Assembly (NCBI GenBank): GCA_026184295.1
Contig: JAHCJK010000002.1
Coordinates: 10,946 to 74,945 of the forward strand
DNA from: Planctomycetota bacterium
GTDB taxonomy: Bacteria > Planctomycetota > SZUA-567 > H5-PLA8
Direction: 5' to 3'
DNA: 64,000 bases
The number at the start of each line of letters is the position of its first letter. Position 1 is the stretch's first letter. The position numbers were made by a program, and so were the translations under genes. The notes below the pieces were generated by a model, which saw only the letters and a program-made list of their open reading frames with translations, was not told where the DNA came from and ran no database searches. Below, one piece after another: positions 1-64,000 of this stretch.

Positions 1-56
1 GGTCAGCAGCGGCTTCATGCCCGGCCACCCCTAAAGATCCGGACTACTCCGGCGGA

Positions 57-2183
57 TCATTCCTTCCGGCACGCCGCCGCGAGCGCGTCCTTCAGCTTCG
101 ACGCGTCTTTCACCGTAACCGCGGGCCGCGCGCCGCTCAATACGTGAATGCGCGGGCCTTCCGGCTGCAAGCCCAGCGCGGCGAGCTGCTCCGGGGTCTC
201 GGCCCAGAGGACCAGCTTGTGCGGCGCGTAGGCGCGCGCGGCCTCGGTGCGCAGGTCCTTCACGCCGGCCCCGGCTTCGCCGCCTTCCACCACCAGCACG
301 GTCGTTCCGCGCAGCGAGGCATCCGCGACCAGCGGCAGCGAGGAGGCCAGGCCGCCGAGCATTTCCAGCAGCGGGCCGTACGCGCCGAGCGTCTTGCGCG
401 CGCGCGCGGCGAAGGCCGGATCGCGCGTCAACGCCGTCTGGCGCAACTGCGCGAGCGCGGCCATCGCGTTCACCGAAGGCATCGGCGTATCCTGGAACGG
501 CTTGTAGGCATCGCCGAGCCGCCCGAGGGCCTCGGGCGCGCCCTTCACCTTCGCGGCGCGGTCGAGGTACGTGCCGTCTTCGGGGTCGAGAAAGCGTTCG
601 TCCAGGCGCGCCAGCATGCCGCGCGCGGCCTCCAGCCAGCGCGCCTCGCCGGTGGCGGCGTAGGCATCCTGGCAGGCCAGCGCCAGCGCGGCCTCGTCGG
701 AACTGAAGCAGTACCAGCCTACGGTGCCGTTGGGTTCGATCACGTGCGCTGCTCCGCGGCCGCCGGCGCCGGGTTCGAGCGCCTCCTTGAGCAGCCGCTC
801 GAGCGTCTTGAGCGCGAAGGCGCGCAGATCGGCGCGGCCGAAGGCCTCCGCCGCGAGCAGATACGCCGAGGCCATGCGCGCGTTGGCATCGACGAGGATT
901 GCTTTGTCCACCGGCGGCGCCGGGCGCAGGTTGCGGGCCTCGAGCATCGCCGCCTGCGCCTTCGAGAGCAGTTGCAGGCCGGTGGCAAGGTCCACGCCCA
1001 GTTCCTTCGAGGCGTCGGCTACGCGGGCGGCGCGGAAGAGCACGTTGCGGAAAGGCGCGGTCTCGGCCAGGTCGCCGCGTTCCTCGATCTCGTAGACCTT
1101 CGCGGCGATCTCCGCGGCGCGGTTCTCGCGCACGGCGGCCTCGAGTTCCTTCACCGTCCAGGTGTAGTAGGCCTCGTCGGCGGCCATGGACGCGTAGAAC
1201 CCGCCCTTGGCGTGGTCGGTCATGACGGTCTCGTACCAGGCCAGCGTCGCCTGCGCGGCCTGCGCGTAGGTCTCGTTCCCCGTCGCCTGCCAGGCGTGGA
1301 TGAGCACCGGGAGCATCTCGGCGTCCACGGCGAGGAGTTTCTCGAAGCGCGGAAGGCGCCAGCGGCGGTCGCGCGCGAAGCGGTGGAAGCCGCCGCCGAT
1401 CTGGTCGTAGATGCCGCCGTGGAGCATCCCGTCGAGCGTGCGCGTGACGACTTCGAGCAGCTTCGGGTCGCCGCTGCGGGCGTGGTTGGCCAGGGCGAGT
1501 TCCAGGGCCTGCGGCGTGGGATATTTCGGCCCTTCGACGCCGGGGCCGAAGCCGCCGCCGACGGGATCGAGCGCCTCCACCATGTTGCGGGCGATGGTCT
1601 CGAGCGTCTCCGGCTTGGGCGCGGCGGGTTCGACCTTCTGGCCCGGCTTGCGCAGTTCTTCCTCCAGCGCGCCGGCGTCCTTCACGAAGGCCTCGCGGTG
1701 CTTGCGCCAGCCTTCGGCGGCGCGGAAGAGGATCGTGCGCAGCCCCGGGCGCTGGGCGACGTAGTCGTCGTCGAGCGAGAAGAAGGTGCCGCCGAAGCCG
1801 ACGTGGCCGTCGGGCGTCAGGATGGCGGTGAGCGGCCAGCCGGCGGTCGCGCCGAGGGCCTGCACGGCCTGCTGGTGGCGGCGGTCGATGTCGGGGCGGC
1901 GGTCCAAATCCACGCGCACGGGCACGAAAAGTTCGTTCAGCATCGCCGCGGCTTTTTCGTCGGCGAGCGTATCCTCGGCCATGACGGCGCTGGAGGCGCT
2001 CCAGCGCGCGTAAATCCACAGGAAGACCGGGCGGTCCAGGCGCTTGGCTTCCGCGAAGGCCTCGGGCCCCCACGCGCGCCAGGCAATGCGTATGCGCGGC
2101 GCTTCCGGCGGGGCTTCGGCGAACGCGCGCGTTCCGCAGAACGACGCCGCCAGGGCTGCTAAGAGGAGAATCCGGCTGGCCAT
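57..2183 (-). CDS. thioredoxin domain-containing protein (DUF255/YyaL-like, six-hairpin glycosidase-like C-domain), secreted
   Basis: 709-aa reading frame trimmed from ORF 57..3671 to the ATG at 2183 (MASRILLLAALAASFCGTRAFA signal peptide). Thioredoxin-like N-domain followed by long alpha/alpha-repeat region typical of the DUF255 family. Other-frame ORFs 31..2073 and 144..2162 are RGA-rich artefacts. Confidence 0.75.
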   Translation of the reverse strand: MASRILLLAALAASFCGTRAFAEAPPEAPRIRIAWRAWGPEAFAEAKRLDRPVFLWIYARWSASSAVMAEDTLADEKAAAMLNELFVPVRVDLDRRPDIDRRHQQAVQALGATAGWPLTAILTPDGHVGFGGTFFSLDDDYVAQRPGLRTILFRAAEGWRKHREAFVKDAGALEEELRKPGQKVEPAAPKPETLETIARNMVEALDPVGGGFGPGVEGPKYPTPQALELALANHARSGDPKLLEVVTRTLDGMLHGGIYDQIGGGFHRFARDRRWRLPRFEKLLAVDAEMLPVLIHAWQATGNETYAQAAQATLAWYETVMTDHAKGGFYASMAADEAYYTWTVKELEAAVRENRAAEIAAKVYEIEERGDLAETAPFRNVLFRAARVADASKELGVDLATGLQLLSKAQAAMLEARNLRPAPPVDKAILVDANARMASAYLLAAEAFGRADLRAFALKTLERLLKEALEPGAGGRGAAHVIEPNGTVGWYCFSSDEAALALACQDAYAATGEARWLEAARGMLARLDERFLDPEDGTYLDRAAKVKGAPEALGRLGDAYKPFQDTPMPSVNAMAALAQLRQTALTRDPAFAARARKTLGAYGPLLEMLGGLASSLPLVADASLRGTTVLVVEGGEAGAGVKDLRTEAARAYAPHKLVLWAETPEQLAALGLQPEGPRIHVLSGARPAVTVKDASKLKDALAAACRKE

Positions 2184-2305
2184 GGCGCCCGAGTCTACCG
2201 GCCGGAGTCCGTTTTGCGCGCGAATCCTCAACATCCGCGCGTTGCGCTCTGGCCGATGCCGCGCGCCTGTGTTAGGCTCCTTACGCTTTCCGAACGAACG
2301 AACAC

Positions 2306-3683
2306 CATGGGCGCGGATGACCGCATGTCCGATACCAAGACCAACAAGCGCAAGTCGGGCCGCCACAAGGCCGCGCGCCCGGCCGATGCCCGGCAGGACG
2401 AGCCGATTCCCGCGCTCCGCACGGTCCCGGCCGAGATGGTCTCCCTGGCCAAGAACAAGAAGGGCCAGCCCGATCCCGAAGAGATGGGCATCGTCCTGCA
2501 CGATCCCGACAAGTTCGCGCCGCAGCCGGCGGTGCTGAGCCCCGGGGCGTACGCGCTCGCGACGCTCTTCAACGGCGAACGCACGGCCGCGGAGGTCGCG
2601 CAGATATTCCGCGACCAGTACGGCCAGGAAGTCACCGAGAAGGGCATCCACGACCTCGCCAGGGAACTCGACGAGAACCTTTTCCTCGACAGCCCGCATT
2701 TCGAAGAAGTGGTCCGGCAGACGCTGCAGAAGTTCCTCTCCGCTCCGGTGCGGCCCACGGCGCACGGCGGCGAATGCTACGCCACCGACCCCGAAGCGCT
2801 GATGAAGGAGATCGAAGGCTACTTCGCCTCGCCCGAAGGCCCCGGCAAGCTGGCCGCGAAGCCCGAGGCGAAGGCGGACGAAGTGGCCGGCGTGATCGTC
2901 CCGCACATCGACCTGCGCGTCGGCGGGCCGGTGTACGCGCACGGCTACCACGCGCTGCTGGAGCGCAGCCAGGCGGACCTTTTCGTGATCCTGGGCGTCG
3001 CGCACCGTTCGGCCGGCACGGGCCTCTTCAACGTCTCGACCAAGGATTACGCGACGCCGTTCGGGCCCGCGCCGACGGCCAAGGGCATCGCGCGGCGCAT
3101 CCAGGATGCCGCGGCGATCGACACGGCCATCGCCGAGTACACGCACAAGGAAGAATTCTCCATCGAGTTCCAGGCGGTGCTGCTGGCGGGGCTGCTGGGC
3201 CAGCGCGCGATGCGTTCGTTCGAGATCCTCCCGATCCTGTGCAACTCGGCCGATCCGTTCATCGAAGAAGAGATCAATCCGGCCAGCGACGACGGCTTCC
3301 AGCGCTTTCTCGAAACCCTGCGCAAGGAACTCGACAAGAGCGGCCGCAAGTGGTGCGTGCTGGCGAGCGTGGACCTGAGCCACGTGGGCCCGAAGTTCGG
3401 GCACGCGACGAACATCACCGAGAAGCTGCTGCTCCCCGTCGAACGCGCCGACCGCCGCATGCTGAAAAAGGTCGAGACGCTCGATCCCGACGCGTTCTAT
3501 TTCGAGATCGCGCGCACCAAGAACTCCCGCCACGTGGACGGCGTGCTGGCGATGCTCGCGCTGCTCACCCTGGGCAAGGACCGCTTCCGCTCCGCGCAGC
3601 TCCTGCGCTACGACCAGATGCTCGAAGTTCCCACGAAGTCCGCGGTCAGCTACGCGTCTATGGCCATGCAAACGGTCAAATAG
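2306..3683 (+). CDS. Memo1-family protein (AmmeMemoRadiSam system protein B-like) with ~100-aa N-terminal extension
   Basis: Memo-like motifs (GVIVPHIDLRVGGPVYAHGYHAL, SVDLSHVGPKFGH). Start chosen at first ATG (MGADDRMSD); start uncertain. Confidence 0.7.
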
Positions 3684-3770
3684 CCCAAAAGAGGCCGGCG
3701 TCTACTCGTAAGACTAAAAGCGCCACGGTAAGACCGTGAACCGACTCCTCCACACAAGGTGAATGCCGTT

Positions 3771-5189
3771 ATGAAGCGCATCCTGATCGTGGCCGCCCTG
3801 GTGCTCGTGGTGCTTTTCGTGGGCGGCGGCCTGGCGCTCACGCTGCTGGCGCGCTCGCTGGAGGCCCAGGCCCAGCCCTGGACGACCGCCAAGGTGGAAC
3901 GCGGCGAGATGCTCGTGACGGTCAACGCGACCGGAACGCTCGAGCCCGTGCAGGAAGTGCAGGTCGGCAGCCAGGTCTCGGGCAAGGTGATCGAGGTCCG
4001 CAAGAAGGCCGACGAGCGCGTGAAGCAGGGCGAGATTCTCGCGCTGCTCGACACGGAACTGCTGGAGGCCGAGCGCAAGGACAAGGAGAGCCAGCTCAAG
4101 CACGCCCGCATCGCCCTGGAGATGCTCGCGGTCGAGCGCAGCAACCTGGACCTGCGCGAGAAGGACCTGACCTTCACGCGGCAGCGCCAACAGCTCTCGT
4201 TCGAGCGCTCGCAGGCCAACCGCGAACTCGCGGAAAAGAACCTGCAGCGCTACCAGGACCTGATCAAGGCCGACGCGACCACCCCCACCGAACTGGACAT
4301 CAAGCAGCTCGAATTCAAGAACGCCGACCTCGACATGCGCACGCACAAGGTCGAACTCGAACGCCTGGGCATGGAACTCGAGAAAATCGGCAACGAGCGC
4401 CGCGCGCTGGCCGCGCGCGAGGCGCAGAACCGGCTGGTCGTCGAACAGGCGGAGCAGGCCCTGGCCAAGGCCGTCACCAACGTCGGGTACGCCTCCATCG
4501 TCTCGCCCATCGAAGGCATCGTCTTCGAACGCGCCGTGCAGCCGGGGCAGACGATCGCGGCGCAGTTCCAGACGCCCAACCTCTTCAAGATCATCGCCGA
4601 CCTGGCCGAGATGCGCGTGGCCTCGAACATCGACGAAGCGGAAGTCGGGCACATCCGCAAGGGCATGAAGGTGACCTTCGAGGTGGACAGCTTCCGCGGC
4701 GAGAAGTTCGAGGGCGTGGTGGAGGCCGTGCAGCTCAAGCACGTGGCCAATTCGAGCCTGGTGATGTATCCGGTGATCATCGCGGCGAAGAACCCGCCCA
4801 GCGAAGAATACCCTTTCGGCAAGCTGCGCCCGGGCATGACGGCGTACGTCACCTACGAAGTCGAACGCAAGCAGGACGTGCTGCGCATTCCCGCTTCGGC
4901 CGTGCGCTTCTCCCCGCCGCGGAGCGCGACGGTTCTGCCGGCCGCCCCGCCGCCCGCGCCGGCGAAGAACGGCGAGGAAGACGGCGCGAAGAAGACGCCG
5001 AAGGGCATGGCCGCGACCGTCTACACGCAGTCCGGCAAGGGCGGGCTGAAGGCCGTCGCCATTTACGTCGGCGCCAACGACGGCAAGGCCTACGAGATGC
5101 TGGGAGGCGACCTGAAGCCGGGCGACGAGCTGGTCACCGGCATGCAGTTCTTCGGCATGCCCGTGCCGGCGGAAGGCGCCGGAGAATAG
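3771..5189 (+). CDS. efflux transporter periplasmic adaptor subunit (HlyD/MacA family)
   Basis: N-terminal TM anchor, long coiled coil, beta-barrel/lipoyl-like domains. AAGGTG 9 nt upstream of ATG 3771 (ORF track starts at GTG 3759). Confidence 0.8.
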   Translation: MKRILIVAALVLVVLFVGGGLALTLLARSLEAQAQPWTTAKVERGEMLVTVNATGTLEPVQEVQVGSQVSGKVIEVRKKADERVKQGEILALLDTELLEAERKDKESQLKHARIALEMLAVERSNLDLREKDLTFTRQRQQLSFERSQANRELAEKNLQRYQDLIKADATTPTELDIKQLEFKNADLDMRTHKVELERLGMELEKIGNERRALAAREAQNRLVVEQAEQALAKAVTNVGYASIVSPIEGIVFERAVQPGQTIAAQFQTPNLFKIIADLAEMRVASNIDEAEVGHIRKGMKVTFEVDSFRGEKFEGVVEAVQLKHVANSSLVMYPVIIAAKNPPSEEYPFGKLRPGMTAYVTYEVERKQDVLRIPASAVRFSPPRSATVLPAAPPPAPAKNGEEDGAKKTPKGMAATVYTQSGKGGLKAVAIYVGANDGKAYEMLGGDLKPGDELVTGMQFFGMPVPAEGAGE

Positions 5190-5191
5190 AA

Positions 5192-6022
5192 ATGCCCGGC
5201 GCCGCGCCTCCGCCCGTCCCTGCCGAGCCCCCCGGCGCGCCGGCGCCGCAGCCCGTCGTTTACGTGCGCGACATGGTCAAGACCTACGGCGAACACACCG
5301 TCGCGCCCGTGCACGCGCTGCGCGGCATCACCTTTACCGTCGCCAAGGGCGACTTCACCGCCATCATGGGGCATTCGGGCTCGGGCAAATCGACGCTGAT
5401 GAACATCCTCGGCTGCCTCGACCGGCCCACCAACGGCTGGTACGTGCTGGAAGGCGAGGACGTCTCGCGCCGCACGCGCGGGCAGCTCGCCCGGGTGCGC
5501 TCGCGCGCCATCGGCTTCGTCTTCCAGAGCTTCCAGTTGCTCCCGCGGCTCACCACGCTGGCCAACTGCGAACTGCCCTTGCAGTACATGGGCGGCGTCG
5601 GGCGCGCCGAACGCCGCGACCGCGCCGCGGAAGTCCTGCGCCGCGTCGGCCTGGGCAACAAGCTGAACCGCAAGCCCACGGAGCTTTCCGGCGGACAGCA
5701 GCAGCGCGTGGCCATCGCGCGCGCGCTGGTCAACCGCCCGCGCCTGCTGCTCGCCGACGAACCGACCGGCAACCTGGACACGCGCACCGGCCTGGAAATC
5801 CTCGCGCTGCTGCAGGAGCTGAACGCCGAAGGACTGACCATCGTGCTCGTGACGCACGAATCCGACGTGGCCGCCTGCGCGCGCCGCGCCATCCACATGT
5901 CCGACGGGCGCATCCGCCGGATCGAAACCCGCGCGGAACCGCTCCGCGCCCGCGCGCAGCTCGACGCGCTGCCCCCGGAAGAAGACTACGCGGAAGCGGC
6001 CGCGCCGGCCGCCGCCCGCTAG
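5192..6022 (+). CDS. ABC transporter ATP-binding protein (MacB/LolD-type)
   Basis: Walker A GHSGSGKST, signature LSGGQQQRVAIARAL, Walker B LLLADEPTGNLD, H-loop. 3-nt gap after adaptor gene. Confidence 0.85.
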   Translation: MPGAAPPPVPAEPPGAPAPQPVVYVRDMVKTYGEHTVAPVHALRGITFTVAKGDFTAIMGHSGSGKSTLMNILGCLDRPTNGWYVLEGEDVSRRTRGQLARVRSRAIGFVFQSFQLLPRLTTLANCELPLQYMGGVGRAERRDRAAEVLRRVGLGNKLNRKPTELSGGQQQRVAIARALVNRPRLLLADEPTGNLDTRTGLEILALLQELNAEGLTIVLVTHESDVAACARRAIHMSDGRIRRIETRAEPLRARAQLDALPPEEDYAEAAAPAAAR

Positions 6023-6031
6023 GAACCGCGC

Positions 6032-7255
6032 ATGCTCAACGCCCTCGTGCTGGCCTTCCAGGCGCTCAACGCGAACAAGCTGCGCTCGGCGCTGACCATG
6101 CTCGGCACGATCATCGGCGTCGGCTGCGTCGTGGCGCTCTGGAACGTCGGCGGCAGCGGGCGCCAGTTCGTCGGCGAATCCCTGGAATCCTTCGGCCGCA
6201 ACCTGCTCATCGTCAGCCCGCGCTACGGCGGCGACGAGGAGGACCAGCGCCGCAACAAGTACCACCCGCTCAAGGTGTCGGACGTGACCGAGATGCAGGA
6301 ACTCAGCCCGTCCGTGCAGGACGCCTCGCCGGTGATCTTCAGCGGCGCGCGGGCGATCTACGGCGCGCGCTTCTGCCGCGCGGAAGTGAACGGGTGTTTC
6401 CCCTCGTACCTGACGATCCGCAACTGGACCCTGGAACTCGGCATGCCCTTCAGCGACGCCGACGTGCGCAGCGGCAACCGCGTCGTGCTCCTGGGCGCCG
6501 ACGTCGCGCGCGAACTCTTCGGCGCGCTCGACCCGACCGGCCGCGTGATCCGCCTCGACCGCGAGCCCTTTACCGTCATCGGCGTGCTCAAGGCCAAGGG
6601 CTCGCTCTTCGGCAGCAAGCAGGACAACGTGATCCTGGCGCCGTTCACCAGCATCGCCGATCACATGGGCTGGGGCCGGCAGGTGCACGTGATCTTCGCG
6701 TCCGCGCGCACGCGCGACCTGATCCCGCAGGCCAAGAACGAGATTCGCCTGGCGATCCGCGAGATTCAAAGCATCGCGGCCGACCGCCGGGACCCGGTGG
6801 ACGTGAAGGACCTGGGCGAGATGGCCGATGCGGTGGACCGGACGCTGCTCGCGTTCACCCTGCTGCTCGGCGCGATCGGGATGATCTCGCTGCTCGTCGG
6901 CGGCATCGGCATCATGAACATCATGCTCGTCTCGGTGACCGAGCGCACCCGCGAGATCGGCCTGCGCATGGCGCTCGGCGCGACCGACTTCGACATCCTG
7001 ATGCAGTTCCTGGTCGAATCGATGGTCCTGGGCGGACTGGGCGGACTGGTGGGCGCGGCCGGCGGCGCTGGCATGGCCGCGCTCACGGTCAAGGTCCTCT
7101 CGATGCTGATGGAACGCCCCTGGCCGTTCGTGCTCAGTTGGGCGTCGGTGGCGGCGTCGCTGGTCTTCGCGGCCTGCGTGGGCCTCTTCTTCGGGCTCTA
7201 CCCGGCCTGGCGCGCCAGCCGTCTCGATCCCATCGTGGCCCTGCGCCGCGAGTAG
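6032..7255 (+). CDS. ABC transporter permease (FtsX/MacB-type)
   Basis: N-terminal TM helix, large periplasmic domain, C-terminal 3-TM FtsX domain. Operonic with ATPase gene. Confidence 0.85.
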   Translation: MLNALVLAFQALNANKLRSALTMLGTIIGVGCVVALWNVGGSGRQFVGESLESFGRNLLIVSPRYGGDEEDQRRNKYHPLKVSDVTEMQELSPSVQDASPVIFSGARAIYGARFCRAEVNGCFPSYLTIRNWTLELGMPFSDADVRSGNRVVLLGADVARELFGALDPTGRVIRLDREPFTVIGVLKAKGSLFGSKQDNVILAPFTSIADHMGWGRQVHVIFASARTRDLIPQAKNEIRLAIREIQSIAADRRDPVDVKDLGEMADAVDRTLLAFTLLLGAIGMISLLVGGIGIMNIMLVSVTERTREIGLRMALGATDFDILMQFLVESMVLGGLGGLVGAAGGAGMAALTVKVLSMLMERPWPFVLSWASVAASLVFAACVGLFFGLYPAWRASRLDPIVALRRE

Positions 7256-7267
7256 CCGCGCGGCCGG

Positions 7268-7903
<636 letters not shown>

Positions 7904-8002
7904 GGAAGACTCCCCGCGGAACCACGATGAAGGAACGGAATGCAACCCCCGGGGCCCAGTGGGCCGTCTATACTACGAACGAATGAGGGATTCGGTTCGG
8001 GC

Positions 8003-8034
8003 AAAAAAAATCCCCTTCCTTGCGGAAGGGGATT
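8003..8034 (-). terminator. rho-independent terminator downstream of 8065..8703 gene
   Basis: On minus strand GGAAGGGGATT stem (pairs AATCCCCTTCC, loop GCAA) followed by TTTTTTTT. Confidence 0.55.
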
Positions 8035-8064
8035 GCTAAAGCAGCTTGTAAGGGTCCGTGGAAA

Positions 8065-8703
8065 TCAGTCGGCCTTCAGCGCCGAGTCGTCATCACCGTT
8101 CGAAGATTCGGCGGTGTAGATGTCGTCGTCGCCCGAGCTGATCTTGCGGGTCTTTCTGTCCAGGAACTCCACCGAGCCACCGACGACCAAGAAGTTCTGG
8201 CCGACGCCGGCGGTGCCCGAACGGCCGTGGTTCGTCGAATTGTTGCCGACCGGTCCGGTGCCGTAATCGCCCGCGAGACCGCCCACGGCGCGCGTGGGAA
8301 GCTGGTCGGGCTGGAACCCGTACTTGGTGTACGTGTTATCCATGTTCGGCGTGCCACCGTTGCTCGTGTTGGCCACGGGCGGCGTCCCCAGGATCTTATC
8401 CAGCGAGGGCGACGAGGGGCACGAGAAACAGCGGGGGTCCTTGACATACGCGTCGTACAGCAGGTTCAACGACTTGCAGGCGCTGGTGCCGGAGGTCGGC
8501 ATCTTGCCCAAGTTCGATGAAACGTCGCTGTACAACTGGCATCCTTTGCCGATCTGCGACAGGTTGCTGGCACAAGACGTACGCCGCGCGGACTCGCGAG
8601 CGCGAGCCAACACGGGAAGAATAAGACCTGCCAGGATTGCAATGATCGCGATTACAACCAGAAGCTCGATCAGCGTGAAGCCATCCTTCCTCGACTTGTT
8701 CAT
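8065..8703 (-). CDS. DUF1559 (H-X9-DG) protein with prepilin-type N-terminal domain, paralog of 7268..7903
   Basis: [41 protein letters not shown]. Same architecture and ~60% identity to neighbour. Confidence 0.8.
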
Positions 8704-8994
8704 GCATTCACCCCCTTTCGGTGCGAGGACATCTCTTTGTGTGGCGGTTAACAACACTAAAACTCATTACAGCATCCTTTTTCATGTGTGTCAACGAACT
8801 ATCTAACCGTTTGTTGTTTAAGAAAATATACATTTGCACCCGTGCCTGAAAATCTCGCGACTGATCCTTCTACGAACGTCTGTTCTACGCGGTTCGGTTG
8901 AATCTTCGGACCTTGGCAAGTCGATTAAAAGACTTAGAAGTTTTCCGAGAATTGCTACCACGGTACCCTGGGGCCGAAAAAGCGGGAGCAGCCT

Positions 8995-9693
8995 TTGGAT
9001 TGGTATACCTTCCTTACCGACATGTTCGCGACAGGTCACCTTTCGTACCTGCTCGTCTTCGTCATCCTCATCTTGTGCGGCCTGGGCCTGCCCATCCCCG
9101 AAGAAGTCACCTTTATCGTCGCGGGCATCGTGGTGGACCGCATCGACGGGCAGCTCGGCCTCATGATCGTCGTCTCGGTGATCGGCATCCTGGCCGGCGA
9201 TAGCGTAACCTTTTACTTAGGAAGACGATACGGGGAGTCCCTGCTCTCCCGATGGCCCTTTAAAAAGCTGATGACGCAGAAGAACCTTCAGCGTTCGCGC
9301 GACTTCTTCCGCCGCCACGGTTCCAAGGCCATCTTCATCGCCGGCTGCCTGGCGGGCGTGCGCGCGCCGACCTTCTTCCTCAGCGCCACGATGGGCGTGA
9401 GCTACTGGCGCTTTCTGCTCTGGGATTTCGCGCGGGCGATGATTACGTGTCCCATCTCTATTTACCTCGGTTACAAATTTGGGAAGGAAGCTGAAGAGCG
9501 TTTGGGGCCCTACAAACATTACTTGTTTGGGGCGATCGTGATCATCGCGCTCTTCTTCGTCGTGCGGGAGATCAGGATGCACCGGCGGGACCAGCAGGAA
9601 GACGAAAAGATGGCCGAGGTCCCCGCGATCGATTCGCCCGCGCAGCCCACGGCCGATCCCAAGCCCGAACGGCTGGCCTCCAAGGACGATTGA
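8995..9693 (+). CDS. DedA family membrane protein (SNARE-associated domain)
   Basis: Multi-pass membrane protein with DedA core (FIAGCLAGVRAPTFF). Confidence 0.8.
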   Translation: MDWYTFLTDMFATGHLSYLLVFVILILCGLGLPIPEEVTFIVAGIVVDRIDGQLGLMIVVSVIGILAGDSVTFYLGRRYGESLLSRWPFKKLMTQKNLQRSRDFFRRHGSKAIFIAGCLAGVRAPTFFLSATMGVSYWRFLLWDFARAMITCPISIYLGYKFGKEAEERLGPYKHYLFGAIVIIALFFVVREIRMHRRDQQEDEKMAEVPAIDSPAQPTADPKPERLASKDD

Positions 9694-9777
9694 TCTGGCG
9701 CAACTTTTGTGATCTAATGACTTTAGGTGGCCTGAGCGCGCGCTATTCGTACGCGCCGGGACCGGAAAGGACGCTCC

Positions 9778-10485
9778 ATGGCTCGTGGCTTGATTGCGCT
9801 GGCGGTGATCGTGGCCCTGGTGGTCATCGTGGTGGCCTTGGGCTCGAGCAAGTCCAGCGGCGACAAACCCACGCCCCCTGCCACGCCGAACACGCCCGGC
9901 ACCCCCGCGACACCCGGCACGCCGGGCACGCCCTCGGCCGTCACGCCGGCCGTCGTGACGCCGGTCAAGATCGTGATCGAGTGCGAGAAGCCCACCAAGC
10001 TGGAAGACAAGGCGCCCGACGGCACGGTGGTGATGCGCATCGCCTCGGTCCACATGGGCAAGGCGATGGGCTACCTCGAAATCCCCGACGGCTGGATGCA
10101 TAGCTGCGGCCTCGACACCACCGAATTGAAGACCGGCGGGGGCAAGCTGCCCGGCAAGGCGATCTACGAGTTCGAAGTCCCGCGCGAGGACGAGTACTAC
10201 GTCTTCCTGCGCGCGAAGTGGTTCGATTCCTGCGGGGATTCGGTCTTCCTCAAGCTCGACGACCAGCCGTACCTCGACCTGCGCGACGACGAAGGCAAGA
10301 TCAGCGAGTCGGAGTTCAAGTGGGCCTGGCATCCCTACAAGGATGCGGCCAAGATGAAGGCCTTCAAGCTCGCCAAGGGCAAGCACACCTTCGAACTCAA
10401 CACGAAGGAAGACGGCCCGCAGTTCGACAAGATTCTGATCGCGACCGACGCCAACTCGCCGGCGGAAGACGAAGTCGATCCGTAA
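9778..10485 (+). CDS. hypothetical secreted/membrane-anchored protein with Pro/Thr-rich linker and beta-rich C-domain
   Basis: N-terminal hydrophobic anchor, PTPPATPNTPGTPATPGTPGTP linker, globular C-domain. AAAGGA SD. Confidence 0.55.
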   Translation: MARGLIALAVIVALVVIVVALGSSKSSGDKPTPPATPNTPGTPATPGTPGTPSAVTPAVVTPVKIVIECEKPTKLEDKAPDGTVVMRIASVHMGKAMGYLEIPDGWMHSCGLDTTELKTGGGKLPGKAIYEFEVPREDEYYVFLRAKWFDSCGDSVFLKLDDQPYLDLRDDEGKISESEFKWAWHPYKDAAKMKAFKLAKGKHTFELNTKEDGPQFDKILIATDANSPAEDEVDP

Positions 10486-10507
10486 GCGTTCGCCGGAAGG
10501 ATGCGCC

Positions 10508-10771
10508 ATGAAGCCGTTGAAGAAATCCGCCAGAAAGCCCAAAGGCAAGAAGGCCATGCTGCTGGGCGTGGGCCTGGACAACAAGGACGGCCACGTGCGC
10601 GTGACGCGCGGGGAGAACTTCCAGCTCGTCGGCGGTTCGAAAGAGACCCACGAGGTGATGCAGGAAGGCGCGGTCAAGATCAACGAGGAACTGAAGAAGC
10701 GCGGCAAGCACCTCGAAGAGGTCACCAAGAAGGAATTTATCGAGATCGCCAGCAAAGCCATGGGCAAATAG
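10508..10771 (+). CDS. small conserved hypothetical protein (87 aa, Lys-rich termini)
   Basis: GGAAGGA SD 6 nt upstream of ATG. Clean non-RGA-rich composition. 22 nt downstream of previous gene. Confidence 0.5.
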   Translation: MKPLKKSARKPKGKKAMLLGVGLDNKDGHVRVTRGENFQLVGGSKETHEVMQEGAVKINEELKKRGKHLEEVTKKEFIEIASKAMGK

Positions 10772-11050
10772 CGCTACGCCGCCCCGCCTGAAAAATAATT
10801 GTTAAGCTCCTGTGCACGCTAAATGTTGTGCCGCAGGCCTGAAACAGGACCCGAGGAACACGCACATCGTGTTGACTTAAAAGCAGTTATACTTTCCTGA
10901 TTCCTGTTGCGCGCCGCGATATATCGTAGTAAAGACTTCCTTACAATTGAAGCAAGAACGCGCAATGCGCATTAATTCGTTGTATCTTAAACAAAGCACG
11001 CAGCTCGAGCGCTCGCGCCTGACACAGGTCGGTGGGGACTTGGTTCAGCA

Positions 11051-12862
11051 ATGGACAACGAAGCCCAACGCGACGAACGGCAGATGCCCGTTTCCGAAAG
11101 CCGCGAGATCCCGGCGAACCCGGAGCCCGGGAAACTGGGGCCCCCGGCCTCGCAATTGAATCCCCCCGACAACAGCGACAATCCCGAGCGCGAGGTGCTG
11201 CTCAAGCCCGGCGACAAGGTCGGCGGCTGCGTGGTGAAGCGCTTCATCGCCTGGGGCGGGATGGGCGAAGTTCACGAAGGGCGCCACGAGACGCTCGACC
11301 GGCGGGTCGCGATCAAGCTCGTGCGCGGCAAGTACGCCGACGACGACAAGTACCACGCGCGCTTCCTGCGCGAGGCCAAGGCTTCCGCGAAGCTGACCGA
11401 TCCGCACATCGCGCTGGTCTTCGACGCGGGCGAGCGCGAAGGGCAGCTCTTCGTCATCCTGGAATACATCGAAGGCGAGGACGTGAGCCAGAAGCTGGAG
11501 CGGCTGGGCAAACTTCCGGAGGAGGAAGCGCTGCGCGTCACGCGCGACGTCGCGCTGGGCCTGGCGGCGGCGCACGGCATGGGCATCATCCACCGCGACG
11601 TGAAGCCCAGCAACATCATGGTGAACGTCCAGGGCATGGCCAAGCTGATGGACTTCGGCCTCGCGCGCACCAACGACGCCAGCGACCACGGCCACCCCGA
11701 CGCCGGCGTGGTGACGGGCACGCCGCAGTACATGAGCCCCGAACAATGGATGGACGAGGACCTGGACAGCCGCGCGGACCTGTACAGCCTGGGCGTGACG
11801 CTGTACGAGATGCTGAGCGGCAAGTGGCCCATCGAGACGAACACGCTGAGCGAACTGCCCAAAAAGGTCGCCGCCCGGCAGCTCACGCCGCTGCGCGAAG
11901 CCATGCCCGGCCTGGACACCGAGACGTACAACCTCGTGGACTGGATGCTGGGGCCGTTCGAAGTCCGCTGCGCCTCGGCGCAGCAGCTCGCGGGCCGCAT
12001 CGACAAGCTGATCGCCAAGCGCCAGTCGGCCACGCGCACGCACTCGGCGCGCATCAGCAAGTCGATCGAACTGCGCCTGCCGGTCAAGGCCGAAGCTCCC
12101 GCGCACCAGGGCCCCCGGGAACCCTACGGCCTGTGGGCACTGGGCGGCGTGGCGGTGGTGGCGCTCTGCCTCGTGCTGGGCGTCTGGCGTCCGTGGGAAG
12201 GCGAGGCGGCGCGCACGCAGCCGGCCCCGCCCGCGGCCGCGAACCTCTACCCGCCCGGCACGCGCCTCGACCGCCTGACGATCCATTGGGCCGTCGTGGG
12301 CCTGCGCAAGGACGACCCGAAGCCGGCCGAACTCTCGCAGGACGCGGTGCTCCACGAAGGCGACGCGTGGCAGGTCAGGCTGCGCCCGAAGCAGGCCTGC
12401 TACCTGTACGCCGTGCGCCTGGACAGCTCCGGCGCGGTTACGCAGCTTTTTCCCCAGGGCTTCGAACTCGCCGACGCGCGCGTGGAGGCTGGCCAGGAAG
12501 TAAGCGTGCCCGCAGGCGGCGCGTGGAGTTCTGGCGGACCGGGGAAGACCGAGGAGACGGTCTACGTCGCGGCCAGTTACCGCCCGCTGGACAAGGTCCG
12601 CGACCTGTTAAAGAGCCTTCAGCAGCAGGTGCAGCGCGGGATCAAGCCCGAGGCCGGCGACCTGGAGATGCTCACGCGCGCGCTGGAAAGCACGGGCGAG
12701 GCCGCTCCGCCCGACGGCGCCGAAATGAACCTCGCGTCGCCTCCGTTCGTCCCGAGCGCGTTCACGTTCCGGAAGCCCGGCGGCGGGGAGTTCACGCAGC
12801 CTGCCCAGATGCTGGTCGGCAAGGCCGGCGCGGCCCACAAACTCGTCTTCCAGTGGCGTTGA
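11051..12862 (+). CDS. Hanks-type serine/threonine protein kinase with TM helix and extracytoplasmic DUF4384-like domain
   Basis: Kinase subdomains VAIKL, HRDVKPSN, DFGLAR, GTPQYMSPE. TM segment LWALGGVAVVALCLVLGVW. C-terminal sensor-like domain. Confidence 0.85.
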   Translation: MDNEAQRDERQMPVSESREIPANPEPGKLGPPASQLNPPDNSDNPEREVLLKPGDKVGGCVVKRFIAWGGMGEVHEGRHETLDRRVAIKLVRGKYADDDKYHARFLREAKASAKLTDPHIALVFDAGEREGQLFVILEYIEGEDVSQKLERLGKLPEEEALRVTRDVALGLAAAHGMGIIHRDVKPSNIMVNVQGMAKLMDFGLARTNDASDHGHPDAGVVTGTPQYMSPEQWMDEDLDSRADLYSLGVTLYEMLSGKWPIETNTLSELPKKVAARQLTPLREAMPGLDTETYNLVDWMLGPFEVRCASAQQLAGRIDKLIAKRQSATRTHSARISKSIELRLPVKAEAPAHQGPREPYGLWALGGVAVVALCLVLGVWRPWEGEAARTQPAPPAAANLYPPGTRLDRLTIHWAVVGLRKDDPKPAELSQDAVLHEGDAWQVRLRPKQACYLYAVRLDSSGAVTQLFPQGFELADARVEAGQEVSVPAGGAWSSGGPGKTEETVYVAASYRPLDKVRDLLKSLQQQVQRGIKPEAGDLEMLTRALESTGEAAPPDGAEMNLASPPFVPSAFTFRKPGGGEFTQPAQMLVGKAGAAHKLVFQWR

Positions 12863-15574
<2,712 letters not shown>

Positions 15575-15589
15575 CGTCGAGCCTCCGGG

Positions 15590-16585
15590 CTACGGATTCA
15601 GGTGGTAGAGCAGAAACAGCGTGCCCAGAATCAGCAGTATGATCAGTTCGGCGCCGGGTTCGATGAACGTGATCCTGCGTTCGGCGCGGTAGAGCAGGGA
15701 GAGCATGGCCACGGTCGTGACCAGGATCACGCCGAACGCGGTCACCGCGTGGTAGCGCTGCACCGAGGCCAGCAGCGGCCCGGGCTGCGCGGCATCCAGC
15801 GCGACGAAGAGCACCATGTTGAAGGAGTTGCTGCCGAAGATGCCGCCCAGCGCCAGGTCGTAGGAGCCCATGCGCAAGGCGACGAAGGTGGCGACCAGTT
15901 CGGGCAGGGAGGTGGCCAGCGCCACGAGCGTCGTGCCCACGAAGGTGTGGCCCACGCCGGTCTGGACGGCCAGGCGGTCGGCCGCCACAGCCAGGTACGG
16001 CGCGACGACCAGGATCACGCCCGCCGAAGCGACGTACCCCGCCAGGTTGAGCGCCACCGTCTTTCCCCAGCCGGGCGCTTTGGGCTCCGGCTCGGCCTCG
16101 GCCGCGGCCTTTTGCTGGTCGTAGTAGACCAGCCGGATGCCCAGCAGGTACACGATCAGCAGCGCCCAGGAGAAGGGGCCGAGGCCGAGGTAACTGCTCC
16201 CGATCCCCGAAACCATGGCCATGCCGGCCACGGCGGTAAGCGTAAGGGACATGGTGGCCGAAAGCGCGTGGGCCGAGGCCATCCTCGAAAACATCCGCTC
16301 CGTGGGCTTGCGGTACGTCACGTCCAGCACCGCGAGGATGAAGAGGTTGAAGAGGCTGCTGCCGAACAGGTCGCCCACGGCCAGGTCCGGCTGCCCGAGC
16401 CAGATGGCGTTGAGGTCCGTGGCCAGTTCGGGCAGCGAGGTCGCCGCGGCCAGGAAAATGCTGCCCATCAGCAGGCGTCCCAGGCCGGTCAGTTCGGCCA
16501 TGCGGTCGGTGCAGCGCGTCAGCACGGTCCCCGCCGCGACGATCACGAGGGCCGAAAGCACGAATTGGAGAACCGCGGACTCCAT
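15590..16585 (-). CDS. sodium:calcium antiporter (CaCA/YrbG family)
   Basis: Two alpha-repeat regions (GSSLPEL-like). Start MES or MLMES (GGAGG upstream). Operonic with P-type ATPase, 15-nt gap. Confidence 0.8.
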   Translation of the reverse strand: MESAVLQFVLSALVIVAAGTVLTRCTDRMAELTGLGRLLMGSIFLAAATSLPELATDLNAIWLGQPDLAVGDLFGSSLFNLFILAVLDVTYRKPTERMFSRMASAHALSATMSLTLTAVAGMAMVSGIGSSYLGLGPFSWALLIVYLLGIRLVYYDQQKAAAEAEPEPKAPGWGKTVALNLAGYVASAGVILVVAPYLAVAADRLAVQTGVGHTFVGTTLVALATSLPELVATFVALRMGSYDLALGGIFGSNSFNMVLFVALDAAQPGPLLASVQRYHAVTAFGVILVTTVAMLSLLYRAERRITFIEPGAELIILLILGTLFLLYHLNP

Positions 16586-16744
16586 GAGCATGCCTCCGCC
16601 TGCGCGACGCAATATCGGACAACGATCTCTTTTATTCAAGACGCGCGGCGAACGCAACCATCAACCTTTTCTTCACTATCCCGCGTTTGCCGGTAGAACC
16701 GCCGCGAGGAACGAACGCCGCGGCCGTGCCGCAAGGGAGTCTCG

Positions 16745-17737
16745 ATGAAAGTCGCCGTCTTTTCCGCCAAGCCGTACGATAAGGCCTACCTGGAGGCCGC
16801 CAACGCGAAAGCCGGGCACGAACTGCTCTTTCTCGAACCGCACCTGAACGACACCACCGTGGTGCTCGCCCAGGGCCACCAGGCCGTCTGCGCGTTCGTG
16901 AACGACCAGCTCAACGCGAACGTGATCGGCTGCCTGAAGAACCTGGGCGTGCGCTTCATCGCCATGCGCTGCGCCGGGTACAACAACGTCGATGTCAAGA
17001 TGGCGAAGGAGTCCGGCATCGCCGTCGCGCGCGTGCCGGCGTATTCGCCCTACGCGGTGGCCGAACACGCCGTCGCGCTGATGCTGGCGCTCAACCGCAA
17101 GATCGTGCGCGCGACGCACCGCATCCGCGAAGGCAACTTCGCGCTCGACGGGCTGCTGGGCTTCGACATGCACGGGCGCGTGGCGGGCATCGTCGGCACG
17201 GGCAAGATCGGCGCCGTGGTGGCCCAGATCCTCAAAGGCTTCGGCTGCCGCCTGCTGGCCTACGACAAGTTCCGCAACCCCGCCTGCGAGGCCCTGGGCG
17301 TGACCTACGTCGAACTCCCCGAACTCCTGGCCCAGTCCGACATCGTGACGCTGCACTGCCCGCTGCTCCCGGCGACCTACCACCTCATCAACGGCATGGC
17401 CGTCGAACAGATGAAGAAGGGCGTGATGCTGATCAACACCAGCCGCGGCGCGCTGATCGACACGCCCGCCGCGATCCAGGGCCTGAAAGACGGCAAAATC
17501 GGGAGCCTGGGCCTGGACGTGTACGAGGAAGAGGGCGACCTCTTCTTCGAAGATAAATCGGGCGAACTGCTTCAGGACGATGTCTTCGCGCGGCTGCTGA
17601 CCTTCCCCAACGTGGTGATCACCGGGCACCAGGCCTTTTTTACCGAAGAAGCGCTGAGCAACATCGCCGAGACCACCATCGGGAACCTTACGGCCTTCGA
17701 GAACGGGGTCCCGTCCGGCAACGAAGTCAAGGCGTGA
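16745..17737 (+). CDS. ldhA: D-lactate dehydrogenase / D-isomer-specific 2-hydroxyacid dehydrogenase
   Basis: NAD-binding GTGKIG motif, catalytic R-E-H triad context typical of LdhA. AAGGGAG SD. Confidence 0.85.
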
Positions 17738-17909
17738 GCGCCACTTAGCGGAACGCGGGCGGGGCGCGCCGGAGCCCCGAGCCTAAGGCTCGAAGAATTC
17801 CGCGCCCGGCTCGTCACATATATAGGGAGAGGTGCCTGGTTGACCCTCTGCCGCATCCTCTTAAGATAAGAGGAGTGGTTGAGGGTTTCTCTTGGTTGGG
17901 AGATCGCCC

Positions 17910-18863
17910 ATGACACGCATGATCGCCTGCGTGCTCGCGAGCCTGATGCTGGCCGTCCTGGTCCAGCACGCCGCGCGCGCCGAAAGCACCGACGAGATCG
18001 TCAAGCTGGCCGAGAAAGGCATCGGCGAGGACGTGCTGCTGGCCGCCGTGGACCGCAGCGACAAGGGCTTCAGCCTTACCGCCGACGACATCATCAAGCT
18101 CAAGCAGGCCCACGTGCCCGAAAAGGTCATCGCGGCCATGCTGCGCAAGAAGCCGGCCGCCGCGCCCGCGGGCCAGCCCGCGCCCGCCGAAGCGGCCGAC
18201 GTGCGCATCGAGAAGGCCGGCGAGACCGGCACGCTGAACCTCGAGAACGTGGACGACCGCGCCTGGGCCTACCGCTTCGACCTGGCCTCGCACCTGCTGT
18301 GGATCACCCCCGCGGGCGAGGACGAGAAGAAGACCATGACGCCGCACGGCGGCGTGAGCCTGAGCGTGCCGAAGGGCGCGTACGAAGTGCGCTACGCCGG
18401 CGAGGCCTCCGGGCAGGTCTTCAACGTCCCGGCCGGCGAGAAGGCCCTGCTGCTCTTCAGCCGCGTGGAGACCGAGGAGTTCGAGGGGCTGTACGTCAGC
18501 GTCTTCGAACGCGGCGAACGCCGCGCGGGCGGGCGCCTGGCCGTGTTGCGCCAGACCAAGAAGCCCGCGCAGACGCAGGCGACCTACGAACGCATCCCCG
18601 CGCGCGCCGAGGAACCGGCGTACCAGTATGAGCAGCCCCGCGCGACCGAGCGCGTCGTGGAACGCGTCGTCGAGCCCTCGACGACGGTGATCTACCGCGA
18701 GCCCGCGCCCGTGTACGTCTATCCTTCGTATCCGTCGTACCCGTACTACTACCGCCCGTACTGCTACCCGCATTCGTACTACCCGTACAATTCGGCGAGC
18801 TTCCGCTACAGCAACTACGGCCGCCGCAGCGGATTCAGCATTGGAGTCGGCGTCGGCTGGTAA
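17910..18863 (+). CDS. hypothetical secreted protein with Tyr/Pro-rich C-terminus
   Basis: Signal peptide MTRMIACVLASLMLAVLVQHAARA. C-terminal YVYPSYPSYPYYYRPYCYPHSYYPY low-complexity tail. Confidence 0.55.
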   Translation: MTRMIACVLASLMLAVLVQHAARAESTDEIVKLAEKGIGEDVLLAAVDRSDKGFSLTADDIIKLKQAHVPEKVIAAMLRKKPAAAPAGQPAPAEAADVRIEKAGETGTLNLENVDDRAWAYRFDLASHLLWITPAGEDEKKTMTPHGGVSLSVPKGAYEVRYAGEASGQVFNVPAGEKALLLFSRVETEEFEGLYVSVFERGERRAGGRLAVLRQTKKPAQTQATYERIPARAEEPAYQYEQPRATERVVERVVEPSTTVIYREPAPVYVYPSYPSYPYYYRPYCYPHSYYPYNSASFRYSNYGRRSGFSIGVGVGW

Positions 18864-18885
18864 GACGATTCTCTTTCAGAAATAG

Positions 18886-18920
18886 AAAAGGCGGAGCGCG
18901 TGCGCTCCGCCTTTTTTGTT
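18886..18920. terminator. bidirectional rho-independent terminator between convergent genes
   Basis: GGCGGAGCG-CGTG-CGCTCCGCC hairpin flanked by AAAA (left) and TTTTTTGTT (right). Confidence 0.7.
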
Positions 18921-18980
18921 GCCCGGAACCCGGCTTCGTATTCCTTCGAGTCCTGCGTGGACCGGGCCGTTCGGCGGTTT

Positions 18981-19991
18981 CTAGAAGAACTTCCGGTACC
19001 GCAGCCAGCCCAGAATCCCGCCCGCGAGCGCGAACATCAGGGCCGTGACCGCCCAGGGGGCCCAGGCGTCCTCGAGCAGCGGGAGGTCCTTGAAGTTCAT
19101 GCCGAACCAGCCGGTGAGAATCGTGAAGGGCAGCGAGACGGTGAAGAGCAGGGTCAGGAGCTTCATCACCTGGTTGGCGCGGGCGTCCATCACGGCGATG
19201 TAGACTTCGCGCGCGTGGTCGATGGTGTCGCGGCAGACGTCCAGGTCGTTCTCGATGCGGTTCAGATGGTCCAGGATGTCGCGGTAGTAGGCGTGCGACT
19301 TGGGGACGCAGGCCGGATGGCAGTCGCGCAGGAGGCGCTGGATCAGTTCGCGGTGGTCGTTCATCTGGCGGCGCAGGCTGAGCACGCGGCGCTTCAGTTC
19401 CAGCATGCCGGTGAGCAGTTCCAGCTTCTCGGTCTTGTGCAGCGCCAGCTCGGCCTCCTCGGCCTCGTCCTGAATCTTTTCCACCATCAGGAAGAACTGG
19501 TCCACGGCGGCGTCGAGGATGTCGTGGCAGAAGAAGGACGCGCCGCGGCCGAGCACGCGCTTGGGGTCGCGCTTGGCGCGGTCGTGAAAGGTCTGGAGGA
19601 ACGGCATCGGCCACTGGTGGTTGGTCACGACGTAGTTGGGGCCCAGGAAGATGTTGATCTCCTGGATCGCTTCCTCGCTGGGTTCGCCTTCCTTGATTTC
19701 CATGCCCGGCTTGTAATTGGGGTTGGGCGTCAGGAAGGAGATGAAGACGTGCGAGGCGAACTCGTCGAGCTTGGGAAACTTGCTGGTGTGCTGGCAGTCC
19801 TCGATGGCGAGCGGGTGGAACCCGAAGACCTCGTCCAGCAGGAAGAACTCTTCCGGCGTGGCCTTGTACAGATCCAGCCACAGCATCCCGTTGCCGGTGC
19901 GGACCGCGGTGCGCATCTCGTCGTCGGAAAGGTTTTGCTTGAGCGTGCCGTTGGCGGTCGTGACCGCGGTGAGGTACAGACTCGAGATCAT
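18981..19991 (-). CDS. corA: magnesium/cobalt transporter CorA
   Basis: C-terminal two TM helices with GMN motif (WFGMNF). Start uncertain (MISSLYL chosen; ORF extends to 20039). Confidence 0.8.
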   Translation of the reverse strand: MISSLYLTAVTTANGTLKQNLSDDEMRTAVRTGNGMLWLDLYKATPEEFFLLDEVFGFHPLAIEDCQHTSKFPKLDEFASHVFISFLTPNPNYKPGMEIKEGEPSEEAIQEINIFLGPNYVVTNHQWPMPFLQTFHDRAKRDPKRVLGRGASFFCHDILDAAVDQFFLMVEKIQDEAEEAELALHKTEKLELLTGMLELKRRVLSLRRQMNDHRELIQRLLRDCHPACVPKSHAYYRDILDHLNRIENDLDVCRDTIDHAREVYIAVMDARANQVMKLLTLLFTVSLPFTILTGWFGMNFKDLPLLEDAWAPWAVTALMFALAGGILGWLRYRKFF

Positions 19992-20197
19992 CGAAGGAAG
20001 GGCTCCTGCCGCGGACGGGGTCCGACCAATTCTATGCATGCGCTTCGAAGGTCAACGAAATTACCGTGCCGCGCGGGCGCGGCGGGCGCGAGTTCTAACG
20101 TTGCGCGGAGTTCCCGCCCCACGCTAATCTCACGGAGCCGCCGGACGCCGGCGGCCGCACGCAGCCGCGCCCTGACGATACCCCCGGAGATGCAGGC

Positions 20198-20725
20198 ATG
20201 TCCTCGTTCAAGCTTCTTAAAAAACGTTCGTTGCATTCGTTCCGCGTCTTCGAGATCCGCCAGGAGACCTGGCGCGGCCCCGACAAGCGCACCTTCGAGC
20301 GCCAGACGGTCGTGCATCCCGGCGCCGTGGCCGTCGTGCCGTTCGACCGCCGCGGGCGCATCCTCACGATCAAGCAGTTCCGCCCCGCCGTGAACCAGAT
20401 TCTGCTCGAAATCCCCGCCGGCACGCTGGAAGCCGGCGAGCAGCCGCTCGCCTGCGCCAGGCGCGAACTGATCGAAGAGACCGGCTTCGCGGCCCGCAAG
20501 TGGCAGCGCCTGGGCGCGATCTTCACCGCGCCGGGCTTCTGCAGCGAAAAAATCCACATCTTCAAGGCCTGGGACCTCGTTCCCGCCTTCCTCGAAAAGG
20601 ACGCCGACGAACACATCGACCTCCACCCGCTCTCGCGCGAACAGATCCGCCGCCAGATCCGCAATGGGCGCATCTGCGACGCGAAGACCCTCAGCGCGCT
20701 GCTGTACCTCCAGCTCCAGGGCTGA
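20198..20725 (+). CDS. NUDIX hydrolase (ADP-ribose pyrophosphatase-like)
   Basis: Nudix box [22 protein letters not shown]. Confidence 0.75.
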
Positions 20726-20759
20726 TACGATCCCCCGCAAGGAACTCCGGGACACGCGC

Positions 20760-21506
20760 ATGCCGACAGGTTTTACGCTCTGGTTCACCGGGCTCTCGGG
20801 CTCGGGCAAATCGACGCTCGCCCACGCGGTGGCGGATGCGCTGGCCCGCGCCGGCCGCGCCGTGGACTTGCTCGACGGCGACGTCGTGCGCCAGGAACTG
20901 AGCAAGGGCCTGGGCTTCGGCAAGGATGACCGCGAAACGAACATCCGCCGCATCGGCTTCGTCGCGAGCCTGATCACCAAGCACGGCGGCGTGGCGATCA
21001 CCGCCGCGATCAGCCCGTACCGCGCGGGGCGCGAGGCCAACCGCACGCGCATCGGGCGCTTCGTCGAGGTCTACTGCAAGTGCCCGCTGGCCGCGTGCGA
21101 GGCGCGCGACGTGAAGGGCCTGTACAAGAAGGCGCGCCAGGCCGCCGCCGACGGCAAGCCGATGCAGTTCACCGGCGTGGACGATCCTTACGAGGAACCG
21201 CTCGCGCCGGAGATCGTCGTCGAGACGGACAAGCTGAGCATCAAGGAAGGCGCGGACCTGATCCTGAAGCGCCTGCACGAACTCGGCTACCTGGACGAGA
21301 CGCTCGAGGCCGCCCGCGACGCGAACGCGCATCACGAGCAGTTGCCGGAGGAACTGGTGGAGAAGGCCGCCGCGGCGTTCAAGCAGGCCGGGCGCGTCCA
21401 CACCCAGGTGCTGATGGACGAACTCCACGTCGGTTTCGCCACCGCCGCGCGCCTGATCGACCGCCTGAGCGACGACGGCCGGCTGACCGCGAGCGTGCGC
21501 GGCTAA
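20760..21506 (+). CDS. cysC: adenylyl-sulfate kinase with C-terminal FtsK-gamma-like winged-helix extension
   Basis: [18 protein letters not shown]-loop and full APS-kinase core (~190 aa). Extra ~55 aa tail [30 protein letters not shown] resembles the FtsK gamma domain. ORF track start 20664 trimmed to ATG 20760. Confidence 0.85.
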
Positions 21507-21518
21507 GGGTTGGTTCCG

Positions 21519-21962
21519 ATGCGCTTCGTCCTGCTCCACCACACCGGCTGGCCCGGACGCGAAGACCACTACGACCTGATGCTCCAGATGGAAGAAGGCG
21601 CGGGCGACTTCGACCCGGTGCTCAAGACCTTCGCCTCGCTTACCGACGAATGCCCCGACGGGCGCAGCCACGCCGATTCCCGCGCGCGCGGCGCCGCCAC
21701 GGGGGACCCCAGCGCGCAGACGAACCTGCTGCGGCTGATCGCCGACCACCGCCGCGCGTACCTGACGCTGGAAGGCCCGTTGAGCGGCGGGCGGGGGCGC
21801 GTCTCGCGGGTGGACGAAGGCGCGTTCGAATGGATCGAGGCGCCCGACGAGGGCCTGCAGCAGCTCCGCTTCACGCTCAACGGGGTGAAGCTGAAAGGCG
21901 GCCACCGCCTGCGCCACATGGGCGGCGGCATCTACTCGTTCGAACGGCTTAAGCGGGTGTAA
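21519..21962 (+). CDS. LigD 3'-phosphoesterase-domain-like protein (standalone)
   Basis: RFVLLHHTGWPGREDHYDLML resembles the FVVQKHxxxxLHYDLRLE signature of the LigD phosphoesterase domain. Confidence 0.55.
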   Translation: MRFVLLHHTGWPGREDHYDLMLQMEEGAGDFDPVLKTFASLTDECPDGRSHADSRARGAATGDPSAQTNLLRLIADHRRAYLTLEGPLSGGRGRVSRVDEGAFEWIEAPDEGLQQLRFTLNGVKLKGGHRLRHMGGGIYSFERLKRV

Positions 21963-21971
21963 GGCGGCGCG

Positions 21972-22490
21972 TCAGCGCTTGCGGCGGTCCTTGAGCGCGC
22001 GGTCGATGTCGCGGTTGGCCATGCGCTGCTTGAGCGCCTCGCGCTTGTCGTGCATCTGCTTGCCGCGCGCCAGCCCCAGTTTGACCTTGGCCCACGAGTC
22101 CTTGAAGTAAATCTCCAGCGGGACGATCGTATAGCCGCTCTTCTCCGACTTCAGGCGCAGCTTCTCGATCTCGCGGCCCTTCAGCAGCAAACGCCGCTGG
22201 CGCACGGGGTCGGGCAGTTGTACGTGCGCGTGCCCGTAGGTCTTGATCTGCAGGCCCATGATCCAGCACTGGTTTTCGTAGACGCGCGCGTACGCGTCGG
22301 CGAATTCCACGCGCCCCATGCGCAGGGACTTCACCTCGCTGCCGTGGAGTTCGATCCCGGCCTCGTAGGTCTCTTCGATGTGATAGTCGTGCCGGGCGCG
22401 GCGGTTGCTCGCGACGACCTTGTAGTAGGTCTTCTTCTCGCCTTCGTCCTTGCGCGCCGCCGCTTCCTGGCGGACCTGATGCATCTTCAT
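21972..22490 (-). CDS. smpB: SsrA-binding protein SmpB
   Basis: Full-length SmpB with characteristic basic C-terminal tail. No ssrA gene seen adjacent in window. Confidence 0.9.
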   Translation of the reverse strand: MKMHQVRQEAAARKDEGEKKTYYKVVASNRRARHDYHIEETYEAGIELHGSEVKSLRMGRVEFADAYARVYENQCWIMGLQIKTYGHAHVQLPDPVRQRRLLLKGREIEKLRLKSEKSGYTIVPLEIYFKDSWAKVKLGLARGKQMHDKREALKQRMANRDIDRALKDRRKR

Positions 22491-22532
22491 GGGAGGAATC
22501 TTACCCTACGGAAGGCCCGCGTGCTTGGCACA

Positions 22533-23750
22533 TCACGCGTGCGGAAACGTGCGCGTTGCCGCCAGGATCAGAAGCAGGAAGGCCTCCAGGCCCTGCGGCA
22601 GGCAGGCCGGGTCGAGCCATTCGTCGGTGGTGTGGGCGCGCCCGCCCTGGCAGACGCCGAAGGTCGAGGCGCGCAGGCCCAGGGCCAACGGCACGTTCGC
22701 GTCGGTGGAACTGGCCGTCACCTTCATCGACTGCCCCAGGTCCTTCCAGACGGCCGCGGCGAGCGTGATCCAGTCGCGGGTCAGCGCCCCGTCGCCGGTC
22801 GGGCGTTCGCCCAGCAGGTCCACCTGGACGCTCAGGCCCGGCGGGTTGCCGGCGGCGCCGATGGCCTTCTGCGCGCGCGCATCGAGCCCCGCGACGGCGG
22901 CGGAATCGACGGAGCGCAGGTCGAGCAGGAGTTCAGCCTGCTGCGCGATCGAGTTGACGCTCGTGCCGCCCTTGATGACGCCGATGTTGAAGGTCGTGCG
23001 CGGCGAGGCGGGCGCCTCAAGTTCGGTCAGGTTCGCGGCGATGTTGGCGAGGTGGTGGATCGCGCTGGGCGTTCCGAAGTCGGACCAGGAGTGCCCGCCG
23101 GGGCCGGTCACGGTCACCCGGTAGCGCCGCCCGCCCACGGCTTCGCCCACCACGTTGCCGATCCCGCCGTCCACGGAAAGGAAGCCGTCGAGCCCGCGTG
23201 CGAAGCGGTCGCAGAGCGCGCGCACGCCGCGCAGGTTGCCCAGGCCTTCCTCGCCGACGTTCGTGGCGAGGATCAGTTCGCCCGGAAACGGCCGGCCGGC
23301 CGCGCAGAGCAGTTTCGCCCCCGTCAGCAGCGTCACCAGGCCCGAGCCGTCGTCGCCGATGCCGGGCGCGATCAACCGGCCGTTCTCGGTGCGGACCGTG
23401 CAGTCGGTGCCGTGGGAGAAGACCGTATCGAGGTGCGCGCAGGCCAGGATCCGCGGGCCGGGCCCCTGCGAACCCGTCAGCGTGATCCAGCGGTTCCCGA
23501 CCTCGTCGGAATGAACCGTTTCGCCCGTAAATTGCTTGAAGACTTCCGCGGCGCGGTCGCCCCGAGGGCCTTCGTGAAAGGTCGGTGCGGGAATTTGAAC
23601 AAGTTCGGTAAGCAGGGCCACCATTTCGTCGCGCGATGCGCGAGCGGTTTGCCAAAGCGGTTGCAGTTGGGGATCGGTTCGGAGCTGCGCCACGGTCTGC
23701 ACCGCGAGCGCTTCGTTCTGCGCGGACTCGCCCGCCTTCGATTCAGTCAC
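22533..23750 (-). CDS. M20 family metallopeptidase (ArgE/DapE/peptidase T-like)
   Basis: Metal-binding motifs CAHLDTV, GIGDDGSG, NVGEEG, dimerization-domain insertion. Confidence 0.8.
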   Translation of the reverse strand: MTESKAGESAQNEALAVQTVAQLRTDPQLQPLWQTARASRDEMVALLTELVQIPAPTFHEGPRGDRAAEVFKQFTGETVHSDEVGNRWITLTGSQGPGPRILACAHLDTVFSHGTDCTVRTENGRLIAPGIGDDGSGLVTLLTGAKLLCAAGRPFPGELILATNVGEEGLGNLRGVRALCDRFARGLDGFLSVDGGIGNVVGEAVGGRRYRVTVTGPGGHSWSDFGTPSAIHHLANIAANLTELEAPASPRTTFNIGVIKGGTSVNSIAQQAELLLDLRSVDSAAVAGLDARAQKAIGAAGNPPGLSVQVDLLGERPTGDGALTRDWITLAAAVWKDLGQSMKVTASSTDANVPLALGLRASTFGVCQGGRAHTTDEWLDPACLPQGLEAFLLLILAATRTFPHA

Positions 23751-23986
23751 GAAAGCTCCCCGGAATTGTGGCCCCTAAACCGGCGTCTCTCACCGTCCCG
23801 TTTGTATCCTTGCGGCTTGGATGCCGTCAAGGTGCAACGCCTGGGCCTTACGCACATCGGGCCTTCCTCCGGAAGGCCCTCACACGCGGCCCTTTTGGGA
23901 CACTCTTGTCTGTGACGAACGCTCAGGAACCTACTAAACTAATGACAAGCTTGAAATTCACGAACCCGACCCGGAGGTCTTCGGAC

Positions 23987-25360
23987 ATGCGTGCATGCCT
24001 GGCCGTTCCTGTCTGCCTGCTGCTGGCCGCGCCGGTCTGGGCCGCCACGCCGGCCGCCGCAAAGTTGAAAGACCAGGTGAAGGAGGCGTCCGCACAGGAC
24101 AACGCCCAGGGCGTCGGCGGCGTGCTGGGCCTGCTGAACCAGGCGCTGGCCAAGGCCGCCGAGCAGCGCAACAACGACAACGGGCTGCGCGAATACGAAG
24201 AGATCGTCAACGACTGCCAGGACGCCGTCGCGCAGATGCGTTCGCCCGAGTCCGACAAAGCGTTTACCGTCAATCTTGCGCGCCTGGCCCCCAACGCGCA
24301 GGCGCAGGTGCTCTTCGGGCTGATCCCGCACGATTCCAACTCCGACCTCGACGAGGCCGCCACCAAGGTGCTCGCGAGCACCCGCGATATTTCGGTGATG
24401 GTCGCCTGCATGGACCTGCTGGGCGCGCACAAATACGACGGCGCCGTGGACGCGATCGTCAAGCAGTTGAAGCCCACCCAGGCCGTCTGCGTGCAGGTGG
24501 CCGCGTGCCGTGCGCTGGCCCGCATCCCCGACAAGAAGGCCGTCGCGCCGCTGGTCGAATACCTGCGCCAGCTCAAGGGCAGCCGCATGCGCTACGAAGC
24601 CACTGCGGCGCTGCGCGCGATCACCGGGCAGGACTTCAACCCCGACGCCGCTACCTGGGACGGCTGGTGGAAGAAGAACGAAGCCGACTTCAAGAAGGAG
24701 AATGCCAAGGAACCGGTCTACAACCTCGACCTGACCGTGGACAAAAAGGAAGAACTCTCCTACTACGAGATTCCCATCGTCGAAAACCGCATCGTCTTCC
24801 TCTTCGACACCTCGGGCAGCATGACGCTGGGCGGCAAGCCCAACCGCTTCGAGAAGGCCCGCGACCAGCTCAAGGATCTGATCATGCGCCTGGACGAATC
24901 GCGCGCGCTCTTCAACATCATCCTCTTCAGCGGCAACGTGCGCCGCTGGAACAAGCAGCAGCCGCTGGTCCCGGCCAACGCCATGACCAAAAAGGCCGCC
25001 TGCCAGTTCCTCGACGAGGCCCGGCCCGGCGGCGGCACGCAGACGATGTCGGCCATGGAAGAGGCCCTGCGCGAGGTCGCCTTCATCAACGGGGTCGAGA
25101 CGATTTTTCTCATCACCGACGGCGCGCCGCAGCCGATGCTCCATTCGGACGTGAAGACCGTCGCCGAACTGCCGCGCGGCAACGAGGCCATCAAGCGCCG
25201 CATCGGCTGGATCAACCAGGTGCTGAAGGTGCGCGTACACACCATCGGCATCTACACCCGCGCCGCGGGCGACCCGGCCGAACAGGGCGTGGAGAGCATG
25301 AAGGCCTTCCTCGAAGGCATCGCCAAGAAGAACGACGGCGTCTACAAGGAAGTGCCGTAG
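23987..25360 (+). CDS. von Willebrand factor type A domain protein with N-terminal HEAT-like repeats, secreted
   Basis: Signal peptide MRACLAVPVCLLLAAPVWA. VWA MIDAS motif DTSGSMT. GGAGG 9 nt upstream. ORF track start 23636 trimmed. Confidence 0.75.
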   Translation: MRACLAVPVCLLLAAPVWAATPAAAKLKDQVKEASAQDNAQGVGGVLGLLNQALAKAAEQRNNDNGLREYEEIVNDCQDAVAQMRSPESDKAFTVNLARLAPNAQAQVLFGLIPHDSNSDLDEAATKVLASTRDISVMVACMDLLGAHKYDGAVDAIVKQLKPTQAVCVQVAACRALARIPDKKAVAPLVEYLRQLKGSRMRYEATAALRAITGQDFNPDAATWDGWWKKNEADFKKENAKEPVYNLDLTVDKKEELSYYEIPIVENRIVFLFDTSGSMTLGGKPNRFEKARDQLKDLIMRLDESRALFNIILFSGNVRRWNKQQPLVPANAMTKKAACQFLDEARPGGGTQTMSAMEEALREVAFINGVETIFLITDGAPQPMLHSDVKTVAELPRGNEAIKRRIGWINQVLKVRVHTIGIYTRAAGDPAEQGVESMKAFLEGIAKKNDGVYKEVP

Positions 25361-25500
25361 CGCCCGGCCGTCCCGGACTGCCCGCCGATTTTCTAAAGTT
25401 TTCCTCCGCCCCGGACGATGCCTCCCGATAGTGGCTGGCCTCGTTCGCGCCCTCGCCCGCCCGGCCGAAATTCGACGTCAGGACCCCGCGGAGTCCCGCC

Positions 25501-26235
25501 GTGCGCGTGCTCGACCATTTCCTCTACGGCATCGCGGGCGGCTTTCTGGGCCGCCGGGTCGCGGTGCCGGCGCCGCGCCCGCCGTCCTCGCTGCGGCTGG
25601 TCGCGGCGGCGCTGGGGCTGACGCTGGGGGTCTTCGTCGGGATCGTGCTGCTGATCCGCATCGGCGCGCCGCGCTACCAGCCCGTCCGCAAACTGCTCGC
25701 CCCGATCGAAGCCATCATCGTCCACGAACCGGAGTTCGTCCCCGCCGGCGACGCCGATATCCAGGCGCTGCTCGAGACCGACGCCGGCGTGCCCCTGCGC
25801 GACTGGACGAGCATCGTGCTGCATCATTCGGCCACGGCCGGCGGCAGCGCGGCGAGCTTCGACGCGTACCACCGCACCCACAACGGCTGGAAGAGCCTCG
25901 GGTACGATTTCGTGATCGGCAACGGCAACGAGATGCCCGACGGGGCCGTCGAGGCCGGCCCGCGCTGGCGGCGCCAGCAGCCCGGCGCACACGCCAATTC
26001 CGCCGAGTACAACAACCACGGCATCGGCATCTGCCTTGTCGGCAACTTCGACATCTATCCGCCGACCGAGAAGCAGCTCGCGTCCGCCCGCGCGCTCGTC
26101 GATGCGCTGGCGCGCCGCTTCCGCATCCCCGCCGCGCGCATTTACGGCCACGGCCAGATCCGCGAAGGCGGCGGCACCGCCTGCCCGGGCAAGCTCTTCC
26201 CCATGGCGAAGCTGAAGGACGGGCTGCCGCGGTAG
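25501..26235 (+). CDS. N-acetylmuramoyl-L-alanine amidase (AmpD/Amidase_2 family) with N-terminal TM anchor
   Basis: Amidase_2 motifs (IVLHHSAT, YHRTHNGWKSLGYDFVIG, CPG). GTG start. Confidence 0.8.
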   Translation: MRVLDHFLYGIAGGFLGRRVAVPAPRPPSSLRLVAAALGLTLGVFVGIVLLIRIGAPRYQPVRKLLAPIEAIIVHEPEFVPAGDADIQALLETDAGVPLRDWTSIVLHHSATAGGSAASFDAYHRTHNGWKSLGYDFVIGNGNEMPDGAVEAGPRWRRQQPGAHANSAEYNNHGIGICLVGNFDIYPPTEKQLASARALVDALARRFRIPAARIYGHGQIREGGGTACPGKLFPMAKLKDGLPR

Positions 26236-26308
26236 GTACCCCGTTGCTTCGCGGCCGCCGGTTCGCTAGACTGACACGCGTATTGCAAGGGGCAGAAAGA
26301 AGTTCCTC

Positions 26309-27178
26309 ATGGACCCGCGTTCGACCGAGTCGGACACGATCACCATTACCGAGCACCACGTACAAGAAATGAAGTCCTGCGGGGCCGACATCCTCTGTTC
26401 GGCAGAGACCGCTTTTTCGAAGGGCGTATTGCCCGCGCGGGTGGCCGCGATCCGCGAGAGCATGGCCGCCGAGGGCCTGCCGCCCGAGATCGTCAGCATC
26501 GACGAGATCACCCGTTCGCACGAGTACTTCGGCGGGGCCGTGGGCCTGGCGATTCTCGGATCGATCATCGCCCTGATCGCCGGGACCAGCCGGGGCGTCG
26601 GCTTCGACCTGCTCTGCGTGGGCATCGCGGCCGCGAACGTCGCGCTGCTGATCCCCGCGTGGTATCTCACCTGCACCACTCTGTGCCAGTTCCGCATCAC
26701 CGCCGAAAGCAACGACATGGTCGAGCGGATTCATCAGCATTTGAAGGACAAGCACCCGCAGACCGCCGTGCTTTCGACGAGCTGGCGCTTCCACCTCGAA
26801 TCGGAGGTGCTCGGCGACTGGATCGAAGCGTGCATCGCGCGGGCCAACAAACGCGCCGAACGCGCCGCGCGCGCCTTGGGCGTCGAGATCGTCGGAATTC
26901 TTTCGTATGAGGAGAAGCACGAACTGCCGGAACGGTACTTCACGCCGTCGGAAGACGAGCTTTCAGTGGTAGCGTGCAGCAGCGTGGGCGGCAGAGTAGG
27001 CAGCGGCGTGATGGCGACGCCCAACGTGAGCCGGGTTCGCCAGAGTTCCATCGGCTACGGCGGCGGCGCCTACGCGAACCGCTCGCGCGCCGGCGCGCAC
27101 GTGGTCGTCCGCTACCGCGTGGCCAACTACCAACGCGCGAACGCCGTCCTCCCGCCGCCGGCCAAGGCCGCGGCGTAA
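26309..27178 (+). CDS. hypothetical membrane protein
   Basis: Two predicted TM helices mid-protein; no recognised domain. Confidence 0.45.
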   Translation: MDPRSTESDTITITEHHVQEMKSCGADILCSAETAFSKGVLPARVAAIRESMAAEGLPPEIVSIDEITRSHEYFGGAVGLAILGSIIALIAGTSRGVGFDLLCVGIAAANVALLIPAWYLTCTTLCQFRITAESNDMVERIHQHLKDKHPQTAVLSTSWRFHLESEVLGDWIEACIARANKRAERAARALGVEIVGILSYEEKHELPERYFTPSEDELSVVACSSVGGRVGSGVMATPNVSRVRQSSIGYGGGAYANRSRAGAHVVVRYRVANYQRANAVLPPPAKAAA

Positions 27179-27204
27179 ACGCCGAGGCGTGCCCTGCGCC
27201 CTCC

Positions 27205-27229
27205 CCCCTCTCCCTCGAAGGGAGAGGGG
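27205..27229 (+). terminator. GC-rich stem-loop downstream of 26309..27178 (putative terminator)
   Basis: CCCCTCTCCC / GGGAGAGGGG 10-bp stem; weak U-tract. Confidence 0.35.
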
Positions 27230-27522
27230 TTGGGGTGTATAGCAACGTCGTAAAGTTCTAGGAAAGGCGTCGTGACCGGGGCGGGAGAAAACCACCCCCT
27301 GTTTCATTTTGGGGCGGTAGGGCGTCGTAAATCGAGCTTATTGGCCTTGAAATCCCCGGAAATTCCAATCGGTATGCCAGCCAACCCATCCGGACGGCCC
27401 AAAGCGGAGCTTGCGGAGGGCTAGGGTCTTACGACCACACGGCCTAGGCCGACGTTCCCTCCTACAAGCCACGGTACACCTAACAACCTCCGTTTTGTTC
27501 AGCAAGGGAGCAAATCCTAAGA

Positions 27523-27983
27523 TCATTTAGGGGGTTTTGGCTTGAGCGTCCGGGCCAGGATGCGGGCGACGTCACGGGCTACGTGGCCGACTTGTTCGTC
27601 GAAGCTGGCGCGGCTGACGATCCGGGCGCAGCTTCGCGAGAGCATGAGGTTGACGCCCTGTTCCTGGCTGGGGCGGTAGTCGGTCCGGATGCCGATGATC
27701 GGCCGGCCCTTGGCGGCGGCGTAGCCGACTTCCCAGGCGGTCCCGCTGTCGCTGTCCGGGCCGTCCAGGATGGCCACGACGGCGTGGCAATCGTCCAGGC
27801 CCTTTACGCAGAGCTTGTAGACTTCCCCGAAGTGCCGGCGGTCGTTGTAGCGGGCGTGGGGCTTGAAGTCCTGCGGAAGGAGGACCTTCGCGCCCGGGAG
27901 CGAGGCCTCCAGTTGCGTGGCGAGTTCGCGGTTCCATGTGCGTTCGGCCTGAGTAAAGAGCGGGCCGGCCAGATAAATAATCA
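27523..27983 (-). CDS. nucleoside 2-deoxyribosyltransferase / Rcl (dNMP N-glycosidase)-like protein
   Basis: MIIYLAGPLF N-terminus and DSGTAWEVGYAAAKGRPIIG (catalytic Glu motif of the NDT family). Start coordinate +/-1 nt. Confidence 0.7.
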
Positions 27984-28071
27984 TGGTTCCTGCCCTCTTG
28001 GCTCGGCCCGCCGCTTGGCTCCGACAAAACGCCGCGCCGCGCGCGCCTGATACCCCGGCCGAACCCAAGAT

Positions 28072-28647
28072 TTAAGGCGTTGGCGGGCGCTTGCTTTGCG
28101 AAGCTTCATCGGGTTCGGCATGGGAACCAAGGTAGCCCGCCGGCAAGGAACTTTCAACGGCGAGAGGGAAAACCGTCCATTCCGGGCGCATGACTTTGAA
28201 AAGAAGGATCGCTTCGGCGCGGGCCTCGGCCGCTCGCTCCGCTTCGATCTCAAGGGCAAGCTGAATCACACGCCGGCCGGGGATGCGCGTGTTCCTAATG
28301 ACCAGGTAAAAACTGTCGAATTGTTCGCGAGCCAGGCAGTCCGGCGGCGGTTCGTAGAACTTGAAAAAACGATGCCCTTCGCCTAGGGGCTTAAGCCACT
28401 TCTCGGGATCGAGGGGCTTAGCCTTGTCGCCTAGCGGTATCACATGGGTGGTTTCGACCGGAACACACGTGTCCAAAAAATCGGCGCTCGTACGCCGGAA
28501 ACGCCGACTCACTTCGGCCTTAAATTCGTCCACAAAGTATAGGTTGGTCGGGTCGGGCGGGGCGAAGAAGAGCGCGAGCTTCAATACCGCGGCCAGAAGG
28601 CACGCGCCGATTCCCAAGAGCGCCAAGCGATCCATTAGCCTACCCAT
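28072..28647 (-). CDS. hypothetical membrane-anchored protein (191 aa)
   Basis: N-terminal TM helix LALLGIGACLLAAVLKLALFF then soluble domain. Arg/Pro-rich upstream extension of ORF 28072..29064 rejected. Confidence 0.5.
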   Translation of the reverse strand: MGRLMDRLALLGIGACLLAAVLKLALFFAPPDPTNLYFVDEFKAEVSRRFRRTSADFLDTCVPVETTHVIPLGDKAKPLDPEKWLKPLGEGHRFFKFYEPPPDCLAREQFDSFYLVIRNTRIPGRRVIQLALEIEAERAAEARAEAILLFKVMRPEWTVFPLAVESSLPAGYLGSHAEPDEASQSKRPPTP

Positions 28648-28676
28648 AGCCTGACTTCCTTTCCTCCCCCTGCGAT

Positions 28677-29165
28677 CTAACGCCCGAAGAACCCCTCGTA
28701 GCTGGCCAGCGCTTCTTCCTGGGGCGCGCGGCGGGGACTGCCGGCGAGGATGCCGTCGAGGGCGCGCGCCAGGGCGGCGAGGCCGGCGGGTTGGTAGCGC
28801 GTATGATACGCGCGGCCGGGGCTTTCGCCCGGGTTCAAAAGAACGGGTTCCTGTTCGCAGATCGGGCCGGTGTCGAGGCCTTCGTCCGCCCAAAACCAGG
28901 TGACGCCCGAGACCCGTTCGCCGGCGTGGACGGTCCATCGGATCGCGTCCGGGCCTCGGCGGTACGGTAGGATCGACGGATGGAAGACGAGGACGCCTAG
29001 GCGTGGAGCGCGGAGTTCTTCCGGGCCGAGCTTGCGGGTCAACCGCGGCGCCAACGCGACCCACGCGCCGACGAGCGTCTCGCTGGGAAGGAAGCCCTTC
29101 GATTCTGCCAGGGCCGCGCAGCGCTTACCGTAATCGCCGGCGCCGTCGAACAGGTAGTATCTCAT
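28677..29165 (-). CDS. formyltransferase catalytic-domain-like protein (Fmt/PurN N-domain, truncated, catalytic Asn replaced)
   Basis: PRLGVLVFHPSILPYRRG aligns with PRLGCINVHGSLLPRWRG of Fmt (Asn replaced by Val, His kept). GVTWFWADEGLDTGPI matches GVTIMQMDVGLDTGDM (Asp kept). Only 162 aa. ATGA overlap with upstream gene. Confidence 0.7.
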   Translation of the reverse strand: MRYYLFDGAGDYGKRCAALAESKGFLPSETLVGAWVALAPRLTRKLGPEELRAPRLGVLVFHPSILPYRRGPDAIRWTVHAGERVSGVTWFWADEGLDTGPICEQEPVLLNPGESPGRAYHTRYQPAGLAALARALDGILAGSPRRAPQEEALASYEGFFGR

Positions 29166-30301
29166 GCGTTGGGCTCTCCGTAATACCTGAAACCCTGTAC
29201 GGCGCGGAAATGGCCTCCGTAGCCGGCATTCCCTAGCTCCGGATTTTTGAAGCAACCGCGGGCCGCCGCGGCCTGGAGCGTCCGGATGCAGCGCGCTTTG
29301 TCGTCGCCGTGAAGGCTGGCGGAAACCTGCGTCCAACGGGGATCTCGCCGAAGCGCCGCGGCTAGGCCCGGGTGGCTGGTGTGGAAGAGCGTGAGGAGCG
29401 GGAGCGCGTAGCGATTGAGGCCCTGGCGCCAGCGTTCGCAGAGCGCGTTGAGGAAGCGCAGGCCGACGCCGGCGCCCTGCCATTCGGGCATAACGACGAG
29501 GCGGCAGGCGCGGGCTTCCGAAAGGCCCGGGCGCGTGGAGAAGGCGACGTGCGCGACGGGTTCGCCGTCTACCGTGCCTACGTAGCAGGTCGCGGCGATC
29601 ATCTTGGGAAGTGCTAGATAGTGATGCGGTGCAAAAAGTTTCCAGTAACGCCAATCCGTCTCCCAAAGTTCGAGGTCGAAGCGCGGGCGTCGCCAAAGAC
29701 CCCTCCCGGCGTACTTCCCCGTCGCCGTGTCGAAAACCCAATCGGGTTCGAGCCAATCGAGGATGTCGTAATGGCAGGAGAGCAGGACGCATTGGCCGGG
29801 CGTCCGGCGCCAGGCCTTCTGGAAGGCAAGGGCGCCGACCTTCGCGATCTGCCGGTCCACGACGCTCGTGAATTCGTCCACGACGACGCGGCGCGGGGCC
29901 TGCAGGACGATGCGGGCGAGATCGGCGCGGAAGCGTTCGCCGTTCGAAAGCACGGCGTACGGCCGGAGCCAGGCGGGCACGCTTCCGAGGCCTACGGCCG
30001 AGAGCGCGGCCGTAACGGCGTCGAAGTCGCCGCCGGGCGCGAGGGCGTCGATGATCGGTTCCGCGGCCGGCCAGCCCTGGGGTTTGTAGAGCGCGCCCGG
30101 TCCCCAAAGCGCGCGGCCGATGGACGTCTTCCCCGATCCGGACGGGCCGACGACGAGGCCGAGCTTCCAGGCGCCGTCTTCGACGGGGAGTTCGGCGTCG
30201 AGGTCGAAGTTGCAGCCGGATTCGACGTTGAAGAGGCTTTTGACGCGCGCGGCGCGGTAGCTTTGGAAGTCGCTGCAGCGGTGGCGAATTCGGATGTTCA
30301 T
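29162..30301 (-). CDS. ABC-type ATPase domain fused to GNAT N-acetyltransferase domain (soluble)
   Basis: Walker A GPSGSGKTS, ABC signature LSNGERFRADLARIV, Walker B/D-loop RRVVVDEFTSVVD, H-loop LLSCHYD. C-terminal GNAT motif A RLVVMPEWQGAGVGLRFLNAL. No TM domain. Real start ATG 30301 (ORF track 30307 is GTG). Confidence 0.7.
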   Translation of the reverse strand: MNIRIRHRCSDFQSYRAARVKSLFNVESGCNFDLDAELPVEDGAWKLGLVVGPSGSGKTSIGRALWGPGALYKPQGWPAAEPIIDALAPGGDFDAVTAALSAVGLGSVPAWLRPYAVLSNGERFRADLARIVLQAPRRVVVDEFTSVVDRQIAKVGALAFQKAWRRTPGQCVLLSCHYDILDWLEPDWVFDTATGKYAGRGLWRRPRFDLELWETDWRYWKLFAPHHYLALPKMIAATCYVGTVDGEPVAHVAFSTRPGLSEARACRLVVMPEWQGAGVGLRFLNALCERWRQGLNRYALPLLTLFHTSHPGLAAALRRDPRWTQVSASLHGDDKARCIRTLQAAAARGCFKNPELGNAGYGGHFRAVQGFRYYGEPNA

Positions 30302-30495
30302 ACGCACACCACCTTGCAGCGGAGGCCGCTGCGCGTGAGGCGCGTGTAGGTTCGTTCCTGGGTTCGTTCGTCGTCGCAGACGACGATCACGGCGTACTGC
30401 CGGCGGTACTTGAACGTGACCGCGGCGCGGGCTTTGGGGGCGTGCAGTTTTCGCTTCGGGGCCGGCGCCGGTGCGCCGATACCTGCCTTAGGCAT
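30298..30495 (-). CDS. small basic protein (65 aa), translationally coupled to ABC-GNAT gene
   Basis: ATG with GGAGG immediately upstream (close spacing). TGA overlaps ATG of next gene (ATGA). Basic N-terminus, C-terminal Cys-containing segment. Confidence 0.45.
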   Translation of the reverse strand: MPKAGIGAPAPAPKRKLHAPKARAAVTFKYRRQYAVIVVCDDERTQERTYTRLTRSGLRCKVVCV

Positions 30496-30510
30496 TTCCT
30501 CCAGCCGATC

Positions 30511-30572
30511 TGTGTTCCCTTGAGCGCTTCCGGAAGGTCCGGCGGACGCAAGCCGCCTATTGTGTTCCCTTG
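30511..30572 (-). promoter_or_regulatory. direct repeats TGTGTTCCCTTG x2 (50-nt spacing) in promoter region of the cargo operon
   Basis: CTGTGTTCCCTTGAGCG at 30510-30526 and TTGTGTTCCCTTGGGCG at 30560-30576, 15-65 nt upstream of the small-protein ATG. Confidence 0.4.
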
Positions 30573-30616
30573 GGCGGGCCGTGTTAGCGCACGGTTCCGC
30601 CGGGCTGTCTCCGGGA

Positions 30617-30624
30617 ATTTAACG
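30617..30624 (-). promoter_or_regulatory. ATTTAACG motif copy (CCGGGAATTTAACGCG), upstream of cargo operon
   Basis: One of four same-orientation copies of CCnG(G/T)GA(A)TTTAACG in phage region. Confidence 0.45.
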
Positions 30625-30630
30625 CGCGGG

Positions 30631-31044
30631 CTAACGCTTCCAGCCTTTGCCTTCAACCTTTCCGCGCTGGGGATGCTTGCAGCCGTAGAGGGGCAACGCT
30701 TCTTCCTTCCGGACCATGTTGATCCAGTGGCCCTTGAGCGTGCAGCCGCACCGGTCGCAGAAGAAGCGTTTCTTGCGCTCGTCGAAGCGGTAGTACTCGC
30801 AGGAACGGCAGGTTCCTTCGCGTTCGCGCTGAATCTCTTCCGAGACGTCCTTCGCGGTCAGCATGGCGGAACCGCCCGTGACCAGGCCGGCGAGGGTGAT
30901 TTCCTGTTCGTCGGCGATGATGCGGTTCACGTTGGCCATGAGGCCGGCGCGGTGCGCTTCCCAGCGTTCGGCGGGCAGGATGAAGGCGATGGGTTCGCCC
31001 GAATCCAGACGCCCCATGATCTTTACGAGCTTCTGCTTTTCCAT
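30631..31044 (-). CDS. hypothetical protein with C-terminal Cys4 zinc-ribbon
   Basis: CRSCEYY...CDRCGC motif; abuts next gene without gap. Confidence 0.5.
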   Translation of the reverse strand: MEKQKLVKIMGRLDSGEPIAFILPAERWEAHRAGLMANVNRIIADEQEITLAGLVTGGSAMLTAKDVSEEIQREREGTCRSCEYYRFDERKKRFFCDRCGCTLKGHWINMVRKEEALPLYGCKHPQRGKVEGKGWKR

Positions 31045-31467
31045 TCATTCGCCGCCCGGGATGCACGCGCAGAATTGGAGCACGTTCATGCACAGGTCCA
31101 TTTCTTCGTCGCAGTAACGGTCGATCACCGTGTAGTAGGCGCCCCCCGATGGGCAGTTCCCGCATGCATAGGTCGTGCATCCGGGCAAATCGTCCGTGCC
31201 GCAGGAGTCCGGCTCCGATACGCAGCCCGAAAACGAGACCGTCTCGACGGACTCGTCGCAACCAGGGTTCGTGCAGTCCTCGACCGTGGGATCGCAGGCG
31301 CAGCAAGGGCCGCTTGCGCAGCAGCAATCCGCCAGGCCCTGGAGCGTGCGCATGAGGCCGAGCTTGGCGAAAGCGAACAGGAGGAAGATCAACATCAGGA
31401 AGGCGTGGAGCCAGTTCCTTTCCTGGCCCAAGGCCTGGAGCGACGCGAGCAGTTCGGAGAAGCGCAT
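31045..31467 (-). CDS. membrane-anchored cysteine-rich protein (140 aa, 18 Cys incl. CCC and CCAC)
   Basis: N-terminal TM helix WLHAFLMLIFLLFAFAKLGL followed by Asp/Cys-rich domain. Confidence 0.5.
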   Translation of the reverse strand: MRFSELLASLQALGQERNWLHAFLMLIFLLFAFAKLGLMRTLQGLADCCCASGPCCACDPTVEDCTNPGCDESVETVSFSGCVSEPDSCGTDDLPGCTTYACGNCPSGGAYYTVIDRYCDEEMDLCMNVLQFCACIPGGE

Positions 31468-31469
31468 GG

Positions 31470-32210
31470 TTAGGGCGCCTCGTTGAGCTTGGAGGGCGAG
31501 ACGGCGAGTTCGTGGAGGTCGAAGTTCTGCCGGGGCTCGGGCGGTTCGCCTTCGCAGGAGAAGGAATCCGTGCCGAGTTCGATCTCCTGCGAGGCGATGA
31601 GGCCGTACGCGGAGACCGGATCGCCGAGGGCCTTCGTGACGCCGATGCGGTGCCAGTCGCCCGCGCGGGCGATGTAGAGGCCGTAATTCCGCACGAAGAC
31701 GAGCGCGCCGGCCGCGGGCGTGTAGCCGGTCAGCATGGCGCCGAGGCCGGTGAGGGTCTCGGCTTCCTTGGAGCCGTGGTCGATGCGGATCGGCTGGCTG
31801 AAGACGGGGACGACGACGTTCTCGGCATGGTATTCGAAGTGCCAGCGTTCGAAGCGCCGCCCGCCGCCGCGGACGTAGATGTCGGCGTCGAGGAGGTAGC
31901 GCGAGAAGGTATAGGCCCGGCGCCAGCGGTTTCCGGCCGTCGCGTTGGGGTTGAAATCCCAAATGCCGTTCTCGGTCTCGGCTGACTGCTTCCAGACGAG
32001 GACGCGGCAACGGCCGTTCGCCGCGTGGACGGTCGCGCAGCTAAGGGCGTCGAAGGGATTGTTCGTGTCGGGCGCGTCGGGAAAGTTCGTGTCGTCCCAG
32101 GTGGCCAGGTCGCAGACGATGCGCAGCGGTTTCGGGCGCGTGTTCGGATTGTTCCGAAGACGCGCGTCGAACTGCGCCGTGTAGGTATGCTGGGACTCGG
32201 ACCGGAACAT
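31470..32210 (-). CDS. phage hypothetical protein (246 aa)
   Basis: Starts 2 nt after stop of 720-aa gene. Trimmed from ORF 31470..32618. Confidence 0.5.
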   Translation of the reverse strand: MFRSESQHTYTAQFDARLRNNPNTRPKPLRIVCDLATWDDTNFPDAPDTNNPFDALSCATVHAANGRCRVLVWKQSAETENGIWDFNPNATAGNRWRRAYTFSRYLLDADIYVRGGGRRFERWHFEYHAENVVVPVFSQPIRIDHGSKEAETLTGLGAMLTGYTPAAGALVFVRNYGLYIARAGDWHRIGVTKALGDPVSAYGLIASQEIELGTDSFSCEGEPPEPRQNFDLHELAVSPSKLNEAP

Positions 32211-32212
32211 GT

Positions 32213-34375
32213 TCACCCACAAATCAAGGCGGTGCGCGGAACGTCGGGTTCGTACCGAACGTCGGTCAGGCGGCGGTTGACGGGGTACGAGCCCGCCGCG
32301 CCCTGGAACTTGATCGAACCGAGCATCATGCCGGCGCGGAATTCCGGCCGTATGCCCGGGAGGTACCACTTGCTGCGCTTGATGATCGCGGCCTTGTCGG
32401 CGAGACGGCGCGCGCAGTGCCCGCCGATGCCCGCCTGGTCTGAAAGGAGGACGCGGGTCTTGGCCTCGTTGCCCATCGGGACGCTCTTGACCTGATGCTG
32501 TTCGCGGAAGCCATCGGGCGAAAGAATGTTGAACTGGAGGCCGACGCGGTTCTTGCGATCGCTGAGGCTCGAATCGACTTCGCCGGCGACGTTGTTCGCG
32601 TCGAAGGCGTCGTCCCAAAAGATGTCCCGGTGCGCGAGGATGCGATGGTCGTGCAGGACCACGGCGTTCAACTTCAAGCGCTTGAGCGCGACGTCGTCGG
32701 GATCGACGAAAAAGCTGCCCGTGTAGATCAGGTTCGTCGGATCGCCCTGTTCGTCGGTAAGGCCGTCGAGGTACAGCAGGCCGTCCGCCTGGATGCGCAG
32801 GCCGTTGTTGTACGGGGCATCGTGGTACTCGCCGCCGTTCTCGTCCTCGCTTAGGCGCAGGCGGACGGGCCAGTTCATGCGGCCGCGCTTCTCGCCGTCC
32901 TCTTCGAAGAACGGCTGAACCTGTTCTTCCTCAATCGAGCGGCTGACGCCCAAGAGCGGATAGCGGTCGTTGGGGAAGCGGGTCTTCACGCCTTCCATGA
33001 GCAGCTTGAGGGAAGCGCCGCCGGCCGTGTTGTCGGCCGTGGGCTGGATCATGAAGGCGCGGAAGGGGCGCGGGAGACACTGGCGCGCGAACTGAAGGGC
33101 CTCGGGCGTTTTGGCGCGGATCGCCGGGCGCCCGCCCGTTCCGTCGAACGTGAGCCACTTCGTGGGTTCGGAGACGCCGGCCAGAACGTCTTCGGGGCGT
33201 TCGGGGCCCTGCATCCAGGTCCCGTCGCCGGCGATGATGAAGACGAAGGCCTGTTCTTCGACGTCGGTCCACGCTGGGATGAGCGTGCTGCTGTCCGGGT
33301 TTCCGTTCCAAACGAGTTCGAGTTCGATCTCGATGCAGCCGCCTTCGACGACGACGCCCGTCGCGAACTCCGAGGCGTCGCCTTCGGCCTCGAAGTCGTA
33401 GACGGTCTTTACGTCGGCGACGGCGCCCGAGCGCTGCAGAGGCAGATGCACGAGCCCCGTGTCGCCGACGTAGGTCCCGCTCTCGGCCGGGGCGCGCATG
33501 TGGAAGGAGATCACGGTCTTTCCGCCCGCGTACGTGGCGTGGAGGCCGTAGTCGCAGCCGATGTCGAGGGTCTTGATCAGCGCGCCGAAGAGGCGTTCGC
33601 CGTAAAAGGGCGTGTCCGGCATCTTCATGCGCATGCGGCTGGCCGGCGCGAAGCTCGGCGCGGGCCAGGAGAGCTTGTTCGTGTCCATCTTGACCCATTC
33701 GGGATTGACGCCGTCGCCCGGGTTGAAGAGCGCGCGGAGGCGCAGGTACGAGATGTACCGTTCGGGCGTCCAGTCCGTGGCGACGCCGATCTCCGGATTC
33801 TGCTGGTCCGCGTCGAGCCATTCGCCGTTGGTGCCGACTTCGGCGAGTTTGGTGTAGGCGTAGAAACTTCCATCGATCCCGGTCACGGAAACCTTGCAGC
33901 AGTTCCGGTAGCCGCGCGGATTGACGCGGTCGAGGTAGCGCGGCGCGAAGCGCACGGCCTGCGCGTACGGGTCCCACACGAGCGCGCCGCGCATGGGAAT
34001 GCCCATGAGGAGGCGGAGATCGCTCTTGTAGGTCAGGTGGATTGCGTTGGCCGTGCCCATTTCGCGGCGCTTCTGCAGGTTGCCGATGAACTTGGTCTCG
34101 CCGTTCATGGTGATCTGGACGCGCGAGAAATACTTGAGGTTCTTCGAGGAGGCGTAGCTGTCCGGCTTGAGCGTGATCGGGCCGCGTTCGTCGTTGCCGG
34201 CGATGTTGCGGATGGAGATCAGGGCCGAGGAGAGCACTTCGTCCACGCTGTCCTGGAGGACTTTGACTTCCGCCCAATCGAAGGCCGCGGCGCCGTCGCC
34301 CAGGCTGGAGACGACGGGCACGACGCGCGGGACTTCGAGCTTGGGGGACGTTTCGACGACGCCGAAGGCGGGCAT
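32213..34375 (-). CDS. phage virion structural protein (720 aa; tail/ejection or spike-like)
   Basis: Large low-Arg, Asp/Gly/Thr-rich protein typical of tail/baseplate proteins; position after fiber genes. Confidence 0.55.
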   Translation of the reverse strand: MPAFGVVETSPKLEVPRVVPVVSSLGDGAAAFDWAEVKVLQDSVDEVLSSALISIRNIAGNDERGPITLKPDSYASSKNLKYFSRVQITMNGETKFIGNLQKRREMGTANAIHLTYKSDLRLLMGIPMRGALVWDPYAQAVRFAPRYLDRVNPRGYRNCCKVSVTGIDGSFYAYTKLAEVGTNGEWLDADQQNPEIGVATDWTPERYISYLRLRALFNPGDGVNPEWVKMDTNKLSWPAPSFAPASRMRMKMPDTPFYGERLFGALIKTLDIGCDYGLHATYAGGKTVISFHMRAPAESGTYVGDTGLVHLPLQRSGAVADVKTVYDFEAEGDASEFATGVVVEGGCIEIELELVWNGNPDSSTLIPAWTDVEEQAFVFIIAGDGTWMQGPERPEDVLAGVSEPTKWLTFDGTGGRPAIRAKTPEALQFARQCLPRPFRAFMIQPTADNTAGGASLKLLMEGVKTRFPNDRYPLLGVSRSIEEEQVQPFFEEDGEKRGRMNWPVRLRLSEDENGGEYHDAPYNNGLRIQADGLLYLDGLTDEQGDPTNLIYTGSFFVDPDDVALKRLKLNAVVLHDHRILAHRDIFWDDAFDANNVAGEVDSSLSDRKNRVGLQFNILSPDGFREQHQVKSVPMGNEAKTRVLLSDQAGIGGHCARRLADKAAIIKRSKWYLPGIRPEFRAGMMLGSIKFQGAAGSYPVNRRLTDVRYEPDVPRTALICG

Positions 34376-34482
34376 CTATTCCTCATCCTGGTAGGCGTAA
34401 TAGAACATGGAGAGCCCGGCCGTGAAGGGCGCGAGCAGGAGCGCTTGCCAAAGACGGAGGCGCGGCAGCCGGTGCCAGGGCA

Positions 34483-34737
34483 TTACATAAATCTCCAGTA
34501 ATCGAACCAACCACTGATCACCTGGCCAAACCACTCCAAGAGCGCGCCGATGTTCACTTTTGAAAACAGCCAGGAGAGCGGTGGAATCCAAATAAGAACG
34601 GTTCCGCCAACTGCGCATCCGTATCCAATAGGAAACCCTTCGATGCCGAAGAACCTAATCATCATGAACGCAAGAAGTGCGCCCGCTCCTGCGAACAATG
34701 CCGAGATAAACAGCGCGAACCAAAAGACATCCTTCAT
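34483..34737 (-). CDS. small membrane protein (holin-like, 84 aa), low GC
   Basis: Two to three TM helices, locally AT-richer DNA. Overlaps second small membrane ORF 34376..34618. Confidence 0.4.
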   Translation of the reverse strand: MKDVFWFALFISALFAGAGALLAFMMIRFFGIEGFPIGYGCAVGGTVLIWIPPLSWLFSKVNIGALLEWFGQVISGWFDYWRFM

Positions 34738-34740
34738 GCA

Positions 34741-36333
34741 TCAAATCCTCGCAAGTTCGGCCGTGACGTTCTCCGCGGCGGGCGCGTCCTCGTCGGAGAC
34801 GAAGACTTCGATTTCCACGATGCGCGCCGGGTCGCTTTGGGTGCCGTCCTCGGTCGCGGCCAGGAGCCCCACGATCCAACGTCCATTCGAGGGGAGTTCG
34901 GCCTCCAGTTCGGCGTACTTGACCGGCCCGATGGCCTGTTGAAGGTTCTGTTGGCCGGCCGGCGCCGAGAAGTCGTGCGAGCCGCCGCCGCCGTAGAATC
35001 CCGTCTTGGTCCGGTAGAAGAGCTGAAGCGCGACGGCCTGGCCGAGTTCGCGCGTGCTGTCGTAGGTTCCGCGCAGCGAGAGCGTGCGGCCGTCTTCGAC
35101 CCGGACGGAAGGGCGCGAGATTCCGGGCGGGTTGGGGCGAAGCCCGACGACGTCGCCGGCGGCGTCGTATTCGATCTCCAGGACGGCGAGGTTGCGTTCC
35201 TCGACGCCGTCCTTGACCGCGCGAACGATGGCGCGCGCGACGCCCGGGTATCCGGCGATGGCGGGCAACTGCACGGAATCGGCGTCGAAGACGGTTCCAG
35301 CCGGGTCGGGGTCGTTGAGGTTCAGTTCGCCGCCGATCTCCTGGAGGTACAGGCGGTGCGTGGCGCCCGGCGTCGGCGAGGGCGAAAAGCCGAGGATCGT
35401 CGCGGCGGCGTCCCCGCCGATAAACATGACGTCCGCGGGCGCGGCCGGCGCGGCGAGGACGGAGACTTCAAGCGAAGCGGATTCCGTGCCGAGATCGCCG
35501 GTGTCGGAGACGGGGCGCGTCGCGTACCAGTAGTCGCCGGAATCGAGGTCCGCGGGTTCGGTCCAGCGCGCGGTGTTCTTTCCTTCGAACGGAACCGTAT
35601 CGACGACTTCGGCGGGCGGGTCCTCGGTGTCGCGGAGGATCTGCATTTCCCGCGGCCAGCGGAAGTCGAGGGTCGCGTCCGCGACGGCCGCGACGGTGTT
35701 CGAGACCAGCACCGAGCCCGCGACGCCGGAGCCGTTGCGCTGCGCGAGGGTGACGGTGAAGGGCGTCCCGCCAATCGCGGCCGTGCCCGCGGCGATCTCG
35801 TATCCGCCCTTGTGAACGGTGACCGTCGCGTTCCCGCCGTCGATCTCGATGTCGAAGTCGAGTTGTCCCCAGGTCGGGAAGCCTTCGACGAAGCGGCAGT
35901 TCCGTCCCTGCACGAGGCCGCTGAGCGACCACGCGGACGTGTAGCCGCCGTCGCCTTCGGGCGGGATGTCGAAGGCCGGTTTGAAATCGAACTGCACGGA
36001 GACGCGCCGGTTCTCGACGGCCTCGTAGACGGCCGCGACGCGTTCGATCCGATAGGCCGGGTCGGAGCAGTGGCCGTGCCGCAGGGCCACGACGGAGACG
36101 CTGGAAGCGGCCCAGGGGATCGGCACGCGCGCGACGGCCGTTTCCCCTTCCTCGACGTACACGCTGAACAGCAGGCGCGCGTTGCGGTAGATGCCGAACC
36201 AGGCGTTGCCCAGGCCGGCGCGCGGCGTGAAGAAATACAGCACGTCGGTGTTCGCTTCGTTCCGCTCCATGCGGGCGAAGACGTGGTTGTCGGGCGAACC
36301 GTAGCCCGCGCCGTAGGGCGAACCGTAGCGCAT
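34741..36333 (-). CDS. phage tail fiber / structural protein with Ig/FN3-like repeats (530 aa)
   Basis: Gly/Thr/Ala/Val-rich beta-rich composition. Adjacent to fiber paralog. Confidence 0.6.
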   Translation of the reverse strand: MRYGSPYGAGYGSPDNHVFARMERNEANTDVLYFFTPRAGLGNAWFGIYRNARLLFSVYVEEGETAVARVPIPWAASSVSVVALRHGHCSDPAYRIERVAAVYEAVENRRVSVQFDFKPAFDIPPEGDGGYTSAWSLSGLVQGRNCRFVEGFPTWGQLDFDIEIDGGNATVTVHKGGYEIAAGTAAIGGTPFTVTLAQRNGSGVAGSVLVSNTVAAVADATLDFRWPREMQILRDTEDPPAEVVDTVPFEGKNTARWTEPADLDSGDYWYATRPVSDTGDLGTESASLEVSVLAAPAAPADVMFIGGDAAATILGFSPSPTPGATHRLYLQEIGGELNLNDPDPAGTVFDADSVQLPAIAGYPGVARAIVRAVKDGVEERNLAVLEIEYDAAGDVVGLRPNPPGISRPSVRVEDGRTLSLRGTYDSTRELGQAVALQLFYRTKTGFYGGGGSHDFSAPAGQQNLQQAIGPVKYAELEAELPSNGRWIVGLLAATEDGTQSDPARIVEIEVFVSDEDAPAAENVTAELARI

Positions 36334-36340
36334 GGATTGT

Positions 36341-37615
36341 TTACCAGCCCGTGGACCAGACGCGGTAGGTGACCTTCACGCGGAGCACGCTGTCGTTCGC
36401 GGCGTTGCCGGCGATCTCGGCGCCGCCGGTGTTGTGGAGGACGAGGGCCTTGTTCTCGGAGCCGGACTTCGGGGCGATGGCGTCGAGCTTCGCGCGCGCG
36501 CTGGTTTGCGTATCGACGCTTTGATCGATGAAGCCCGTCGTCTCGACGGTCTCGGAGACCTGCACGCCGGTGCCGTCGTTGTAGCGGAACCCGAGGTTGT
36601 AGCCGGCTTCGGTGAAGACGTTGCTCCCGTAGTCGAGGAGCAGCGTGGCGCTCACGAATTCGATCACGCGGCCGGCGCCGGGCGCGGGCACCACGGAGAC
36701 GGGCGTCGCGCGCAGCGCCTTGACCTGCGCGCTGGTAAGGGCGATCTCGGCCGTGAACATCAGCCCGAGGGCGATGCGCTGGCCGGGGAAGAACCGGATC
36801 GCGCCCGTCGTCGCGTGCTTCGCAGCGACCACGCCGATCTGCCAGGGAATGCCCGCGGCCGGGGCCGAGAAGGCGAACGCGCCGGCGGTGGCCGAGAGGT
36901 AGACGGGCGAACCGATGGCCGCGGCGCCGCTGGTGTCGAGCCCGCCCACGGTCGCGTGGGGAAAGGCCGTGCCGTTCGCCGCGGTCGCGAGGTCCTCGGC
37001 GACGACGAGCAACGGGGGCTTGGCCGGATCGGCGGCGTCGGCCTTCGAGACGAGGACGCGGTTGAGTTCGAGGATGTTCGCGGCGTCTTCGTCGTCGGCC
37101 GTGTACGCGACGGTGACGGTTCCGGTCACTTCGGAGCCGTCCACGTCGACGAGCGTGATCGAGCCGTCGCCGGTGCGCGTGCCTTCCGCGACGAGTTCGG
37201 TGAGTTCGGGATCGGCGTAGAGCGAGACCGTGCGGTCCCCGCCGGTGTCGGTCAGGGTCCAGTACAGGCGGTCGTAGCGTTCGACGCCGTAGAGCACCCA
37301 GGTGCTCAACTGCGCGGCGCCGTCGCCCTGTTCATCGACCTGCAGGAAGCCGGAGGGATAGACGGGCGTGCCCGCGTCCAGCGTGCCGCCGGTCTGGTTG
37401 CGAACGCGCCAGGCGCCCGGCCCGCCGCGGACGAGGGCGGAGACGTAGCGCATCCAGGAGACCCATTCGTTCGCCTCGGTCGCGGAGAATTCCAAGGAAT
37501 TGTGGGCGTAGACGCCGGCGAGTTTCGAGTCGCTCGCGTCGTCGCGCGCGCGGAAGCGCTGCGATTCGAGGAAGAGCGCGAGGCCGGTGAGCCAGGGGTC
37601 CTGGGCAAGTTCCAT
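36341..37615 (-). CDS. phage tail fiber/tailspike protein, paralog A (conserved C-terminal domain)
   Basis: C-terminal ~150 aa (...KSGSENKALVLHNTG...RVKVTYRVWSTGW) ~65% identical to C-terminus of 46457..47776. Confidence 0.65.
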   Translation of the reverse strand: MELAQDPWLTGLALFLESQRFRARDDASDSKLAGVYAHNSLEFSATEANEWVSWMRYVSALVRGGPGAWRVRNQTGGTLDAGTPVYPSGFLQVDEQGDGAAQLSTWVLYGVERYDRLYWTLTDTGGDRTVSLYADPELTELVAEGTRTGDGSITLVDVDGSEVTGTVTVAYTADDEDAANILELNRVLVSKADAADPAKPPLLVVAEDLATAANGTAFPHATVGGLDTSGAAAIGSPVYLSATAGAFAFSAPAAGIPWQIGVVAAKHATTGAIRFFPGQRIALGLMFTAEIALTSAQVKALRATPVSVVPAPGAGRVIEFVSATLLLDYGSNVFTEAGYNLGFRYNDGTGVQVSETVETTGFIDQSVDTQTSARAKLDAIAPKSGSENKALVLHNTGGAEIAGNAANDSVLRVKVTYRVWSTGW

Positions 37616-38032
37616 TTACGAACTCCCGTCGTCGGAAGTGAAGATGGCGATGACATCGAAAAAGGCCTGGCCCGCGGCGCGGTTCGTCGGAAGCGGATCG
37701 CTGAGCTTGACCATCGCGCCCGGATCGAGACGGCAGCGCAGGAAGTTCTTGCCCGCGTACGCAATCGTGCCGGACGTCGTCTTCCACGCGGCCTTGTCGG
37801 CTTCGAACATCGCCTCGGCCGCGTTGACCGAGTCCCCTACGTAACGAACGATGCAGACGATCTTGCAGCCGCTTTCGCCGCCGCTGGCCAGAAGATTCCC
37901 GATGGTCCCGTACGGGTGGTAACGCGTGAGGAGATCGGCCTGGCTGCCGGGGCGGCAAGTCATGGCCTGGCGCCCGCTGGTGGCGGAGAGTTCCCCGAAG
38001 GAGGTGCCGAGGATCGAGAACTGAATGCCCAT
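37616..38032 (-). CDS. phage hypothetical protein (138 aa)
   Basis: Abuts fiber gene (stop/start adjacent). Confidence 0.45.
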   Translation of the reverse strand: MGIQFSILGTSFGELSATSGRQAMTCRPGSQADLLTRYHPYGTIGNLLASGGESGCKIVCIVRYVGDSVNAAEAMFEADKAAWKTTSGTIAYAGKNFLRCRLDPGAMVKLSDPLPTNRAAGQAFFDVIAIFTSDDGSS

Positions 38033-38033
38033 G

Positions 38034-38951
38034 CTAGTTCGTGTTCCATTGCTGGGTGCGGAGGACGTCGCGTTTCTCGGCCGCGTTCAGCACGGCTTCG
38101 GTCTCGCGGTAGCGCGCGTATTCGATGGGATGGTCGGCGAGGTATTCGCTGTTGGCCTGCTTGTCCTTCTTGAACTGGTCTACGCGGCCGGCGGCGGCGG
38201 TGATCCAGCCGCGGCCTTCGGGCGTTTGCGCGAGTTCCGGGAGAAAGCGGCGCATGCTGCCGGGCGTCGGCCGGACGATGTTTCCGTCGTTGTAGTTGGC
38301 GAGGATCGCGGCAGCGATGCCGGGGTTTTCGATCAGGGTCGCGGCGTCGCGCGCGCTCTGTTCGGCCAGCTTGCGCGTGATCAGGAGACGTTCCTCGAAG
38401 CTCCCGCCGATCCGCCCCGGGTCGAACGACTGGATGTAATCCTTGACGTTCACGTCGGCCTTGAAAACCTGTTTGATCGTGCGCTCGGCGGCTTTGTCGG
38501 CGTCGAAGAGTTCCTTGAGGTTCTTCCCGGAGATCACGTCGTTCGTGCGCTCCGCGATCTTGATGTACGCGGCGACGAACGGCGCGGCCTCGACGCCGAG
38601 ACCGAGGGCTTTCGCGAAGAGGCTGTTGTCCTTGACGCCGAAGGCGGTGCCCGCGAGTTCGCCGGCGCCGAGGACGTTGCGGAAGGAAATCTCGCCGTTG
38701 AGCAGGTCGGAAACGTCCTTCAGGTTCCCGATGATCTCGCGCGCGTTGCCCGTTCCGATGACGCTGCCCGAGCGCGTGCCGGCCAGGAAGCTCGTTGCCG
38801 TCGCCTTGGCCTTGGAGAGCCGGTATTCGAGCAACTGAGCGCGGTACTCCGCGTGCACCAGGATTTTCTCCTGTTCGCGAAGTTCGTTTGTGATCTGGCG
38901 GTTCTTGCGTTCGAGTTCGTCCGCCGTTCCAAGCTCGACATCCAGGTCCAC
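38034..38951 (-). CDS. phage hypothetical protein (305 aa)
   Basis: Clean composition, N-terminal coiled coil. Confidence 0.55.
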   Translation of the reverse strand: MDLDVELGTADELERKNRQITNELREQEKILVHAEYRAQLLEYRLSKAKATATSFLAGTRSGSVIGTGNAREIIGNLKDVSDLLNGEISFRNVLGAGELAGTAFGVKDNSLFAKALGLGVEAAPFVAAYIKIAERTNDVISGKNLKELFDADKAAERTIKQVFKADVNVKDYIQSFDPGRIGGSFEERLLITRKLAEQSARDAATLIENPGIAAAILANYNDGNIVRPTPGSMRRFLPELAQTPEGRGWITAAAGRVDQFKKDKQANSEYLADHPIEYARYRETEAVLNAAEKRDVLRTQQWNTN

Positions 38952-38955
38952 GGCC

Positions 38956-39237
38956 TTACCCCTTCGGCTTCCCGCCCGCGATCAGCGCTTCAAGCTGCCG
39001 GTCCGCGGCGGTGTTGGCTTCGATGGCTTCTTCCGGCGTCGGCTGACGCGGCGCCGCGGGCTTCTCCTTCGTCGCGCCCTGCCGCTTGCACCATTGCGCG
39101 AAGCCGATCTTCGGGCGCGGCAGGATGTCGAAGACCTCCGCGACTTCGCGCGCGGTCCACGAATCGTCCGTGCGGATGTTGTTCGCCAGAAGCCAGACGC
39201 GCATGAACCGCAAGGAAAGAAGATCGACGTCGTCCAT
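38956..39237 (-). CDS. phage hypothetical protein (93 aa)
   Basis: Start MDDVDLLSL overlaps stop of upstream 72-aa gene. Confidence 0.4.
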   Translation of the reverse strand: MDDVDLLSLRFMRVWLLANNIRTDDSWTAREVAEVFDILPRPKIGFAQWCKRQGATKEKPAAPRQPTPEEAIEANTAADRQLEALIAGGKPKG

Positions 39238-39455
39238 CAGGCCTCCCGGGGCGGTTCGACGAGCGCGACGTCGGAGCGCTTCACGAACTTGCGTTCGTTG
39301 CCCTTGGGGCCTTTGACGAGGACGGAGCAATCGTTCGCGCCGGGGCCGATACATTCGAAGACGATCTCGCCCGACAGGCCCGCGACCGTTACGGGCTTGC
39401 CGGCGTGTTCGTTACCGACGACAAGGGGCGGCGCGACGTTCTTCTTCCCTGCCAT
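39237..39455 (-). CDS. phage hypothetical protein (72 aa)
   Basis: Compact ORF MAGKKNVAPPLVVGNEHAGKPVTV.... Confidence 0.45.
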   Translation of the reverse strand: MAGKKNVAPPLVVGNEHAGKPVTVAGLSGEIVFECIGPGANDCSVLVKGPKGNERKFVKRSDVALVEPPREA

Positions 39456-39467
39456 GCTGCACCTCCA

Positions 39468-39863
39468 TTAGGAAACGGGGACGGTGACGCCGTCCGTGCT
39501 TTCGGAGACGAAGACAGCCTCTTCCTCGCCCAAGTTGTCCTTGTCCTGGCTGGTCTCGATGCCCATGAAGATGAGCCCGACGAAGTTGCGCGTCTTAGGG
39601 GAACCCTTCGTCTTGTACGTGGCGGATGCGTTGGATTTGGTGCCTATGGAAAGGGACGTGAGATCGCGCAGCGCGACGCGCACTTCCAGTCGCCCGCCCG
39701 TCAGGAAGATCTGCCGCGAGTAGACATCGGCGCCCGCCGCATCCGCGCGCTCCTGAAAGCGCAGGCTCCAGCGCACGCGAACCAGACCGCCGACATCCGC
39801 GCTCCAGGTAATGGCATTCCAAACGAAGGTTTCGGCCCAAATCGTAGTGTTGGGATTGGACAT
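39468..39863 (-). CDS. phage structural protein candidate (131 aa)
   Basis: ATG at 39863 with GAGGA 7 nt upstream. Beta-rich. Confidence 0.5.
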   Translation of the reverse strand: MSNPNTTIWAETFVWNAITWSADVGGLVRVRWSLRFQERADAAGADVYSRQIFLTGGRLEVRVALRDLTSLSIGTKSNASATYKTKGSPKTRNFVGLIFMGIETSQDKDNLGEEEAVFVSESTDGVTVPVS

Positions 39864-39873
39864 GCGATTTCCT

Positions 39874-40482
39874 CTAAATGAGCCCGCGGAGGCTTGCGCC
39901 GTCCGAGATTCGGGCGATGACTTGCGTGATGAGTTGGTCGCGGCGCGCGAACATGGGCGCGAGTTCTTCACGCGAGGCCGGCTGATAGAACGGGCGTACG
40001 CGGTTCAAGCGCGGGGCATAGTCGCTCAGGCTGTTGGACGCGCCGAAACGGAGGCCGCCCCAAAAGGCGTTGGCGCCGGCGACGGACAGGTTGCGGGACT
40101 TCTTCCGATGGCTACCGCCGCCGACGTAGCGCGGGGCCGCGCCGTCGCGGAACTGTTTGACGATCCGGTCGGGCGTGACGATGCGCCGGCCTTTCGTCGC
40201 CGCAGCTTTAAGCAGGCCGGAGCGCTGCAGAATCGGATGGTCGGCGGGGAAGCCGAGGCGCGCGCGCTGGCGGGCCGTGGACTTGGCCAGGCCGCGCCAG
40301 GGTTGGCCGGCCGAAGCGCCCTCGGTATCGAAGCGGCGTTCGATCAGGTCCTCGACCCAGCCCTCCCGCGCGAGCTGCTCGTTGACGCGTTGCGCGAGGG
40401 CGCGCGGATCGCGGAGGTAGCGCAGGGCCGAGTTCGCGCGGCGAAGCTGGCGGATGTAGTTTTCGCGGAGTTCGCCGGGCAT
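39874..40482 (-). CDS. phage hypothetical protein (202 aa)
   Basis: Basic. ATGA-type junction with downstream gene at 40482. Confidence 0.55.
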   Translation of the reverse strand: MPGELRENYIRQLRRANSALRYLRDPRALAQRVNEQLAREGWVEDLIERRFDTEGASAGQPWRGLAKSTARQRARLGFPADHPILQRSGLLKAAATKGRRIVTPDRIVKQFRDGAAPRYVGGGSHRKKSRNLSVAGANAFWGGLRFGASNSLSDYAPRLNRVRPFYQPASREELAPMFARRDQLITQVIARISDGASLRGLI

Positions 40483-40715
40483 TACCTTCGATGCTCCGTA
40501 TAGGTGCCGTCCGCCAGGCCTTCCCGAAACTTGGTGATCTCCCCCAAGATTTTCCGCAGGTTATTCTCCATCTGATTCTTGCAGCGGTAATCGGTGGGAT
40601 AGTTCCGCATGAAATCGCTCAGGTCCTCCCGTACCTGCTTTTCAAGCCGGACCATGCGCTCGTACCATTGAAGCCGCCAGCGGGCGTCTCTTTGCTCGGG
40701 ATGGTCAGCAGGCAT
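40482..40715 (-). CDS. phage hypothetical protein (~77 aa)
   Basis: Start MPADHPEQ chosen inside ORF 40482..40790. Confidence 0.4.
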   Translation of the reverse strand: MPADHPEQRDARWRLQWYERMVRLEKQVREDLSDFMRNYPTDYRCKNQMENNLRKILGEITKFREGLADGTYTEHRR

Positions 40716-40807
40716 ACGGAAGGTCCGTTGGGGGAAAGGGCCGGACGGCTTGGCTTGGCGTGCAAGCCGAGAGACAGGACGTTCGGCCAAGCCGCCCGGC
40801 GTTCCTG

Positions 40808-40816
40808 GATTTAACG
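40808..40816 (-). promoter_or_regulatory. GATTTAACG motif copy (CCTGGATTTAACGTT)
   Basis: Intergenic, ~90 nt upstream of 40715 start. Confidence 0.45.
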
Positions 40817-40843
40817 TTTTCGAAGGGGAAAACGGGGGTTTCG

Positions 40844-41410
40844 CTACGGCGCGGGGATCGGGGGTATCTCGTCGTCGGTCTCTATGGCCTTACGGTAACG
40901 CGCCAACCAGTCCTTTTGAACGTCGAGAGGCAGAATCGCCAACCGCGCGGCGAGGTCCGCGGAGGGCTCGTATTCGGCCGGGACGGGCACGGCCAAAAGT
41001 TCGGAATGCGGGTGCGGCCCGAGGTTCGGGAGATCGTCGGCGTGGTACTCGTCGAAGCCCATCTTGACCGGCGAGGAACCGTCCGGCGTGAAGCCGAAGA
41101 AGGTCTGCGCCTTGAGTTCGCGCGCGAGCGCGTCGGCCGTGCGGCGGAAGAGCGCGCGGAGGTGCGTCTCGAAGGAGGCCTGGAGGTTCCGGCGGGTTTG
41201 CGGGGCCACGTCAAGCCCGGTCGCGTCGGAGATTTCGGCTTCGGTCTTGCGCGTATCGACGGCGGCTTCCAGCGCGTTGCGCGGCTGGCGTACGCTCTCC
41301 GTCAGGTTGCGGGCCATGTTCTCCGCCAGGGCCCGGCCTTCGTCGCCGGCCGCGGCCTCGGCCTCCTTGGCGAAGGATTCCCAATCGAAGTCCTTTAAGG
41401 ATTCGTGCAT
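40844..41410 (-). CDS. phage hypothetical protein (188 aa)
   Basis: Start MHESLKDFDW; acidic. Confidence 0.5.
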   Translation of the reverse strand: MHESLKDFDWESFAKEAEAAAGDEGRALAENMARNLTESVRQPRNALEAAVDTRKTEAEISDATGLDVAPQTRRNLQASFETHLRALFRRTADALARELKAQTFFGFTPDGSSPVKMGFDEYHADDLPNLGPHPHSELLAVPVPAEYEPSADLAARLAILPLDVQKDWLARYRKAIETDDEIPPIPAP

Positions 41411-41414
41411 CTTC

Positions 41415-41858
41415 TTAGGCACGGGGCGAATCCTCCGCCGCGTCCGCGGCCTCGCCAAGCGCCTCGCGAATGCGCTTGATAGCGAGGCGGCGGAGCGCGG
41501 GCGTCATGCCGCCGACGAAGATGCCGGCGCGGTTCCGTTCGCCTTGGATGCCGAAGGTCTGTTCGCCGCGCTGGACCAGCGCGCCGAGGATGCGGTCGGT
41601 CTTGCCGCGGAACTTCCACTTCGCGCGGCGGTGGCCTCGCGCGGAAACGTCCACGCGGCCTTCGCGGTCGAAGGGAATCCGGCCGCGGGCCTCGCGCGCC
41701 AGGGCCACGCGGGAGCGCTGCCGGTCGCGTTCGTGTTCCGCCAGGCGGCGTTCGAACTCTTCGCGCGCCCATGCGAAGAAGGAAGCCTGCGCGGCGCGCC
41801 AGGCGTTGAACCAGGCAAGGGTTTCTTCGACTTGTTCGGGGTCGGGGCGTTCGGCCAA
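41415..41858 (-). CDS. phage hypothetical protein (147 aa, head-tail connector region)
   Basis: Compact gene. 4-nt gap to next gene. Confidence 0.5.
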   Translation of the reverse strand: MAERPDPEQVEETLAWFNAWRAAQASFFAWAREEFERRLAEHERDRQRSRVALAREARGRIPFDREGRVDVSARGHRRAKWKFRGKTDRILGALVQRGEQTFGIQGERNRAGIFVGGMTPALRRLAIKRIREALGEAADAAEDSPRA

Positions 41859-41870
41859 CGGGCGGCTCCT

Positions 41871-42341
41871 TTAAGGATCGATGGCGATCATTTCGCCGCC
41901 GGCCTCTCCGCTGCCGAAGTCGAAGACCGCGATCCCGCCCTTCTCTACCGTGTTGATCTTCGAGAGCGCGATGGAAACGCGCGGCCGGAACTCGCCGTTG
42001 CCGTAGGAGGAATCCAGTTCGAGCGCGTCGCGAAGGCCGAGGGCGTATTCCCACAGCGCGACGAGATCGTTCGATGTGTCCTTCGGAACATGCATGAGAA
42101 GCTGCGCGGCGAAGCGGTAGGTCTTGCGTTCGTTGCGGCCGGGGCTGTTGACGGAACGAAGGCCCGCCCAAAAGTAGGCCTGCGTGTTCGGCGTGGTAGC
42201 GCGCACGAGCTTGTTGAGGTTGTCGTCGTCGTCGAAGCGCTTGAAGCCTTTGAAGCAACGCTCCGCGCCGATGCCGTCGTAAGCGGTCGCGATGGCCCAG
42301 ATGCGTTCGAGGGTTTTCGTTTCGGTCTTGGTCGCGGCCAT
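41871..42341 (-). CDS. phage hypothetical protein (156 aa)
   Basis: Clean composition. Confidence 0.55.
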   Translation of the reverse strand: MAATKTETKTLERIWAIATAYDGIGAERCFKGFKRFDDDDNLNKLVRATTPNTQAYFWAGLRSVNSPGRNERKTYRFAAQLLMHVPKDTSNDLVALWEYALGLRDALELDSSYGNGEFRPRVSIALSKINTVEKGGIAVFDFGSGEAGGEMIAIDP

Positions 42342-42344
42342 AGG

Positions 42345-42713
42345 TCAACCCAGCGTGAGGGGCTTGTCTTCGACGAAGCGGACTAAGTAGACGCGGCCGG
42401 TCGAGTCCTTTTCAATCGGCTGGATCGCGGACCATTCACGATCCTTGTAGGTGAAGACGTCCCCGGGCGTGACCGGTTCGCCTTCGCCTTCGGGGTACGC
42501 GAAGCCCGGCTGGACGGGGATCTGCAAACGGAGGACGCGGAGTTCGGAGAGGCCGATGTTCGTCTCGACCTGTTCGATGCCTTCGGAGACCACGCTGGCG
42601 CGCAGGGTAACGGCCTCGCCGCCGCGGTGCGAGAAGGCGCCTTCGATGCCGACGCGCCCCGCGACGGCCAGGCTGGCCCGCGCGAGCCCGGCGCCGATCC
42701 GGTCGCGAACGTT
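42345..42713 (-). CDS. phage hypothetical protein (122 aa)
   Basis: Start MNVRDRIGAG; start overlaps stop of upstream gene. Confidence 0.5.
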   Translation of the reverse strand, partial: NVRDRIGAGLARASLAVAGRVGIEGAFSHRGGEAVTLRASVVSEGIEQVETNIGLSELRVLRLQIPVQPGFAYPEGEGEPVTPGDVFTYKDREWSAIQPIEKDSTGRVYLVRFVEDKPLTLG

Positions 42714-43126
42714 CATCGGAGAATCCTGTGGCAGCGGCGCCGGCGCTGAATCTCGCGGGAGAAGCCGCCGCGCGGGCAGACGAAGCCGAGGAGGTCGGCG
42801 ATGGTCATGCGGATGTTTTCGCGGCGCCGGGCGTCGTGGGCCAGGACGCCGGAGTTCCCCGCGCCGGCGTAGACTTCGAGTTCGCTTTGGGGCGTGACCG
42901 CGTCCCAATCGGCCAACTGCGCCTGGACGAGAGCGCGGCGCTCGGCCACGGCGTCGGCCGCGTCGATCCGCGCGTTCAGGGCCGTGACGACGGCCGAGAA
43001 GTCGTAGGTCTCGCCCGCGGGGCCGAAGATGCTGGAAAGGTTGACGACTTCGAAGCCGGTCCCGCCGCGCGGAACGCCGAAGACCTGGAAGACTTTCTCC
43101 TTCTCGGCGTCGCTGAAAGTGGGCAT
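42713..43126 (-). CDS. phage hypothetical protein (137 aa)
   Basis: MPTFSDAEKEKVFQVFG...; coupled to neighbours. Confidence 0.5.
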   Translation of the reverse strand: MPTFSDAEKEKVFQVFGVPRGGTGFEVVNLSSIFGPAGETYDFSAVVTALNARIDAADAVAERRALVQAQLADWDAVTPQSELEVYAGAGNSGVLAHDARRRENIRMTIADLLGFVCPRGGFSREIQRRRRCHRILR

Positions 43127-43381
43127 TCATTCACCGGGGGCGGGCGCTTGGGCGTTCGCGGGTTCGTCGGGCTCTTCGCCGGGGTCGGTCACGATCCACT
43201 GGCCTTCGTGGAGCGTGACCTTGTTGTTCGACTTCACGCGGCCCTGTTTGGTCTCGACGTAGACATGCGCCCGGACGTCTTCGGCGAGTTGGACGGGTTC
43301 CTTTTCAGGAACCACGACGGCCCTTGTGCCGCCGCACGACGTCTGCGAGACGCCGAGCGCGCACAGGATCGCGTACGCCAT
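43127..43381 (-). CDS. small secreted/lipoprotein-like phage protein
   Basis: MAYAILCALGVSQTSCGG signal-like N-terminus. Start uncertain. Confidence 0.4.
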   Translation of the reverse strand: MAYAILCALGVSQTSCGGTRAVVVPEKEPVQLAEDVRAHVYVETKQGRVKSNNKVTLHEGQWIVTDPGEEPDEPANAQAPAPGE

Positions 43382-43487
43382 CCACCGCGGTATCGGGCGC
43401 CGAAAGGATTTCACGAAGCACCTCCGCGATGATCGGCGCCAGGATTCCCAGGATGGCGACAAGCCATTCGGGCATGCCGGGGTTCCT

Positions 43488-43880
43488 TTACGTGGCTGCG
43501 GGCGCGTCGCCGACGACCGCGACGGACGCGGGCTGAACGTCGATGGTCTTCACCGCGGCGCCGGAGAGCTTGTGCTCGTAGGCGAAGCGCGCGAGGTCGA
43601 GGGCCGCGTCCTTCAGGTCCATGATGCTCGGCGGCTTGTTGTAGGTGTCTTCGAATTCCTTCGCGAAGATCGTGAGGGCATGGTCCAGCTTGTCCTGGCC
43701 GGTCTTGAAGCCCGCGGCCTCGGCCGCATTGAACGCGGTCAGGACGAGGCCTTCCCAGCGTTCGGTGTTCCACTGGAAGCGGTCGCGCAGCAGCCGGTAG
43801 GCGAAAAGCACGATGGACGCGTACAGGACGATGGCCTGAGGGCTGAGCGCGAGTTCCTTCAGAAACGTTCCCCAATCCAT
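43488..43880 (-). CDS. phage membrane protein (130 aa)
   Basis: N-terminal TM helix AIVLYASIVLFAYRLL. Confidence 0.5.
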   Translation of the reverse strand: MDWGTFLKELALSPQAIVLYASIVLFAYRLLRDRFQWNTERWEGLVLTAFNAAEAAGFKTGQDKLDHALTIFAKEFEDTYNKPPSIMDLKDAALDLARFAYEHKLSGAAVKTIDVQPASVAVVGDAPAAT

Positions 43881-43898
43881 GAGCGGTTCTCCTTGCCG

Positions 43899-44144
43899 TT
43901 ACGGCTTTCGCTGCAAGAGCGCGTCGAGTTTGTCGTTGAGTTCCTTCAGGTTCTTCTTGATCTCGGCGCTGTTGGCGTCGGCGGCTTCCTGCTTGGTTTC
44001 CATCCGGATGATGCGGCCTTCGTGGTCGAAGATTTTCAGAAGCTCCCAGCCGGCGATGCCCGAAACGATCACGAGCAGAACGCCGCCGAAGGTCTGAAGG
44101 GCGCGGTCGACGGTTATGAAGCGTTCCGCTTTTTCTTCCGCCAC
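43899..44144 (-). CDS. small membrane protein (holin-like, 81 aa)
   Basis: GTG start. Single TM GGVLLVIVSGIAGWELL then charged coiled-coil tail. Confidence 0.45.
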   Translation of the reverse strand: MAEEKAERFITVDRALQTFGGVLLVIVSGIAGWELLKIFDHEGRIIRMETKQEAADANSAEIKKNLKELNDKLDALLQRKP

Positions 44145-44305
44145 GCGCGAGGCCTTCCCGAAAGAACCACCGGCGAACCGCAGGCCGGGAGTCGTTGCTG
44201 TGCGTCGCCGCCGCAGACATAGCGGCCGTCGCGAAGTTCCGCCTTTACCGAGCGGCCCGGATGATCCATGCCTGTGCAGTTTCCGCGCGGCATGCGCCCT
44301 CCGGT

Positions 44306-44314
44306 GATTTAACG
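44306..44314 (-). promoter_or_regulatory. GATTTAACG motif copy (CCGGTGATTTAACGTT)
   Basis: Intergenic, ~160 nt upstream of 44144 start. Confidence 0.45.
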
Positions 44315-44584
44315 TTTCGGGCTACTTCGCTTCCTGCGCCGCCTTCATCCAGTCTTACGCCTTCACCGCCTTGTACGGAGTGACGATCACGCCTTCGTCC
44401 TTCCCGCGCGCATGCAACTGCCCATCCGACAGGCGCAGGCATTCGACGCTGGTAGCGTTGGGTTCGCGATCGGTCTTCTGCCAAACGCTCAAGGCCGGAT
44501 CTCCGTTAAAGACGAAGGTCTTGCCGGCCGGGAGGGTTCCGAGTTGCACAAGCACGGGTTCGACTTCCATGACGAGGTCTCCTG

Positions 44585-46117
44585 TTACGGCATGTCCCAA
44601 AGTTTGATCCAGGACCCGCGCTTGAGCGTGAGCCCCGTGCCCGCGTCGGCCACCTTGGCGAAGCGAAGCCCGAAGGTGCCCGCGCCGTTCACCACCAGCG
44701 CGCCGCGAATCTTGATCGTGAAGTTGGTATTGGTCGTCGCTGCCACGCTGATAGCCGTGTTCAGGGCCGATACGCGCGGATTGGTGAGCGTGGCCAGCCC
44801 CGCGCCGTCCACCAGTTCCGCGTCGGCAATGAAATACGTCGCGGTCGCCGTGCCCTGCGCGAAGTCGATCTGCACGCCGTCGGCCACGGTATCGCCCGCC
44901 GTGAAGGGCAGGTAGGCTTCAAAGGCGATCTTGCGCGTCGTGGCAATGGAGACCGTTACCAGCGAGGTCGCATTGGTCAGCGTAGCGGAATCGACGGCCT
45001 GATCGGCGTTAACGAGCAGATCGCCCGCCGTCTGGTGCCAACCGTACGCAGCACCAGCGCTACCACCGGACGTTTTGGTAATGCCCGGTGCCACGCGGGG
45101 GATAGCCGTGTCTGATAGGTTGTACAAATCGCCAGAGGAACCGTACCCGGTGGAAGGCGTCCAAGAAATACCGGCGTTATTGCTCAAACCAACGCCGTTG
45201 TTTCCGATCTCCATTCGGTAGTCGTTATTACCAAACGCCCAGGTTGATCCCGCCGAGGGGACCCACATTGACGTGCCGCCGTTGGTACCGATTGTAATCA
45301 ACTTCGCCGAAGCGCTATAGCCACTGGGAGCCATAACGCTAAGAGCCGTGCGGCTGGTAGTCGCCGGCGCAACCAGCACATCGACAGATGGTGCGAAAGC
45401 AGTATTGATTCCGCCCGCTAGCTGCAACATAGGTTCCGGCGTGATCGTCGCCGCCGTGATCGTGCCGTTGCCGACCGTTTTGTTGAACGTGAATGTGTCC
45501 GAGTCCACGAAGGTGACTTGGTAGGTTCCGTTGACGCTCACGCCCGCGCTGCCACTGATCGTGACCTTATCGCCCGTCGTGAGCCCGTGCGCCGCCGTGG
45601 TGTTGATCGTCGCGACGTTGCTTGTGACCGAACCGCTCGAAAAGGTCGGAGCCGAGACCGCCACGCCCGCGAGACGGTTCCCGCCGTTCCACGAAACCGA
45701 AGGCGCGAGCACGCCGATGGTGTTGCCCAACGTATCCGCGTGGTTCCCCATGTCCGGCAGGTTGTAGTAGCGGTTGGCCGTAAGGCCGTTCGCGCCGAGC
45801 GTGACCGTGTTGCTGTCGGTCCAGGTGATCTCGTTGCCGCCCTGGTCTTCCCAGGGACCGCCGCCGCCGCCGCCCATTTCCGCCACGGTGCCCGCACTGT
45901 TCTTGCTCTTGATCTTCCCGTCCGCCTGGTCGGCGTAGATCACGATCTCGCCCGACGCCGGCGTCGAGGGCGCCGAGCCTTCCTTGAAGAGCGCGCCTTT
46001 GCCGCCGCTGAAGCCCGCGTAGTAGCCGGCCGTCGAGGCCAGCGCGAGATTCAGCATCGCGAGAAGGCCGAAGACGGTGTAGTTCGTCCCCTGGCGCGGG
46101 AAGTTGGGTCCGGTCAT
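44585..46117 (-). CDS. phage fiber / hemagglutinin-like structural protein (510 aa)
   Basis: Gly/Thr/Asn/Ala-rich beta-helix-like composition. Confidence 0.6.
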   Translation of the reverse strand: MTGPNFPRQGTNYTVFGLLAMLNLALASTAGYYAGFSGGKGALFKEGSAPSTPASGEIVIYADQADGKIKSKNSAGTVAEMGGGGGGPWEDQGGNEITWTDSNTVTLGANGLTANRYYNLPDMGNHADTLGNTIGVLAPSVSWNGGNRLAGVAVSAPTFSSGSVTSNVATINTTAAHGLTTGDKVTISGSAGVSVNGTYQVTFVDSDTFTFNKTVGNGTITAATITPEPMLQLAGGINTAFAPSVDVLVAPATTSRTALSVMAPSGYSASAKLITIGTNGGTSMWVPSAGSTWAFGNNDYRMEIGNNGVGLSNNAGISWTPSTGYGSSGDLYNLSDTAIPRVAPGITKTSGGSAGAAYGWHQTAGDLLVNADQAVDSATLTNATSLVTVSIATTRKIAFEAYLPFTAGDTVADGVQIDFAQGTATATYFIADAELVDGAGLATLTNPRVSALNTAISVAATTNTNFTIKIRGALVVNGAGTFGLRFAKVADAGTGLTLKRGSWIKLWDMP

Positions 46118-46135
46118 GGGTTACTCCTGGAAAGA

Positions 46136-46423
46136 CTAGCGGTCGTGCATGAGGCTCGTGGAGAGGCCCGCGGCGCAGCCGAACTTGTAGGCCCAGCATT
46201 GCGGTGGGAGCTGCACGCTCGCGCCGGGCGGAATCTTGCGCATCGAACCGCCGAGGGGCTCGGACGTGACGAGGCTTCCGTTGTCCACGTTGATGTAGGC
46301 GTCCTGCAGGCCCTTGTTCGTGACGACTCCGCCGGGCAGGAGGAGCGTGGCCGTCTTCGCGTTCTCGTCACATTCGAAGCCGCCGTTGCCGGAGCCGGAG
46401 ATCGTGACGTTTGCGGATGCCAT
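46136..46423 (-). CDS. phage hypothetical protein (95 aa)
   Basis: Between two fiber-like genes. Confidence 0.4.
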   Translation of the reverse strand: MASANVTISGSGNGGFECDENAKTATLLLPGGVVTNKGLQDAYINVDNGSLVTSEPLGGSMRKIPPGASVQLPPQCWAYKFGCAAGLSTSLMHDR

Positions 46424-46456
46424 GGACGGAACCTCAGGAGGAAGAGCGCCGAACGA

Positions 46457-47776
46457 CTACCAGCCGGTAGACCAGACGCGGTAGGTGATCTTCACGCGTA
46501 CGGCGTTGGCCGCGTTGCCGCCGCCGAGTTCGCCGTCGCCGGTGTTGTGCAGGACGAGGGCTTTGTTCTCGCTGCCCGACTTCGCGACGATGGCGTCGGC
46601 CTTCGCGCGCGCGGTGGTCAGCGTGTCCGCGGTCGCGTCCACGAAGCCGGTCGATTCGATGGCGTCGGAGAGGGCCGCGCCCGATCCGTCCGTGTACTTC
46701 ACGGCGAGGTTGTCGTCGCTTTCGGTGTAGGCGCCCGTGTAGTCGAAGAGCAGCACGGCGCTGACGAATTCGAGGACCTTCCCGGAACCCGGCGCCGCGA
46801 CGAGCGTCTTCGGCGTCGCGCGGAGGTTCAGCATTTCGGTGTTCGTGATCGAGACTTCGGCGGTCTGGAGGATGCCGTCGCCTTCGCGCCCGCGGTTCAT
46901 GATCCAGGTCGTCGCGTCGATGGCTTCGAAGGTCGCGTTGCCGCCGCCGGGCAGTTCGATGGCCGCGTTCGCCGAGCGCGTGCCGATGGCGTCGCTCGAA
47001 GCCGGGTAGACCTTCAGGACCGCGGTGCCCACGGTGTTGTGGACGACGCAGCGCAGGCCCGCCGCCGCGGCCGGAAGCACAACGCCCTTTGTCCCGTCCG
47101 ACGCCGTGATGTAGTTGATGGCCTTGGTAAGCGCCGTGCCGTCGCCCTGGTTGCTGCCCGCCGCCGCGGCCGTCCCGATCCCGCCGGTGCCGTAATTGAA
47201 GCCGCCGTCCTTCAGGAGCACGCCGTCCACGGTCACGCCGGCCGCGCCGGTGCTTTCGGCGACGACGTCGGCCTTGACGCCGTTCGTCCCGAAGTCCTGC
47301 GCCTGGCCCGTCGCGCCCGCCGCCGATCCGTCCGCCGCCAGGAAGCCCGAAGAGGCCGCGCTGAACGCGAAGCCGTACCACGCGGAAGCATCGCACCAGA
47401 CGTAGCCCGCTTCGCCCTGGCCGATGGTGACGATGGTCGAACCGCCGGCGTTCTTGACGACGAGGTTCTCGGCCGCGTCCGCGCTGTTGACGATGAAGAA
47501 CTCGTAGCCTTCGCTCGTGCCCACCGCCGGCAGCGTGACGTTGCGCGAGGAACCGCCCGGGTCCATGCGCTGCACCTGCTTGCTGTCGGGATAGAGCGTG
47601 ACGTTCCCGGCCAGCGTCGAGTTCACGATCTTGCGGTCGAGGAAAATCTTCTTCCCGGCCCAGACCTGCTTGCCTTCCGAGACGCCGCCGGAGTCGGCCG
47701 CGCGAACGAGGTTCAGCCCGCTACCGCCAAGCAGCGCGAGCACGAAGAGCGAAAGAGCGAGCATGGGAAACTTCAT
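46457..47776 (-). CDS. phage tail fiber/tailspike protein, paralog B (conserved C-terminal domain), signal-like N-terminus
   Basis: C-terminus homologous to 36341..37615. DNA of 46457-46870 ~75% identical to 36341-36760. Confidence 0.65.
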   Translation of the reverse strand: MKFPMLALSLFVLALLGGSGLNLVRAADSGGVSEGKQVWAGKKIFLDRKIVNSTLAGNVTLYPDSKQVQRMDPGGSSRNVTLPAVGTSEGYEFFIVNSADAAENLVVKNAGGSTIVTIGQGEAGYVWCDASAWYGFAFSAASSGFLAADGSAAGATGQAQDFGTNGVKADVVAESTGAAGVTVDGVLLKDGGFNYGTGGIGTAAAAGSNQGDGTALTKAINYITASDGTKGVVLPAAAAGLRCVVHNTVGTAVLKVYPASSDAIGTRSANAAIELPGGGNATFEAIDATTWIMNRGREGDGILQTAEVSITNTEMLNLRATPKTLVAAPGSGKVLEFVSAVLLFDYTGAYTESDDNLAVKYTDGSGAALSDAIESTGFVDATADTLTTARAKADAIVAKSGSENKALVLHNTGDGELGGGNAANAVRVKITYRVWSTGW

Positions 47777-47827
47777 GGGAGGGTGTTCTCCGAAAGAGCC
47801 GTGGCGCCGCGCGCGAACGAAAGCCCG

Positions 47828-48526
47828 CTACTTGGGCAGGCGCTTGTAGTGCGGGATGGGCTTCTCGCCCTTGGCCGGCAGGCCGGCGAAGGCTTCCGGC
47901 CGAACGTTCTGCCGGAGCTTCCAGTCTTCCTTGTCGGGGCGCTTCGAGAAGTTGACCAGGAGGTCCACGACGGGAATGAAGCCGTCGCCCTTCTCCATCG
48001 TCTTGTGAAGTTCGCCGTCGTGTTCGACCAGGCGGACGACGGTTCCGTTGAGCAGCAGCGCCGGCGCCGGCTTCGCCAGGGCTTCATGGTACTCGCGCAG
48101 CGCTTCGACCTGCTTTTCGAGCGGAAGGCGCGTGATCTTTTGCAGCGTCGTGTACGGATCGGCCAGCGAAGGAATCTCGGTCAGGTTCCCGCGGTTGGTC
48201 GGGAGCGGCAGAATCCTGGCCGGGTACTGCGCGCCGTCGTTGTCCACGAAGATCACGGCCACGCACTTCATGCCCTTGCCCTCCGGATGGCGTTCGTAAT
48301 CCATCGGACCGCCGGGCGCGAAGCGGCCTTCGTTGCGCCGCTCGAACTTCTGCGCGGCTTTTTTGTCCGCGGCCTTGTCCGCGGCTTCCTTCTCAGCGGG
48401 CTCCTTCTCCGCGGTCGCAGCTTCGGGCGCCGAGGCATTCGCCTGCGCGGCGGCGGAAGGAATGGGAGCGCTCCCGTCGTTTCCGGCGGGAGCGCTCTTG
48501 CCGTCCTGCTTCTTCTTCCTGGGCAT
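47828..48526 (-). CDS. phage hypothetical protein (232 aa) with Lys/Ala/Glu-rich N-terminal region
   Basis: Located between coat and spike genes. Confidence 0.5.
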   Translation of the reverse strand: MPRKKKQDGKSAPAGNDGSAPIPSAAAQANASAPEAATAEKEPAEKEAADKAADKKAAQKFERRNEGRFAPGGPMDYERHPEGKGMKCVAVIFVDNDGAQYPARILPLPTNRGNLTEIPSLADPYTTLQKITRLPLEKQVEALREYHEALAKPAPALLLNGTVVRLVEHDGELHKTMEKGDGFIPVVDLLVNFSKRPDKEDWKLRQNVRPEAFAGLPAKGEKPIPHYKRLPK

Positions 48527-48583
48527 TTTTCGAATCCTTGCGAGGCCGAAAGGTGTGCCGCGCCGCGGCGCGGATCATCCGGC

Positions 48584-49612
48584 TTAATTGCCGGAGTAGT
48601 TGTGGATGCTCTCGACGAGCGGCAGTTCCTTGTGGTTCTCGTACCCCACGGACCAGTTGGCCGAGGACTTCAGGGCCGTCAGCGAGGGGTTCGCGCCGCC
48701 GGCGCCCGAGTTCCAGCCCATGTGGTCGGACTCGATGACGAAGTCGTAGTCCGCGCGCCATTGCGTGGTCTTGGTCTCGCGTTCGATGCGGCGGTCGGTC
48801 TCGATCTGCACGGGGCGGATGAAGCCCCCGCGCATGACGCCCGGACCGGCCAGAAGGGTGATGTACTTGTCGTACCCGGCGTCGGCGACGGTCAGGTCGG
48901 CGTTGTCCACGAAGGCGCGTTCCATGCCGTACACGTTGCGGCCGTCGTCGCCCTGGAGGTGCAGGCCCGCGACCATGTCGATGGCGCGGCCGTTCGCGTC
49001 GGTGCTGAGGTCCTTCTTCACCTCGGCGCGGGCGAGCAGCCAGCGCAGCACGCCGACGCGGTCGCCCATGAGGAAGCGGGCGCGGTCCAGCACGTTCGGG
49101 TCGAAGTTGGTGCGGGTCGAAGCGTTCCAGACGGTGTCCGTGTGCGCGCCGGCCGTCATCGCTTCCACCATGCCGATCAACGCCGCGATGAAGATGTTGC
49201 TCATGTCGTCGGCGACGATCTCGCCGGCCTGCCGGCCGAGTTCCGCGCTGATCTGCGCGGGCGAGAGGCCCATGAGGAAGATGTCGTCGGTGAACTCGAC
49301 GAGCGGAGTGCGGCGGTTCAGGATCACGCCCTTGTTGTTCCCGCCTTCCACCTTCACGGCCGTCAGCGCGCTGTTGCTCGTGATGTCGCGCCGTTCCGCG
49401 GTAACCGCGCGCTTGAAGTACGGGTTCTCCGTGTACTGCCCGCCCTTGCCGGCGTAGGCCGGCTGGTTCTGCAGGAAGATCGGGCGCTCGGGACCGCCGA
49501 CCCAGGTCTTGAGCAGTTCGTAGGAGCGCGTCACGAACGCCTTTTGCATGTGGGCGTTCATGATCTGCGGCACGGGCGTGAAGTCCGAAGGGAGCGAAGT
49601 TCCGGTTGCCAT
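48584..49612 (-). CDS. phage major capsid (coat) protein
   Basis: 342 aa. Position directly after scaffold gene in terS-terL-portal-scaffold-coat order. Confidence 0.65.
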   Translation of the reverse strand: MATGTSLPSDFTPVPQIMNAHMQKAFVTRSYELLKTWVGGPERPIFLQNQPAYAGKGGQYTENPYFKRAVTAERRDITSNSALTAVKVEGGNNKGVILNRRTPLVEFTDDIFLMGLSPAQISAELGRQAGEIVADDMSNIFIAALIGMVEAMTAGAHTDTVWNASTRTNFDPNVLDRARFLMGDRVGVLRWLLARAEVKKDLSTDANGRAIDMVAGLHLQGDDGRNVYGMERAFVDNADLTVADAGYDKYITLLAGPGVMRGGFIRPVQIETDRRIERETKTTQWRADYDFVIESDHMGWNSGAGGANPSLTALKSSANWSVGYENHKELPLVESIHNYSGN

Positions 49613-49615
49613 GAC

Positions 49616-50392
49616 TTATTTACCTTTCCTGAGTTGGGCTTCGCCGGCCTGGATCACCGCGTTGGTTTCTTCCGGGCGAGCGTCAAGCCACTTGGCGAGA
49701 AGGTCTGCGTTGCCCATCAGGGCGTCGTACGAAGGGACGGTCGCGCCGGCGATCTCGTTCGCGCCGGTGGCGCCCGTACCGCCATCCACCTTCGTCTTGA
49801 CCCAATGGGGCTTGCGAACGGAGAGGTCCTGCATCGCCTCTTCGAGGGAGAGTTCGACGGGGACCGGAATCCCCAACTTCACTGCCGTCGAAGGAACGAC
49901 GAGCTTGCCTTCCTTGTTGACCACCTTCGGAAGGATTTCCTGGACGGCCTCGTTCGCGTCGAACCAGGTCACTTTGCCGGCAGCGGCACGGACGGCGTTC
50001 TCGGCTTCCTTCTGCGCGAGCTTGGCTTCCAGAGCGCCCACGGCTTCGCGCCAGTTCTTGTTGTCGTCGGCGGGCTTGCCTTCGCCGCCTTTCTCTTCGG
50101 GTTTCTCGGAGGGTTTGGGGAGATTCAGGCTGTCGACGTACTTCTTGACCGCGCCCTCGACGATGCCGGGGATCTGCGCGCCGAGGCCCTTGAAACCTTC
50201 CGCGATCTGCTGTCCGATGTCCGGTGCCGTAGCGGCGCCCGCGCCTTTGTCCCCTTCCTTCTTGTCGCCGGCGGCAACGCCGCTTCCCGCGCCTTCGGGC
50301 GAAAGCAGGGCGATGCCTCGCGCAACGGCGCCGGCGCCCGGGCTGAAGATCATCCCGCGGGGAGAAGGACCGTAATCTTTGAAGATGGCCAT
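49616..50392 (-). CDS. phage scaffolding protein
   Basis: Ala/Glu/Lys/Gly-rich helical composition. 3 nt upstream of coat gene. Start uncertain (50392, 50410 or 50437). Confidence 0.55.
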   Translation of the reverse strand: MAIFKDYGPSPRGMIFSPGAGAVARGIALLSPEGAGSGVAAGDKKEGDKGAGAATAPDIGQQIAEGFKGLGAQIPGIVEGAVKKYVDSLNLPKPSEKPEEKGGEGKPADDNKNWREAVGALEAKLAQKEAENAVRAAAGKVTWFDANEAVQEILPKVVNKEGKLVVPSTAVKLGIPVPVELSLEEAMQDLSVRKPHWVKTKVDGGTGATGANEIAGATVPSYDALMGNADLLAKWLDARPEETNAVIQAGEAQLRKGK

Positions 50393-50573
50393 GCTGGCGG
50401 AACCCGTCATGAAAGGAGGGCAAAGCACTTCATCCATCGATCTAACGTTCGAACAGGATTCAATCCGCGAATTTGGCGCTGTTCGGCGTTCGCCTGACGT
50501 TCTTTGCCAACCGCGGCAAGATGGCGTCGCACAGGGTTACGGTAAGGCCGAGACAGGGCCTTCCGGTTCGGGT

Positions 50574-52181
50574 TCAGTCCTCGCGCTCGGCGGGTTTTTC
50601 GGCCGGACCTTTTTTCCTGCCTTGGTCGGGAGCCGGTGGCGGTTCGGGCGGCTTGAGGGCGTTGCGCAGCGCGGCCTCCGGCCGCGGGTCCTTGTCGCGA
50701 AGCGCTTCGATCTCCTTCTTGATCTCGTCGAACGATTGCTCGTCGAGGTTCGGGAGCAGGCCTTGCACGCCCTTAAGCAGCAGTTGAATCGCGGCGCCGT
50801 TGACGCCGAGCGCGAGGAAGAAATCGACGGCCTCGGACAGGGAGGCGAATTCTTCCGCGGGGCTCGCAATGTCGAAGCTGTCCGGGAAGGTAATGGAGAT
50901 CGCCTTGGCGTCCGTTTGGCCTTCCGCGCGGCCGATGACTTCGAGCAACCACTGAAAGCCGGCCTGCAGGCAGATGCTGAGGAGAAAGAGAATCCGTTCT
51001 TCCGTGGTCTTGAACGTCCAGGCCTTCGAGACGCCCGACTGTTCGACCGCGACCGGAAGCGCCGCCGCCCCGTTCTTCCCGCCCGCGTCCTTCGCCTTGG
51101 ACACGAGCATCTGATGGATCGTCATGAGGTGCTGGATCGGCTGCGCGTCGGTATGCACGAATTCGAGGGCTTCGCCTTCGTTTCCCGTCAGCGCGTTCTT
51201 GTTCTTAAGCGGAATGAACCGGGAAGTTCCCAGTTCGAGTTCTTCGATCTCATCTTCGGTTCGATCTGTTTTGAGCGTGAGGATCGGGCAGAGCATGTAG
51301 GCCTGCCAAAGCAGTTCGCTCAATACCCACATGGCCGCAACGTCGGCCTGCGCGGCGCCCGCGAGGATCGGACGGCCGATCTTGTCCTTCTTCACCGGGA
51401 AGGGATGGAAAAAGCGGAAGGGAACGATGCCCGCGTTCGCCGCATCGGTAAAGCCGTGCTTGACGGGCGGGAAGGTTTCGATGCTGTATTTGCCGTCCTG
51501 AGTCGGCTGTTCAAGCTCCGTGATCTTGAACAGGGATATGTTCTCCCGGTCCACGATCCGGACGGTGTGGACCTTGACCGGTTTCGCGTTCCAGGTACCG
51601 GCCTCCAGGGAGACTTCGTGGAGCTTCACGTACACCAGGCCTTCGGCGTTCGAGGAGAAGTTGAGAATCTGCTCCGCCGAGTAGATCGCCATGTAGACGC
51701 GGCCGAGATCGCGGCTTTTCTTCTCGGCCATGGAAATCTCTTTACCCTGGAGTTCCTTGGGGACCGGGCGGCGGTCCAGAAGGATGCCGTGAAAGCCGTT
51801 GCACTGATCCAGCTCCGAGGACTTGGCGACGACGTCGAGCAGGGTCATGCCGGAAAGGGTCGCCTGCGTTTCAAGGTACTTCATCGAATCGGGCAGGGTG
51901 ATCGCGGGCGGAGTACGGCAAAGCGCGCCCTGGCGCGACTGGAGAATCCCGGGGGTCTCGGCGAAGACCGGCGTAAGACGCTTGCGCTTATCGTACTCTT
52001 TCTCGTGTTCGTTGAGGTGCTGCGGAAGGTACGTCTCCGTCTTCATGGCCGCGGGGCCTTCGAGCACGTCCTCGACGATCATCCATTGCTTCTGAAGCTC
52101 GTCGAGGTCGGAGCGTTTGGACAATAGCGCAGCCGCCAATTCGTCGGTCTTGGGAACGGCAGCCGGGGTTTGGATCGCCAC
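50574..52181 (-). CDS. phage portal protein
   Basis: 535 aa, directly downstream of terminase large subunit. Confidence 0.65.
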   Translation of the reverse strand: MAIQTPAAVPKTDELAAALLSKRSDLDELQKQWMIVEDVLEGPAAMKTETYLPQHLNEHEKEYDKRKRLTPVFAETPGILQSRQGALCRTPPAITLPDSMKYLETQATLSGMTLLDVVAKSSELDQCNGFHGILLDRRPVPKELQGKEISMAEKKSRDLGRVYMAIYSAEQILNFSSNAEGLVYVKLHEVSLEAGTWNAKPVKVHTVRIVDRENISLFKITELEQPTQDGKYSIETFPPVKHGFTDAANAGIVPFRFFHPFPVKKDKIGRPILAGAAQADVAAMWVLSELLWQAYMLCPILTLKTDRTEDEIEELELGTSRFIPLKNKNALTGNEGEALEFVHTDAQPIQHLMTIHQMLVSKAKDAGGKNGAAALPVAVEQSGVSKAWTFKTTEERILFLLSICLQAGFQWLLEVIGRAEGQTDAKAISITFPDSFDIASPAEEFASLSEAVDFFLALGVNGAAIQLLLKGVQGLLPNLDEQSFDEIKKEIEALRDKDPRPEAALRNALKPPEPPPAPDQGRKKGPAEKPAERED

Positions 52182-52194
52182 TGCTCAACTCCTT

Positions 52195-53700
52195 TTACGC
52201 GCGGGCAAGTTTGCGTCGCAGTTTTCCCGCCCGCCGCCAGTAGCCGTCCGCGGCCTGGCGCGTGCCTTCCAGACAAATGCGGACGCCCTTGCGAACGCGC
52301 GGGTTCTGGAGGCCGGGGAGCGCCACCGCTTCCTTGCCCTTCGCCGTTCCGGCAACCAGCGCGCGAACCAGGTCGATGCCCTGTGCGATCTCGCCTTTGG
52401 TTCCGCCCCTGATTTGACGATGGGCGACGGTGGGCACGTTCATCTGGCCGAGCAGGACAATCGAATCCGGGCGCGAGCGGTCCGCGACCGTGCGCTTGAT
52501 TGTCTCGCCGGCGCTGCGCTCGTAGATGCGGCGCGCGTGGTCCGGGACGCTCAGGCCTTTGCGCGCCGAATCGAGCACGTACATTTCGCGGTAGATGTGG
52601 ATGCGCCCGCGCAGGCCGAAGGTCACGACGGCGTACCGGATCGCGTCCATCGCGTGGTTGTTTTCGTCGGCCGGCTGCCCGTCCGGGCCGTTCGTGTACG
52701 CGAGGAATTCGTTGATCGTCTCGACGCACGACGGATCGACCGTCAGGCCGGGCGCTTCGCCGGGGATCTGCGCGATCCACAGGCAGACGAAGGGATCGAC
52801 GCCGCCAAAGTCGATGGCGCGGTAGCGAACCCAATCGGGGTGTACCGGGATTCGACGGACGAACCGCGCGTCTTCCGTGAAGAGCGCGTAGATGCGGCCT
52901 TCGGCGGACTCGAACGCTTCCTCCGGCGTGCGAGGATATTCCCGCTTCATGTACAGCGGGTCTTCTTCGTGCGATTCCTTTTCCTGCTTGTACCAGGCCT
53001 CGTCGCGCAACGGGTGCGCGTCCCAGCCGTAGAAGACGGGCTTGTATTTTTTCTTGCCGTTCTTCGCGAGCTTCCAAAGCTGGCGAAAGTGCCCGTCCGG
53101 ACCGCCCGAGGTCGTGAGGATGACCAGCTGGCCGTTGCCGGTTTCGAGCGTCGGCTCCGCGGCGTTGAGAATCTTCTTCAGCCACGGCACGTAATCGGCC
53201 TCGTCGATGATGACCAGGTCGGAGGCCAGCGAACGGAGCGCGCGCTTGGTCGGGGCGAAGGAACGAATCCAGGAACCGTGCCTCTTGTAGTTGAATTCGA
53301 GACGCGTCTTGCTGTCGCGCGTCGGGGTGCGCTTCAACCAGGCGGGCAGGTGATCGAGGACGAAGCGGCATTTGTCGAGGAAGTCGGCGGCGAATTCCTT
53401 GTCCTGCGAAATGACCGTAACCGTGTACATGCGGAAGTAGAGCACGCGCCAGACCGCGTAGGCCGCCAGCAGCCAGGTGAAGCCGAGCCGCCGGGCTTTC
53501 AGCAGGAGCAGCCATTCTCCTTTCAAGAGGCCCTGGCTGAATTCCTTCTGGCACGGATAGAGACCGAATGCGATCGGCTTGTGCGTCGCCTTGTCTTCGA
53601 TGAAGCAGAGTTTCGCGCACCAATAAAGGAAACCCGCGAAGCCGGCGACGATGCGCGCGACTTCGTCCTTGATCGATTTCTTGGAGCGCGTCCGGTTCAT
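52195..53700 (-). CDS. phage terminase large subunit
   Basis: 501 aa after trimming ORF 52195..54315 to MNRTRSKK. ATPase region LLLKARRLGFTW; C-terminal nuclease-like region. ATGA overlap with terS. Confidence 0.75.
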   Translation of the reverse strand: MNRTRSKKSIKDEVARIVAGFAGFLYWCAKLCFIEDKATHKPIAFGLYPCQKEFSQGLLKGEWLLLLKARRLGFTWLLAAYAVWRVLYFRMYTVTVISQDKEFAADFLDKCRFVLDHLPAWLKRTPTRDSKTRLEFNYKRHGSWIRSFAPTKRALRSLASDLVIIDEADYVPWLKKILNAAEPTLETGNGQLVILTTSGGPDGHFRQLWKLAKNGKKKYKPVFYGWDAHPLRDEAWYKQEKESHEEDPLYMKREYPRTPEEAFESAEGRIYALFTEDARFVRRIPVHPDWVRYRAIDFGGVDPFVCLWIAQIPGEAPGLTVDPSCVETINEFLAYTNGPDGQPADENNHAMDAIRYAVVTFGLRGRIHIYREMYVLDSARKGLSVPDHARRIYERSAGETIKRTVADRSRPDSIVLLGQMNVPTVAHRQIRGGTKGEIAQGIDLVRALVAGTAKGKEAVALPGLQNPRVRKGVRICLEGTRQAADGYWRRAGKLRRKLARA

Positions 53701-54158
53701 CAGAGGTCTTCCAGCGTGGGACCGTCCAGCGGCGCGGCCTTTCGCGACGCGGCCGGCTCCGGCCGCGGCTTCTGGCGGATGCGTTCGATTTCGCGAAGGA
53801 GGCGCGTGTAGAGTTCGACGAGCGTGCTGTCCTTCAGGTTCTGCAAGCGCGGCAATACTTGTTCCTGAACCTTCTTCAGAATGTCGAGGTCGCGCCCGCG
53901 GCTGGACGTGAGTTCCTCGCGCGCGCGGACTTCTTCCTTGGCCTGCGCGGCGTCTTCTTCGATGGCCTTCAGGCGCCGCGATTCGTCGTCGTAGATTTTC
54001 TCGAAGGCCTCCTCTTCCCGCATGCGGCGGATCGTCGCTTCGCCGATCTTGTCGAAGGTCTCGTACTCGGTGCGCAGCGCGCGGGCCGCGGCGCGAATGT
54101 TTCCGCCGGCGCGCGCGAGCTCGCGGGCGATGAGACGCTTTTGTCGGGGGGTGTACAT
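53700..54158 (-). CDS. phage terminase small subunit candidate (HTH)
   Basis: 152 aa, N-terminal HTH-like RQKRLIARELARAGGNIRAAARAL, coiled-coil; stop overlaps terL start. Confidence 0.55.
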   Translation of the reverse strand: MYTPRQKRLIARELARAGGNIRAAARALRTEYETFDKIGEATIRRMREEEAFEKIYDDESRRLKAIEEDAAQAKEEVRAREELTSSRGRDLDILKKVQEQVLPRLQNLKDSTLVELYTRLLREIERIRQKPRPEPAASRKAAPLDGPTLEDL

Positions 54159-54244
54159 GTTCGAAGAGGAGAAGCCGGGGAACGCGCGCGGGACGGGTCT
54201 GCTTTCGCTGCGCGCCCGCCGTTCCAGCCGGCCTCCCCAGCCTT

Positions 54245-54565
54245 TCAGGCGTGGAAGAGTTGTTCGACGTGCGAGGCCTTGGGATCGTCCTCCGGACGGT
54301 TGCCGTCCTGGTCAAGGTTCCCGTGATTTAACGCCCGCCGTTCTTTGCGAATCCAGTCGCGCATGCGCCAGTTCACGCGGCTGCGCCACCATGCGTAGGT
54401 ATGCCGGCCGGGGATTTCGAGGACGATCACGGCCGCGTGCTGCTTGAGATCGTCCTGCGTGGCCGCGTCGCCCGGCGCGATCCGGCGGGAAGCGATCCGG
54501 ATGTCGCGCGAAAGCTGGCGGCTCGCGCACATTTCCTGAGCGGAGAACCGCGGTTTCGTTTTCAT
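54245..54565 (-). CDS. phage hypothetical protein (106 aa)
   Basis: Start overlaps stop of 54562..54867. Confidence 0.4.
   Translation of the reverse strand: MKTKPRFSAQEMCASRQLSRDIRIASRRIAPGDAATQDDLKQHAAVIVLEIPGRHTYAWWRSRVNWRMRDWIRKERRALNHGNLDQDGNRPEDDPKASHVEQLFHA
54326..54334 (-). promoter_or_regulatory. GATTTAACG motif copy (CCCGTGATTTAACGCC)
   Basis: ~170 nt upstream of terS start. Confidence 0.45.
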
Positions 54566-54867
54566 CGGTAGCCCTGGCGGGTGAGTTCGGCGTCCACGGC
54601 ATGCGCGGCAAAGCCCATCAGCGCGCCGAGAAATACGGGGGAGCCCTTCGCGTGGTAGAACCAGGCGTCTTTGCCCTGGTCGTCGATCCGCATGAGACCG
54701 ATCAACAGCGCGGGGCAGCGCGCTTGAAGTTCGTCCACGAGTTCTTCGGAGGTCGCGAAGGAAAGGGGACGCAGGGAACGCCGCCGGACTTCTTCGAGGA
54801 GTTCAACGTTGGAAAGTTTGGCGGGCGAAACTACGCGTGAACTTCGGCGGGTCTTGGATCGAGGCAT
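54562..54867 (-). CDS. phage hypothetical protein (101 aa)
   Basis: Compact ORF. Confidence 0.4.
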   Translation of the reverse strand: MPRSKTRRSSRVVSPAKLSNVELLEEVRRRSLRPLSFATSEELVDELQARCPALLIGLMRIDDQGKDAWFYHAKGSPVFLGALMGFAAHAVDAELTRQGYR

Positions 54868-54955
54868 CCGGCGCGCGCTCCCGTTCGTCCCCCCATTAAC
54901 GCTCGAAAGGGGGCGGGGAAAACGCGCGCGGTCGCGGAAGGACGCGGCGGGACGT

Positions 54956-55360
54956 TCAGGCCTGGAGGAAGCGGTCCAACATGCCGTGTTCGAAGGAAAG
55001 GCCGCACTGCCAGATCTCGCGGAGATCGGCCAGGCCGGCGTGCCAGTCCCAATGCTGCAGGCGGAGCGCGTTCAGAAGGCAGGCGGCGAAAGCGGTGTCG
55101 GTGTCGATTTCGACCGTGATTTCGGAGGATGTCCGAAGAGCTTTTATAAGCACGTTACAATCTTCGAGCCGGAAACATGAAGGGTCCGCGGTGAAGTTCG
55201 GCCCGGCCTCGGCGAAGTCCTCGGCGTCGAGTTCGTGCGAGACTTCGGCGAGGACCACGTCCATTTCGATCAGAGCGATCCGTACGCCGATGCCGACGCG
55301 CGCGCCCCAGCGGTCGCGCGCGTAGCCTAGTGTTTCAAGCCTGAGGGTAAGCCGGTTCAT
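54956..55360 (-). CDS. phage hypothetical protein (134 aa)
   Basis: Acidic; overlaps HTH gene by 26 nt. Confidence 0.45.
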   Translation of the reverse strand: MNRLTLRLETLGYARDRWGARVGIGVRIALIEMDVVLAEVSHELDAEDFAEAGPNFTADPSCFRLEDCNVLIKALRTSSEITVEIDTDTAFAACLLNALRLQHWDWHAGLADLREIWQCGLSFEHGMLDRFLQA

Positions 55361-55562
55361 TGCCGAGGTTCTCGTCGGCCTTCCGCCGCATGCGTTCCAG
55401 GTAGGCGTTGAGAGAGACGCGCGGGACGAACCAGATGCCGCCTTGCCGGAAGCCCGGAAGCGCGCGGTCGCGGAGAAGCTCCCGGACCTGTTTGGAAGAC
55501 ATGTTCAGGATGGACGCGACTTCATGCGTTCGAAGCCATTCGCTTGCTCCCATGCCCGGCAT
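55335..55562 (-). CDS. excisionase-family / AlpA-like helix-turn-helix DNA-binding protein
   Basis: LRTHEVASILNMSSKQVRELLRDRALPGFRQGGIWFVPRVSLNAYL matches excisionase-family HTH pattern. Confidence 0.6.
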   Translation of the reverse strand: MPGMGASEWLRTHEVASILNMSSKQVRELLRDRALPGFRQGGIWFVPRVSLNAYLERMRRKADENLGNEPAYPQA

Positions 55563-55595
55563 TATATCATGGGGCGCAGCGCTTTCGTGAAACGG

Positions 55596-56009
55596 CTATT
55601 TGGTATTCCAGTCCGCTTTCTGGTTTTTGCGGCCGGCGGCTTCCATTTCCTTCTGCGTGCGTTCGAAGGCCGCGCGCTTCGAAGGGTCCTGGAGCGCTTC
55701 CTTGTTCGCCGCGGAACGTTCGTAGAAGGCGCGAACTTCCTGCGCTACCGCTTGGGCCGTCGCCCGGGCAGCGGCGGGGTTTTCCTGCATGCGCGCATCC
55801 ATCCATTCGCGGATCGCGCCGGCCGAGGGCCGGACCGTGGCGCCTTCCAGGCTCTTCAACTTCGCGGCGGCGATGTTCGGTTCCGCCGTCATGAGATCGA
55901 CGTCGGCCGCGAAGGTGTCCGGAGCCGGACTTGGCGCGGTGCTTGGCTTGTTGGCGTTGCCGCATCCAAGGCAAACGAGCAGGGCCAGAAGGCCGATGGA
56001 TTTTCGCAT
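55596..56009 (-). CDS. phage-encoded lipoprotein
   Basis: MRKSIGLLALLVCLGCG lipobox (LGC). Confidence 0.55.
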   Translation of the reverse strand: MRKSIGLLALLVCLGCGNANKPSTAPSPAPDTFAADVDLMTAEPNIAAAKLKSLEGATVRPSAGAIREWMDARMQENPAAARATAQAVAQEVRAFYERSAANKEALQDPSKRAAFERTQKEMEAAGRKNQKADWNTK

Positions 56010-56060
56010 GAGCTTCCTCCTGATAGAACAGTTTAGAAAGCGTAGGGCCGCGGTTCAACA

Positions 56061-56906
56061 TCAGAGGTGACTGAAAAGGCTTGCTTGATTTGCTTGCGCG
56101 CGTTGGTTCAGCCAAAGACATTCGATGCGAGGTCTCGCTCCATCCGCATAGGTTTTTCTGTCGATCCTCTTCCACGATTGAAGGATCCGGCCGTATTCAA
56201 GGCTAGGATAGCCGCTCAAGATGATGGCGCCCTTCAACCCCAAAAGAAATTTTAGAAGTGCGAGGTGATCTTCCAAACTCATTTCGAATCGATAGGCATG
56301 GTATTTTTCTCCTGACTTCCTACTCTTCGTTGAGCGGGTTTCGGGGAGGTATGGGGGATCGACGTAGTGCAAGGTTTCAGATGAATCAAAATCTGCCATG
56401 ACCTCAAGCGCCGGACGATTTTCAATTACTACGCCGGAAAAGCGTTCTATTGTTCTTACAAGACTTTCGGGATAATTCCTCCAATCGTGCGCAGGTGTGG
56501 AACCGCTTTTATTACTGTCGCTTCTAAATCCTGTCCTTACGTCGCGGTTAAAACCGTCCGAACCGAACCCCATGAAGGATCGAATTATCAGGCGGCGTGC
56601 TTCTTCGACTTCATCGTTTGAGATCTCGTACGCTTCCTTGAATTCGCGACGGGAAAAAGGAGTCAGCTTTAGTGAATTGATCAGTTCGCTTGAACGTTCG
56701 CTTCGAAGAACTCGAAACAAATTCACAACCAAATCGTCGAGGTCGTTATACACCTCTGCATATGAACGAGGCTTTCGAAGTAGAACGCTAGCCGCGCCAC
56801 CGTAGGGCTCAACGTAGACTCGGTGCTTCGGAAAGTTTCCAATAATCCAGGGCGCCAACATCCACTTTCCACCGTGCCATCTGAGAACGGGCCGCTTTAC
56901 CTTCAT
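56061..56906 (-). CDS. dam: DNA adenine methyltransferase (Dam-like, N6-adenine, D12 class), orphan
   Basis: RWHGGK SAM-binding motif, DPPY catalytic motif. Distinctly lower GC than flanks; no restriction enzyme partner. Confidence 0.85.
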   Translation of the reverse strand: MKVKRPVLRWHGGKWMLAPWIIGNFPKHRVYVEPYGGAASVLLRKPRSYAEVYNDLDDLVVNLFRVLRSERSSELINSLKLTPFSRREFKEAYEISNDEVEEARRLIIRSFMGFGSDGFNRDVRTGFRSDSNKSGSTPAHDWRNYPESLVRTIERFSGVVIENRPALEVMADFDSSETLHYVDPPYLPETRSTKSRKSGEKYHAYRFEMSLEDHLALLKFLLGLKGAIILSGYPSLEYGRILQSWKRIDRKTYADGARPRIECLWLNQRAQANQASLFSHL

Positions 56907-57187
56907 ATCCCGTCTCCGTGCATGAAGCCTTTGAACCGGCAGGGCCGGCGGCGAGGCTTGGGCTTGCAGAGTTCGCGGACGGCGGCGAAGGGTTCGTCGG
57001 CGCCGAGCTTCTCTTCGAGGCGTGTCCAGTCCTTGGCGTTCGGCAGCTTGCCCTTCGCGCGCAGCCAGCCGTTGAGCTTCGTGAGGCCGAGGCCGAGCCG
57101 CGAGGCGAAGACGGCCTGGCTCTTGATGCCGAGCGTATGCATGCGGGCTCGCAAGAATTCCGCGAGACGCTGCGCGGGGGGATGCAT
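56903..57187 (-). CDS. XRE-family helix-turn-helix protein
   Basis: LAEFLRARMHTLGIKSQAVFASRLGLGLTKLNGWLRAKGKLP HTH. ATGA overlap with dam. Confidence 0.55.
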   Translation of the reverse strand: MHPPAQRLAEFLRARMHTLGIKSQAVFASRLGLGLTKLNGWLRAKGKLPNAKDWTRLEEKLGADEPFAAVRELCKPKPRRRPCRFKGFMHGDGI

Positions 57188-57255
57188 GTAGTTGTCCGGT
57201 TCCTTTCTCGTTGAACCCGCGCGCTCCCCCCGAAGCGGTGCGGGCTCGATTCGCG

Positions 57256-57663
57256 TCAGTACGGAGCGTTCTCCGCTTCCTTGCGTTCGCGCTTCAGCCG
57301 TTCCGAGACCAGCGCGCCGGCGATGCAGTTGATGGCGATTTCCAATTTGACCCCTTCGCTTTCTTCCCGCTTTGCATAGGGAGCGAAGTGCAGGTGAAGA
57401 AGCTCGTGCACGAGCGTCTCTTCGGAACTCGGCGGCGGGATGAAGTTCAGGGCCTCGGGCAACGTGTCATGATTTACGAGTTTGATCCGCGCCATCTTGT
57501 GATTCGCGCACCAATCGACCTCGCCAAAGTCGCCCTCTTTCAAGTTGCCGTGGTTGGTGAAGGCGACGGAAATCTTCCAGTCCTGCAGCCGTAGCGCGCG
57601 TTGCCAGTATTCGAGCAAGCGCTCCAGGTCTCGCTGCGCGAATTCCTTCTGGAGATCGTCCAT
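57256..57663 (-). CDS. HExxH zinc-metallopeptidase-like protein (ImmA/IrrE-like candidate)
   Basis: TLVHELLHLHF motif; adjacent to XRE HTH gene. Start MDDLQKEF chosen. Confidence 0.5.
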   Translation of the reverse strand: MDDLQKEFAQRDLERLLEYWQRALRLQDWKISVAFTNHGNLKEGDFGEVDWCANHKMARIKLVNHDTLPEALNFIPPPSSEETLVHELLHLHFAPYAKREESEGVKLEIAINCIAGALVSERLKRERKEAENAPY

Positions 57664-57686
57664 GTATCGCTGTTTCCTTTCCAGTA

Positions 57687-58184
57687 TCAGGCGTTCGCCG
57701 GCACGCGGGTTCGGAGTTCGCTGAGCAGCTTCCACTTCTGCCAGCGGTTGAGTTGGCCGAGGGCGCGTTGGCCGAACTTGAATTTGCCGCTCTTCTGAAT
57801 CATCGCTTCGAAGTAGGCCTCGGGCTGGCGGACGCCGAGGCGCTGCCATTCGAGGTCAATCGCGGCGTCGAGCTTCGTCTTCTTGCCGGCGAGGAGATCG
57901 AGCAGGTACGCGGCCTGCGTGCCGAGCAGTTCGTTGAACGACGAGAGCCGGTTTTCGCCGAGGTAGTGCCGCGCCCATTCGATCCGGCCGTCGCGCGAAG
58001 CGCCGAAGGGCTGCCGGCGGATGAGATCGCAGGTGCGCGGATCGTTCTCCCGCGCGAGCTTTTCGTACTCCGTCAGCAGCGCGACCACGGTCGCGCGCGA
58101 GGCCTTGTGGCTCTCCGCGTTCGGCCTGCCGAAGCCCGAACGCGAACGCCGGTAGCCGTAGAGGCCCGGATTGGACCAGCCCAT
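57687..58184 (-). CDS. phage hypothetical protein (165 aa)
   Basis: Clean composition. Confidence 0.45.
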   Translation of the reverse strand: MGWSNPGLYGYRRSRSGFGRPNAESHKASRATVVALLTEYEKLARENDPRTCDLIRRQPFGASRDGRIEWARHYLGENRLSSFNELLGTQAAYLLDLLAGKKTKLDAAIDLEWQRLGVRQPEAYFEAMIQKSGKFKFGQRALGQLNRWQKWKLLSELRTRVPANA

Positions 58185-58275
58185 CGTTCAACGCTCCTTC
58201 CGTCTGTATCCGCGCATGCGCCGCGCGGCTTCTTTCCCGTTCGTTCGCAGCCCCGGCCTCGGCCGGCGGCGTTTG

Positions 58276-58641
58276 CTAAGCAGCTTCATTCTTGCGCTTC
58301 CGAGCACTTACGTATTTGAATTCGATACAGGTAACTTTCCGTCTCGGAATGCACTTCATATGCCTGCAAAACATCGCTACAAATTGCGCCGAATTCAGGG
58401 CGGGAAATCCTTCTTTGATTACATCCTCCTGACTGATGTGGTTCAGCGGTTCTCGCCAAACGCGCGTAAAAACGATCTGAGCAATCCTCTCGACCTTCTC
58501 TCCCTTTTTCAGGCCCTGACCCTTCACGATTGCCATAACTGTGTCGCCTGCTTTCGCATCCTCCCAACCGAGTCGCCTGGTCTGCGTCTTGCTCTGATTT
58601 CGAACCTGCTTTTGTGTGTGGAAAAAGCTCATGTGCCGCAT
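58276..58641 (-). CDS. ASCH (PUA-like) domain protein, low GC
   Basis: KTQTRRLGWEDAKAGDTVMAIV resembles the GRKTxTxR...GD ASCH signature. Confidence 0.55.
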   Translation of the reverse strand: MRHMSFFHTQKQVRNQSKTQTRRLGWEDAKAGDTVMAIVKGQGLKKGEKVERIAQIVFTRVWREPLNHISQEDVIKEGFPALNSAQFVAMFCRHMKCIPRRKVTCIEFKYVSARKRKNEAA

Positions 58642-58658
58642 TCGGACGTTTTCTCCTT

Positions 58659-59165
58659 TCAGTCCATCATCTTCGCCATGCCCTGGAATTCGGGCTCCGC
58701 GGTCCAGTTGCCTTTGCCGAACTTTTTGTCGAGGTAGTCTTGCCAGTGCATCCACATCGGATCGCCGTCCGCGGTCTTGCAGTGGAAGCCCCAATCGCGG
58801 CGCTTCCTGCCCACGAAGACGAGCGTCCAGGTCGATCCGCGCGGGCCGGGCACGCCGCCCATTCGTTCGGCGTAATCCGCGGGGAGTTCGACCATGTGCG
58901 CGTCTTCGGCGCGGTGGAAGACCACGGCGCCCGGGCGCCGGAAGCGGATCGACTTGTCGGGGAAATGTTCGACGTAGCCGCCGCGCAGGATCACCGAGAG
59001 AAACGACCACGGATGATCGTGGAGATCCCGGTCCTCGTCGCTGCGCATGATTTCGTGCAGGTAGACCCCCACGGGAAACCAGCGCGACTTCACGAGGTAG
59101 TAGCGGCGCAGATACGCCTGGCCCTGCGCGTTCTCGATGACGAACGACGGCAGGCGGCGAAGCAT
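58659..59165 (-). CDS. phage hypothetical protein (HDHPWSF motif), possible TTG start at 59186
   Basis: AAGGAG 8 nt upstream of TTG 59186; first ATG 59165. Confidence 0.5.
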   Translation of the reverse strand: MLRRLPSFVIENAQGQAYLRRYYLVKSRWFPVGVYLHEIMRSDEDRDLHDHPWSFLSVILRGGYVEHFPDKSIRFRRPGAVVFHRAEDAHMVELPADYAERMGGVPGPRGSTWTLVFVGRKRRDWGFHCKTADGDPMWMHWQDYLDKKFGKGNWTAEPEFQGMAKMMD

Positions 59166-59190
59166 CCAGTTCACGAGACGATTCAAGCGA

Positions 59191-59209
59191 AGTGCTCCTT
59201 TTGTTTGGT
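59191..59209 (-). repeat. 19-nt repeat GTGCTCCTTTTGTTTGGTG (copy 1), contains SD AAGGAG on minus strand
   Basis: Identical copy at 59468-59486. Both lie immediately upstream of minus-strand gene starts. Confidence 0.6.
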
Positions 59210-59211
59210 GC

Positions 59212-59457
59212 CTAAACGCGATCGGCTTGAATGGGGCGGAAGGCGGATGCCTTGCTTGGAGATCGCCGATTTTCAAGCTCGATGGTTCTCTTCTTTTTGC
59301 ATTGGGTGCAATCGTCGGGTGAGGCCAAATCGTCGGAGTCGAATTTGTCGCCGAGGTAGCCCCACTTCCCGCAAAGGGAACGTCCATTGCGAAAGAAATG
59401 CGCCTTTCTTGAATTGATGGGGAAGAACCAGCCTTCCGACTTCGTGTTGGTTTCCAT
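59212..59457 (-). CDS. small phage protein with Cys4-like zinc-binding motif (81 aa)
   Basis: CGKW...CTQC; low GC. Confidence 0.45.
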   Translation of the reverse strand: METNTKSEGWFFPINSRKAHFFRNGRSLCGKWGYLGDKFDSDDLASPDDCTQCKKKRTIELENRRSPSKASAFRPIQADRV

Positions 59458-59664
59458 TTACGCGACGTGCTCCTTTTGTTTGGTGAGGTGGTACTTCCCA
59501 CAGACCGGGCAGCGGTACGCGCGCTGTCCGTGAAAGCCGCGCCGTTCGGCGAAGCGCGTCGCGTGGCGTGCGCTCTTGAACGGCTTCTTCCGGGCGCAGA
59601 CCTGCCAGACGTGGCGCGTGACCGGCCGGCGTTGCTTCAGGGGCGCGCGGAAGCGGTGCTTCAT
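59458..59664 (-). CDS. small zinc-ribbon protein (68 aa)
   Basis: CPVCGKYHLT; GGAGG upstream; ATGA overlap with upstream gene. Confidence 0.45.
   Translation of the reverse strand: MKHRFRAPLKQRRPVTRHVWQVCARKKPFKSARHATRFAERRGFHGQRAYRCPVCGKYHLTKQKEHVA
59468..59486 (-). repeat. 19-nt repeat GTGCTCCTTTTGTTTGGTG (copy 2)
   Basis: Upstream of 59212..59457 start (AAGGAG 12 nt from ATG). Confidence 0.6.
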
Positions 59665-59894
59665 GCCGTGCGCGCCTCCCCGGCGGCTTCGAGTTCCTTG
59701 CCCTTCCAGGCGCCTTCCGATGGGGCGAACGCCCAACTCGCCGGTTGATCGGCCTTCGAGGGTTTGATCAGCCGCAGAGCGAACTCCGACGTCGTATTGA
59801 CCGCGGCGCCGGCTTTGATCGTTTCGCAAGGCACGAAGAGTTCAGCGTCCGGCGGGAGCGCTTGCAGCGTTTCCATCAGCTTTTGAACTTTCAC
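59661..59894 (-). CDS. phage hypothetical protein (77 aa)
   Basis: GTG start with AAAGGAGG 6 nt upstream. Confidence 0.45.
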   Translation of the reverse strand: MKVQKLMETLQALPPDAELFVPCETIKAGAAVNTTSEFALRLIKPSKADQPASWAFAPSEGAWKGKELEAAGEARTA

Positions 59895-60114
59895 CTGGGG
59901 CCTCCTTTCCTTTTTTCCGGTTGATGACCGAGAGCATCGTTTGGATCGCGCAGTCCAGCGTCTTGAGGTCCTCGTCGTACTCCGCGAGAAGGCGGTCCTT
60001 GAAATCCTTCGCCGGCCGCGGATCGCCTTCGACCGCCCCGCGCCTGGCTTCGAGCCGCGCCTTCGTCTTCCTGAGGTTCGAAACCAGTTCGCCGGCGTTC
60101 ACGGTGCGGGCCTC

Positions 60115-60474
60115 CTACTTCTTCGCCTTCGTGGCCTTCGGCTTCGGCGCGGCCGGCTTCGCGACCTTGTAGATGGTGGCGCCGATCCGGATTTCGAGCA
60201 GGCGTTCGAGCGAGACCATGCGGTATTCGCTCTTGTCCATGTCGTAGACCGTGACGAGGTGGAGCTTCTTGGGGTCGAAGTTCTGGCCCTTGCCCTTCAG
60301 GTTGTCCTTGATCCCGAACGCGCAGCGCATGTCGCGGACTTCGTTGTTCTCGCGCTTCACGAACTTGACGTAGAAGACTTCGCCCTTCTTCTTCTGCATC
60401 CCGACGATGAGCGCGCGCGCCTTCGTCTTGCTGACGGTCTTCTGCTCCATCTGGAGCCCTACCGCTTCCGCCAT
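60115..60474 (-). CDS. phage hypothetical protein with Lys/Ala/Pro-rich histone-H1-like C-terminal tail
   Basis: ...KVAKPAAPKPKATKAKK tail suggests nucleic-acid binding. Confidence 0.5.
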   Translation of the reverse strand: MAEAVGLQMEQKTVSKTKARALIVGMQKKKGEVFYVKFVKRENNEVRDMRCAFGIKDNLKGKGQNFDPKKLHLVTVYDMDKSEYRMVSLERLLEIRIGATIYKVAKPAAPKPKATKAKK

Positions 60475-60508
60475 ACGGCACCTGCCTTTCTGCGGCTAAA
60501 GCCGCTCG

Positions 60509-60697
60509 TTATTGGTCCTGGATGATTTCGGCGTTTGCGCGCCGGTGCCGGCCGCGGGTCGTATCGAGTCTTCCAACCTTCGAAAGCCGCGCCGCACACG
60601 GCATGCAAACATCGAGCGGGTTGTACCGATTGAGGTCGGTGCCACAGCGCCGGCACTTCGTAATGATCTTGAGCCTTGGCCTTCCGCGCCCGCGCAT
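60509..60697 (-). CDS. small zinc-ribbon protein (62 aa)
   Basis: CRRCGT...CMPC motif. Confidence 0.4.
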   Translation of the reverse strand: MRGRGRPRLKIITKCRRCGTDLNRYNPLDVCMPCAARLSKVGRLDTTRGRHRRANAEIIQDQ

Positions 60698-60699
60698 AG

Positions 60700-60981
60700 T
60701 TAGGTGCTTTCGACTTCGGCGATCTTGGATTCGACGACGGCGGCGACGGCCTCATCCGAGAGCTGGTATTCCGGGCGCATGGCGCCGAGATTTGCTTCGT
60801 GCTGGCGGAGGCGTTCGCGAATTTCGACGCGCGCGAGCGGCGAGAGCCAGTCCGAGTCCTTGAGGCCTTCCAGCAGCCGGGCGCAGGCCGCGAGGGTGTT
60901 GGGCGTCTTGCCGTCTTCGGCTTCGATCATTTCGAGTTGCGCGTCGATCTCATCGAGTTCCTTCCGGTCGTAGTCGGGCAT
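60700..60981 (-). CDS. phage hypothetical protein (93 aa)
   Basis: AGGAGG 6 nt upstream of ATG 60981. Confidence 0.45.
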   Translation of the reverse strand: MPDYDRKELDEIDAQLEMIEAEDGKTPNTLAACARLLEGLKDSDWLSPLARVEIRERLRQHEANLGAMRPEYQLSDEAVAAVVESKIAEVEST

Positions 60982-61242
60982 GGCGTTCCTCCTGGTCCCT
61001 TGGGTTTCCGTTTCTTCCGCGCCGAAAGGTCGCGGTAGTAAATCCAGCGCTTGCAGCCGGCGCAGCGCGCCTTGCCGTGCCGCGCCCAACTCCAAATGTG
61101 AAAGCCGTTCTCCGTTCCGCAGATGCATCGAACGTGCTCGGTGGTTCGCCCCCCCCCGCGCGGAGTCTTGCCGAGGCTTTTGCACTCCAGCTTTCCGCGC
61201 GGGGTAAGAAGCGTGTCTACGCCTGGCTCGTATCGCATGGCG

Positions 61243-61470
61243 CTAGTCTTCCTTCGGGTCGTTGCTGAGAGCGTTTTGGAGAAGCTGTGCTATAGGAAGC
61301 GTGAGGTAGTATTCGCGCTTTGGCTTGTAGAGGTCCTCGAACTTGATTTGAACCTGGCCGTCGGACGTCAGCGCGACCACATCGACAATGATCGGAACCT
61401 CTTCGAATTCCTGATCATCGCCCTCAAAGATCGAGAGCTTCCCGACGATTTCAGAATTCACGCTTTTCAT
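61243..61470 (-). CDS. small phage protein (75 aa), low GC
   Basis: MKSVNSEIVGKLSIFEGDDQEFEE...; AT-richer DNA than flanks. Confidence 0.45.
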   Translation of the reverse strand: MKSVNSEIVGKLSIFEGDDQEFEEVPIIVDVVALTSDGQVQIKFEDLYKPKREYYLTLPIAQLLQNALSNDPKED

Positions 61471-61772
61471 CGCTTCGCTTCCTTTCCCATGAGCCCGGCC
61501 TGACGAAGCATGACGAAGACTTGGCCAGGTCCCCACGAACGCTGATGCCGGCGCTCTCCAGAGCGCGGCAGATGTCGTCGCAACTCTTGCCTTCCGCCCG
61601 CAATGCCTTCGCGAGCGCTACGGCTTCCGTGGGCTGTCCCATTACCTTTGCATCCGCCAAGCCGCGGGCTCGAACTCTGTTCCGCGGCAGGAATCGAGGC
61701 AGAGCAGCAGCGCGGCGACGCAGGCGATGGCGAGGACGACGCAGAAGACATCGAAGAGATTGCGGCGGTTGT

Positions 61773-62108
61773 TCACGTAACGGCCCTCCAGACTTTGGCC
61801 TTCACGCCGGCGCGCGTGGCGCGGCGGAGGTCGGATTCGAAGATGAGGTTCAGCTTCTTGAGTTCGTCGATGCGCCCGCAGACGCTCGACTGTTTGATGC
61901 CGGTGGCTTCCGCGATCTCTTCGATGGTCGCGCCGCTCATGGCCGGGATGCGCGAGCACGTGCGAACGTATTCGAGCACGCGCGTACGCAGGGCCGGCGC
62001 CTTGTCGCGGATGTACGCCGCGGCCTCGGCCTGCGTGGACTCGCCCCGCCTGGCCGGCGGTTCCGGGTCGAAGAGGGAGCGTTCGTTCATACGCCGCGCT
62101 TTCGACAA
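61773..62108 (-). CDS. winged-helix DNA-binding protein
   Basis: MSGATIEEIAEATGIKQSSVCGRIDELKKLNLI HTH-like segment. Confidence 0.5.
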   Translation of the reverse strand: MSKARRMNERSLFDPEPPARRGESTQAEAAAYIRDKAPALRTRVLEYVRTCSRIPAMSGATIEEIAEATGIKQSSVCGRIDELKKLNLIFESDLRRATRAGVKAKVWRAVT

Positions 62109-62425
62109 GCGGCCCTGAACCGTACAAGCTCTTCGGTGCGATCTTTGATTTCGCGCTGAAGATGACGCGCGTCCCGTGCGTTCAAAGCAGCGGCTGCATT
62201 CCTAGCATTTCGGAAATGCCTGAAGACTCCCGGCGCTACGTCGCTCTTGTTCGAGGGATACCAGCGGACCTCCGAACCGTCTTGAAGGCGCAGAAGAACC
62301 ATTCCTCGTTGAGGGAGGGCGATTTGATCGCGGACTTCATCGTCAAAATCTCGCCTGACGAAAAAAACCTCGTAACCTACGCCAAGCCGAACGCCGTCGA
62401 CCGTCTGAATGGGAATGTGGCTCAT
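62087..62425 (-). CDS. phage hypothetical protein (112 aa)
   Basis: Overlaps downstream gene by 22 nt. Confidence 0.4.
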   Translation of the reverse strand: MSHIPIQTVDGVRLGVGYEVFFVRRDFDDEVRDQIALPQRGMVLLRLQDGSEVRWYPSNKSDVAPGVFRHFRNARNAAAALNARDARHLQREIKDRTEELVRFRAACRKRGV

Positions 62426-62467
62426 CGTTGCATCTCTCCTTTCAACCAGTGGGTTCGAAGAATGGAC

Positions 62468-63097
62468 CTACGCCGACGCGACCTTCTTGGCCGGCGGCTT
62501 GAACGTGCCCGACTGAGGATCGCGCGCGATGTCGAGTTCCAGCGGTTCCTCCGATTCCTTGATGCCGGCGCGTTCGAATTCCCAAACCTTGGCGCGGTGG
62601 AGAAGACGGGAGCCGAGCGGCGGGAACTTCGGCACGCGCTGTTGCAACTTCCCGTCCCAATACATCACGCGGCCGATCAGGTAGACGACGCGGATGTCGA
62701 AGCCGATGTGTTCGGCGACGTACGCCACGTGGGCGAAGATCGCCTCGCGATGCGCCGGGCGCATGTTGCGGGCTTCTTCGATCCAGAGCACGACGGGGCG
62801 ATGGCTTTCGCCGGCGAGCGCACGCACGGCCCGTTCGATGCAGTCGAAGTAGCCGCAGATTCCGCCGGAGAGGTCGGTCTTTTTCGCGAGGCTGCGCGAG
62901 AAATCCCACTTCGAGACGCCGTCGAGCACGACGCTGACCGGGCCTTGGCTGGCGCGCCTGGAGGTGCGCTCCATGAATTGCAGCGCGGACGTGAGTCCCT
63001 TTCCGTACTCACAGATTTGCACGACGTCGAGGCGGCATCCCTTGAAGTCTTCGCGGGCCAGGTCCATGAGTTCCTTCTGCGAGCGCGTCCAGTTCAT
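62468..63097 (-). CDS. phage hypothetical protein (209 aa)
   Basis: Clean composition, early region. Confidence 0.5.
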   Translation of the reverse strand: MNWTRSQKELMDLAREDFKGCRLDVVQICEYGKGLTSALQFMERTSRRASQGPVSVVLDGVSKWDFSRSLAKKTDLSGGICGYFDCIERAVRALAGESHRPVVLWIEEARNMRPAHREAIFAHVAYVAEHIGFDIRVVYLIGRVMYWDGKLQQRVPKFPPLGSRLLHRAKVWEFERAGIKESEEPLELDIARDPQSGTFKPPAKKVASA

Positions 63098-63167
63098 ACG
63101 TTGAAGCTCCTTTCGTTCGGACAGAGTTTGTCTGCTCCGCGCGGCTTCCGTCCGCGCGCGTGGGGGG

Positions 63168-63872
63168 TTAGCTACGGTGTTTGGGTGCTACGGCCCAGCC
63201 GTGGGGATCGAGCAGGCTGTTGAGCGCGTCGGCGATGGCGCGCACTTCGGCGGCTTTGCGCAGCCGCGGATTGCCGGACTTGTCGAAGAAGAACTTCTGG
63301 ACGGGCTTGACCACGCGCTGCGCTTCTTCCTTCGGCGTGAGGCCGTCCCCGTCGCCGTCGCCTTCTCCATCGGCCGGCGGGAGCAGGCGTTCGGGATCGG
63401 GGAGCGGGCCGTTGAGCGCCGCGATGTCGAGGCCCTTGCGCCCGGCCGCAATCGTGAGGGCCAGCTTCTTGCCGAGCGCGAAGCCGGATTCGCGGTCGCG
63501 GAGGAACGCGCGCGCGCACTTTTCCAGCCAGGCCTTGGAAAGCCCGGTGTCCTGTTCGAGCATGCCGGCGACGAAGCAGTGTTCGGAGAGCGGGCGCCCG
63601 CCCTTCTTCGCCTCCTTGCGTTCCTTGTTGATCTTCGCGACCTCGGACGCGACGTCCTTCCGTTCGGCGAACTCGACGATGCTCCGGCCGAGTTCGTAGC
63701 CGCGCTCCCAGGCTTCGAGCGCCTTGAACGCGACGTCGGCCGCGTGGTCCTTCACGAGTTCGACGAGGTTCTCGTAGCCCTTCGGCCGCTTGACGGGCGG
63801 AAGGATTTCGAGCACCGGCGGCGTCGCGGGCGGGGTGGCGGTCTTTCGGATTTCGAGCGTAGCGGCGGGCAT
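63168..63872 (-). CDS. phage hypothetical protein (234 aa) with GDGDGDG linker
   Basis: AAAGGAG 6 nt upstream of ATG 63872. Trimmed from ORF 63168..63989. Confidence 0.5.
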   Translation of the reverse strand: MPAATLEIRKTATPPATPPVLEILPPVKRPKGYENLVELVKDHAADVAFKALEAWERGYELGRSIVEFAERKDVASEVAKINKERKEAKKGGRPLSEHCFVAGMLEQDTGLSKAWLEKCARAFLRDRESGFALGKKLALTIAAGRKGLDIAALNGPLPDPERLLPPADGEGDGDGDGLTPKEEAQRVVKPVQKFFFDKSGNPRLRKAAEVRAIADALNSLLDPHGWAVAPKHRS

Positions 63873-64000
63873 GGCATTCTCCTTTGAAATCGGGCGCGCG
63901 CCGGAATGCCGGCGCGAGCCAAGCCAATGTGCGAAGTAACAGGAACCGACGATGTAGAGGACCGCGAGAAGGCACGCGAAGAGGAGCACAACGCGGTTGA

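Follow-up and report, generated by a model that had tools for sequence, protein, structure and literature searches.

A predicted APS kinase with a divergent, wing-less FtsK gamma-derived helix-turn-helix at its C-terminus in a narrow Planctomycetota lineage

Why should an enzyme of sulfate activation end in a domain related to the DNA-reading part of a chromosome translocase? This question is raised by a gene, cysC-gamma, at positions 20760..21506 (+ strand) of the window, the 64,000-nucleotide stretch of Planctomycetota DNA analysed here. A sequence-only reading had described its product as an APS kinase (CysC) with an FtsK-gamma-like winged helix and had noted that the gamma domain binds KOPS DNA. 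Based on the ORF and the sequence, the gene encodes 248 aa plus a stop codon, and the protein consists of three parts: an APS kinase domain (residues 3–178), a variable linker (residues 179–195), and a 53-residue three-helix domain (residues 196–248). As judged from sequence, these parts are a catalytically intact APS kinase, a flexible linker, and a divergent, wing-less helix-turn-helix (HTH) derived from FtsK gamma. The window has a G+C content of 65% and contains type IV pilin-like N_methyl/DUF1559 genes, typical of Planctomycetota.

The NCBI model of the same protein (P0001, MCW8128883.1, "adenylyl-sulfate kinase [Planctomycetota bacterium]") is longer, with 280 aa from the ATG at 20664, and overlaps the preceding gene by 62 nt. 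In the 248-aa reading, the N-terminus is in register with the N-termini of 33 homologues. Because the homologue N-termini all align there, the start at 20760 is right and P0001 is too long; a mis-called start was rejected on these grounds.

The kinase domain (20766..21293, + strand) was assigned from Pfam, NCBIfam, and structural comparison. Pfam APS_kinase (PF01583) matched residues 4–155 with an E-value of 6.9e-58 and 195.4 bits, far above the cut-off of 21.1. Similarly, TIGR00455 (213.3 bits against 138.7) and NF003013 (189.4 bits against 163) exceeded their cut-offs, and the match to PRK00889 covers residues 3–178. The P-loop and the sequence FTGVDDPYE are present, and the motifs GxSGxGKST, DGD..R, F-x-x-x-DR..NIRR, ISPY, KGLY, and FTGxDxPYE are all found in the window protein. 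These motifs are invariant or nearly so in an alignment (A1) of 34 sequences, including four ordinary CysC proteins from other phyla. Moreover, the AF2 model of the full protein has a mean pLDDT of 91, and Foldseek superimposed it on 5cb8 (TMt 0.94, rmsd 1.7 Å), 5cb6 (TMt 0.95, rmsd 1.4 Å), and 2gks_A (rmsd 1.1 Å). The kinase is 48–53% identical to solved APS kinases and 60–65% identical to ordinary CysC. It shares its fold and catalytic motifs with the stand-alone CysC of Synechocystis (5CB6/5CB8) and with the kinase domain of the Aquifex SAT-APS kinase (2GKS). Collectively, the family scores, the conserved motifs, and the superposition on solved structures indicate that the enzyme is a genuine APS kinase, and the conversion of APS and ATP to PAPS is its predicted activity. 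NCBI and JGI call its orthologues simply adenylyl-sulfate kinase.

One difference from solved APS kinases lies at the C-terminus. The 24 solved sequences that matched at E<=1e-20 stop by query residue 185, whereas the window protein continues; the extension, which had been put at about 55 residues, is real but 70 residues long (179–248), of which 52 align to FtsK gamma. Additionally, in contrast to the Aquifex enzyme, cysC-gamma has no fused or adjacent ATP sulfurylase. A second difference lies inside the kinase, in a clade-specific insertion of four residues in the lid (about residues 127–130; 21138..21149, + strand), observed from the spacing between the GLY and FTG motifs. This spacing is 20 residues in all 30 of the tailed sequences identified by regular expression and in the tailed fragment P0026, whereas it is 16 residues in 87 of 89 tail-less homologues. 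The remaining two tail-less sequences, with a spacing of 20 residues, look like contig-end fragments. The tail and the lid insertion always co-occur.

The C-terminal domain (21345..21503, + strand; residues 196–248) was compared with FtsK gamma by Pfam, hhalign, AF2, and Foldseek. In the window protein, FtsK_gamma (PF09397) matched residues 197–240 against profile positions 4–47 of 63 with an E-value of 1.8e-5, which is significant, although the score of 24.8 bits is below the gathering cut-off of 30.6. FtsK_gamma is the only family found consistently among the orthologous tails, 28 of 30 of which matched it at E<=0.01 (best E-value 2.8e-9). A profile of the 30 orthologous tails (A2) was then aligned by hhalign with one of 28 canonical gamma domains (A3), including that of E. 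coli, identical to PDB 2J5P; the probability was 98.4% and the E-value 7e-15 over 52 columns (196–247). A search of 1.84 billion representative proteins with the tail profile gave 107 matches at E<=1e-3. Beyond the CysC fusions, the matches that were inspected or scanned are FtsK_gamma-type domains, with E-values down to 1e-12; the exception among those scanned is P0163, a generic multi-HTH repeat protein. These domains occur in translocases, in numerous small proteins that carry two of them in tandem, and in a few fusions of other kinds. Searches of PDB sequences with the tail alone and with the tail profile retrieved weak unrelated matches and did not retrieve FtsK gamma.

Structural comparison points in the same direction. 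In the AF2 model of the tail alone, three helices (residues 197–210, 215–222, and 226–238) are predicted with a pLDDT of 90–93. All 50 matches listed by Foldseek against the PDB are winged-helix DNA-binding domains, of the DeoR, MntR/IdeR, AsnC, Z-alpha, and FtsK gamma types; their E-values are weak (>=0.1), as expected for a 60-residue query. Among the matches listed, the FtsK gamma structures 2ve8, 2ve9, and 5dcf combine the highest probability (0.97–0.99; TMq 0.64–0.73) with the lowest rmsd (1.1–2.2 Å). Since the model shows a folded three-helix domain and not a single amphipathic helix, a bacterial-microcompartment targeting peptide was rejected. From these profile and model comparisons, we conclude that the tail and the FtsK gamma domain are homologous, as the sequence-only reading had suspected. 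The three-helix HTH core is common to the tail and the FtsK/SpoIIIE gamma domains (PF09397; E. coli 2J5P, P. aeruginosa 2VE8/2VE9, and the XerD complex 5DCF), as are the motifs L-x-x-x-A, a glycine at the turn, and A-A-x-L-I-D-x-L-x-E-x-G, together with a flexible tether. However, FtsK gamma sits on a DNA pump, whereas the tail sits on a metabolic kinase, and an FtsK_SpoIIIE domain is absent from the Pfam scan of the protein.

The tail departs from canonical gamma domains in two respects. Firstly, it is shortened. In the hhalign register, the protein ends one residue after R247, which corresponds to E. coli FtsK H1316 at the start of the wing turn; thus, the second wing strand and the K-P-R-x-V-L segment are absent, and the wing consensus G-V-I-G-P-x-x-G-x-K-P-R-x-V-L is not found. 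The HTH core of the expected winged helix is retained, but its wing hairpin is not. Secondly, functional residues are replaced. In the same register, H214, M219, D220, F226, A227, T228, R231, D234, S237, and G240 correspond to S1283, Q1288, R1289, Y1295, N1296, R1297, R1300, E1303, E1306, and G1309 of E. coli FtsK, respectively. Across the 30 tails, Q1288, R1289, and Y1295, which hardly vary among gamma domains, and the consensus R1297 become L/M, variable, variable, and T, respectively. The R1289 equivalent is D220 in the window protein and K/R in 21 of 30 orthologues. As reported, alanine replacement of R1300, E1303, and E1306 together makes FtsK "KOPS-blind" (PMC2680272). At these positions, the tails have R (12/30) or H (12/30), D (28/30), and G, A, or S, respectively; the window protein has R231, D234, and S237, so that two of the three are retained in kind.

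R1289 forms a critical salt bridge to XerD, and the XerD contact of FtsK gamma is described as [quoted passage not shown] (PMC5052618). Furthermore, three gamma domains of the hexamer are needed per KOPS, and a single gamma domain binds KOPS poorly (PMC3384302). Because the wing is missing, the equivalents of R1289, Y1295, R1297, and E1306 are replaced, and a dimer would face a site that takes three gamma domains, neither function can be transferred to the tail. KOPS reading and XerD activation by the tail are unlikely.

The tails have instead acquired conserved residues of their own. E193, P196, L199, H214, L218, E221, L222, H223, G225, T228, A229, D234, and L236 are invariant or nearly invariant, and the family signature reads E-x-x-P-x-E-L ... 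H-T-x-V-L-L-x-E-L-H-V-G-x-x-T-A-A-x-L-I-D-x-L. In comparison with FtsK gamma, the invariant H214, H223, and T228 are features of the fusion tail alone. H214, T215, and T228 lie at helix N-termini, and basic residues occupy the HTH positions R212 (K/R in 27/30) and R235 (K/R in 25/30). The mean net charge is +1.2 for the tails and +0.1 for canonical gamma domains, a comparison that does not discriminate between the two.

The linker (21294..21344, + strand; residues 179–195) consists of gapped, variable columns in A1; it differs in both length and sequence, and one member carries a 16-residue insertion. At its end is a conserved (H-H)-E-[FYH]-[ILV]-P motif, of which E193 and P196 do not vary across the aligned tails. 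The AF2 pLDDT of the linker is 72–74 and falls below 50 for residues 190–192. Based on this variability and the low model confidence, the tail is predicted to behave like an independent tethered module. Gamma domains are likewise flexibly attached in published FtsK constructs (PMC3384302, PMC5052618).

To what extent the fusion is spread was determined in several databases. In a database of 5.8 billion clusters, the best 31 matches all have the tail; they are 245–263 aa long, apart from one fragment, and 52–100% identical to the window protein. From match 32 onwards, the homologues are 175–206 aa long without a tail or carry an ATP-sulfurylase domain. After 50% clustering of 1.84 billion proteins, the fusion is represented by one full-length sequence and two fragments. 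We also used a degenerate DNA pattern for the tail signature, which occurs once each in the window and in seven of seven loci and in none of the shuffled sequences. Among 185,579 species-representative genomes, this pattern found six loci, all in MAGs named "Planctomycetota bacterium" from groundwater, bioreactors, and peat. Assemblies from NCBI, JGI, ENA, and Logan contain this ORF uninterrupted on contigs independent of one another, which rules out a gene-fusion artefact. All full-length orthologues that were found retain the extension. Collectively, these results show that the fusion belongs to one narrow, uncultured Planctomycetota lineage. Within it, the full-length proteins are 53–78% identical, the 30 tails have nine invariant and eight nearly invariant columns, and mean column identity is 56% in the tail against 60% in the whole protein. 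This pattern of substitution indicates that the tail is under purifying selection.

A full-text search for "APS kinase" with "FtsK" turned up a single, unrelated genome paper and no description of this architecture; the parts themselves are known, and their combination is one not described before. Gamma domains outside translocases do occur elsewhere. The small terminase of phages Sam46 and Sam112 carries an N-terminal FtsK_gamma (PMC8190038), and our searches found small tandem-gamma proteins (P0122-P0148), a fusion with DnaJ (P0191), and a fusion with an RdgC-like region (P0205). The gamma domain can thus travel as a module and become fused to different proteins. Most partners of these non-translocase gamma domains handle DNA or mobile elements, and the domains keep the wing and the canonical residues; in contrast, the cysC tail is shortened and divergent and sits on a small-molecule kinase. 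In P0142, another of the proteins with a gamma domain, the N-terminus was taken as nuclease-like from reading its sequence.

Directly upstream of cysC-gamma lies a NUDIX hydrolase of the NudE/ADP-ribose pyrophosphatase type (20198..20725, + strand; 175 aa; PF00293, E-value 2.5e-16), whose best NCBIfam match is NudE with 94 bits, below the cut-off of 169. It ends 34 nt before the cysC-gamma start, and this adjacency is kept only in the closest relative, L001. Other genes within 10 kb encode CorA, SmpB, an M20 peptidase, a P-type ATPase, and a Ser/Thr kinase, among others. In the 33 larger ORFs of the window, Pfam found no ATP sulfurylase, CysD/N, CysH, or sulfotransferase domain, and in the 10 related loci no sulfotransferase, sulfurylase, or PAPS reductase is adjacent to cysC-gamma, so that its description as a standalone gene with no cysN/cysD nearby is borne out. 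Across the 11 distinct loci, the flanks differ, with one exception, a gene directly downstream.

This downstream gene (21519..21962, + strand) begins 12 nt past the cysC-gamma stop codon, is probably co-transcribed with it, and encodes a stand-alone protein of 147 aa resembling the LigD 3'-phosphoesterase (PE). As a single sequence, it matched Pfam LigD_N with 27.7 bits against a cut-off of 31.1, and TIGR02777 was also weak. A profile of 25 PE-like members searched against the PDB retrieved 3p43 (E-value 1.5e-13), 3p4h (5e-12), and 3n9b (7e-8), and the His, His-x-Asp, and His...Tyr motifs are aligned with those of solved PE domains and invariant. The position of LigD Arg52, a residue known from work of the Shuman laboratory, is presumably not conserved in the PE-like family. 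The gene is directly downstream in 6 of the 11 loci (the window, L001/L010, L005, L009, L012, and L013), where the copies are 64–78% identical, and it is not adjacent in L003, L006, L007, L008, and L011. In the L008 genome, a copy (P0232) is located elsewhere on the same 2.6-Mb contig, and two more cysC-gamma/PE-like pairs (P0004/P0230 and P0010/P0240) are suggested by the lengths of their contigs.

APS kinases are homodimers. In cysC-gamma, such a dimer would display two tethered HTH modules, and we propose that these tails bind duplex DNA in a non-KOPS manner. Bound to DNA, they may anchor the kinase to the nucleoid or to specific sites, which would serve localisation or gene-expression feedback, and the tail would neither guide a motor nor activate XerD. 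The kinase probably supplies PAPS, and the PE-like neighbour may handle a 3'-phosphorylated by-product, e.g. pAp. To the tail as a flexibly tethered, bivalent DNA-binding module, we assign a probability of about 0.45. The homology to FtsK gamma argues for it, as does the fact that all the structural neighbours listed bind DNA. Moreover, the HTH positions that usually face DNA still carry basic or polar residues (212, 214, 215, 228, 231, 235, and, in most orthologues, 220), and the tail does not fall below canonical gamma domains in net charge. However, the wing hairpin is lost, the equivalents of Q1288, R1289, Y1295, and R1297 are replaced, and a single gamma domain, of which KOPS takes three, is itself weak on this site (PMC3384302). 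The 300-nt upstream regions of the 11 loci share no motif, inverted repeat, or palindrome; in several loci, only 25–55 nt separate an upstream terminator-like hairpin from the start codon. In addition, it is hard to see why an APS kinase should be bound to DNA.

An arrangement of this kind would have parallels. The "trigger enzymes" BirA and NadR combine an enzyme with an N-terminal HTH, are structurally coupled, and act at defined operators. Like them, cysC-gamma places a nucleotide-using enzyme and an HTH in one oligomerising polypeptide, which would allow metabolite-linked gene control. Unlike in BirA and NadR, the HTH is C-terminal and follows a variable linker, and no operator was found upstream in the 11 loci. 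Because the linker is flexible, tethering or localisation is favoured over tight allosteric coupling of the BirA/NadR style.

Protein or metal docking is nearly as likely as DNA binding, although we hold it, too, only tentatively and regard it as the less probable of the two. Here, the tail would have been repurposed as a protein-docking or metal-binding module that recruits the kinase into a PAPS-handling complex, and helix 2, the turn, and the beginning of helix 3, which once faced DNA or XerD, would now contact a partner, for which the PE-like protein, ATP sulfurylase, and a sulfotransferase are candidates. The strictest of the new residues, H214, E221, H223, and T228, together with the HHE..P motif, are more reminiscent of a surface that binds protein or metal than of one that binds DNA. 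These family-specific invariant His, Glu, and Thr residues map exactly to the XerD-contact face (PMC5052618), several basic residues have gone along with the wing, and a conserved HHE[FY][IL]P motif precedes the domain. The PE-like gene directly downstream in 6 of 11 loci is also consistent with docking, but in the other five the tail is unchanged even though the gene is not adjacent. Furthermore, the known relatives and the structural neighbours of the domain all bind DNA.

Decay of the fusion into a functionless remnant is improbable. The tail is indeed shortened relative to canonical gamma domains, several residues conserved in that family are gone, and the fusion is limited to a small clade. 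Nevertheless, each of the roughly 31 clusters keeps a full-length tail, even where overall identity falls to 53%, and this tail has 17 invariant or nearly invariant columns, a mean column identity near that of the whole protein, and a confidently predicted fold (AF2). No frameshifted or tail-less member of the insertion clade was found, apart from the apparent contig-end fragments.

It is less probable still that the tail is a genuine FtsK gamma, reading a KOPS-like polar 8-mer, activating an XerD-type recombinase, or both. Apart from the homology, R231 and D234 match the KOPS-reading R1300 and E1303 (PMC2680272), and in L007 an XerC/D-type recombinase gene lies 1.1 kb upstream. However, such a neighbour occurs in 1 of 11 loci, and the position of R231 holds an arginine in just 12 of the 30 orthologues. 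The protein lacks a translocase motor that the tail could orient, its dimer stands against the three gamma domains per KOPS (PMC3384302), and the domain has no wing. At the equivalent of E1306, the tails have S, G, or A, and R1289, which is critical for XerD activation (PMC5052618), is replaced by D in the window protein.

We give equally little credence to the idea of a kinase tethered to DNA or structured RNA that phosphorylates the 3'-OH of a terminal adenosine, with the PE-like protein removing the phosphate to form a reversible 3'-end mark. The chemistry would be the same as on APS, and the lid insertion could open the APS pocket to a polymer end; the reading is placed this low because the kinase is 60–65% identical to ordinary CysC. 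Finally, a chance resemblance or an assembly or annotation artefact, which the single-sequence Pfam score below the gathering threshold and the PDB profile search without FtsK gamma might suggest, is practically discounted by the hhalign probability of 98.4%, the 28 of 30 matching tails, the gamma domains returned by the large-database search, and the same ORF on independent contigs from four assembly sources.

In evolutionary terms, FtsK gamma, the sequence-reading tip of a chromosome pump, has moved onto a small-molecule metabolic enzyme and was then reshaped, with its wing lost and a new invariant surface gained. If the tail binds DNA, sulfate activation (PAPS/pAp levels) would be tied to the chromosome or to the control of genes, and this in a phylum whose cell biology is unusual. 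Should it bind protein, it would be a bacterial case of a winged-helix domain turned from DNA reader to docking module. Until the protein is purified, practical use will be limited, and the clade itself is a small one of uncultured bacteria.

The recurrent pairing with the LigD-PE-like gene is a separate lead and a possible route for handling 3'-phosphorylated adenosine nucleotides. The PE-like family is small, with 61 proteins found, and the names given by the sources are all Planctomycetota or Phycisphaerae. Because one of its associations is with a maker of a 3'-phosphoadenosine nucleotide and another is with a pAp-destroying enzyme family, the substrates of the PE-like protein may be adenosine nucleotides with a 3'-phosphate, or similar ends. 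Distant members of the family (121–130 aa), encoded away from cysC, were observed directly upstream of a 301-aa PHP-domain protein on three independent contigs. In L014 and L015, the best NCBIfam matches of this PHP protein are "3',5'-nucleoside bisphosphate phosphatase" (198–212 bits, below the cut-off of 400) and RNase RNM.

Directly 3' of cysC-gamma, the gene for the APS kinase with the FtsK-gamma-like tail, lies a gene on the plus strand (window 21519..21962) that encodes a stand-alone LigD 3'-phosphoesterase-like (PE-like) protein of 147 aa. This order, with no gene between, is found at 6 of the 11 cysC-gamma loci compared; in the other five of these, the PE-like gene occupies positions 10816-11259 of L001 (the closest relative), 10757-11203 of L005, 5046-5486 of L009, 2976-3413 of L012, and 2274-1834 of L013. 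The profile of the PE-like family matches the solved PE domains 3p43, 3p4h, and 3n9b. The family is small and confined to Planctomycetota, and its members share the catalytic motifs H, HxD, and H...Y without variation. Additionally, the members paired with cysC-gamma carry an insertion of about 20 residues (DGRSHADSRARGAATGDPSAQ).

The distant PE-like members are 121-130 aa long, and on three independent contigs they are directly followed at the 3' side by a gene for a 301-aa PHP-domain protein. The two genes together span positions 6001-7335 of L014 and 6001-7348 of L015, and in both contigs the top NCBIfam match of the PHP protein, below the cut-off, is 3',5'-nucleoside bisphosphate (pAp) phosphatase / RNase RNM. 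The resemblance of this neighbor to such enzymes hints that the PE-like family acts on 3'-phosphorylated adenosine nucleotides or ends.

In the kinase domain of cysC-gamma, the lid segment is longer by an insertion of 4 residues (residues ~127-130; window 21138..21149). This insertion accompanies the gamma-like tail in all 30 sequences with a regex-defined tail and in one tailed fragment, and it occurs in none of 87 tail-less homologues; the exceptions are two further sequences, both apparent fragments. Outside CysC, the closest relatives of the tail are mostly small proteins of 130-270 aa (P0122-P0148 and others), which carry two tandem canonical FtsK_gamma domains and lack a motor. Among the 105 matched proteins, 55 have two FtsK_gamma domains, five have three, and two have six.

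Upstream, a NUDIX hydrolase gene (window 20198..20725, plus strand) ends 34 nt 5' of cysC. Its top match, with a score under the cut-off, is of the NudE / ADP-ribose pyrophosphatase type, and the adjacency is retained only in L001. Since APS is an ADP analogue, a functional link between the hydrolase and cysC is conceivable. The public model MCW8128883.1 (280 aa) adds window 20664..20759 at the 5' end and thereby overlaps the NUDIX gene; we rejected this start as 96 nt too far 5', as the N-termini of homologues favor the ATG at 20760.

In L006, a perfect 17-nt inverted repeat (CTTATGCTTTTGGAACG ... CGTTCCAAAAGCATAAG; ~9880-9945) lies 50-100 nt 5' of cysC-gamma. It was not seen in the other cysC-gamma loci and could be the terminator of the preceding gene. 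In L007, a XerC/D-type tyrosine recombinase gene (7882-8841) lies 1.1 kb 5' of cysC-gamma, probably by coincidence, because this proximity occurs in one of the 11 loci.

Elsewhere in the window, a 323-aa ORF (17892..18863, plus strand) is syntenic in L001 with 68% identity and gave no match in Pfam or NCBIfam, and a search of the whole window for tRNA genes found none. From ~30000 to 64000 runs a series of ORFs on the minus strand almost without Pfam matches. The exceptions are a Gp13-like major capsid (major head) protein (48587-49612, minus strand) and a portal protein matched in PHROG (50577-52181, minus strand). The series probably represents a prophage, or an element of phage origin, that fills the right half of the window.

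Follow-up and report, generated by a model that had tools for sequence, protein, structure and literature searches.

The window analysed here is a stretch of 64,000 nucleotides from a Planctomycetota bacterium (JAHCJK010000002.1:10946-74945). Five minus-strand genes of a prophage were located in it (Table 1), at the positions given in an earlier note on this DNA. They encode a small protein, a fusion of an ABC-type ATPase with a GNAT acyltransferase (ABC-GNAT), a formyltransferase-like protein (Fmt-like), a protein with a transmembrane helix (TM protein) and an NDT/Rcl-like enzyme (NDT protein). Terminase, portal and major capsid genes precede the cassette on the same strand. The first three genes are chained by ATGA stop/start overlaps, gtgtgcgtATGAacatc and aacgcATGAgatac; both were read directly in the sequence and agree with the earlier description. 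Profile searches upheld the assignment of ABC, GNAT, Formyl_trans_N and Nuc_deoxyrib_tr domains.

Table 1. Features of the cassette region, in positions of the window
Feature	Position	Strand	Remarks
Intergenic gap 5' of small gene	30496-30630	minus	135 nt
16-nt direct repeat, two copies	30511-30526, 30561-30576		core CAAGGGAACACA on minus strand
Short GC hairpin	30541-30557		between the two repeat copies
Small gene	30298-30495	minus	ORF, 65 aa
ABC-GNAT gene	29162-30301	minus	ORF, 379 aa
ABC-type ATPase domain	29687-30301	minus	about aa 1-205
Walker A GPSGSGKT	30125-30148	minus	ABC domain
Signature LSNGE	29936-29950	minus	ABC domain
Walker B VVVDE	29873-29887	minus	ABC domain
H-loop His177	29771-29773	minus	ABC domain
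GNAT acyltransferase domain	29162-29686	minus	about aa 206-379 and stop codon
CoA-pyrophosphate motif Q275-G-A-G278-V-G280	29462-29479	minus	canonical, GNAT domain
Fmt-like gene	28677-29165	minus	ORF, 162 aa
Fmt-like His62-Pro-Ser64	28974-28982	minus	invariant catalytic residues
Fmt-like Asp98	28872-28874	minus	third member of catalytic triad
TM-protein gene	28072-28647	minus	ORF, 191 aa
NDT gene	27523-27984	minus	ORF, 153 aa

The functional unit is the trio of small protein, ABC-GNAT and Fmt-like protein, and the TM and NDT genes are separate adjoining accessories. Description of the locus as a five-gene cassette was correct as to the genes but overstated their linkage, as genes 1-3 alone recur together elsewhere. 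In the gap upstream of the trio the direct repeat gave 2 matches against 0.15 expected, and the gap region is about 81% identical to that of the sister phage L165. The exact repeat core was absent from all fetched loci. The gap is a possible regulatory region.

In the TM protein a single hydrophobic helix lies at the N-terminus, at about aa 8-29 (Kyte-Doolittle 19-residue maximum 2.42 at residue 10), in keeping with the prior description of the protein as membrane-anchored, and its gene has a strong ribosome-binding site of its own. No match to the protein was found in Pfam, PHROGs, NCBIfam or PADLOC. The gene was found in the window only (0 of 292 loci, tblastn), and its counterpart position in L165 is occupied by an unrelated gene on the opposite strand; by these comparisons it is a local accessory outside the conserved module. 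The NDT protein proved a genuine member of the NDT/Rcl family, matching Nuc_deoxyrib_tr (PF05014, 83.9 bits, cut-off 28.8), PF15891 (61.3 bits), phrog_7995 and the PDB entries 7m5h (E = 1.9e-12) and 7o62, both at E of about 1e-12. Its motif DSGTAWEVG contains the catalytic Glu85 and follows the family pattern D-x-G-T-x-x-E-x-G. Among the fetched loci its gene was shared with L165 alone (80% nucleotide identity) and was missing from all 290 others, which places it outside the conserved unit; judged by sequence, it is a lineage-specific accessory of this phage group. The interval from the tail genes to the trio is mosaic relative to L165.

Domains and active sites of the trio

The small protein is basic (65 aa, pI 10.5), with a very basic, disordered-looking N-terminal tail and a conserved domain of roughly 35 aa, YAVIVVCDDERTQERTYTRLTRSGLRCKVVCV. 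It matched phrog_28816 (E = 4.5e-11). In other phages ABC-GNAT is preceded by ParB-like proteins, and the domain is a homologue of their C-terminal domain; its motif also terminates the ParB_N proteins of other loci. A search of the whole window with a purpose-built HMM gave no ParB_N domain (PF02195), leaving the C-terminal domain alone. From these alignments, the small protein is a ParB-like partner's C-terminal domain in detached form; in other phages the partner is full-length or fused to ABC-GNAT. The small protein is likely to serve the ABC-GNAT enzyme as an adaptor or a dimerisation subunit.

That a complete ABC nucleotide-binding domain and a C-terminal GNAT domain lie in one protein was confirmed by motifs and by Pfam (Acetyltransf_1, 26.7 bits, cut-off 20.7). 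The ABC domain has the Walker A, signature, Walker B with catalytic Glu, D-loop and H-loop of its superfamily. The GNAT domain has the fold and the Q/R-x-x-G-x-G/A CoA-pyrophosphate motif, with a conserved C-terminal motif, GYGGHFRAVQGF, beyond it. ABC-GNAT matched phrog_11143 (E = 1.9e-148), is basic (pI 9.3) and is soluble, with no hydrophobic helix in its hydropathy profile. Inteins interrupt the ABC motifs of some homologues. In phage records the protein has been misannotated as 'ABC transporter' since 2010. Membership of a complete ABC transporter was rejected: no conserved membrane permease was found, the genes conserved beside ABC-GNAT encode the small or ParB-like protein and the Fmt-like protein, and the nearby TM gene is confined to the window. 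The fold and all catalytic motifs of the ABC domain are shared with ABC transporter NBDs, ABC-F, ABCE1, PhnK/L and MCR component A2, from which ABC-GNAT differs in its single ABC domain fused to GNAT and in having no conserved membrane partner. The domain resembles generic transporter-type nucleotide-binding domains and not the DNA-clamping SMC, Rad50, MutS and UvrA types. The fold neighbours of the GNAT domain are mostly small-molecule N-acetyltransferases, together with protein N-acetyltransferases.

The Fmt-like protein matched Formyl_trans_N at 59.4 bits (cut-off 26.1) and has the domain, catalytic His and Asp, and SLLP loop of the formyltransferase fold (PF00551). Its model has a pLDDT of 96 and can be superposed on solved formyltransferase domains over 158 of its 162 residues, at 1.7-2.1 Å. 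The earlier note had called the protein degenerate, with most of the N-terminal Rossmann half lost. Neither statement held: the N-subdomain has a 39-aa internal deletion relative to the roughly 200-aa long form, and this deletion is usual in a conserved, populated short subfamily. The C-terminal OB domain is absent. The nearest solved relative is the FDH hydrolase domain (E = 1e-22, versus 2e-12 for Fmt). The Asn of Asn-x-His is truly missing, replaced by a hydrophobic residue, but this is a family trait and no mark of degeneration; the active FDH hydrolase domain also lacks it. Assignment as a methionyl-tRNA formyltransferase was rejected (TIGR00460, 48.7 bits, cut-off 201.5; no Formyl_trans_C match; tRNA-binding C-terminal domain absent), as was assignment as the GAR transformylase PurN (TIGR00639, 36.9 bits, cut-off 150.1; Asn of Asn-x-His replaced). 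The FDH (ALDH1L1) hydrolase and HypX N-domain type is defined by a His/Ser(or Asp)/Asp triad and by a thiol (4'-PP or CoA) as formyl acceptor; the Fmt-like protein differs from these two domains as a stand-alone 162-aa core with no OB subdomain, carrier, ALDH or hydratase domains. The model shows the Fmt-like protein as a formyltransferase catalytic domain that folds well and has kept the His/Ser/Asp triad. The protein probably acts as a 10-formyl-THF-dependent enzyme whose role is to provide or tailor an acyl group. Members of the short subfamily also turned up apart from ABC-GNAT; one example lay in a chromosomal cluster that looks biosynthetic.

Conservation of the trio

Homologues of ABC-GNAT formed more than 7,600 clusters at E ≤ 1e-10, with 65-78% identity across phyla, and 784 clusters (50% identity) at E ≤ 1e-30; the searches located 558 viral and 311 genome loci. 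Linkage was counted over 127 related loci with enough flanking DNA. Upstream of ABC-GNAT, the small-protein domain was free in 94 of these; in the other 33 it made up the end of a ParB-like protein. An Fmt-like gene lay downstream in 110. The architectures were small protein with Fmt-like (83), ParB with Fmt-like (27), small protein only (11) and ParB only (6). By tblastn, 150-158 of 164 loci had the small-protein domain upstream, and a ParB_N partner was present in 39 of 164; Pfam confirmed the ParB_N domain in such partners (E about 1e-10). Almost without exception the small gene overlaps ABC-GNAT by 4 nt. Three proteins (P0151, P0213 and P0232) are single-chain ParB-CTD-ABC-GNAT fusions.

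Gene order and translational coupling of the trio are kept across hundreds of phage and prophage loci in many phyla, including Burkholderia phiE255 (gp28-30), Pseudomonas Komp_PAO1_1, Gordonia phages (genes 1-3) and Porphyromonas phages. This answers the question of co-occurrence raised earlier: the trio occurs together in other genomes and the TM and NDT genes do not, apart from the NDT gene of L165. Elsewhere the module lies just upstream of terminase, after the tail-fibre genes in Mu-like phages, or inside replication modules. In the Jace clade of actinophages, the Fmt-like gene after ABC-GNAT is replaced by genes for the aspartate decarboxylase PanD (PF02261, E = 2e-33) and a CoA_transf_3-like protein (34.1 bits, cut-off 23.3). 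PanD was present in 16 loci and the CoA_transf_3-like protein in 20, almost never beside Fmt. An ASCH domain protein was seen near the module in streptococcal phages. Literature searches gave no published function for the trio and no described system with such a combination, as the earlier note had stated.

Proposed mechanism and probable target

The trio was interpreted, with a probability of roughly 0.4, as an ATP-gated, acyl-CoA-dependent acyl-transfer module with swappable donor-supply enzymes and phage DNA as the likeliest target. Two ABC domains would close on ATP to gate or clamp the substrate, the GNAT domain would move an acyl group from a CoA thioester to an amine of the target, and the ParB-derived domain would dimerise or tether the enzyme. 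The third gene would determine the acyl group used: here formyl from 10-formyl-tetrahydrofolate, most simply via formyl-CoA; in the Jace clade a beta-alanyl donor made with PanD and the CoA-transferase-like protein; and in systems with no third gene a host acyl-CoA. In an alternative order, the Fmt-like protein could formylate the product after the GNAT step. The donor-supply logic is suggested by the closeness of the Fmt-like protein to the FDH hydrolase domain and from the Jace-clade swap. The FDH hydrolase domain transfers formyl to 4'-phosphopantetheine, and HypX has been proposed from structures to formylate CoA, which is not a demonstrated reaction (PMC6802093, PMC8748788). Both this status of the HypX reaction and the occurrence of the short Fmt-like subfamily apart from ABC-GNAT count against the interpretation.

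Judging from context, the target is probably phage DNA, marked late in infection so as to shield it from host nucleases. This is favoured by the ParB_N partners, by the activation of phage DNA-modifying dioxygenases by ParB-like proteins (PMC13229309), by the precedent of Mom, a GNAT that modifies dsDNA (PMC13219725), by the settings next to packaging genes, inside replication modules or, in Mu-like phages, at the place that mom has in Mu, and by the basic character of ABC-GNAT and the small protein. Against a DNA target count the transporter-type ABC domain, the small-molecule- or protein-like GNAT domain, the missing similarity to Mom and the absence of ParB_N from the window. Some roles of ParB-fold proteins have nothing to do with DNA. 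The literature contained no experiment on the module and no report of a modified base for any phage that carries it. The earlier alternative of nucleotide or DNA-base modification is closer to the favoured reading, but it relied on the NDT protein, which is outside the unit, and the partner is a ParB-like protein instead.

Mom of phage Mu is, like ABC-GNAT, a GNAT-fold enzyme of a temperate phage. Its gene follows the tail-fibre genes, as the trio does in BcepMu-like phages. Both GNAT genes have a small overlapping gene before them, which in Mu is com. No relationship between Mom and ABC-GNAT was detectable (hhalign probability 0.2%). Mom uses Gly-tRNA and not acyl-CoA and has no ATPase, whereas ABC-GNAT keeps the CoA motif and a fused ABC ATPase; com is a zinc-finger translational activator, unlike the ParB C-terminal domain of the small protein. 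The ParB-dependent thymine dioxygenases (5mYOX) also combine a phage modification enzyme with a ParB-like protein, an activator with an N-terminal NTP-binding domain, a C-terminal domain and no obvious DNA-binding domain (PMC13229309). In the present module the enzyme is ABC-GNAT, and of ParB only the C-terminal domain is left, in this window as in roughly three of every four close relatives.

The most probable of the other explanations, though unlikely, is that the module acylates a protein gripped or unfolded by the ABC domain, either inactivating a host defence or housekeeping protein or modifying a phage virion protein. The GNAT AcrVA5 acetylates Cas12a. A protein target leaves unexplained why a ParB_N partner recurs, why the genes are placed in replication and packaging modules, and why identity stays at 65-78% between hosts of very different phyla, a conservation that favours a universal substrate over a host-specific protein. 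Somewhat less probable is production or modification of a small molecule (a nucleotide, polyamine, immune signalling nucleotide or cofactor), with the NDT protein joining nucleotide chemistry in this lineage. The GNAT fold neighbours fit this, as do the metabolic character of PanD, the CoA-transferase-like and the Fmt-like enzymes, the chromosomal cluster containing the short Fmt-like subfamily, and the adjoining NDT gene in two related phages. An ATP-gated ABC dimer with a ParB-derived partner, sometimes fused, would be unexpected for a simple acetyltransferase, and the NDT gene is missing from all other loci.

Action on RNA, as TmcA-like base acylation or as the toxin/immunity or abortive-infection module on initiator Met-tRNA that the earlier note had put forward, is more doubtful again; the analysis did not support the Met-tRNA module. 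TmcA and NAT10 are NTPase-GNAT fusions in which ATP hydrolysis is coupled to acyl-CoA-dependent acetylation of RNA cytidine, and they offer the closest analogy for a possible enzyme mechanism. Their ATPase is helicase-type and they are cellular, whereas ABC-GNAT is phage-borne with ParB-derived and Fmt-like partners; Pfam gave only ABC/AAA and generic GNAT families, with no match to the TmcA-type GNAT family, so membership was rejected. The top phmmer match of the ABC part, the ribosome-binding ABC-F protein EttA, points to RNA weakly (E = 3e-6), at a level of likeness no greater than for any ABC protein. Formyltransferase-fold enzymes include Fmt, and an ASCH domain protein lies nearby in streptococcal phages, but the Fmt-like protein has no tRNA-binding C-terminal domain and scores far under the Fmt equivalog cut-off. 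Its role as a catalytically dead decoy was discounted since the catalytic residues are intact. The toxins AtaT, TacT and ItaT share the GNAT fold and acetyl-CoA use with ABC-GNAT; they are single-domain proteins of roughly 170 aa. They are described as paired with a DNA-binding antitoxin (PMC6125619). ABC-GNAT is set apart from them by its 379-aa fusion with no antitoxin-like partner, and PADLOC gave no significant match for the cassette genes. Many unrelated phages keep the genes translationally coupled in late or packaging regions, at 65-78% identity from phylum to phylum, which is unlike a toxin-antitoxin or abortive-infection arrangement.

That all five genes are unrelated morons gathered at the prophage end is very improbable. 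The window-only TM gene, the lineage-specific NDT gene and the mosaic interval relative to L165 are as expected of morons, and that reading holds for the TM gene and, in large part, the NDT gene. It is ruled out for the trio, whose genes keep their order and 4-nt overlaps, occur together in most loci and are found naturally fused.

Conservation and surroundings of the three genes

The genes for a small protein, an ABC-ATPase-GNAT fusion (ABC-GNAT) and a formyltransferase-fold protein (Fmt-like) almost certainly form a functional unit. Linkage was assessed in 160 close loci, fetched from viral and genome collections. The small-protein motif was found upstream of ABC-GNAT in 150-158 of 164 loci, nearly all with the identical 4-nt overlap, and the Fmt-like gene followed in 118 of the 137 loci with sufficient downstream DNA. 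At loci without the Fmt-like gene, ABC-GNAT was followed by terminase genes, the prophage end or a ParB-plus-Dam pair. The trio comes directly after the tail-fibre genes in Burkholderia phiE255 (gp28-gp29-gp30) and Pseudomonas Komp_PAO1_1, and stands at the genome end in Porphyromonas phages. Genes 1-3 of Gordonia phages encode ParB-like, ABC-GNAT and Fmt-like proteins, and the terminase gene comes next.

The earlier note had proposed a cassette of five genes, the other two encoding a protein with an N-terminal transmembrane anchor (TM) and a nucleoside 2-deoxyribosyltransferase/Rcl-family protein (NDT). Its first three genes are conserved together. The five-gene unit was rejected, since in tblastn searches of 292 loci TM had no match and NDT matched only a sister phage (L165). 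DNA of the sister phage is ~81% identical to the window over the trio and 80% over the NDT gene, and an unrelated gene occupies the position of the TM gene.

ABC-GNAT is covered over its full length by phrog_11143, a PHROG without assigned function (E 1.9e-148), and the small protein matches phrog_28816. ABC-GNAT was found by tblastn in 69 annotated phage records. More than 7,600 homologue clusters at 90% identity were present in the protein collection (E<=1e-10); the best 120 of these are 69-89% identical, and the named ones among them span several phyla. Searching representatives at 50% identity with a profile gave 784 clusters (E<=1e-30). Members keep ~70% identity across bacterial phyla, and a metagenome-assembled genome of Planctomycetota has a recorded protein identical to ABC-GNAT. 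Among the phages with the module are cultured, tractable ones that infect Burkholderia, Pseudomonas, Gordonia, Streptococcus and Porphyromonas.

Features of the window and of loci used for comparison
Feature	Position	Strand	Remark
Large terminase	52195-54315	minus	prophage gene
Portal	50574-52181	minus	prophage gene
Major capsid protein	48584-49612	minus	prophage gene
Zinc-ribbon-like protein, 137 aa	30631-31044	minus	directly upstream of trio
Direct repeat, 16 nt	30561-30576		one of two copies
GC hairpin, short	30541-30557		between the repeats
Direct repeat, 16 nt	30511-30526		one of two copies
Small protein, 65 aa	30298-30495	minus	ORF
ABC-GNAT, 379 aa	29162-30301	minus	start within ATGA ending small-protein ORF
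Fmt-like, 162 aa	28677-29165	minus	start within ATGA ending ABC-GNAT ORF
TM protein, 191 aa	28072-28647	minus	29-nt gap before it, with strong ribosome-binding site
NDT, 153 aa	27523-27984	minus	ORF
Stretch matching sister phage	27236-27341		~100 nt
GC-rich inverted repeat	27190-27244		resembles hairpin
Rhodococcus phage Jace gp85-88 and its clade	L167:3420-6185 (Jace), L171-L194		ParB-like, ABC-GNAT, aspartate 1-decarboxylase, CoA-transferase-III-like
Second ABC-GNAT paralogue, Jace clade	L172:6158-7261		example
Streptococcus prophage 315.4	L004:4519-6523		ABC and GNAT encoded separately
Chromosomal cluster with short-form Fmt-like protein	L294:1995-7185		without ABC-GNAT
Gordonia Fmt-like gene	L003:1805-2452		mislabelled 'tRNA-methyltransferase'
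Porphyromonas small protein	L170:3876-4004		labelled 'acr candidate'
ABC-GNAT in a phage record	L001:6001-7131		labelled as a transporter

The prophage lies on the minus strand around the feature, where GC content is ~65%. Large genes without annotation, presumably for the tail, separate the capsid gene from the trio region. The small gene is preceded by a 135-nt gap in which a 16-nt direct repeat occurs twice, 50 nt apart (minus-strand core CAAGGGAACACA; 0.15 matches would be expected, 2 were seen), and which may hold a regulator binding site. The exact core was not found in any fetched locus, sister phage included, and no sigma-70 promoter was predicted ahead of the cassette. The 137-aa gene upstream of the trio encodes CxxC...CxxC zinc-ribbon-like motifs with a weak phrog_13558 match, and is not conserved: in the sister phage its place is taken by an SRAP (PF02586) gene on the opposite strand and a further ORF. 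Beyond the NDT gene, the stretch matching the sister phage is 78% identical, so phage DNA reaches at least that far; the inverted repeat is adjacent to it. No tRNA gene, sought as a prophage-end attachment site, was found in the window.

The Fmt-like protein and the ParB-derived partner

Fmt-like proteins occur in a long form of ~200 aa and a short form of ~160 aa, distinguished by a segment of 39 residues in the N-subdomain. The short-form subfamily comprises 145 clusters, most of them 160-185 aa long, with 48-86% identity to the protein of the window. His62-Pro-Ser64, Arg70-Gly71 and Asp98 are invariant, and Asp73 is invariant in one alignment (A2) and nearly so in another (A3). The populated short subfamily and the invariant His62-Pro-Ser64 and Asp98 contradict the description of this protein as degenerate. 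Identity with Fmt or PurN was rejected, as equivalog cut-offs were missed widely and the tRNA-binding C-terminal domain is missing. By sequence, no solved relative is closer than the 10-formyl-THF dehydrogenase (FDH) hydrolase domain (E 1e-22, where no Fmt does better than 2e-12), which has an identical 'YHPSLLPRHRG' and likewise, as in the Fmt-like protein, no PurN-type Asn. In the FDH domain a His/Ser/Asp triad passes formyl to the 4'-phosphopantetheine thiol, and CoA formylation by the related HypX domain has been proposed from structures (PMC6802093, PMC8748788).

A short-form protein 60% identical to that of the window was also seen in a chromosomal cluster without ABC-GNAT. Its neighbours encode aldehyde-dehydrogenase-like, cyclase, short-chain dehydrogenase, KAS III-like and hydrolase proteins and a MatE exporter, and the whole looks like a split FDH arrangement within a thioester-based biosynthetic cluster.

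The ~35 conserved residues of the small protein (YAVIVVCDDERTQERTYTRLTRSGLRCKVVCV) can be aligned to the C-termini of proteins encoded upstream of ABC-GNAT in siphophage-type loci, and those proteins carry Pfam ParB_N (E ~1e-10). The long ParB_N form was present upstream of ABC-GNAT in 39 of 164 loci; no ParB_N was found anywhere in the window. Judged by this alignment, the small protein is the C-terminal domain of ParB, detached from the rest. In three representative proteins (576-623 aa), an N-terminal ParB-like region, the small-protein domain and ABC-GNAT make up one chain. These natural fusions are Rosetta-stone evidence of a physical partnership between the small protein and the enzyme, and an interface between the conserved beta-alpha-beta domain of the former and ABC-GNAT would be expected from them. 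Two ABC-GNAT homologues (P0193, P0251) contain inteins (Hint plus LAGLIDADG homing endonuclease) inside the ABC domain, that of P0251 exactly at the LSNGE signature motif. Inteins usually occupy conserved positions of proteins needed by the element, and their placement in ABC motifs is a further hint of functional importance.

Variant modules in other phage clades

In the actinophage clade of Rhodococcus phage Jace, a ParB-like protein was encoded upstream of ABC-GNAT in at least 23 of 42 fetched loci. Downstream, 16 loci have aspartate 1-decarboxylase (PanD; PF02261, E 2e-33) and 20 have a short protein resembling CoA-transferase family III (PF02515, 34.1 bits, cut-off 23.3). The Fmt-like gene was absent from every locus with either gene. 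Eight loci of this clade carry a second ABC-GNAT paralogue ~1 kb downstream.

ABC and GNAT are encoded separately in Streptococcus prophage 315.4 and related Streptococcus, Lactococcus and Oenococcus phages, as judged by two tblastn pieces in all these records. A ParB_N protein, frequently annotated 'DNA modification methylase', precedes them, and an ASCH-domain protein follows in place of the Fmt-like gene. In relatives of Nonlabens phage P12024S from marine Bacteroidota (L213-L292), ABC-GNAT lies within the replication module, beside genes for a DnaB-like helicase, NinG, a PD-(D/E)XK DUF3799 protein and a DnaA_C-like HTH protein. The Fmt-like gene was detected in none of these loci, and a ParB-like partner was not detected in most (2 of 80 loci grouped with ParB-like proteins). 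A ~155-aa family without annotation was found downstream of ABC-GNAT in 18 of them.

Proposed activity and target

The GNAT domain retains the canonical CoA-binding Q-x-x-G-x-G motif, and the donor-type third genes (FDH/HypX-like; PanD with CoA-transferase-like) point to CoA-thioester chemistry. From these sequence features we propose that the module is an acyltransferase gated by ATP and dependent on CoA thioesters, which works with a ParB-derived partner and whose acyl-donor enzymes are interchangeable. Transfer from acyl-CoA, with accessory enzymes supplying the donor, is considered the probable case. On the most economical reading, the third position would encode the maker of the acyl donor: a formyl thioester in the window and, in the Jace clade, probably a beta-alanyl one, with host acyl-CoA sufficing where a third gene is missing. 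Alternatively, the third gene could act in tailoring after transfer. On a bolder and less likely reading, the trio would be a novel kind of system for N-acylating nucleic acids: an FDH/HypX-like enzyme would convert 10-formyl-THF to formyl-CoA, and the ATP-gated ABC-GNAT dimer, held by the ParB-derived domain, would transfer formyl to exocyclic amines of phage DNA bases; beta-alanyl or acetyl would be transferred in other clades. The resulting N-acyl bases, not known before in DNA, might be used against restriction, the acyl group being diversified by swapping the donor-supply gene.

DNA is suggested as the target by the ParB_N partner, the module position, the Mom precedent, high conservation across host phyla and the fact that both ABC-GNAT and the tail of the small protein are basic. 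ParB-like proteins activate phage DNA dioxygenases (PMC13229309) and in phages are often fused to DNA methyltransferases (PMC12704722); Mom is a GNAT modifying dsDNA (PMC13219725). In some phages the module immediately precedes terminase genes; in others it belongs to a replication module with DnaB-like, NinG and PD-(D/E)XK genes as neighbours or, in Mu-like phages, follows the tail-fibre genes, the place where Mu encodes com and mom. Against DNA stand an ABC fold closer to nucleotide-binding domains, transporter-type and other soluble ones, than to SMC, Rad50, MutS or UvrA, a GNAT domain resembling small-molecule and protein acetyltransferases, the lack of similarity to Mom, and the occurrence of the short Fmt-like subfamily outside the module as well. 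On balance we infer DNA modification by donor-supplied acyl transfer with a probability of about 0.4. That the chemistry is new altogether, a formyl or aminoacyl thioester-dependent N-acylation of DNA, is less likely but a real chance.

Each family seriously considered (ABC transporter, Mom, TmcA, GNAT toxins, Fmt, PurN) fails at least one defining feature. Mom homology was not supported by hhalign. An ABC transporter, as given in phage records and the 2010 phiE255 paper, was rejected in view of the missing permease partner. Toxin-antitoxin or abortive infection was likewise set aside as the main explanation, there being no PADLOC match, intact catalytic residues and a late-operon context. The earlier note had favoured a toxin/immunity module acting on initiator tRNA; this rested on a decoy Fmt-like protein, which the data contradict, the analogy with GNAT toxins differs in architecture and genomic context, and no defence-system profile matched. 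Its second idea, nucleotide or DNA-base modification, comes close to the explanation preferred here, except that NDT is not part of the conserved system. In working mode the module most resembles GNAT acyltransferases of nucleic acids that are coupled to an NTPase, and phage DNA modification assisted by ParB.

The gene family was remarked on as unexplained in phiE255 in 2010 and taken for an ABC transporter (PMC2920897); several phage records label ABC-GNAT 'ABC transporter' or 'siderophore transporter'. No functional study assigning a role to the module was found in the full-text literature, one relevant 2020 ABC-ATPase classification lying beyond its reach. Among phage accessory modules without assigned function it is one of the more widespread and more strongly conserved, and the comparative evidence turns it into a concrete, testable proposal. 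If the module acts on DNA, phage DNA modification would gain a chemically new class and a second GNAT route, unrelated to Mom, and formyl-CoA a possible biological use as acyl donor. Should it act on something else, it would still be an unexplored ATPase-coupled acylation machine of many phages.

What the first reader, a model, noticed from the sequence alone, without database searches (positions are those of the whole stretch)
30617..54334. Conserved phage motif CCnG(G/T)GA(A)TTTAACG occurs at least 4 times, same orientation, each upstream of a gene block
An AT-rich motif occurs at 30617-30624, 40808-40816, 44306-44314 and 54326-54334, all on the same strand, within 24 kb of phage DNA. Such an 8/9-mer is expected well under once by chance in a 64-kb, 68% GC window. 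Flanks are also similar (CCGGGA-, CCTGGA-, CCGGTGA-, CCCGTGA-). Each copy lies 90-170 nt upstream of the first gene of an apparent transcription unit: the cargo operon, the head-tail block starting at 40715, the membrane-protein block at 44144, and terS at 54158. Read on the coding (minus) strand it is CGTTAAATC. It is likely a phage promoter element (a -10-like TTAAAT with upstream CG) or a binding site for a phage transcription factor. A degenerate copy (CCATTAACGCTCG, 54888-54900) lies upstream of 54867.
Basis: seen in the sequence. Interest (0 to 1): 0.6.

Follow-up and report, generated by a model that had tools for sequence, protein, structure and literature searches.

The report
Phage late-promoter motif with its own mini-sigma
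A short sequence, CGTTAAAT followed four bases later by GGA, recurs on the coding strand at gene-block boundaries of a Planctomycetota prophage and two distant relatives; it is most likely a promoter with no -35 box, read by a tiny phage-encoded sigma-like protein whose gene lies next to it.

Summary
ATTTAACG occurs four times, only on the + strand. All phage genes run on the minus strand, so in the sense of transcription it reads CGTTAAAT.

The 8-mer count alone does not survive multiple testing (about 42nd of all 8-mers). Four other results do:
- It is the top 8-mer in 1.2 kb of phage intergenic DNA (3 observed, 0.003 expected).
- With one mismatch allowed there are 9 sense and 0 antisense hits, none in host DNA.
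- CGTTARAT-N4-GGA gives 4 hits against 0.07 expected.
- Two relatives with about 50% protein identity carry CGTTAA-type motifs at the same syntenic places.

Site 4 lies inside a gene and is written with two rare codons (TTA AAT), in both phages that have it.

That gene encodes a 106-aa protein. Its family gives weak matches that point almost only to sigma-70 region 2, and none to region 4. The gene co-occurs with the motif.

Best reading: an ECF-style -10 promoter element (C-14 G-13 T-12 ... T-7, start at the conserved A) with no -35 box, working like T4 gp55 late promoters. No transcript data exist, so promoter function and the sigma link are inferred. I rate it a new variant of a known kind, of moderate to high interest.

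The parts
54319..54333 (-). Site 4 (position B): CGTTAAATcacgGGA, inside the 3' part of the sigma-like gene, 168 nt upstream of the terS-like ATG at 54158
   Evidence: It codes A-L-N-H with the rare codons TTA (2 of 758 Leu codons) and AAT (9.5% of Asn), joint P 2.5e-4. L143 has the same codons at the homologous residues.
44300..44314 (-). Site 3: CGTTAAATcaccGGA, in the gap after the fibre genes, 13 nt before the ATG of the conserved 59-aa ORF 44114-44293 and 163 nt before the holin-like gene
   Evidence: The ORF is conserved in L005. It shares a gapped 54-nt similarity with site 1, z 6.3.
40803..40816 (-). Site 2 (position D): CGTTAAATccaGGA, 28 nt after the stop of 40844-41458, followed by a strong hairpin and then the ATG at 40715
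   Evidence: hairpin z -4.5. L005 has GCGCGTTAACCC at the syntenic gap, before the neck gene.
30610..30624 (-). Site 1: CGTTAAATtcccGGA, 7 nt after the stop of 30631-31044 and 121 nt before the moron pair (30298-30495 and 29162-30307)
50433..50447 (-). Position C variant: CGTTAGATcgatGGA in the portal-scaffold gap
   Evidence: L143 has the exact CGTTAAATgaatGGA and L005 has GCGCGTTAACTC in the same gap.
54888..54901 (-). Position A degenerate copy: CGTTAATGggggGA, in the gap upstream of the 101-aa gene and the sigma-like gene
   Evidence: L143 has CGTTTAATggggGGA in a homologous block, and L005 has CGTTTACT.
28674..28682 (-). Possible weak copy CGTTAGATC, overlapping the TAG stop of the formyltransferase-like ORF and about 30 nt before the next ATG
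   Evidence: Uncertain; it may be chance.
28069..28077 (-). Possible weak copy CCTTAAATC, overlapping a TAA stop and about 85 nt before the deoxyribosyltransferase gene
   Evidence: Uncertain.
54245..54565 (-). Gene for the 106-aa protein with sigma-70 region 2 only (P0027), the proposed reader of the motif
   Evidence: Pfam Sigma70_r2 in the L005 orthologue: E 2.4e-4, profile positions 3-69 of 71. 21 of 41 family members hit Sigma70_r2 and none hit region 4. NCBIfam hits are almost all sigma models. AF2 pLDDT 85.6, with Foldseek top hits to ECF sigma region 2. It co-occurs with the motif.
54562..54867 (-). 101-aa gene overlapping the start of the sigma-like gene (ATGA), conserved in L143 and L005; a possible partner, function unknown
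55335..55562 (-). HTH_17 (MerR/excisionase-type) DNA-binding protein, the alternative candidate reader of the motif
   Evidence: E 1.4e-10. It is conserved upstream of the packaging genes in L005, L143 and L145.

Best explanation
The motif is the -10-type core of a set of phage middle or late promoters that have no -35 box.

Read in the sense of transcription (minus strand) it is C G T T A A A T - N4 - G G A. I assign C-14 G-13, then T-12 T A A A T-7, then a 6-nt discriminator ending in GG, with the conserved A as the start site.

At least six copies sit at module boundaries:
- before the 101-aa and sigma-like gene pair;
- before terS, TerL and portal;
- before scaffold and major capsid;
- before the small ORF and the lysis-like block;
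- before the neck and tail block;
- before the moron block.

I propose that host core RNA polymerase is directed to these sites by the 106-aa phage protein encoded at 54245-54565. This protein has a sigma-70 region 2 domain (binding to the clamp helices and recognition of the -10 element) and no region 4, so no -35 box is needed. That is how T4 gp55 reads the 8-bp late promoter.

Shown: recurrence, strand and intergenic bias, syntenic conservation, rare-codon embedding, weak but consistent sigma-region-2 matches across the protein's family (the query itself matches no model), and co-occurrence of the gene and the motif.
Inferred: that the element is a promoter, the position of the start site, and that this protein is its reader.
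For: 1. Enrichment and polarity.
- Top 8-mer in phage intergenic DNA, 3 observed against 0.003 expected.
- 9 sense against 0 antisense hits at up to 1 mismatch, none in host DNA.
- CGTTARAT-N4-GGA: 4 observed against 0.07 expected.

2. Conservation across relatives of about 50% protein identity, at the same syntenic places.
- L143 has CGTTAAAT in the portal-scaffold gap and inside the sigma-like gene, 2 observed against 0.10 expected.
- L005 has its only two CGTTAA, both sense and both intergenic, in the portal-scaffold gap and before the neck gene. GCGCGTTAAC occurs twice against 0.012 expected.

3. Site 4 is written with TTA AAT. P is 2.5e-4 here and 0.012 in L143. In L005 the sigma-like gene lies after terS and lacks the motif.

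4. Geometry.
- The A lies 7 nt after the hexamer in 7 of 9 copies in this phage and L143.

5. No sigma-70-type -35/-10 promoters in the phage region 27-64 kb: 1 hit (inside the methyltransferase gene), no more than shuffles give.

6. The protein.
- Pfam Sigma70_r2 in 21 of 41 family members, and no other family in more than 2.
- NCBIfam hits are nearly all sigma models, including the Rhodopirellula/Verrucomicrobium sigma-70 family at 1.9e-4.
- Confident AF2 model whose best PDB and viral neighbours are ECF sigma region 2 domains.
- D39 and Q42 are invariant, and W66 and R67 nearly so.

7. Co-occurrence.
- The gene is present in the window, L143 and L005, which all have the motif.
- It is absent from the fetched parts of L001, L002, L004, L141 and L142, which lack the motif. 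L002 and L004 show TTGAC-type promoters instead.

8. Precedent: T4 late promoters are an 8-bp box at -10, read by gp55, a protein with sigma region 2 homology (PMC2988020, PMC7892883).
Against: - No transcript 5' ends, and no biochemical data.
- The hexamer has T, not A, at the assumed -11, so it is not a sigma-70 -10 box.
- The query protein itself hits no Pfam or PDB sequence model. All sigma hits are below curated cut-offs. Foldseek E-values are 0.9-10. hhalign against E. coli RpoE gave the expected register but a probability below 1%.
- Implied leaders are uneven. The assumed start is 7 nt before the ATG at site 3. In the portal-scaffold gap it lies downstream of the ATG at 50437, so another start codon must then be used. 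At sites 1 and 4 the leaders are 113-160 nt.
- Five of 14 copies have a (G/A)TTTT tract 17-22 nt upstream, which the -35-less model does not explain.
- More distant phage-like elements with the same protein family (L144, L145) show no CGTTAAAT series but a different repeat, placed as inverted pairs.
- The comparative sample is small: three genomes with the motif and five without.
Confidence: 0.5

Rival explanations
1. The motif is the operator or activator site of a conventional phage DNA-binding regulator, for example the HTH_17 protein at 55335-55562, the Xre-type protein at 56903-57187 or the MarR-like protein at 61773-62108. That regulator would switch the gene blocks on or off together with a host sigma factor.
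For: Three helix-turn-helix proteins are encoded just upstream. The HTH_17 gene is conserved next to the packaging genes in L005, L143 and L145. Late activators encoded beside terS, with a target promoter upstream of terS, are known in Gram-positive phages (RinA; PMC3152322). The enrichment, polarity and conservation data fit a protein-binding site equally well.
Against: The motif is not palindromic and has no second half-site, which is unusual for dimeric HTH proteins. No accompanying -35/-10 promoter for a host sigma is found at any site. HTH_17 is also present in L145, which lacks the motif series.
Confidence: 0.17
2. The element acts in the RNA. It would be an AU-rich single-stranded patch between GC-rich hairpins in a long polycistronic transcript, serving as an endonuclease (RNase E/G-type) processing site or as an unstructured ribosome-loading or stability element.
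For: Strict sense-strand polarity. The motif is mostly unpaired and flanked by hairpins in minimum-energy folds, with strong hairpins after site 2 (z -4.5) and site 3 (z -2.4). Five copies lie 9-17 nt before a possible start codon, some without a Shine-Dalgarno sequence. Rare-codon embedding is also expected for an RNA signal.
Against: Sites 1 and 4 are 120-168 nt from any start codon. No shared secondary structure, and folding z-scores are ordinary at sites 1 and 4. No Rfam family at E up to 1. Exact conservation of 8-9 nt plus a fixed GGA is tighter than known RNase E preferences (own knowledge). This reading does not explain the co-occurring sigma-like gene.
Confidence: 0.13
3. The sites are recombination linkers, that is, short conserved boundary sequences at which phage modules are exchanged, and have no regulatory role.
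For: All four exact sites coincide with breaks of synteny against L005: a moron block after site 1, an extra ORF after site 2, a junction between L004-like fibre genes and L005-like genes at site 3, and a swapped order of terS and the sigma-like gene at site 4. Sites 1 and 3 share 54 nt of gapped similarity.
Against: The portal-scaffold gap and the gap before the neck gene are syntenic in all three phages yet still carry the motif. An 8-nt identity is too short for homologous exchange. Morons typically bring or need a promoter, so the coincidence with mosaic joints is also expected for promoters (own knowledge).
Confidence: 0.05
4. Chance: AT-rich words collect in the few non-coding stretches of a GC-rich genome, and the reader picked one after the fact.
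For: The whole-window 8-mer statistic is weak, ranking about 42nd, with 1 of 100 shuffles reaching 4 copies. The variants at 52411 and 43407 lie in coding sequence and look like noise. Pattern scans of IMG/VR found only scattered single matches.
Against: Bonferroni-corrected P of 4e-4 within intergenic DNA. A 9:0 strand bias. Independent recurrence at syntenic places in L143 and L005. Rare codons at site 4 in two phages.
Confidence: 0.05

Closest known systems
T4 late promoters read by gp55 (with gp33 and the gp45 clamp)
   Same: A phage-encoded protein with sigma region 2 homology and no region 4. The promoter is a single AT-rich box of about 8 bp at -10 with no -35 element, present in many copies ahead of late genes (PMC2988020, PMC7892883).
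   Different: The sequence is CGTTAAAT, not TATAAATA. The protein is 106 aa against about 185 aa, and it shows no evident helix-loop-helix extension or clamp-binding tail. No gp33 or gp45 homologue was found. The region 2 domain here is closest to ECF sigmas. The host is a Planctomycetota bacterium, and the virus is a temperate phage of about 40 kb or more, not a T4-like phage.
ECF (group 4) sigma factor promoters
   Same: A CG dinucleotide directly upstream of a -10 element beginning with T (C-14 G-13 T-12), as reported for most ECF holoenzymes (PMC6372665). The protein's best matches are ECF region 2 models and structures.
   Different: ECF sigmas have regions 2 and 4 and need an AAC-type -35 box at fixed spacing. 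Here no region 4 was detected in 41 family members, and no element sits at a constant -35 distance.
Late-gene activators encoded next to terS in temperate phages (RinA/Ltr type)
   Same: The regulator gene lies immediately upstream of terS, and its target lies just upstream of terS, controlling the packaging and morphogenesis genes (PMC3152322).
   Different: Those phages have one late promoter. Here there are six or more copies spread over 24 kb. Homology to RinA was not tested. The mechanism proposed here is sigma replacement, not activation of a host-sigma promoter.
Two-subunit (split) sigma factors such as B. subtilis SigO-RsoA (own knowledge, not checked here)
   Same: A very small polypeptide carries the region 2 function separately from the rest of the sigma.
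   Different: No partner carrying region 4 was identified. The adjacent 101-aa gene has no detectable domain, and its structure could not be predicted with an alignment.

Membership tests
Sigma-70-family -10 promoter element (ECF style) | Lies about 10 bp upstream of a mapped transcription start | not testable with these tools
   No transcript data. The only indirect support is a conserved A 7 nt after the hexamer in 7 of 9 copies.
Sigma-70-family -10 promoter element (ECF style) | CG immediately upstream of a hexamer that begins with T (C-14 G-13 T-12) | tested here: met
   CGTTAAAT at all four exact sites, CGTTAGAT and CGTTAATG at two more, and CGTTAAC in L005. The preference is described in PMC6372665.
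Sigma-70-family -10 promoter element (ECF style) | Partner -35 element (AAC-type) at a fixed spacing of 16-17 bp | tested here: not met
   The GGAAG/GGATT-like words upstream lie at 12, 15, 16 and 21 nt. No sigma-70-type pairs either.
T4-type late promoter system (gp55/gp33/gp45) | 8-bp TATAAATA box | tested here: not met
   The motif is CGTTAAAT. Only the TAAAT core is shared.
T4-type late promoter system (gp55/gp33/gp45) | Specificity protein with sigma region 2 homology only | tested here: inconclusive
   Sub-threshold Sigma70_r2 hits in 21 of 41 family members, and none to region 4. Fold neighbours are sigma region 2 domains, but at E 0.9-10. The query itself has no hit.
T4-type late promoter system (gp55/gp33/gp45) | Co-activator gp33 and sliding clamp gp45 encoded by the phage | not tested
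   Neither appeared in the partial PHROG and Pfam scans of window genes. Not all ORFs were scanned, there was no dedicated search, and the phage runs off the window at 64000.
Sigma-70 protein family (for the 106-aa protein) | Region 2 domain (Pfam PF04542) above the curated cut-off | tested here: inconclusive
   The best score is 21.3 bits against a cut-off of 24, covering profile positions 3-69 of 71, in the L005 orthologue. NCBIfam TIGR02937 in 9 members and TIGR02989 at 1.9e-4.
Sigma-70 protein family (for the 106-aa protein) | Region 4 (-35 recognition, flap binding) | tested here: not met
   No Sigma70_r4 hit in any of 41 members at E up to 1. Lengths are 93-192 aa.
Known structured RNA families (Rfam) | Match to a covariance model | tested here: not met
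   No match at E up to 1 in 27000-64000.

The most novel reading that the evidence does not exclude
A family of minimal sigma factors about 100-190 aa long, with region 2 only, is confined to phages and small phage-like elements of Planctomycetota. The 106-aa member here would be among the smallest promoter-specificity subunits known. It would direct host RNA polymerase to -35-less promoters of the form CGTTAAAT-N4-GGA. Sigma and promoter co-vary between relatives (CGTTAAAT here and in L143, GCGCGTTAAC in L005). One promoter is embedded in the sigma gene itself.
Probability: 0.4. Interest if true: 0.7.

Novelty: new variant of a known kind. Interest (0 to 1): 0.6.

Why it matters
Hardly anything is known about how phages of Planctomycetota control their genes.

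If the reading is right, it gives a testable promoter and sigma pair for that phylum. It would be a second, independent case, besides T4 gp55, of a region-2-only specificity factor working without a -35 element. It would also be a very small orthogonal sigma and promoter module of possible use in engineering GC-rich bacteria.

It further gives an annotation rule for the 41 'hypothetical' proteins of this family, and a way to predict operon starts in related prophages.

Tried and rejected
- **Close relatives.** None found. Megablast of 25 kb against INPHARED phages gave no match. The major capsid protein and a 57-nt tag gave nothing in GTDB genomes. The source contig is not in the gene-position index. 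I therefore could not see the phage beyond 64000 or the rest of the host genome.
- **IMG/VR pattern scans.** CGTTAAATCACNGGA gave 111 stretches of DNA and TAGCCCG-N2-3-CGTTAAAT gave 24. All were single matches, mostly in low-GC contigs and coding contexts, so there is no other phage group with a series of this motif.
- **Sigma-70 promoters.** The -35/-10 scan of the phage region gave 1 hit (inside the methyltransferase gene), no more than chance.
- **Fixed -35 partner.** Rejected because the spacing varies.
- **The motif as a -35 box.** Nothing -10-like lies 16-18 nt downstream (read).
- **CtrA, IHF, DnaA and Chi-like sites** (from memory). The half-sites or consensus are absent, there are no copies in host DNA, and the intergenic bias does not fit Chi.
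- **TAA of the motif as a backup stop codon.** It is in frame at only 2 of 4 sites, which is chance level (read).
- **Shine-Dalgarno or ribosome-loading element.** This fits sites near start codons but fails at sites 1 and 4.
- **Shared RNA structure.** None, and no Rfam hit.
- **The 43407 and 52411 variants.** They lie in coding frames and were set aside.
- **The L144/L145 repeat GCTTACTTACGTGCGCGGCTC.** It looked like a cognate promoter for the distant sigma-like genes, but it occurs as inverted pairs on both strands, so it is a different kind of element.
- **Sequence searches of PDB with family profiles.** No sigma hit.
- **hhalign against RpoE.** Not significant.

Full report
**What is in the window.** GC3 frame analysis shows that every plausible gene from about 27.5 kb to the right end lies on the minus strand. 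PHROG and Pfam scans identify a phage, listed here in the direction of transcription:
- HTH regulators and a Dam-like methyltransferase (62-55 kb);
- a terS-like gene (53700-54158);
- TerL (about 52195-53703);
- portal (50574-52181);
- scaffold-like gene (49616-50437);
- major capsid protein (48584-49612);
- fibre-like genes;
- a holin-like gene;
- a neck protein (39874-40482);
- large tail genes;
- a block of accessory genes (30.5-27.5 kb).

The capsid protein is 100% identical to a protein of a Planctomycetota MAG, on a 110-kb contig. The next best relative has 54% identity.

**The observation.** ATTTAACG is at 30617, 40809, 44307 and 54326, always on the + strand. In the sense of transcription it reads CGTTAAAT.

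**Is it more than chance?** The raw count is weak evidence. It is 4 against 0.61 expected by shuffling, with 1 of 100 shuffles as high. Markov models expect 0.13-0.66, and the word ranks about 42nd among all 8-mers. In context it is strong:
- In 1,209 nt of phage intergenic DNA, read in the sense direction, CGTTAAAT is the most over-represented 8-mer: 3 observed, 0.003 expected, Bonferroni 4e-4.
- CGTTAAATC with up to one mismatch gives 9 sense and 0 antisense hits in the phage part, against 1.2-2.5 expected per strand, and none in the 27 kb of host DNA.
- A GGA follows the 8-mer after four bases. CGTTARAT-N4-GGA occurs 4 times against 0.07 expected. This pattern was derived from the same data.
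- Sites 1 and 3 share 54 nt of gapped similarity, z 6.3.

**Corrected anatomy.**
- Site 4 lies inside a gene (54245-54565) that is conserved in two relatives.
- Site 3 is 13 nt upstream of a conserved 59-aa ORF.
- Site 2 is followed by a very stable hairpin (z -4.5) and then a 77-aa ORF that the closest relative lacks.
- Site 1 precedes a widely travelled accessory pair. The ATPase/GNAT protein is 67% identical to Burkholderia phage phiE255 gp29.

**Comparative evidence.** No close relative exists, so I used three loci of about 50% protein identity, fetched through the capsid protein.
- L005 is a prophage in another Planctomycetota MAG and is the most syntenic. It contains CGTTAA only twice in 21 kb. 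Both copies are sense, both are intergenic, and both read GCGCGTTAAC (0.012 expected). One is in the portal-scaffold gap and one is in the gap before the neck gene, which is the place of our site 2.
- L143 has the exact CGTTAAAT twice in 13 kb (0.10 expected). One copy is in the portal-scaffold gap, as CGTTAAATgaatGGA. The other is inside the homologue of our 54245-54565 gene, at the very same residues.
- L143 also has a block homologous to our degenerate copy: CGTTTAATGGGGGGA against CGTTAATGGGGGGA.

**Codon test at site 4.** There the motif codes Ala-Leu-Asn-His as GCG TTA AAT CAY in both phages. TTA is 2 of 758 leucine codons in this phage, and AAT is 9.5% of asparagine codons. The joint probability is 2.5e-4 here and 0.012 in L143. 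In L005 the same gene lies after terS rather than before it, and it lacks the motif. Selection therefore acts on the nucleotides, not on the protein.

**What reads it?** The gene that contains site 4 encodes a 106-aa protein.
- Neither this protein nor a three-sequence profile of it hits Pfam or PDB sequences.
- Its L005 orthologue matches Pfam Sigma70_r2 over nearly the whole model: E 2.4e-4, 21.3 bits against a cut-off of 24.
- An exhaustive search and a profile search gathered 41 small 'hypothetical' proteins, many named as Planctomycetota MAG proteins. Of these, 21 match Sigma70_r2, no other Pfam family is matched by more than two, and none matches region 4.
- NCBIfam hits are almost all sigma-factor models, including a Rhodopirellula/Verrucomicrobium sigma-70 family at 1.9e-4.
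- The family has no PHROG.
- An AlphaFold model is confident, pLDDT 85.6 and above 90 for residues 1-80. Its nearest PDB and viral-structure neighbours are mostly region 2 domains of ECF sigma factors, but at E 0.9-10.
- D39 and Q42 are invariant, and W66 and R67 nearly so. From my own knowledge these sit where sigma region 2.2 (DxxQE) and region 2.4 lie.
- An HMM of the family finds the gene in the window, L143, L005, L144 and L145. It does not find it in the fetched parts of L001, L002, L004, L141 and L142. Those lack the motif, and L002 and L004 carry TTGAC-type promoters.

**Mechanism proposed.** ECF sigma factors consist of regions 2 and 4, and most of them prefer C-14 G-13 directly upstream of a -10 element that starts with T-12 (PMC6372665). 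Our motif fits that layout as C-14 G-13 T-12 T A A A T-7. The conserved A of GGA then falls 7 nt after the hexamer, where a start site is expected.

There is no -35 partner. The upstream words vary in spacing, and the scans find no more sigma-70-type promoters than chance.

A protein with region 2 only, reading an 8-bp box at -10 without a -35 element, is how T4 gp55 works (PMC2988020, PMC7892883). I therefore propose that the 106-aa protein replaces the host sigma on core polymerase and starts transcription at these six or more sites. The sigma gene's own 3' end carries the promoter for the packaging genes.

The arrangement of a regulator gene directly upstream of terS also recalls the RinA-type late activators (PMC3152322).

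**What is not shown.**
- No 5' ends and no binding data are available.
- All sigma evidence is sub-threshold and rests on consistency across the family.
- The implied leaders are uneven: 7 nt at site 3, and 113-160 nt at sites 1 and 4. In the portal-scaffold gap the assumed start falls just past the ATG at 50437.
- Five copies have a (G/A)TTTT tract 17-22 nt upstream, which remains unexplained.
- L144 and L145 carry distant members of the protein family, yet they have a different repeat that occurs in inverted pairs.

**Rivals.**
- An ordinary HTH regulator site. Three HTH genes lie nearby.
- An RNA processing or loading signal. The motif is unpaired between hairpins, but no shared structure and no Rfam family was found.
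- Recombination linkers. All four exact sites are at mosaic joints, but two of the conserved positions are not.
- Chance. This is largely excluded by the comparative and codon data.

**Verdict.** The motif is real and functional, with high confidence. It is probably a promoter element, with moderate confidence. It is plausibly paired with a new family of mini-sigma proteins, at about 40%. I rate it a new variant of a known kind.

Noticed in passing
window 27523-30495: An accessory ('moron') block follows site 1. It has a 65-aa protein (phrog_28816) and a 381-aa ABC-ATPase/GNAT fusion (phrog_11143). The fusion is 67% identical to Burkholderia phage phiE255 gp29 and is also found in Gordonia, Porphyromonas, Streptococcus and Leptospira phages, next to an 'acr candidate' in some of them. 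These are followed by a formyltransferase-like ORF, a membrane ORF and a nucleoside 2-deoxyribosyltransferase. The block may act in DNA modification or counter-defence.
   Followed up: partly
window 56061-56906: A D12-class (Dam-like) adenine methyltransferase gene sits in a stretch of 51% GC, while the window averages about 65%. This suggests recent acquisition.
   Followed up: no
window 36341-37615 and 46457-47776: Two fibre-like proteins share a C-terminal domain of about 140 aa (a 234-nt direct repeat at 72% identity). The same domain occurs in L001 and L004.
   Followed up: no
window 44114-44293; L005 13845-14024; gaps in L001, L002, L004: A small ORF (59 aa here; CxxC zinc-ribbon-like in the relatives) is conserved just before the holin-like gene. 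Gene finders did not call it in the relatives.
   Followed up: partly
L144 9920-15255; L145 9560-18695: Blocks of about 9 kb contain HTH_17, the sigma-like gene, TerL, portal, a Gp13-like capsid protein and a few small genes. They lie next to a Ser/Thr kinase gene. They could be gene-transfer-agent-like or satellite-like elements. They carry GCTTACTTACGTGCGCGGCTC as inverted pairs about 45 nt apart in several gaps.
   Followed up: partly
L143 4387-4602 and 7302-7462: Two intergenic gaps share arrays of GCGCAAAG (three copies) facing CTTTGCGC copies. These are large inverted repeats of unknown role.
   Followed up: no
L002 3606-3712 and 7571-7667: A relative that lacks the sigma-like gene has a repeated sigma-70-type promoter, TTGACGATnnAACTTTCCAnnGTAyTGA, before its terS-like and portal genes.
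   Followed up: no
L005 4199-4309 and 18966-19165: Tandem CTCGGAAC units lie directly in front of two start codons, and GGACTGAGG repeats lie nearby.
   Followed up: no
window 40732-40805: A very stable hairpin (-42.9 kcal/mol, z -4.5) lies directly downstream of site 2 and before the ATG at 40715.
   Followed up: partly
window 43305-43475 and 43127-43381: A short ORF with a transmembrane-like N-terminus overlaps, in another frame, an ORF that starts with a lipoprotein-type signal (MAYAILCALGVSQTSCGG). The arrangement resembles a spanin pair.
   Followed up: no
window 47823-47841; L005 11793-11865: A terminator-like hairpin follows the capsid gene and the 232-aa gene. L005 has a clean intrinsic terminator at the same place.
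   Followed up: no
upstream of motif copies at 54901 and 40816 (window), 4569 and 9260 (L143), 9217 (L005): A (G/A)TTTT tract lies 17-22 nt upstream of the CG of the motif in 5 of 14 copies, roughly where a -35 region would be.
   Followed up: no

Follow-up and report, generated by a model that had tools for sequence, protein, structure and literature searches.

Two small adjoining genes near the end of a prophage, encoding an acidic cysteine-rich protein (A) and a basic zinc-ribbon-like protein (B), are tentatively read here as a co-translated accessory pair of the tail-fibre-like protein (U) encoded just upstream, and not as host-directed membrane or metal cargo. We give this reading a probability of about 45%. 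The genes lie in a stretch of 64,000 nucleotides, hereafter the window, which was analysed as a whole and comes from a Planctomycetota MAG.

Where a small gene sits just downstream of a fibre gene and co-varies with the fibre C-terminus, its product is typically a factor of fibre assembly or an adhesin, and examples of such products are T4 gp38, lambda Tfa, Mu U, and P2 G. The fibre-accessory reading of A and B follows from the gene order U-A-B, from the association of A and B with the C-terminus of U, from the fibre-like character of U, and from these known fibre-downstream genes. To judge from the sequence comparisons described below, A and B appear to be new and rare families in a known genomic role, that of the tail-fibre module. 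The probabilities given to this and to the other readings weighed below leave a remainder for functions not considered here.

Genomic Setting of the Two Genes

A (31045..31467, coordinates including the stop codon; 140 aa) and B (30631..31044; 137 aa, pI 9.1) are both encoded by the minus strand, and the ATG of B comes directly after the TGA of A. The two adjoining reading frames predicted at these positions are confirmed, with boundaries identical to those of the NCBI annotations KIS92_00800 for A and KIS92_00795 for B. Upstream of A lies U (31470..32216, minus strand; 248 aa, KIS92_00805), the stop codon of which is located 2 nt before the ATG of A.

The prophage itself is read on the minus strand. 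The terminase large subunit (52195-54315), the portal (50574-52181), the major capsid protein (48584-49612), and a neck/tail-completion protein (39874-40482) are followed by structural-size genes without assignment down to U. Three tail proteins of the window, of 720, 530, and 424 aa, gave no informative match against the PDB. The late operon ends with U, A, and B, close to the border of the prophage, and the genes at positions under about 27.2 kb resemble those of a host (M20 peptidase, VWA/HEAT protein).

Past B, a 135-nt gap containing its own repeat leads to another cassette, which encodes a 65-aa protein (phrog_28816), an ABC-ATPase/GNAT fusion (phrog_11143), a formyltransferase-like protein, a membrane protein, and a nucleoside 2-deoxyribosyltransferase. 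A terminator or structured RNA between B and the 65-aa gene was considered and rejected, the fold z-score being +0.8, which is not significant. According to the original prediction, A and B belonged to an accessory region and could be part of the neighbouring cargo system. Indeed, in the window they neighbour the cassette and share its strand, as would be expected if they worked with its ABC-ATPase/GNAT, formyltransferase, and deoxyribosyltransferase products. However, in two other phage loci (L001 and L004, see below), the pair is inherited with U and is followed by a fibre-like gene, and the ABC-GNAT gene is absent. Moreover, the ABC-GNAT protein occurs in 61 cultured-phage records from very different hosts (best match 67% identity, gp29 of Burkholderia phage phiE255), and none of these records is matched by U or B. 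Constant adjacency to the ABC-GNAT gene, which had been proposed as a check, is thus not observed. With the gap dividing the two units in addition, a partnership with the cassette is largely refuted by this distribution and is hardly tenable. The A/B pair is independent of the ABC-GNAT cassette.

Composition and Coding Status of the Cysteine-Rich Protein

By its composition, the part of A spanning aa 39-140 (31048..31353, minus strand) is an acidic cysteine-rich domain of 102 aa, in agreement with the domain of about 100 aa that had been described. It contains 17 cysteines, one fewer than the 18 first counted, 17 Asp or Glu residues vs. 2 Lys or Arg residues, several aromatic residues, and no His. 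Its pI is 4.05 and its net charge is about -15. The vicinal clusters that had been noticed, CCC (C48-50) and CCAC (C55, C56, and C58), are present. They fall within a CCC box (aa 47-58, DCCCASGPCCAC; 31294..31329, minus strand), which is the best-conserved motif of the family according to alignment and tblastn. For a background cysteine frequency of 0.88%, calculated over 21 confident ORFs of the window, the binomial probability of at least 17 cysteines in 102 aa is about 5e-17, and A has the highest cysteine density of all six-frame ORFs of the window.

GC content by codon position in A is 0.55/0.50/0.85, to be compared with a genome GC of 65%. As GC3 by itself does not discriminate the frame from in-phase antisense, the comparative evidence was taken as decisive. 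Disruption of the frame in related phages had been named as an observation that would go against A. On the contrary, the frame is intact in two diverged phage loci, and the conserved residues of the CCC box show synonymous codon differences between loci. A is therefore a real gene, with a frame under protein-level constraint, and the initial picture of an unusual cysteine-dense small protein encoded beside a zinc-ribbon-like protein in a prophage is borne out by this conservation.

Database searches with A gave little. A word-index search combined with full phmmer over 1.84 billion representative proteins returned A alone. No family was matched in Pfam or NCBIfam at E ≤ 0.1 nor in PHROGs, and the A-family profile had no match in the PDB at E ≤ 10. 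With single-sequence input, AlphaFold2 gave a model of mean pLDDT 50 with little predicted secondary structure.

Such a composition brings metal binding to mind. A could be a cytoplasmic metallothionein-like buffer or donor for Zn, Cu, or Cd, with B as a zinc-handling partner and no structural role for either. Cysteine accounts for 17% of the domain, vicinal motifs (CC, CCC, and CxC) are present, and the domain shares with bacterial metallothioneins of the SmtA/BmtA type its cysteine density, its CC and CxC motifs, and its small amount of regular secondary structure. In addition, its cysteine positions are loosely conserved, and those of metallothioneins are loosely conserved as well. However, the metallothionein-like character suggested at the outset holds for composition and does not extend to a match with a metallothionein model of Pfam or NCBIfam, or with a PDB entry. 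The domain also differs from classical metallothioneins by its strong acidity, its aromatic residues, and its lack of His, and A differs further by its location in a virion module and by the membrane helix of the window copy. Finally, metal buffering would leave the tight linkage to a fibre gene unexplained. We regard this explanation as quite unlikely.

A Gene Trio in Three Diverged Loci

Relatives of the pair were reached through B and U. The search with B gave a single homologue, P0003 (45% identity), which is carried by contig L001, and the U profile led to one further protein, P0005, on L004, a 32-kb ENA contig. In L001, a U homologue is followed by a 77-aa protein with 12 cysteines (beginning MATVSLTGLDGCCCGC), the B homologue, and a fibre-like protein. 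The same order is found in L004, with a U homologue, a 118-aa protein with 19 cysteines (MATQSVTLGTSLGACCCDTGPCC...), a B homologue (L004:11197-11640, 41-43% identity to window B), and a 420-aa fibre-like protein. The counterparts of A in these metagenomic phage contigs (L001:807-1040 and L004:10844-11200) were found by synteny, and they are also the most cysteine-dense ORFs of their own contigs. A tblastn comparison of window A with L004 gave 43% identity over the CCC box (E 3e-5). The three cysteine-rich proteins align through a D/G-CCC-xx-GPCC ... DC.N.GC box and a Y.C ... D.Y..CD(D/E)(D/E) element, two of them share a terminal FC.CI, and only 7 cysteine columns are invariant. Identity for A is 31-43% over partial alignments with indels vs. 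36-50% for U, and A evolves faster than its neighbours.

The order of U, the cysteine-rich gene, and B is kept in all three diverged loci, which constitute the whole sample of independent loci for the linkage. Junctions are tight, with a gap of 0-2 nt between U and A, and anything from a 4-nt overlap to a 7-nt gap between A and B. In each of the three loci, A is acidic and B is basic. These opposite charges and the tight coupling of the genes suggest that the two proteins may form a complex.

L004 is a siphophage contig; its capsid is of the HK97 type and its tape measure (phrog_9483) is clearly recognizable. Its trio is flanked by the tape measure and a 297-aa protein on one side and by the 420-aa fibre-like protein on the other. 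In a tblastn comparison with all L004 proteins, U, A, and B were the sole genes common to L004 and the window, apart from a weak methyltransferase match. Contig L006 is related to L004 through its tape measure (34% identity), its 265-aa counterpart of the 297-aa protein (32%), and its fibre-like protein (61%). Its only U-like product, of 155 aa, is similar to the N-terminal part of U, and A and B are both missing from it. Thus, the pair is inherited together with the long C-terminal domain of U, the whole being an exchangeable module: A and B are found directly after U in three loci and lost where U is short, as is usual for fibre-downstream, co-inherited genes.

No B was found in a scan of GTDB genomes, none of 50,697 cultured-phage records was matched by B or U in tblastn, and IMG/VR scans with the U and B profiles revealed no relatives. 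The A/B family is rare (three loci), and the host is uncultured.

The Fibre-Like Partner

U is 50% identical to its homologue in L001 (L001:15-806) and 36% identical to that in L004 (L004:10001-10843). The window copy has no match in Pfam, PHROGs, NCBIfam, or the PDB. In JGI metagenomes, the U profile gave a distant fibre domain in contig L005 as its sole result. Residues 39-126 of U match a segment of an ORF of more than 950 aa, of fibre type, and this segment strongly hits phrog_2647, phrog_11518 (tail fiber protein), phrog_24595, and phrog_17264, with E-values from 1e-10 to 5e-35. The L004 copy of U shows weak matches to three of these same PHROGs. Because this domain is shared with fibre and virion-structural proteins, U is best described as a fibre-type virion protein.

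The N-Terminal Helix of the Window Copy

A had been predicted to consist of an N-terminal transmembrane helix followed by the cysteine-rich domain. A hydrophobic helix is indeed present in the window copy, but it is absent from both homologues. It belongs to an N-terminal extension of 38 codons (31354..31467, minus strand), with the hydrophobic part at aa 18-38, where the Kyte-Doolittle mean reaches 2.2 over 19 residues. One long helix spanning aa 3-44 is proposed by AlphaFold2 in its model of mean pLDDT 50. The L001 and L004 homologues start with MAT... and reach the CCC box within 12-15 residues, and neither a hydrophobic run nor a signal peptide was found in them. Like Met1 of window A, the homologues start right after the U stop, and a GAGG sequence inside the last codons of U is common to the window and L001. 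As Met1 corresponds to the starts of the homologues and the extension is missing from both of them, the 38 codons are an insertion after the homologous start, specific to the window copy and not a feature of the family.

Taken alone, codons 1-38 have a GC content of 0.58/0.32/0.92 by codon position, and the low GC2 together with the high GC3 makes them look like a translated hydrophobic coding segment. A start at Met39, which would drop the helix, is not favoured in view of these values and of the location of Met1 next to the U stop; nor do the 30 nt upstream of Met39 show any obvious Shine-Dalgarno-like sequence. Met39 may be used as an additional internal start, besides Met1. A lipoprotein was also rejected: the L-A-D preceding CCC is not a lipobox, it lies 9 residues past the hydrophobic core, and a signal peptide is missing from the homologues.

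The charges on either side of the helix balance each other (R2, E5, E16, and R17 vs. K35, R40, and D47), so that the sequence favours neither the cytoplasmic nor the periplasmic side for the domain of window A. At the level of the family, the cysteine-rich domain is normally made in the cytoplasm, without export. Obligatory periplasmic disulfide formation is unlikely for the family, since its other members carry no export signal. Hence, the membrane-tethered and presumably extracytoplasmic state first attributed to A is not a family property: a single-pass membrane protein can be recognized in the window copy, with a helix conserved in 0 of the 2 homologues.

These observations bear on three other explanations. 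In the first one, A is a membrane-anchored, extracytoplasmic, disulfide-rich moron that the prophage expresses, for example a factor acting at the surface or in superinfection exclusion. The hydrophobic helix of window A is convincing and its codons look coding, A is located near the prophage end beside accessory genes, and its acidic cysteine-rich composition seems to resemble that of extracellular disulfide and calcium modules. However, neither homologue has a helix or a signal sequence, A is locked between a fibre-like gene and B across different phage backbones, and no separate promoter-like site was found. The exclusion role suggested earlier is not supported either by PADLOC, none of whose defence models matches A, B, or U at E ≤ 0.01. 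A moron function is therefore considered unlikely.

Alternatively, A could be carried in the virion and delivered with the DNA, as an acidic decoy, an anti-defence factor or, for this copy, a membrane-inserting ejection protein. Its net charge and its gene location in a structural module go in this direction, as does the hydrophobic helix of the window copy, ejection and tape-measure proteins also having such helices. In contrast, A resembled none of the known DNA mimics and none of the known ejection proteins in the homology searches, the cysteine-rich composition is atypical, and the helix is absent from the homologues. Delivery with the DNA is very unlikely.

Finally, a small protein with a single N-terminal hydrophobic helix, encoded after the tail genes at the end of a late operon, might be a lysis component of the holin or spanin type. 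Here again the homologues lack the helix. In addition, no endolysin gene is adjacent, and an acidic domain with 17 cysteines is foreign to holins and spanins, which makes a role in lysis highly improbable.

The Basic Protein and Its Zinc-Ribbon-Like Region

B carries a zinc-ribbon-like region at aa 79-122 (30679..30810, minus strand), which follows a CxxC-x13-CxxCxC-x20-C pattern (C79-x2-C82 ... C96-x2-C99-x-C101 plus C122). A Cys4 zinc ribbon had been announced. Its CxxC...CxxCxC motif is present, but six cysteines are conserved in the alignment of all three homologues (n = 3), so that B is not a plain Cys4 protein. The two knuckles of a zinc ribbon can be recognized in C79/C82 and C96/C99, both invariant in the three homologues. 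After the ribbon comes a conserved tail, GCK(H/F)P..GKGWKR.

Matches of B to zinc-ribbon models and chains, including TFIIB and McsA, are weak and below threshold. The best ones are Zn_ribbon_recom (14.1 bits for a cut-off of 25.3) and Zn_Ribbon_TF (14.6 bits for a cut-off of 29). B resembles zinc ribbons of the TFIIB and McsA type in its CxxC...CxxC spacing. It differs from them by two extra invariant cysteines, by a unique N-terminal domain of 65 aa, and by scores that stay below the curated cut-offs. All three members of the B family match phrog_13558, a family whose function is not known. AlphaFold2, run with a 2-sequence alignment, gave a mean pLDDT of 42.

With a cysteine-rich partner, B could also have been seen as the recognition element for a RiPP precursor corresponding to A. 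This candidate was rejected, as no modifying enzyme is linked to the pair in L001 or L004.

Relationships with Known Tail Components

A and B occupy the position of T4 gp38, lambda Tfa, Mu U, and P2 G (Pfam Caudo_TAP), which are also encoded by small genes directly after a fibre-type gene. As in the Tfa/gp38 type, they are inherited with the C-terminal domain of the fibre as a swappable module, and A is fast-evolving. There is in contrast no sequence similarity: A matches nothing in Pfam or PHROGs and B matches phrog_13558 only. Conversely, the extreme cysteine content, the arrangement in two proteins, one acidic and one basic, and the zinc ribbon are not traits of the Tfa/gp38 families.

A second point of comparison is given by siphophage tail tips. 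Metal sites are common there. A precedent for cofactors held by cysteines is the iron-sulfur cluster of lambda gpL (Tam et al., 2013, as cited in PMC13243795). Cysteine-dependent cofactor sites of this type occur in siphophage tail-tip modules past the tape measure, and the general neighbourhood of the trio in L004 is similar. However, four cysteines are used by gpL, a folded protein of about 230 aa, whereas members of the A family have 12-19 cysteines in about 100 aa. The Pfam model Phage_tail_L has no match in A, B, or U.

A Possible Mode of Action

If A and B are accessory proteins of U, the three genes would be expressed late from the tail operon. The acidic A (pI about 4) would then pair with B, which is a zinc-ribbon protein of basic character (pI about 9), and the A-B pair would act on the long C-terminal domain of U, either by remaining at the fibre tip as a small distal subunit or by serving as an assembly factor. 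Given that the homologues have no export signal, A would have to fold inside the cytoplasm or, once released, within the virion. With 12-19 cysteines per about 100 aa and little predicted secondary structure, A presumably needs cross-links, and it could be held by cytoplasmic metal-thiolate clusters and/or by disulfides formed after release. The N-terminal helix would be a recent addition, restricted to this prophage. It may serve to anchor A in the inner membrane until assembly takes place, or equip the tip with a part that inserts into membranes. We infer the physical interaction of the two proteins, their presence in the virion, and the metal or disulfide chemistry from the data presented above.

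Several points count against the fibre-accessory reading. None of A, B, and U is homologous to a fibre chaperone, an adhesin, or a metal protein that has been characterised, and models with pLDDT values of 50 for A and 42 for B lend no fold support. The linkage is established in three loci, a small sample. In the window, the pair is the last of the tail operon, near the prophage end, and no fibre-like gene follows B, whereas one does in L001 and L004. Morons also sit near prophage ends. With 7 invariant cysteine columns, no clear metal site is defined. Lastly, the membrane helix of window A is unusual for a fibre chaperone.

In a more specific version, A, B, and the C-terminal domain of U would together constitute an undescribed, exchangeable receptor-binding tip of Planctomycetota phages. 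A would be a metal- or disulfide-knotted subunit, exposed or in contact with the membrane, and B its dedicated zinc-ribbon chaperone. This version is rather doubtful. If it were true, the helix gained here would make the tip subunit membrane-inserting. Known tips contain Fe or Zn sites ligated by His, or an iron-sulfur cluster held by four cysteines, and a subunit with 12-19 cysteines would be an unusual means of stabilising a host-recognition tip. If the pair is, more generally, a fibre accessory, it would represent a new family pair in a familiar slot downstream of a fibre gene. To our knowledge, viruses of Planctomycetota are almost unknown.

Other CCC-Box Proteins Encoded After Fibre Genes

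A DNA pattern encoding CCCxxGPCC was used to scan IMG/VR and gave 71 loci, mostly out-of-frame noise. Two genuine proteins were present among them, in L025 and L026 (the latter being the same contig as L084), and these two carry the CCC box by construction, having been searched by it. A follow-up profile scan added L086 and L087. A similar CCC-box protein was reached independently, via a fibre-like protein, in L009, a Phycisphaeraceae MAG. The CCC-box proteins start with MG.IQFW.GK(I/V)LF..G(K/Q).A....CCC, and most of their genes come directly after a tail or fibre-like gene ending in ...W..HTGT.C. The exception is L009, where a gene of the opposite strand is located between the CCC-box gene and the fibre-like gene.

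Like A, the proteins of L025, L084, L086, L087, and L009 have a D-CCC-xx-GPCC box near the N-terminus, and that of L009 also has an N-terminal hydrophobic extension reminiscent of window A. Unlike the A family, they are 150-270 aa long, contain a conserved G-K-I-L-F strand, follow another upstream gene family, and are not accompanied by B homologues. Homology between the two families was considered and rejected, since hhalign aligns only the 18-column box, with a probability of 21%. If A did belong to a receptor-binding tip, the CCC-box proteins encoded after fibre genes would be distant members of the same principle. Their recurrence behind fibre genes fits the same functional slot as that of A.

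Genes of the accessory cassette

In the window, the accessory cassette contains a gene for an ABC-ATPase/GNAT fusion protein (29162-30307, minus strand; phrog_11143, E 2e-148), preceded upstream by a gene encoding a 65-aa protein (30298-30495, minus strand; phrog_28816). The fusion shows unusually strong conservation among phages with unrelated hosts, across phyla. The gp29 protein of Burkholderia phage phiE255 is 67% identical to the window protein, and proteins from Gordonia, Porphyromonas, and human-gut phages are 55% identical to it. Altogether, 61 phage records carry the fusion; most of those listed are annotated as "hypothetical" and one as "ATP binding cassette-like protein."

The 65-aa gene is separated from that of B, the 137-aa zinc-ribbon-like protein, by a gap of 135 nt harboring a 12-bp exact direct repeat, TGTGTTCCCTTG. 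Its two copies (window 30511-30522 and 30561-30572) are 50 bp apart, and the sequence is found nowhere else in the window (chance expectation 0.11). The repeat may serve the accessory cassette as operator or promoter element. RNA structure was also looked for in the gap and none was significant (z +0.8).

Further along the cassette, a 175-aa protein (window 28677-29204, minus strand) matches the Formyl_trans_N profile over the profile's C-terminal half only (profile positions 87-176 of 181). The window prophage (27523-27984, minus strand) and the 32-kb siphophage contig L004 (L004:12925-13545) each have, just past the tail module, a gene of the nucleoside 2-deoxyribosyltransferase type (Nuc_deoxyrib_tr or DUF4406). 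These two types of genes may have nucleotide or DNA-modification roles.

Tail-region genes and the CCC-box family

Between the structural genes for the 530-aa and 720-aa proteins of the window, two overlapping small ORFs of 84 and 80 aa (34376-34737, minus strand) have hydrophobic segments; no family match was found for them. A fibre-like protein of 400-420 aa is encoded in L004 (L004:11650-12912), and also in L006-L012 and L087, the sources being IMG/VR contigs and MAGs of Planctomycetota, Phycisphaeraceae, and Gammaproteobacteria. Its N-terminal 130 aa are very conserved (ATFGTYDTGTTR...NASTHPYFSAITW), and it is without match in Pfam or PHROG. The pair formed by B and the Cys-rich protein A is present at some of its loci and absent at others.

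The CCC-box proteins form a larger family, with the N-terminus MG.IQFW.GKILF..GK.A....CCC..GPCC, from uncultured phage contigs (L025:2751-3557, minus strand; L084:~6974-7432; L086:6992-7519; L087:7001-end) and one Phycisphaeraceae MAG (L009:4063-4716). They are annotated nowhere. Their genes come after tail or fibre-like genes having a common C-terminal ...W..HTGT.C motif, and one of these upstream genes is collagen-like (L026:4962-5519, same contig as L084). In L009, a hydrophobic extension (MGLLACMVIVGVALIALG, L009:4063-4116) lies ahead of the consensus start and parallels the N-terminal extension of A; it could be a membrane helix recurrently gained, or simply reflect an in-frame start codon upstream. 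Finally, in L086, the CCC-box gene is followed by genes for four consecutive low-complexity proteins of 215-528 aa (L086:7830-11562), rich in Gln, Gly, Asn, and Met and devoid of Cys, which may be internal or ejection proteins.
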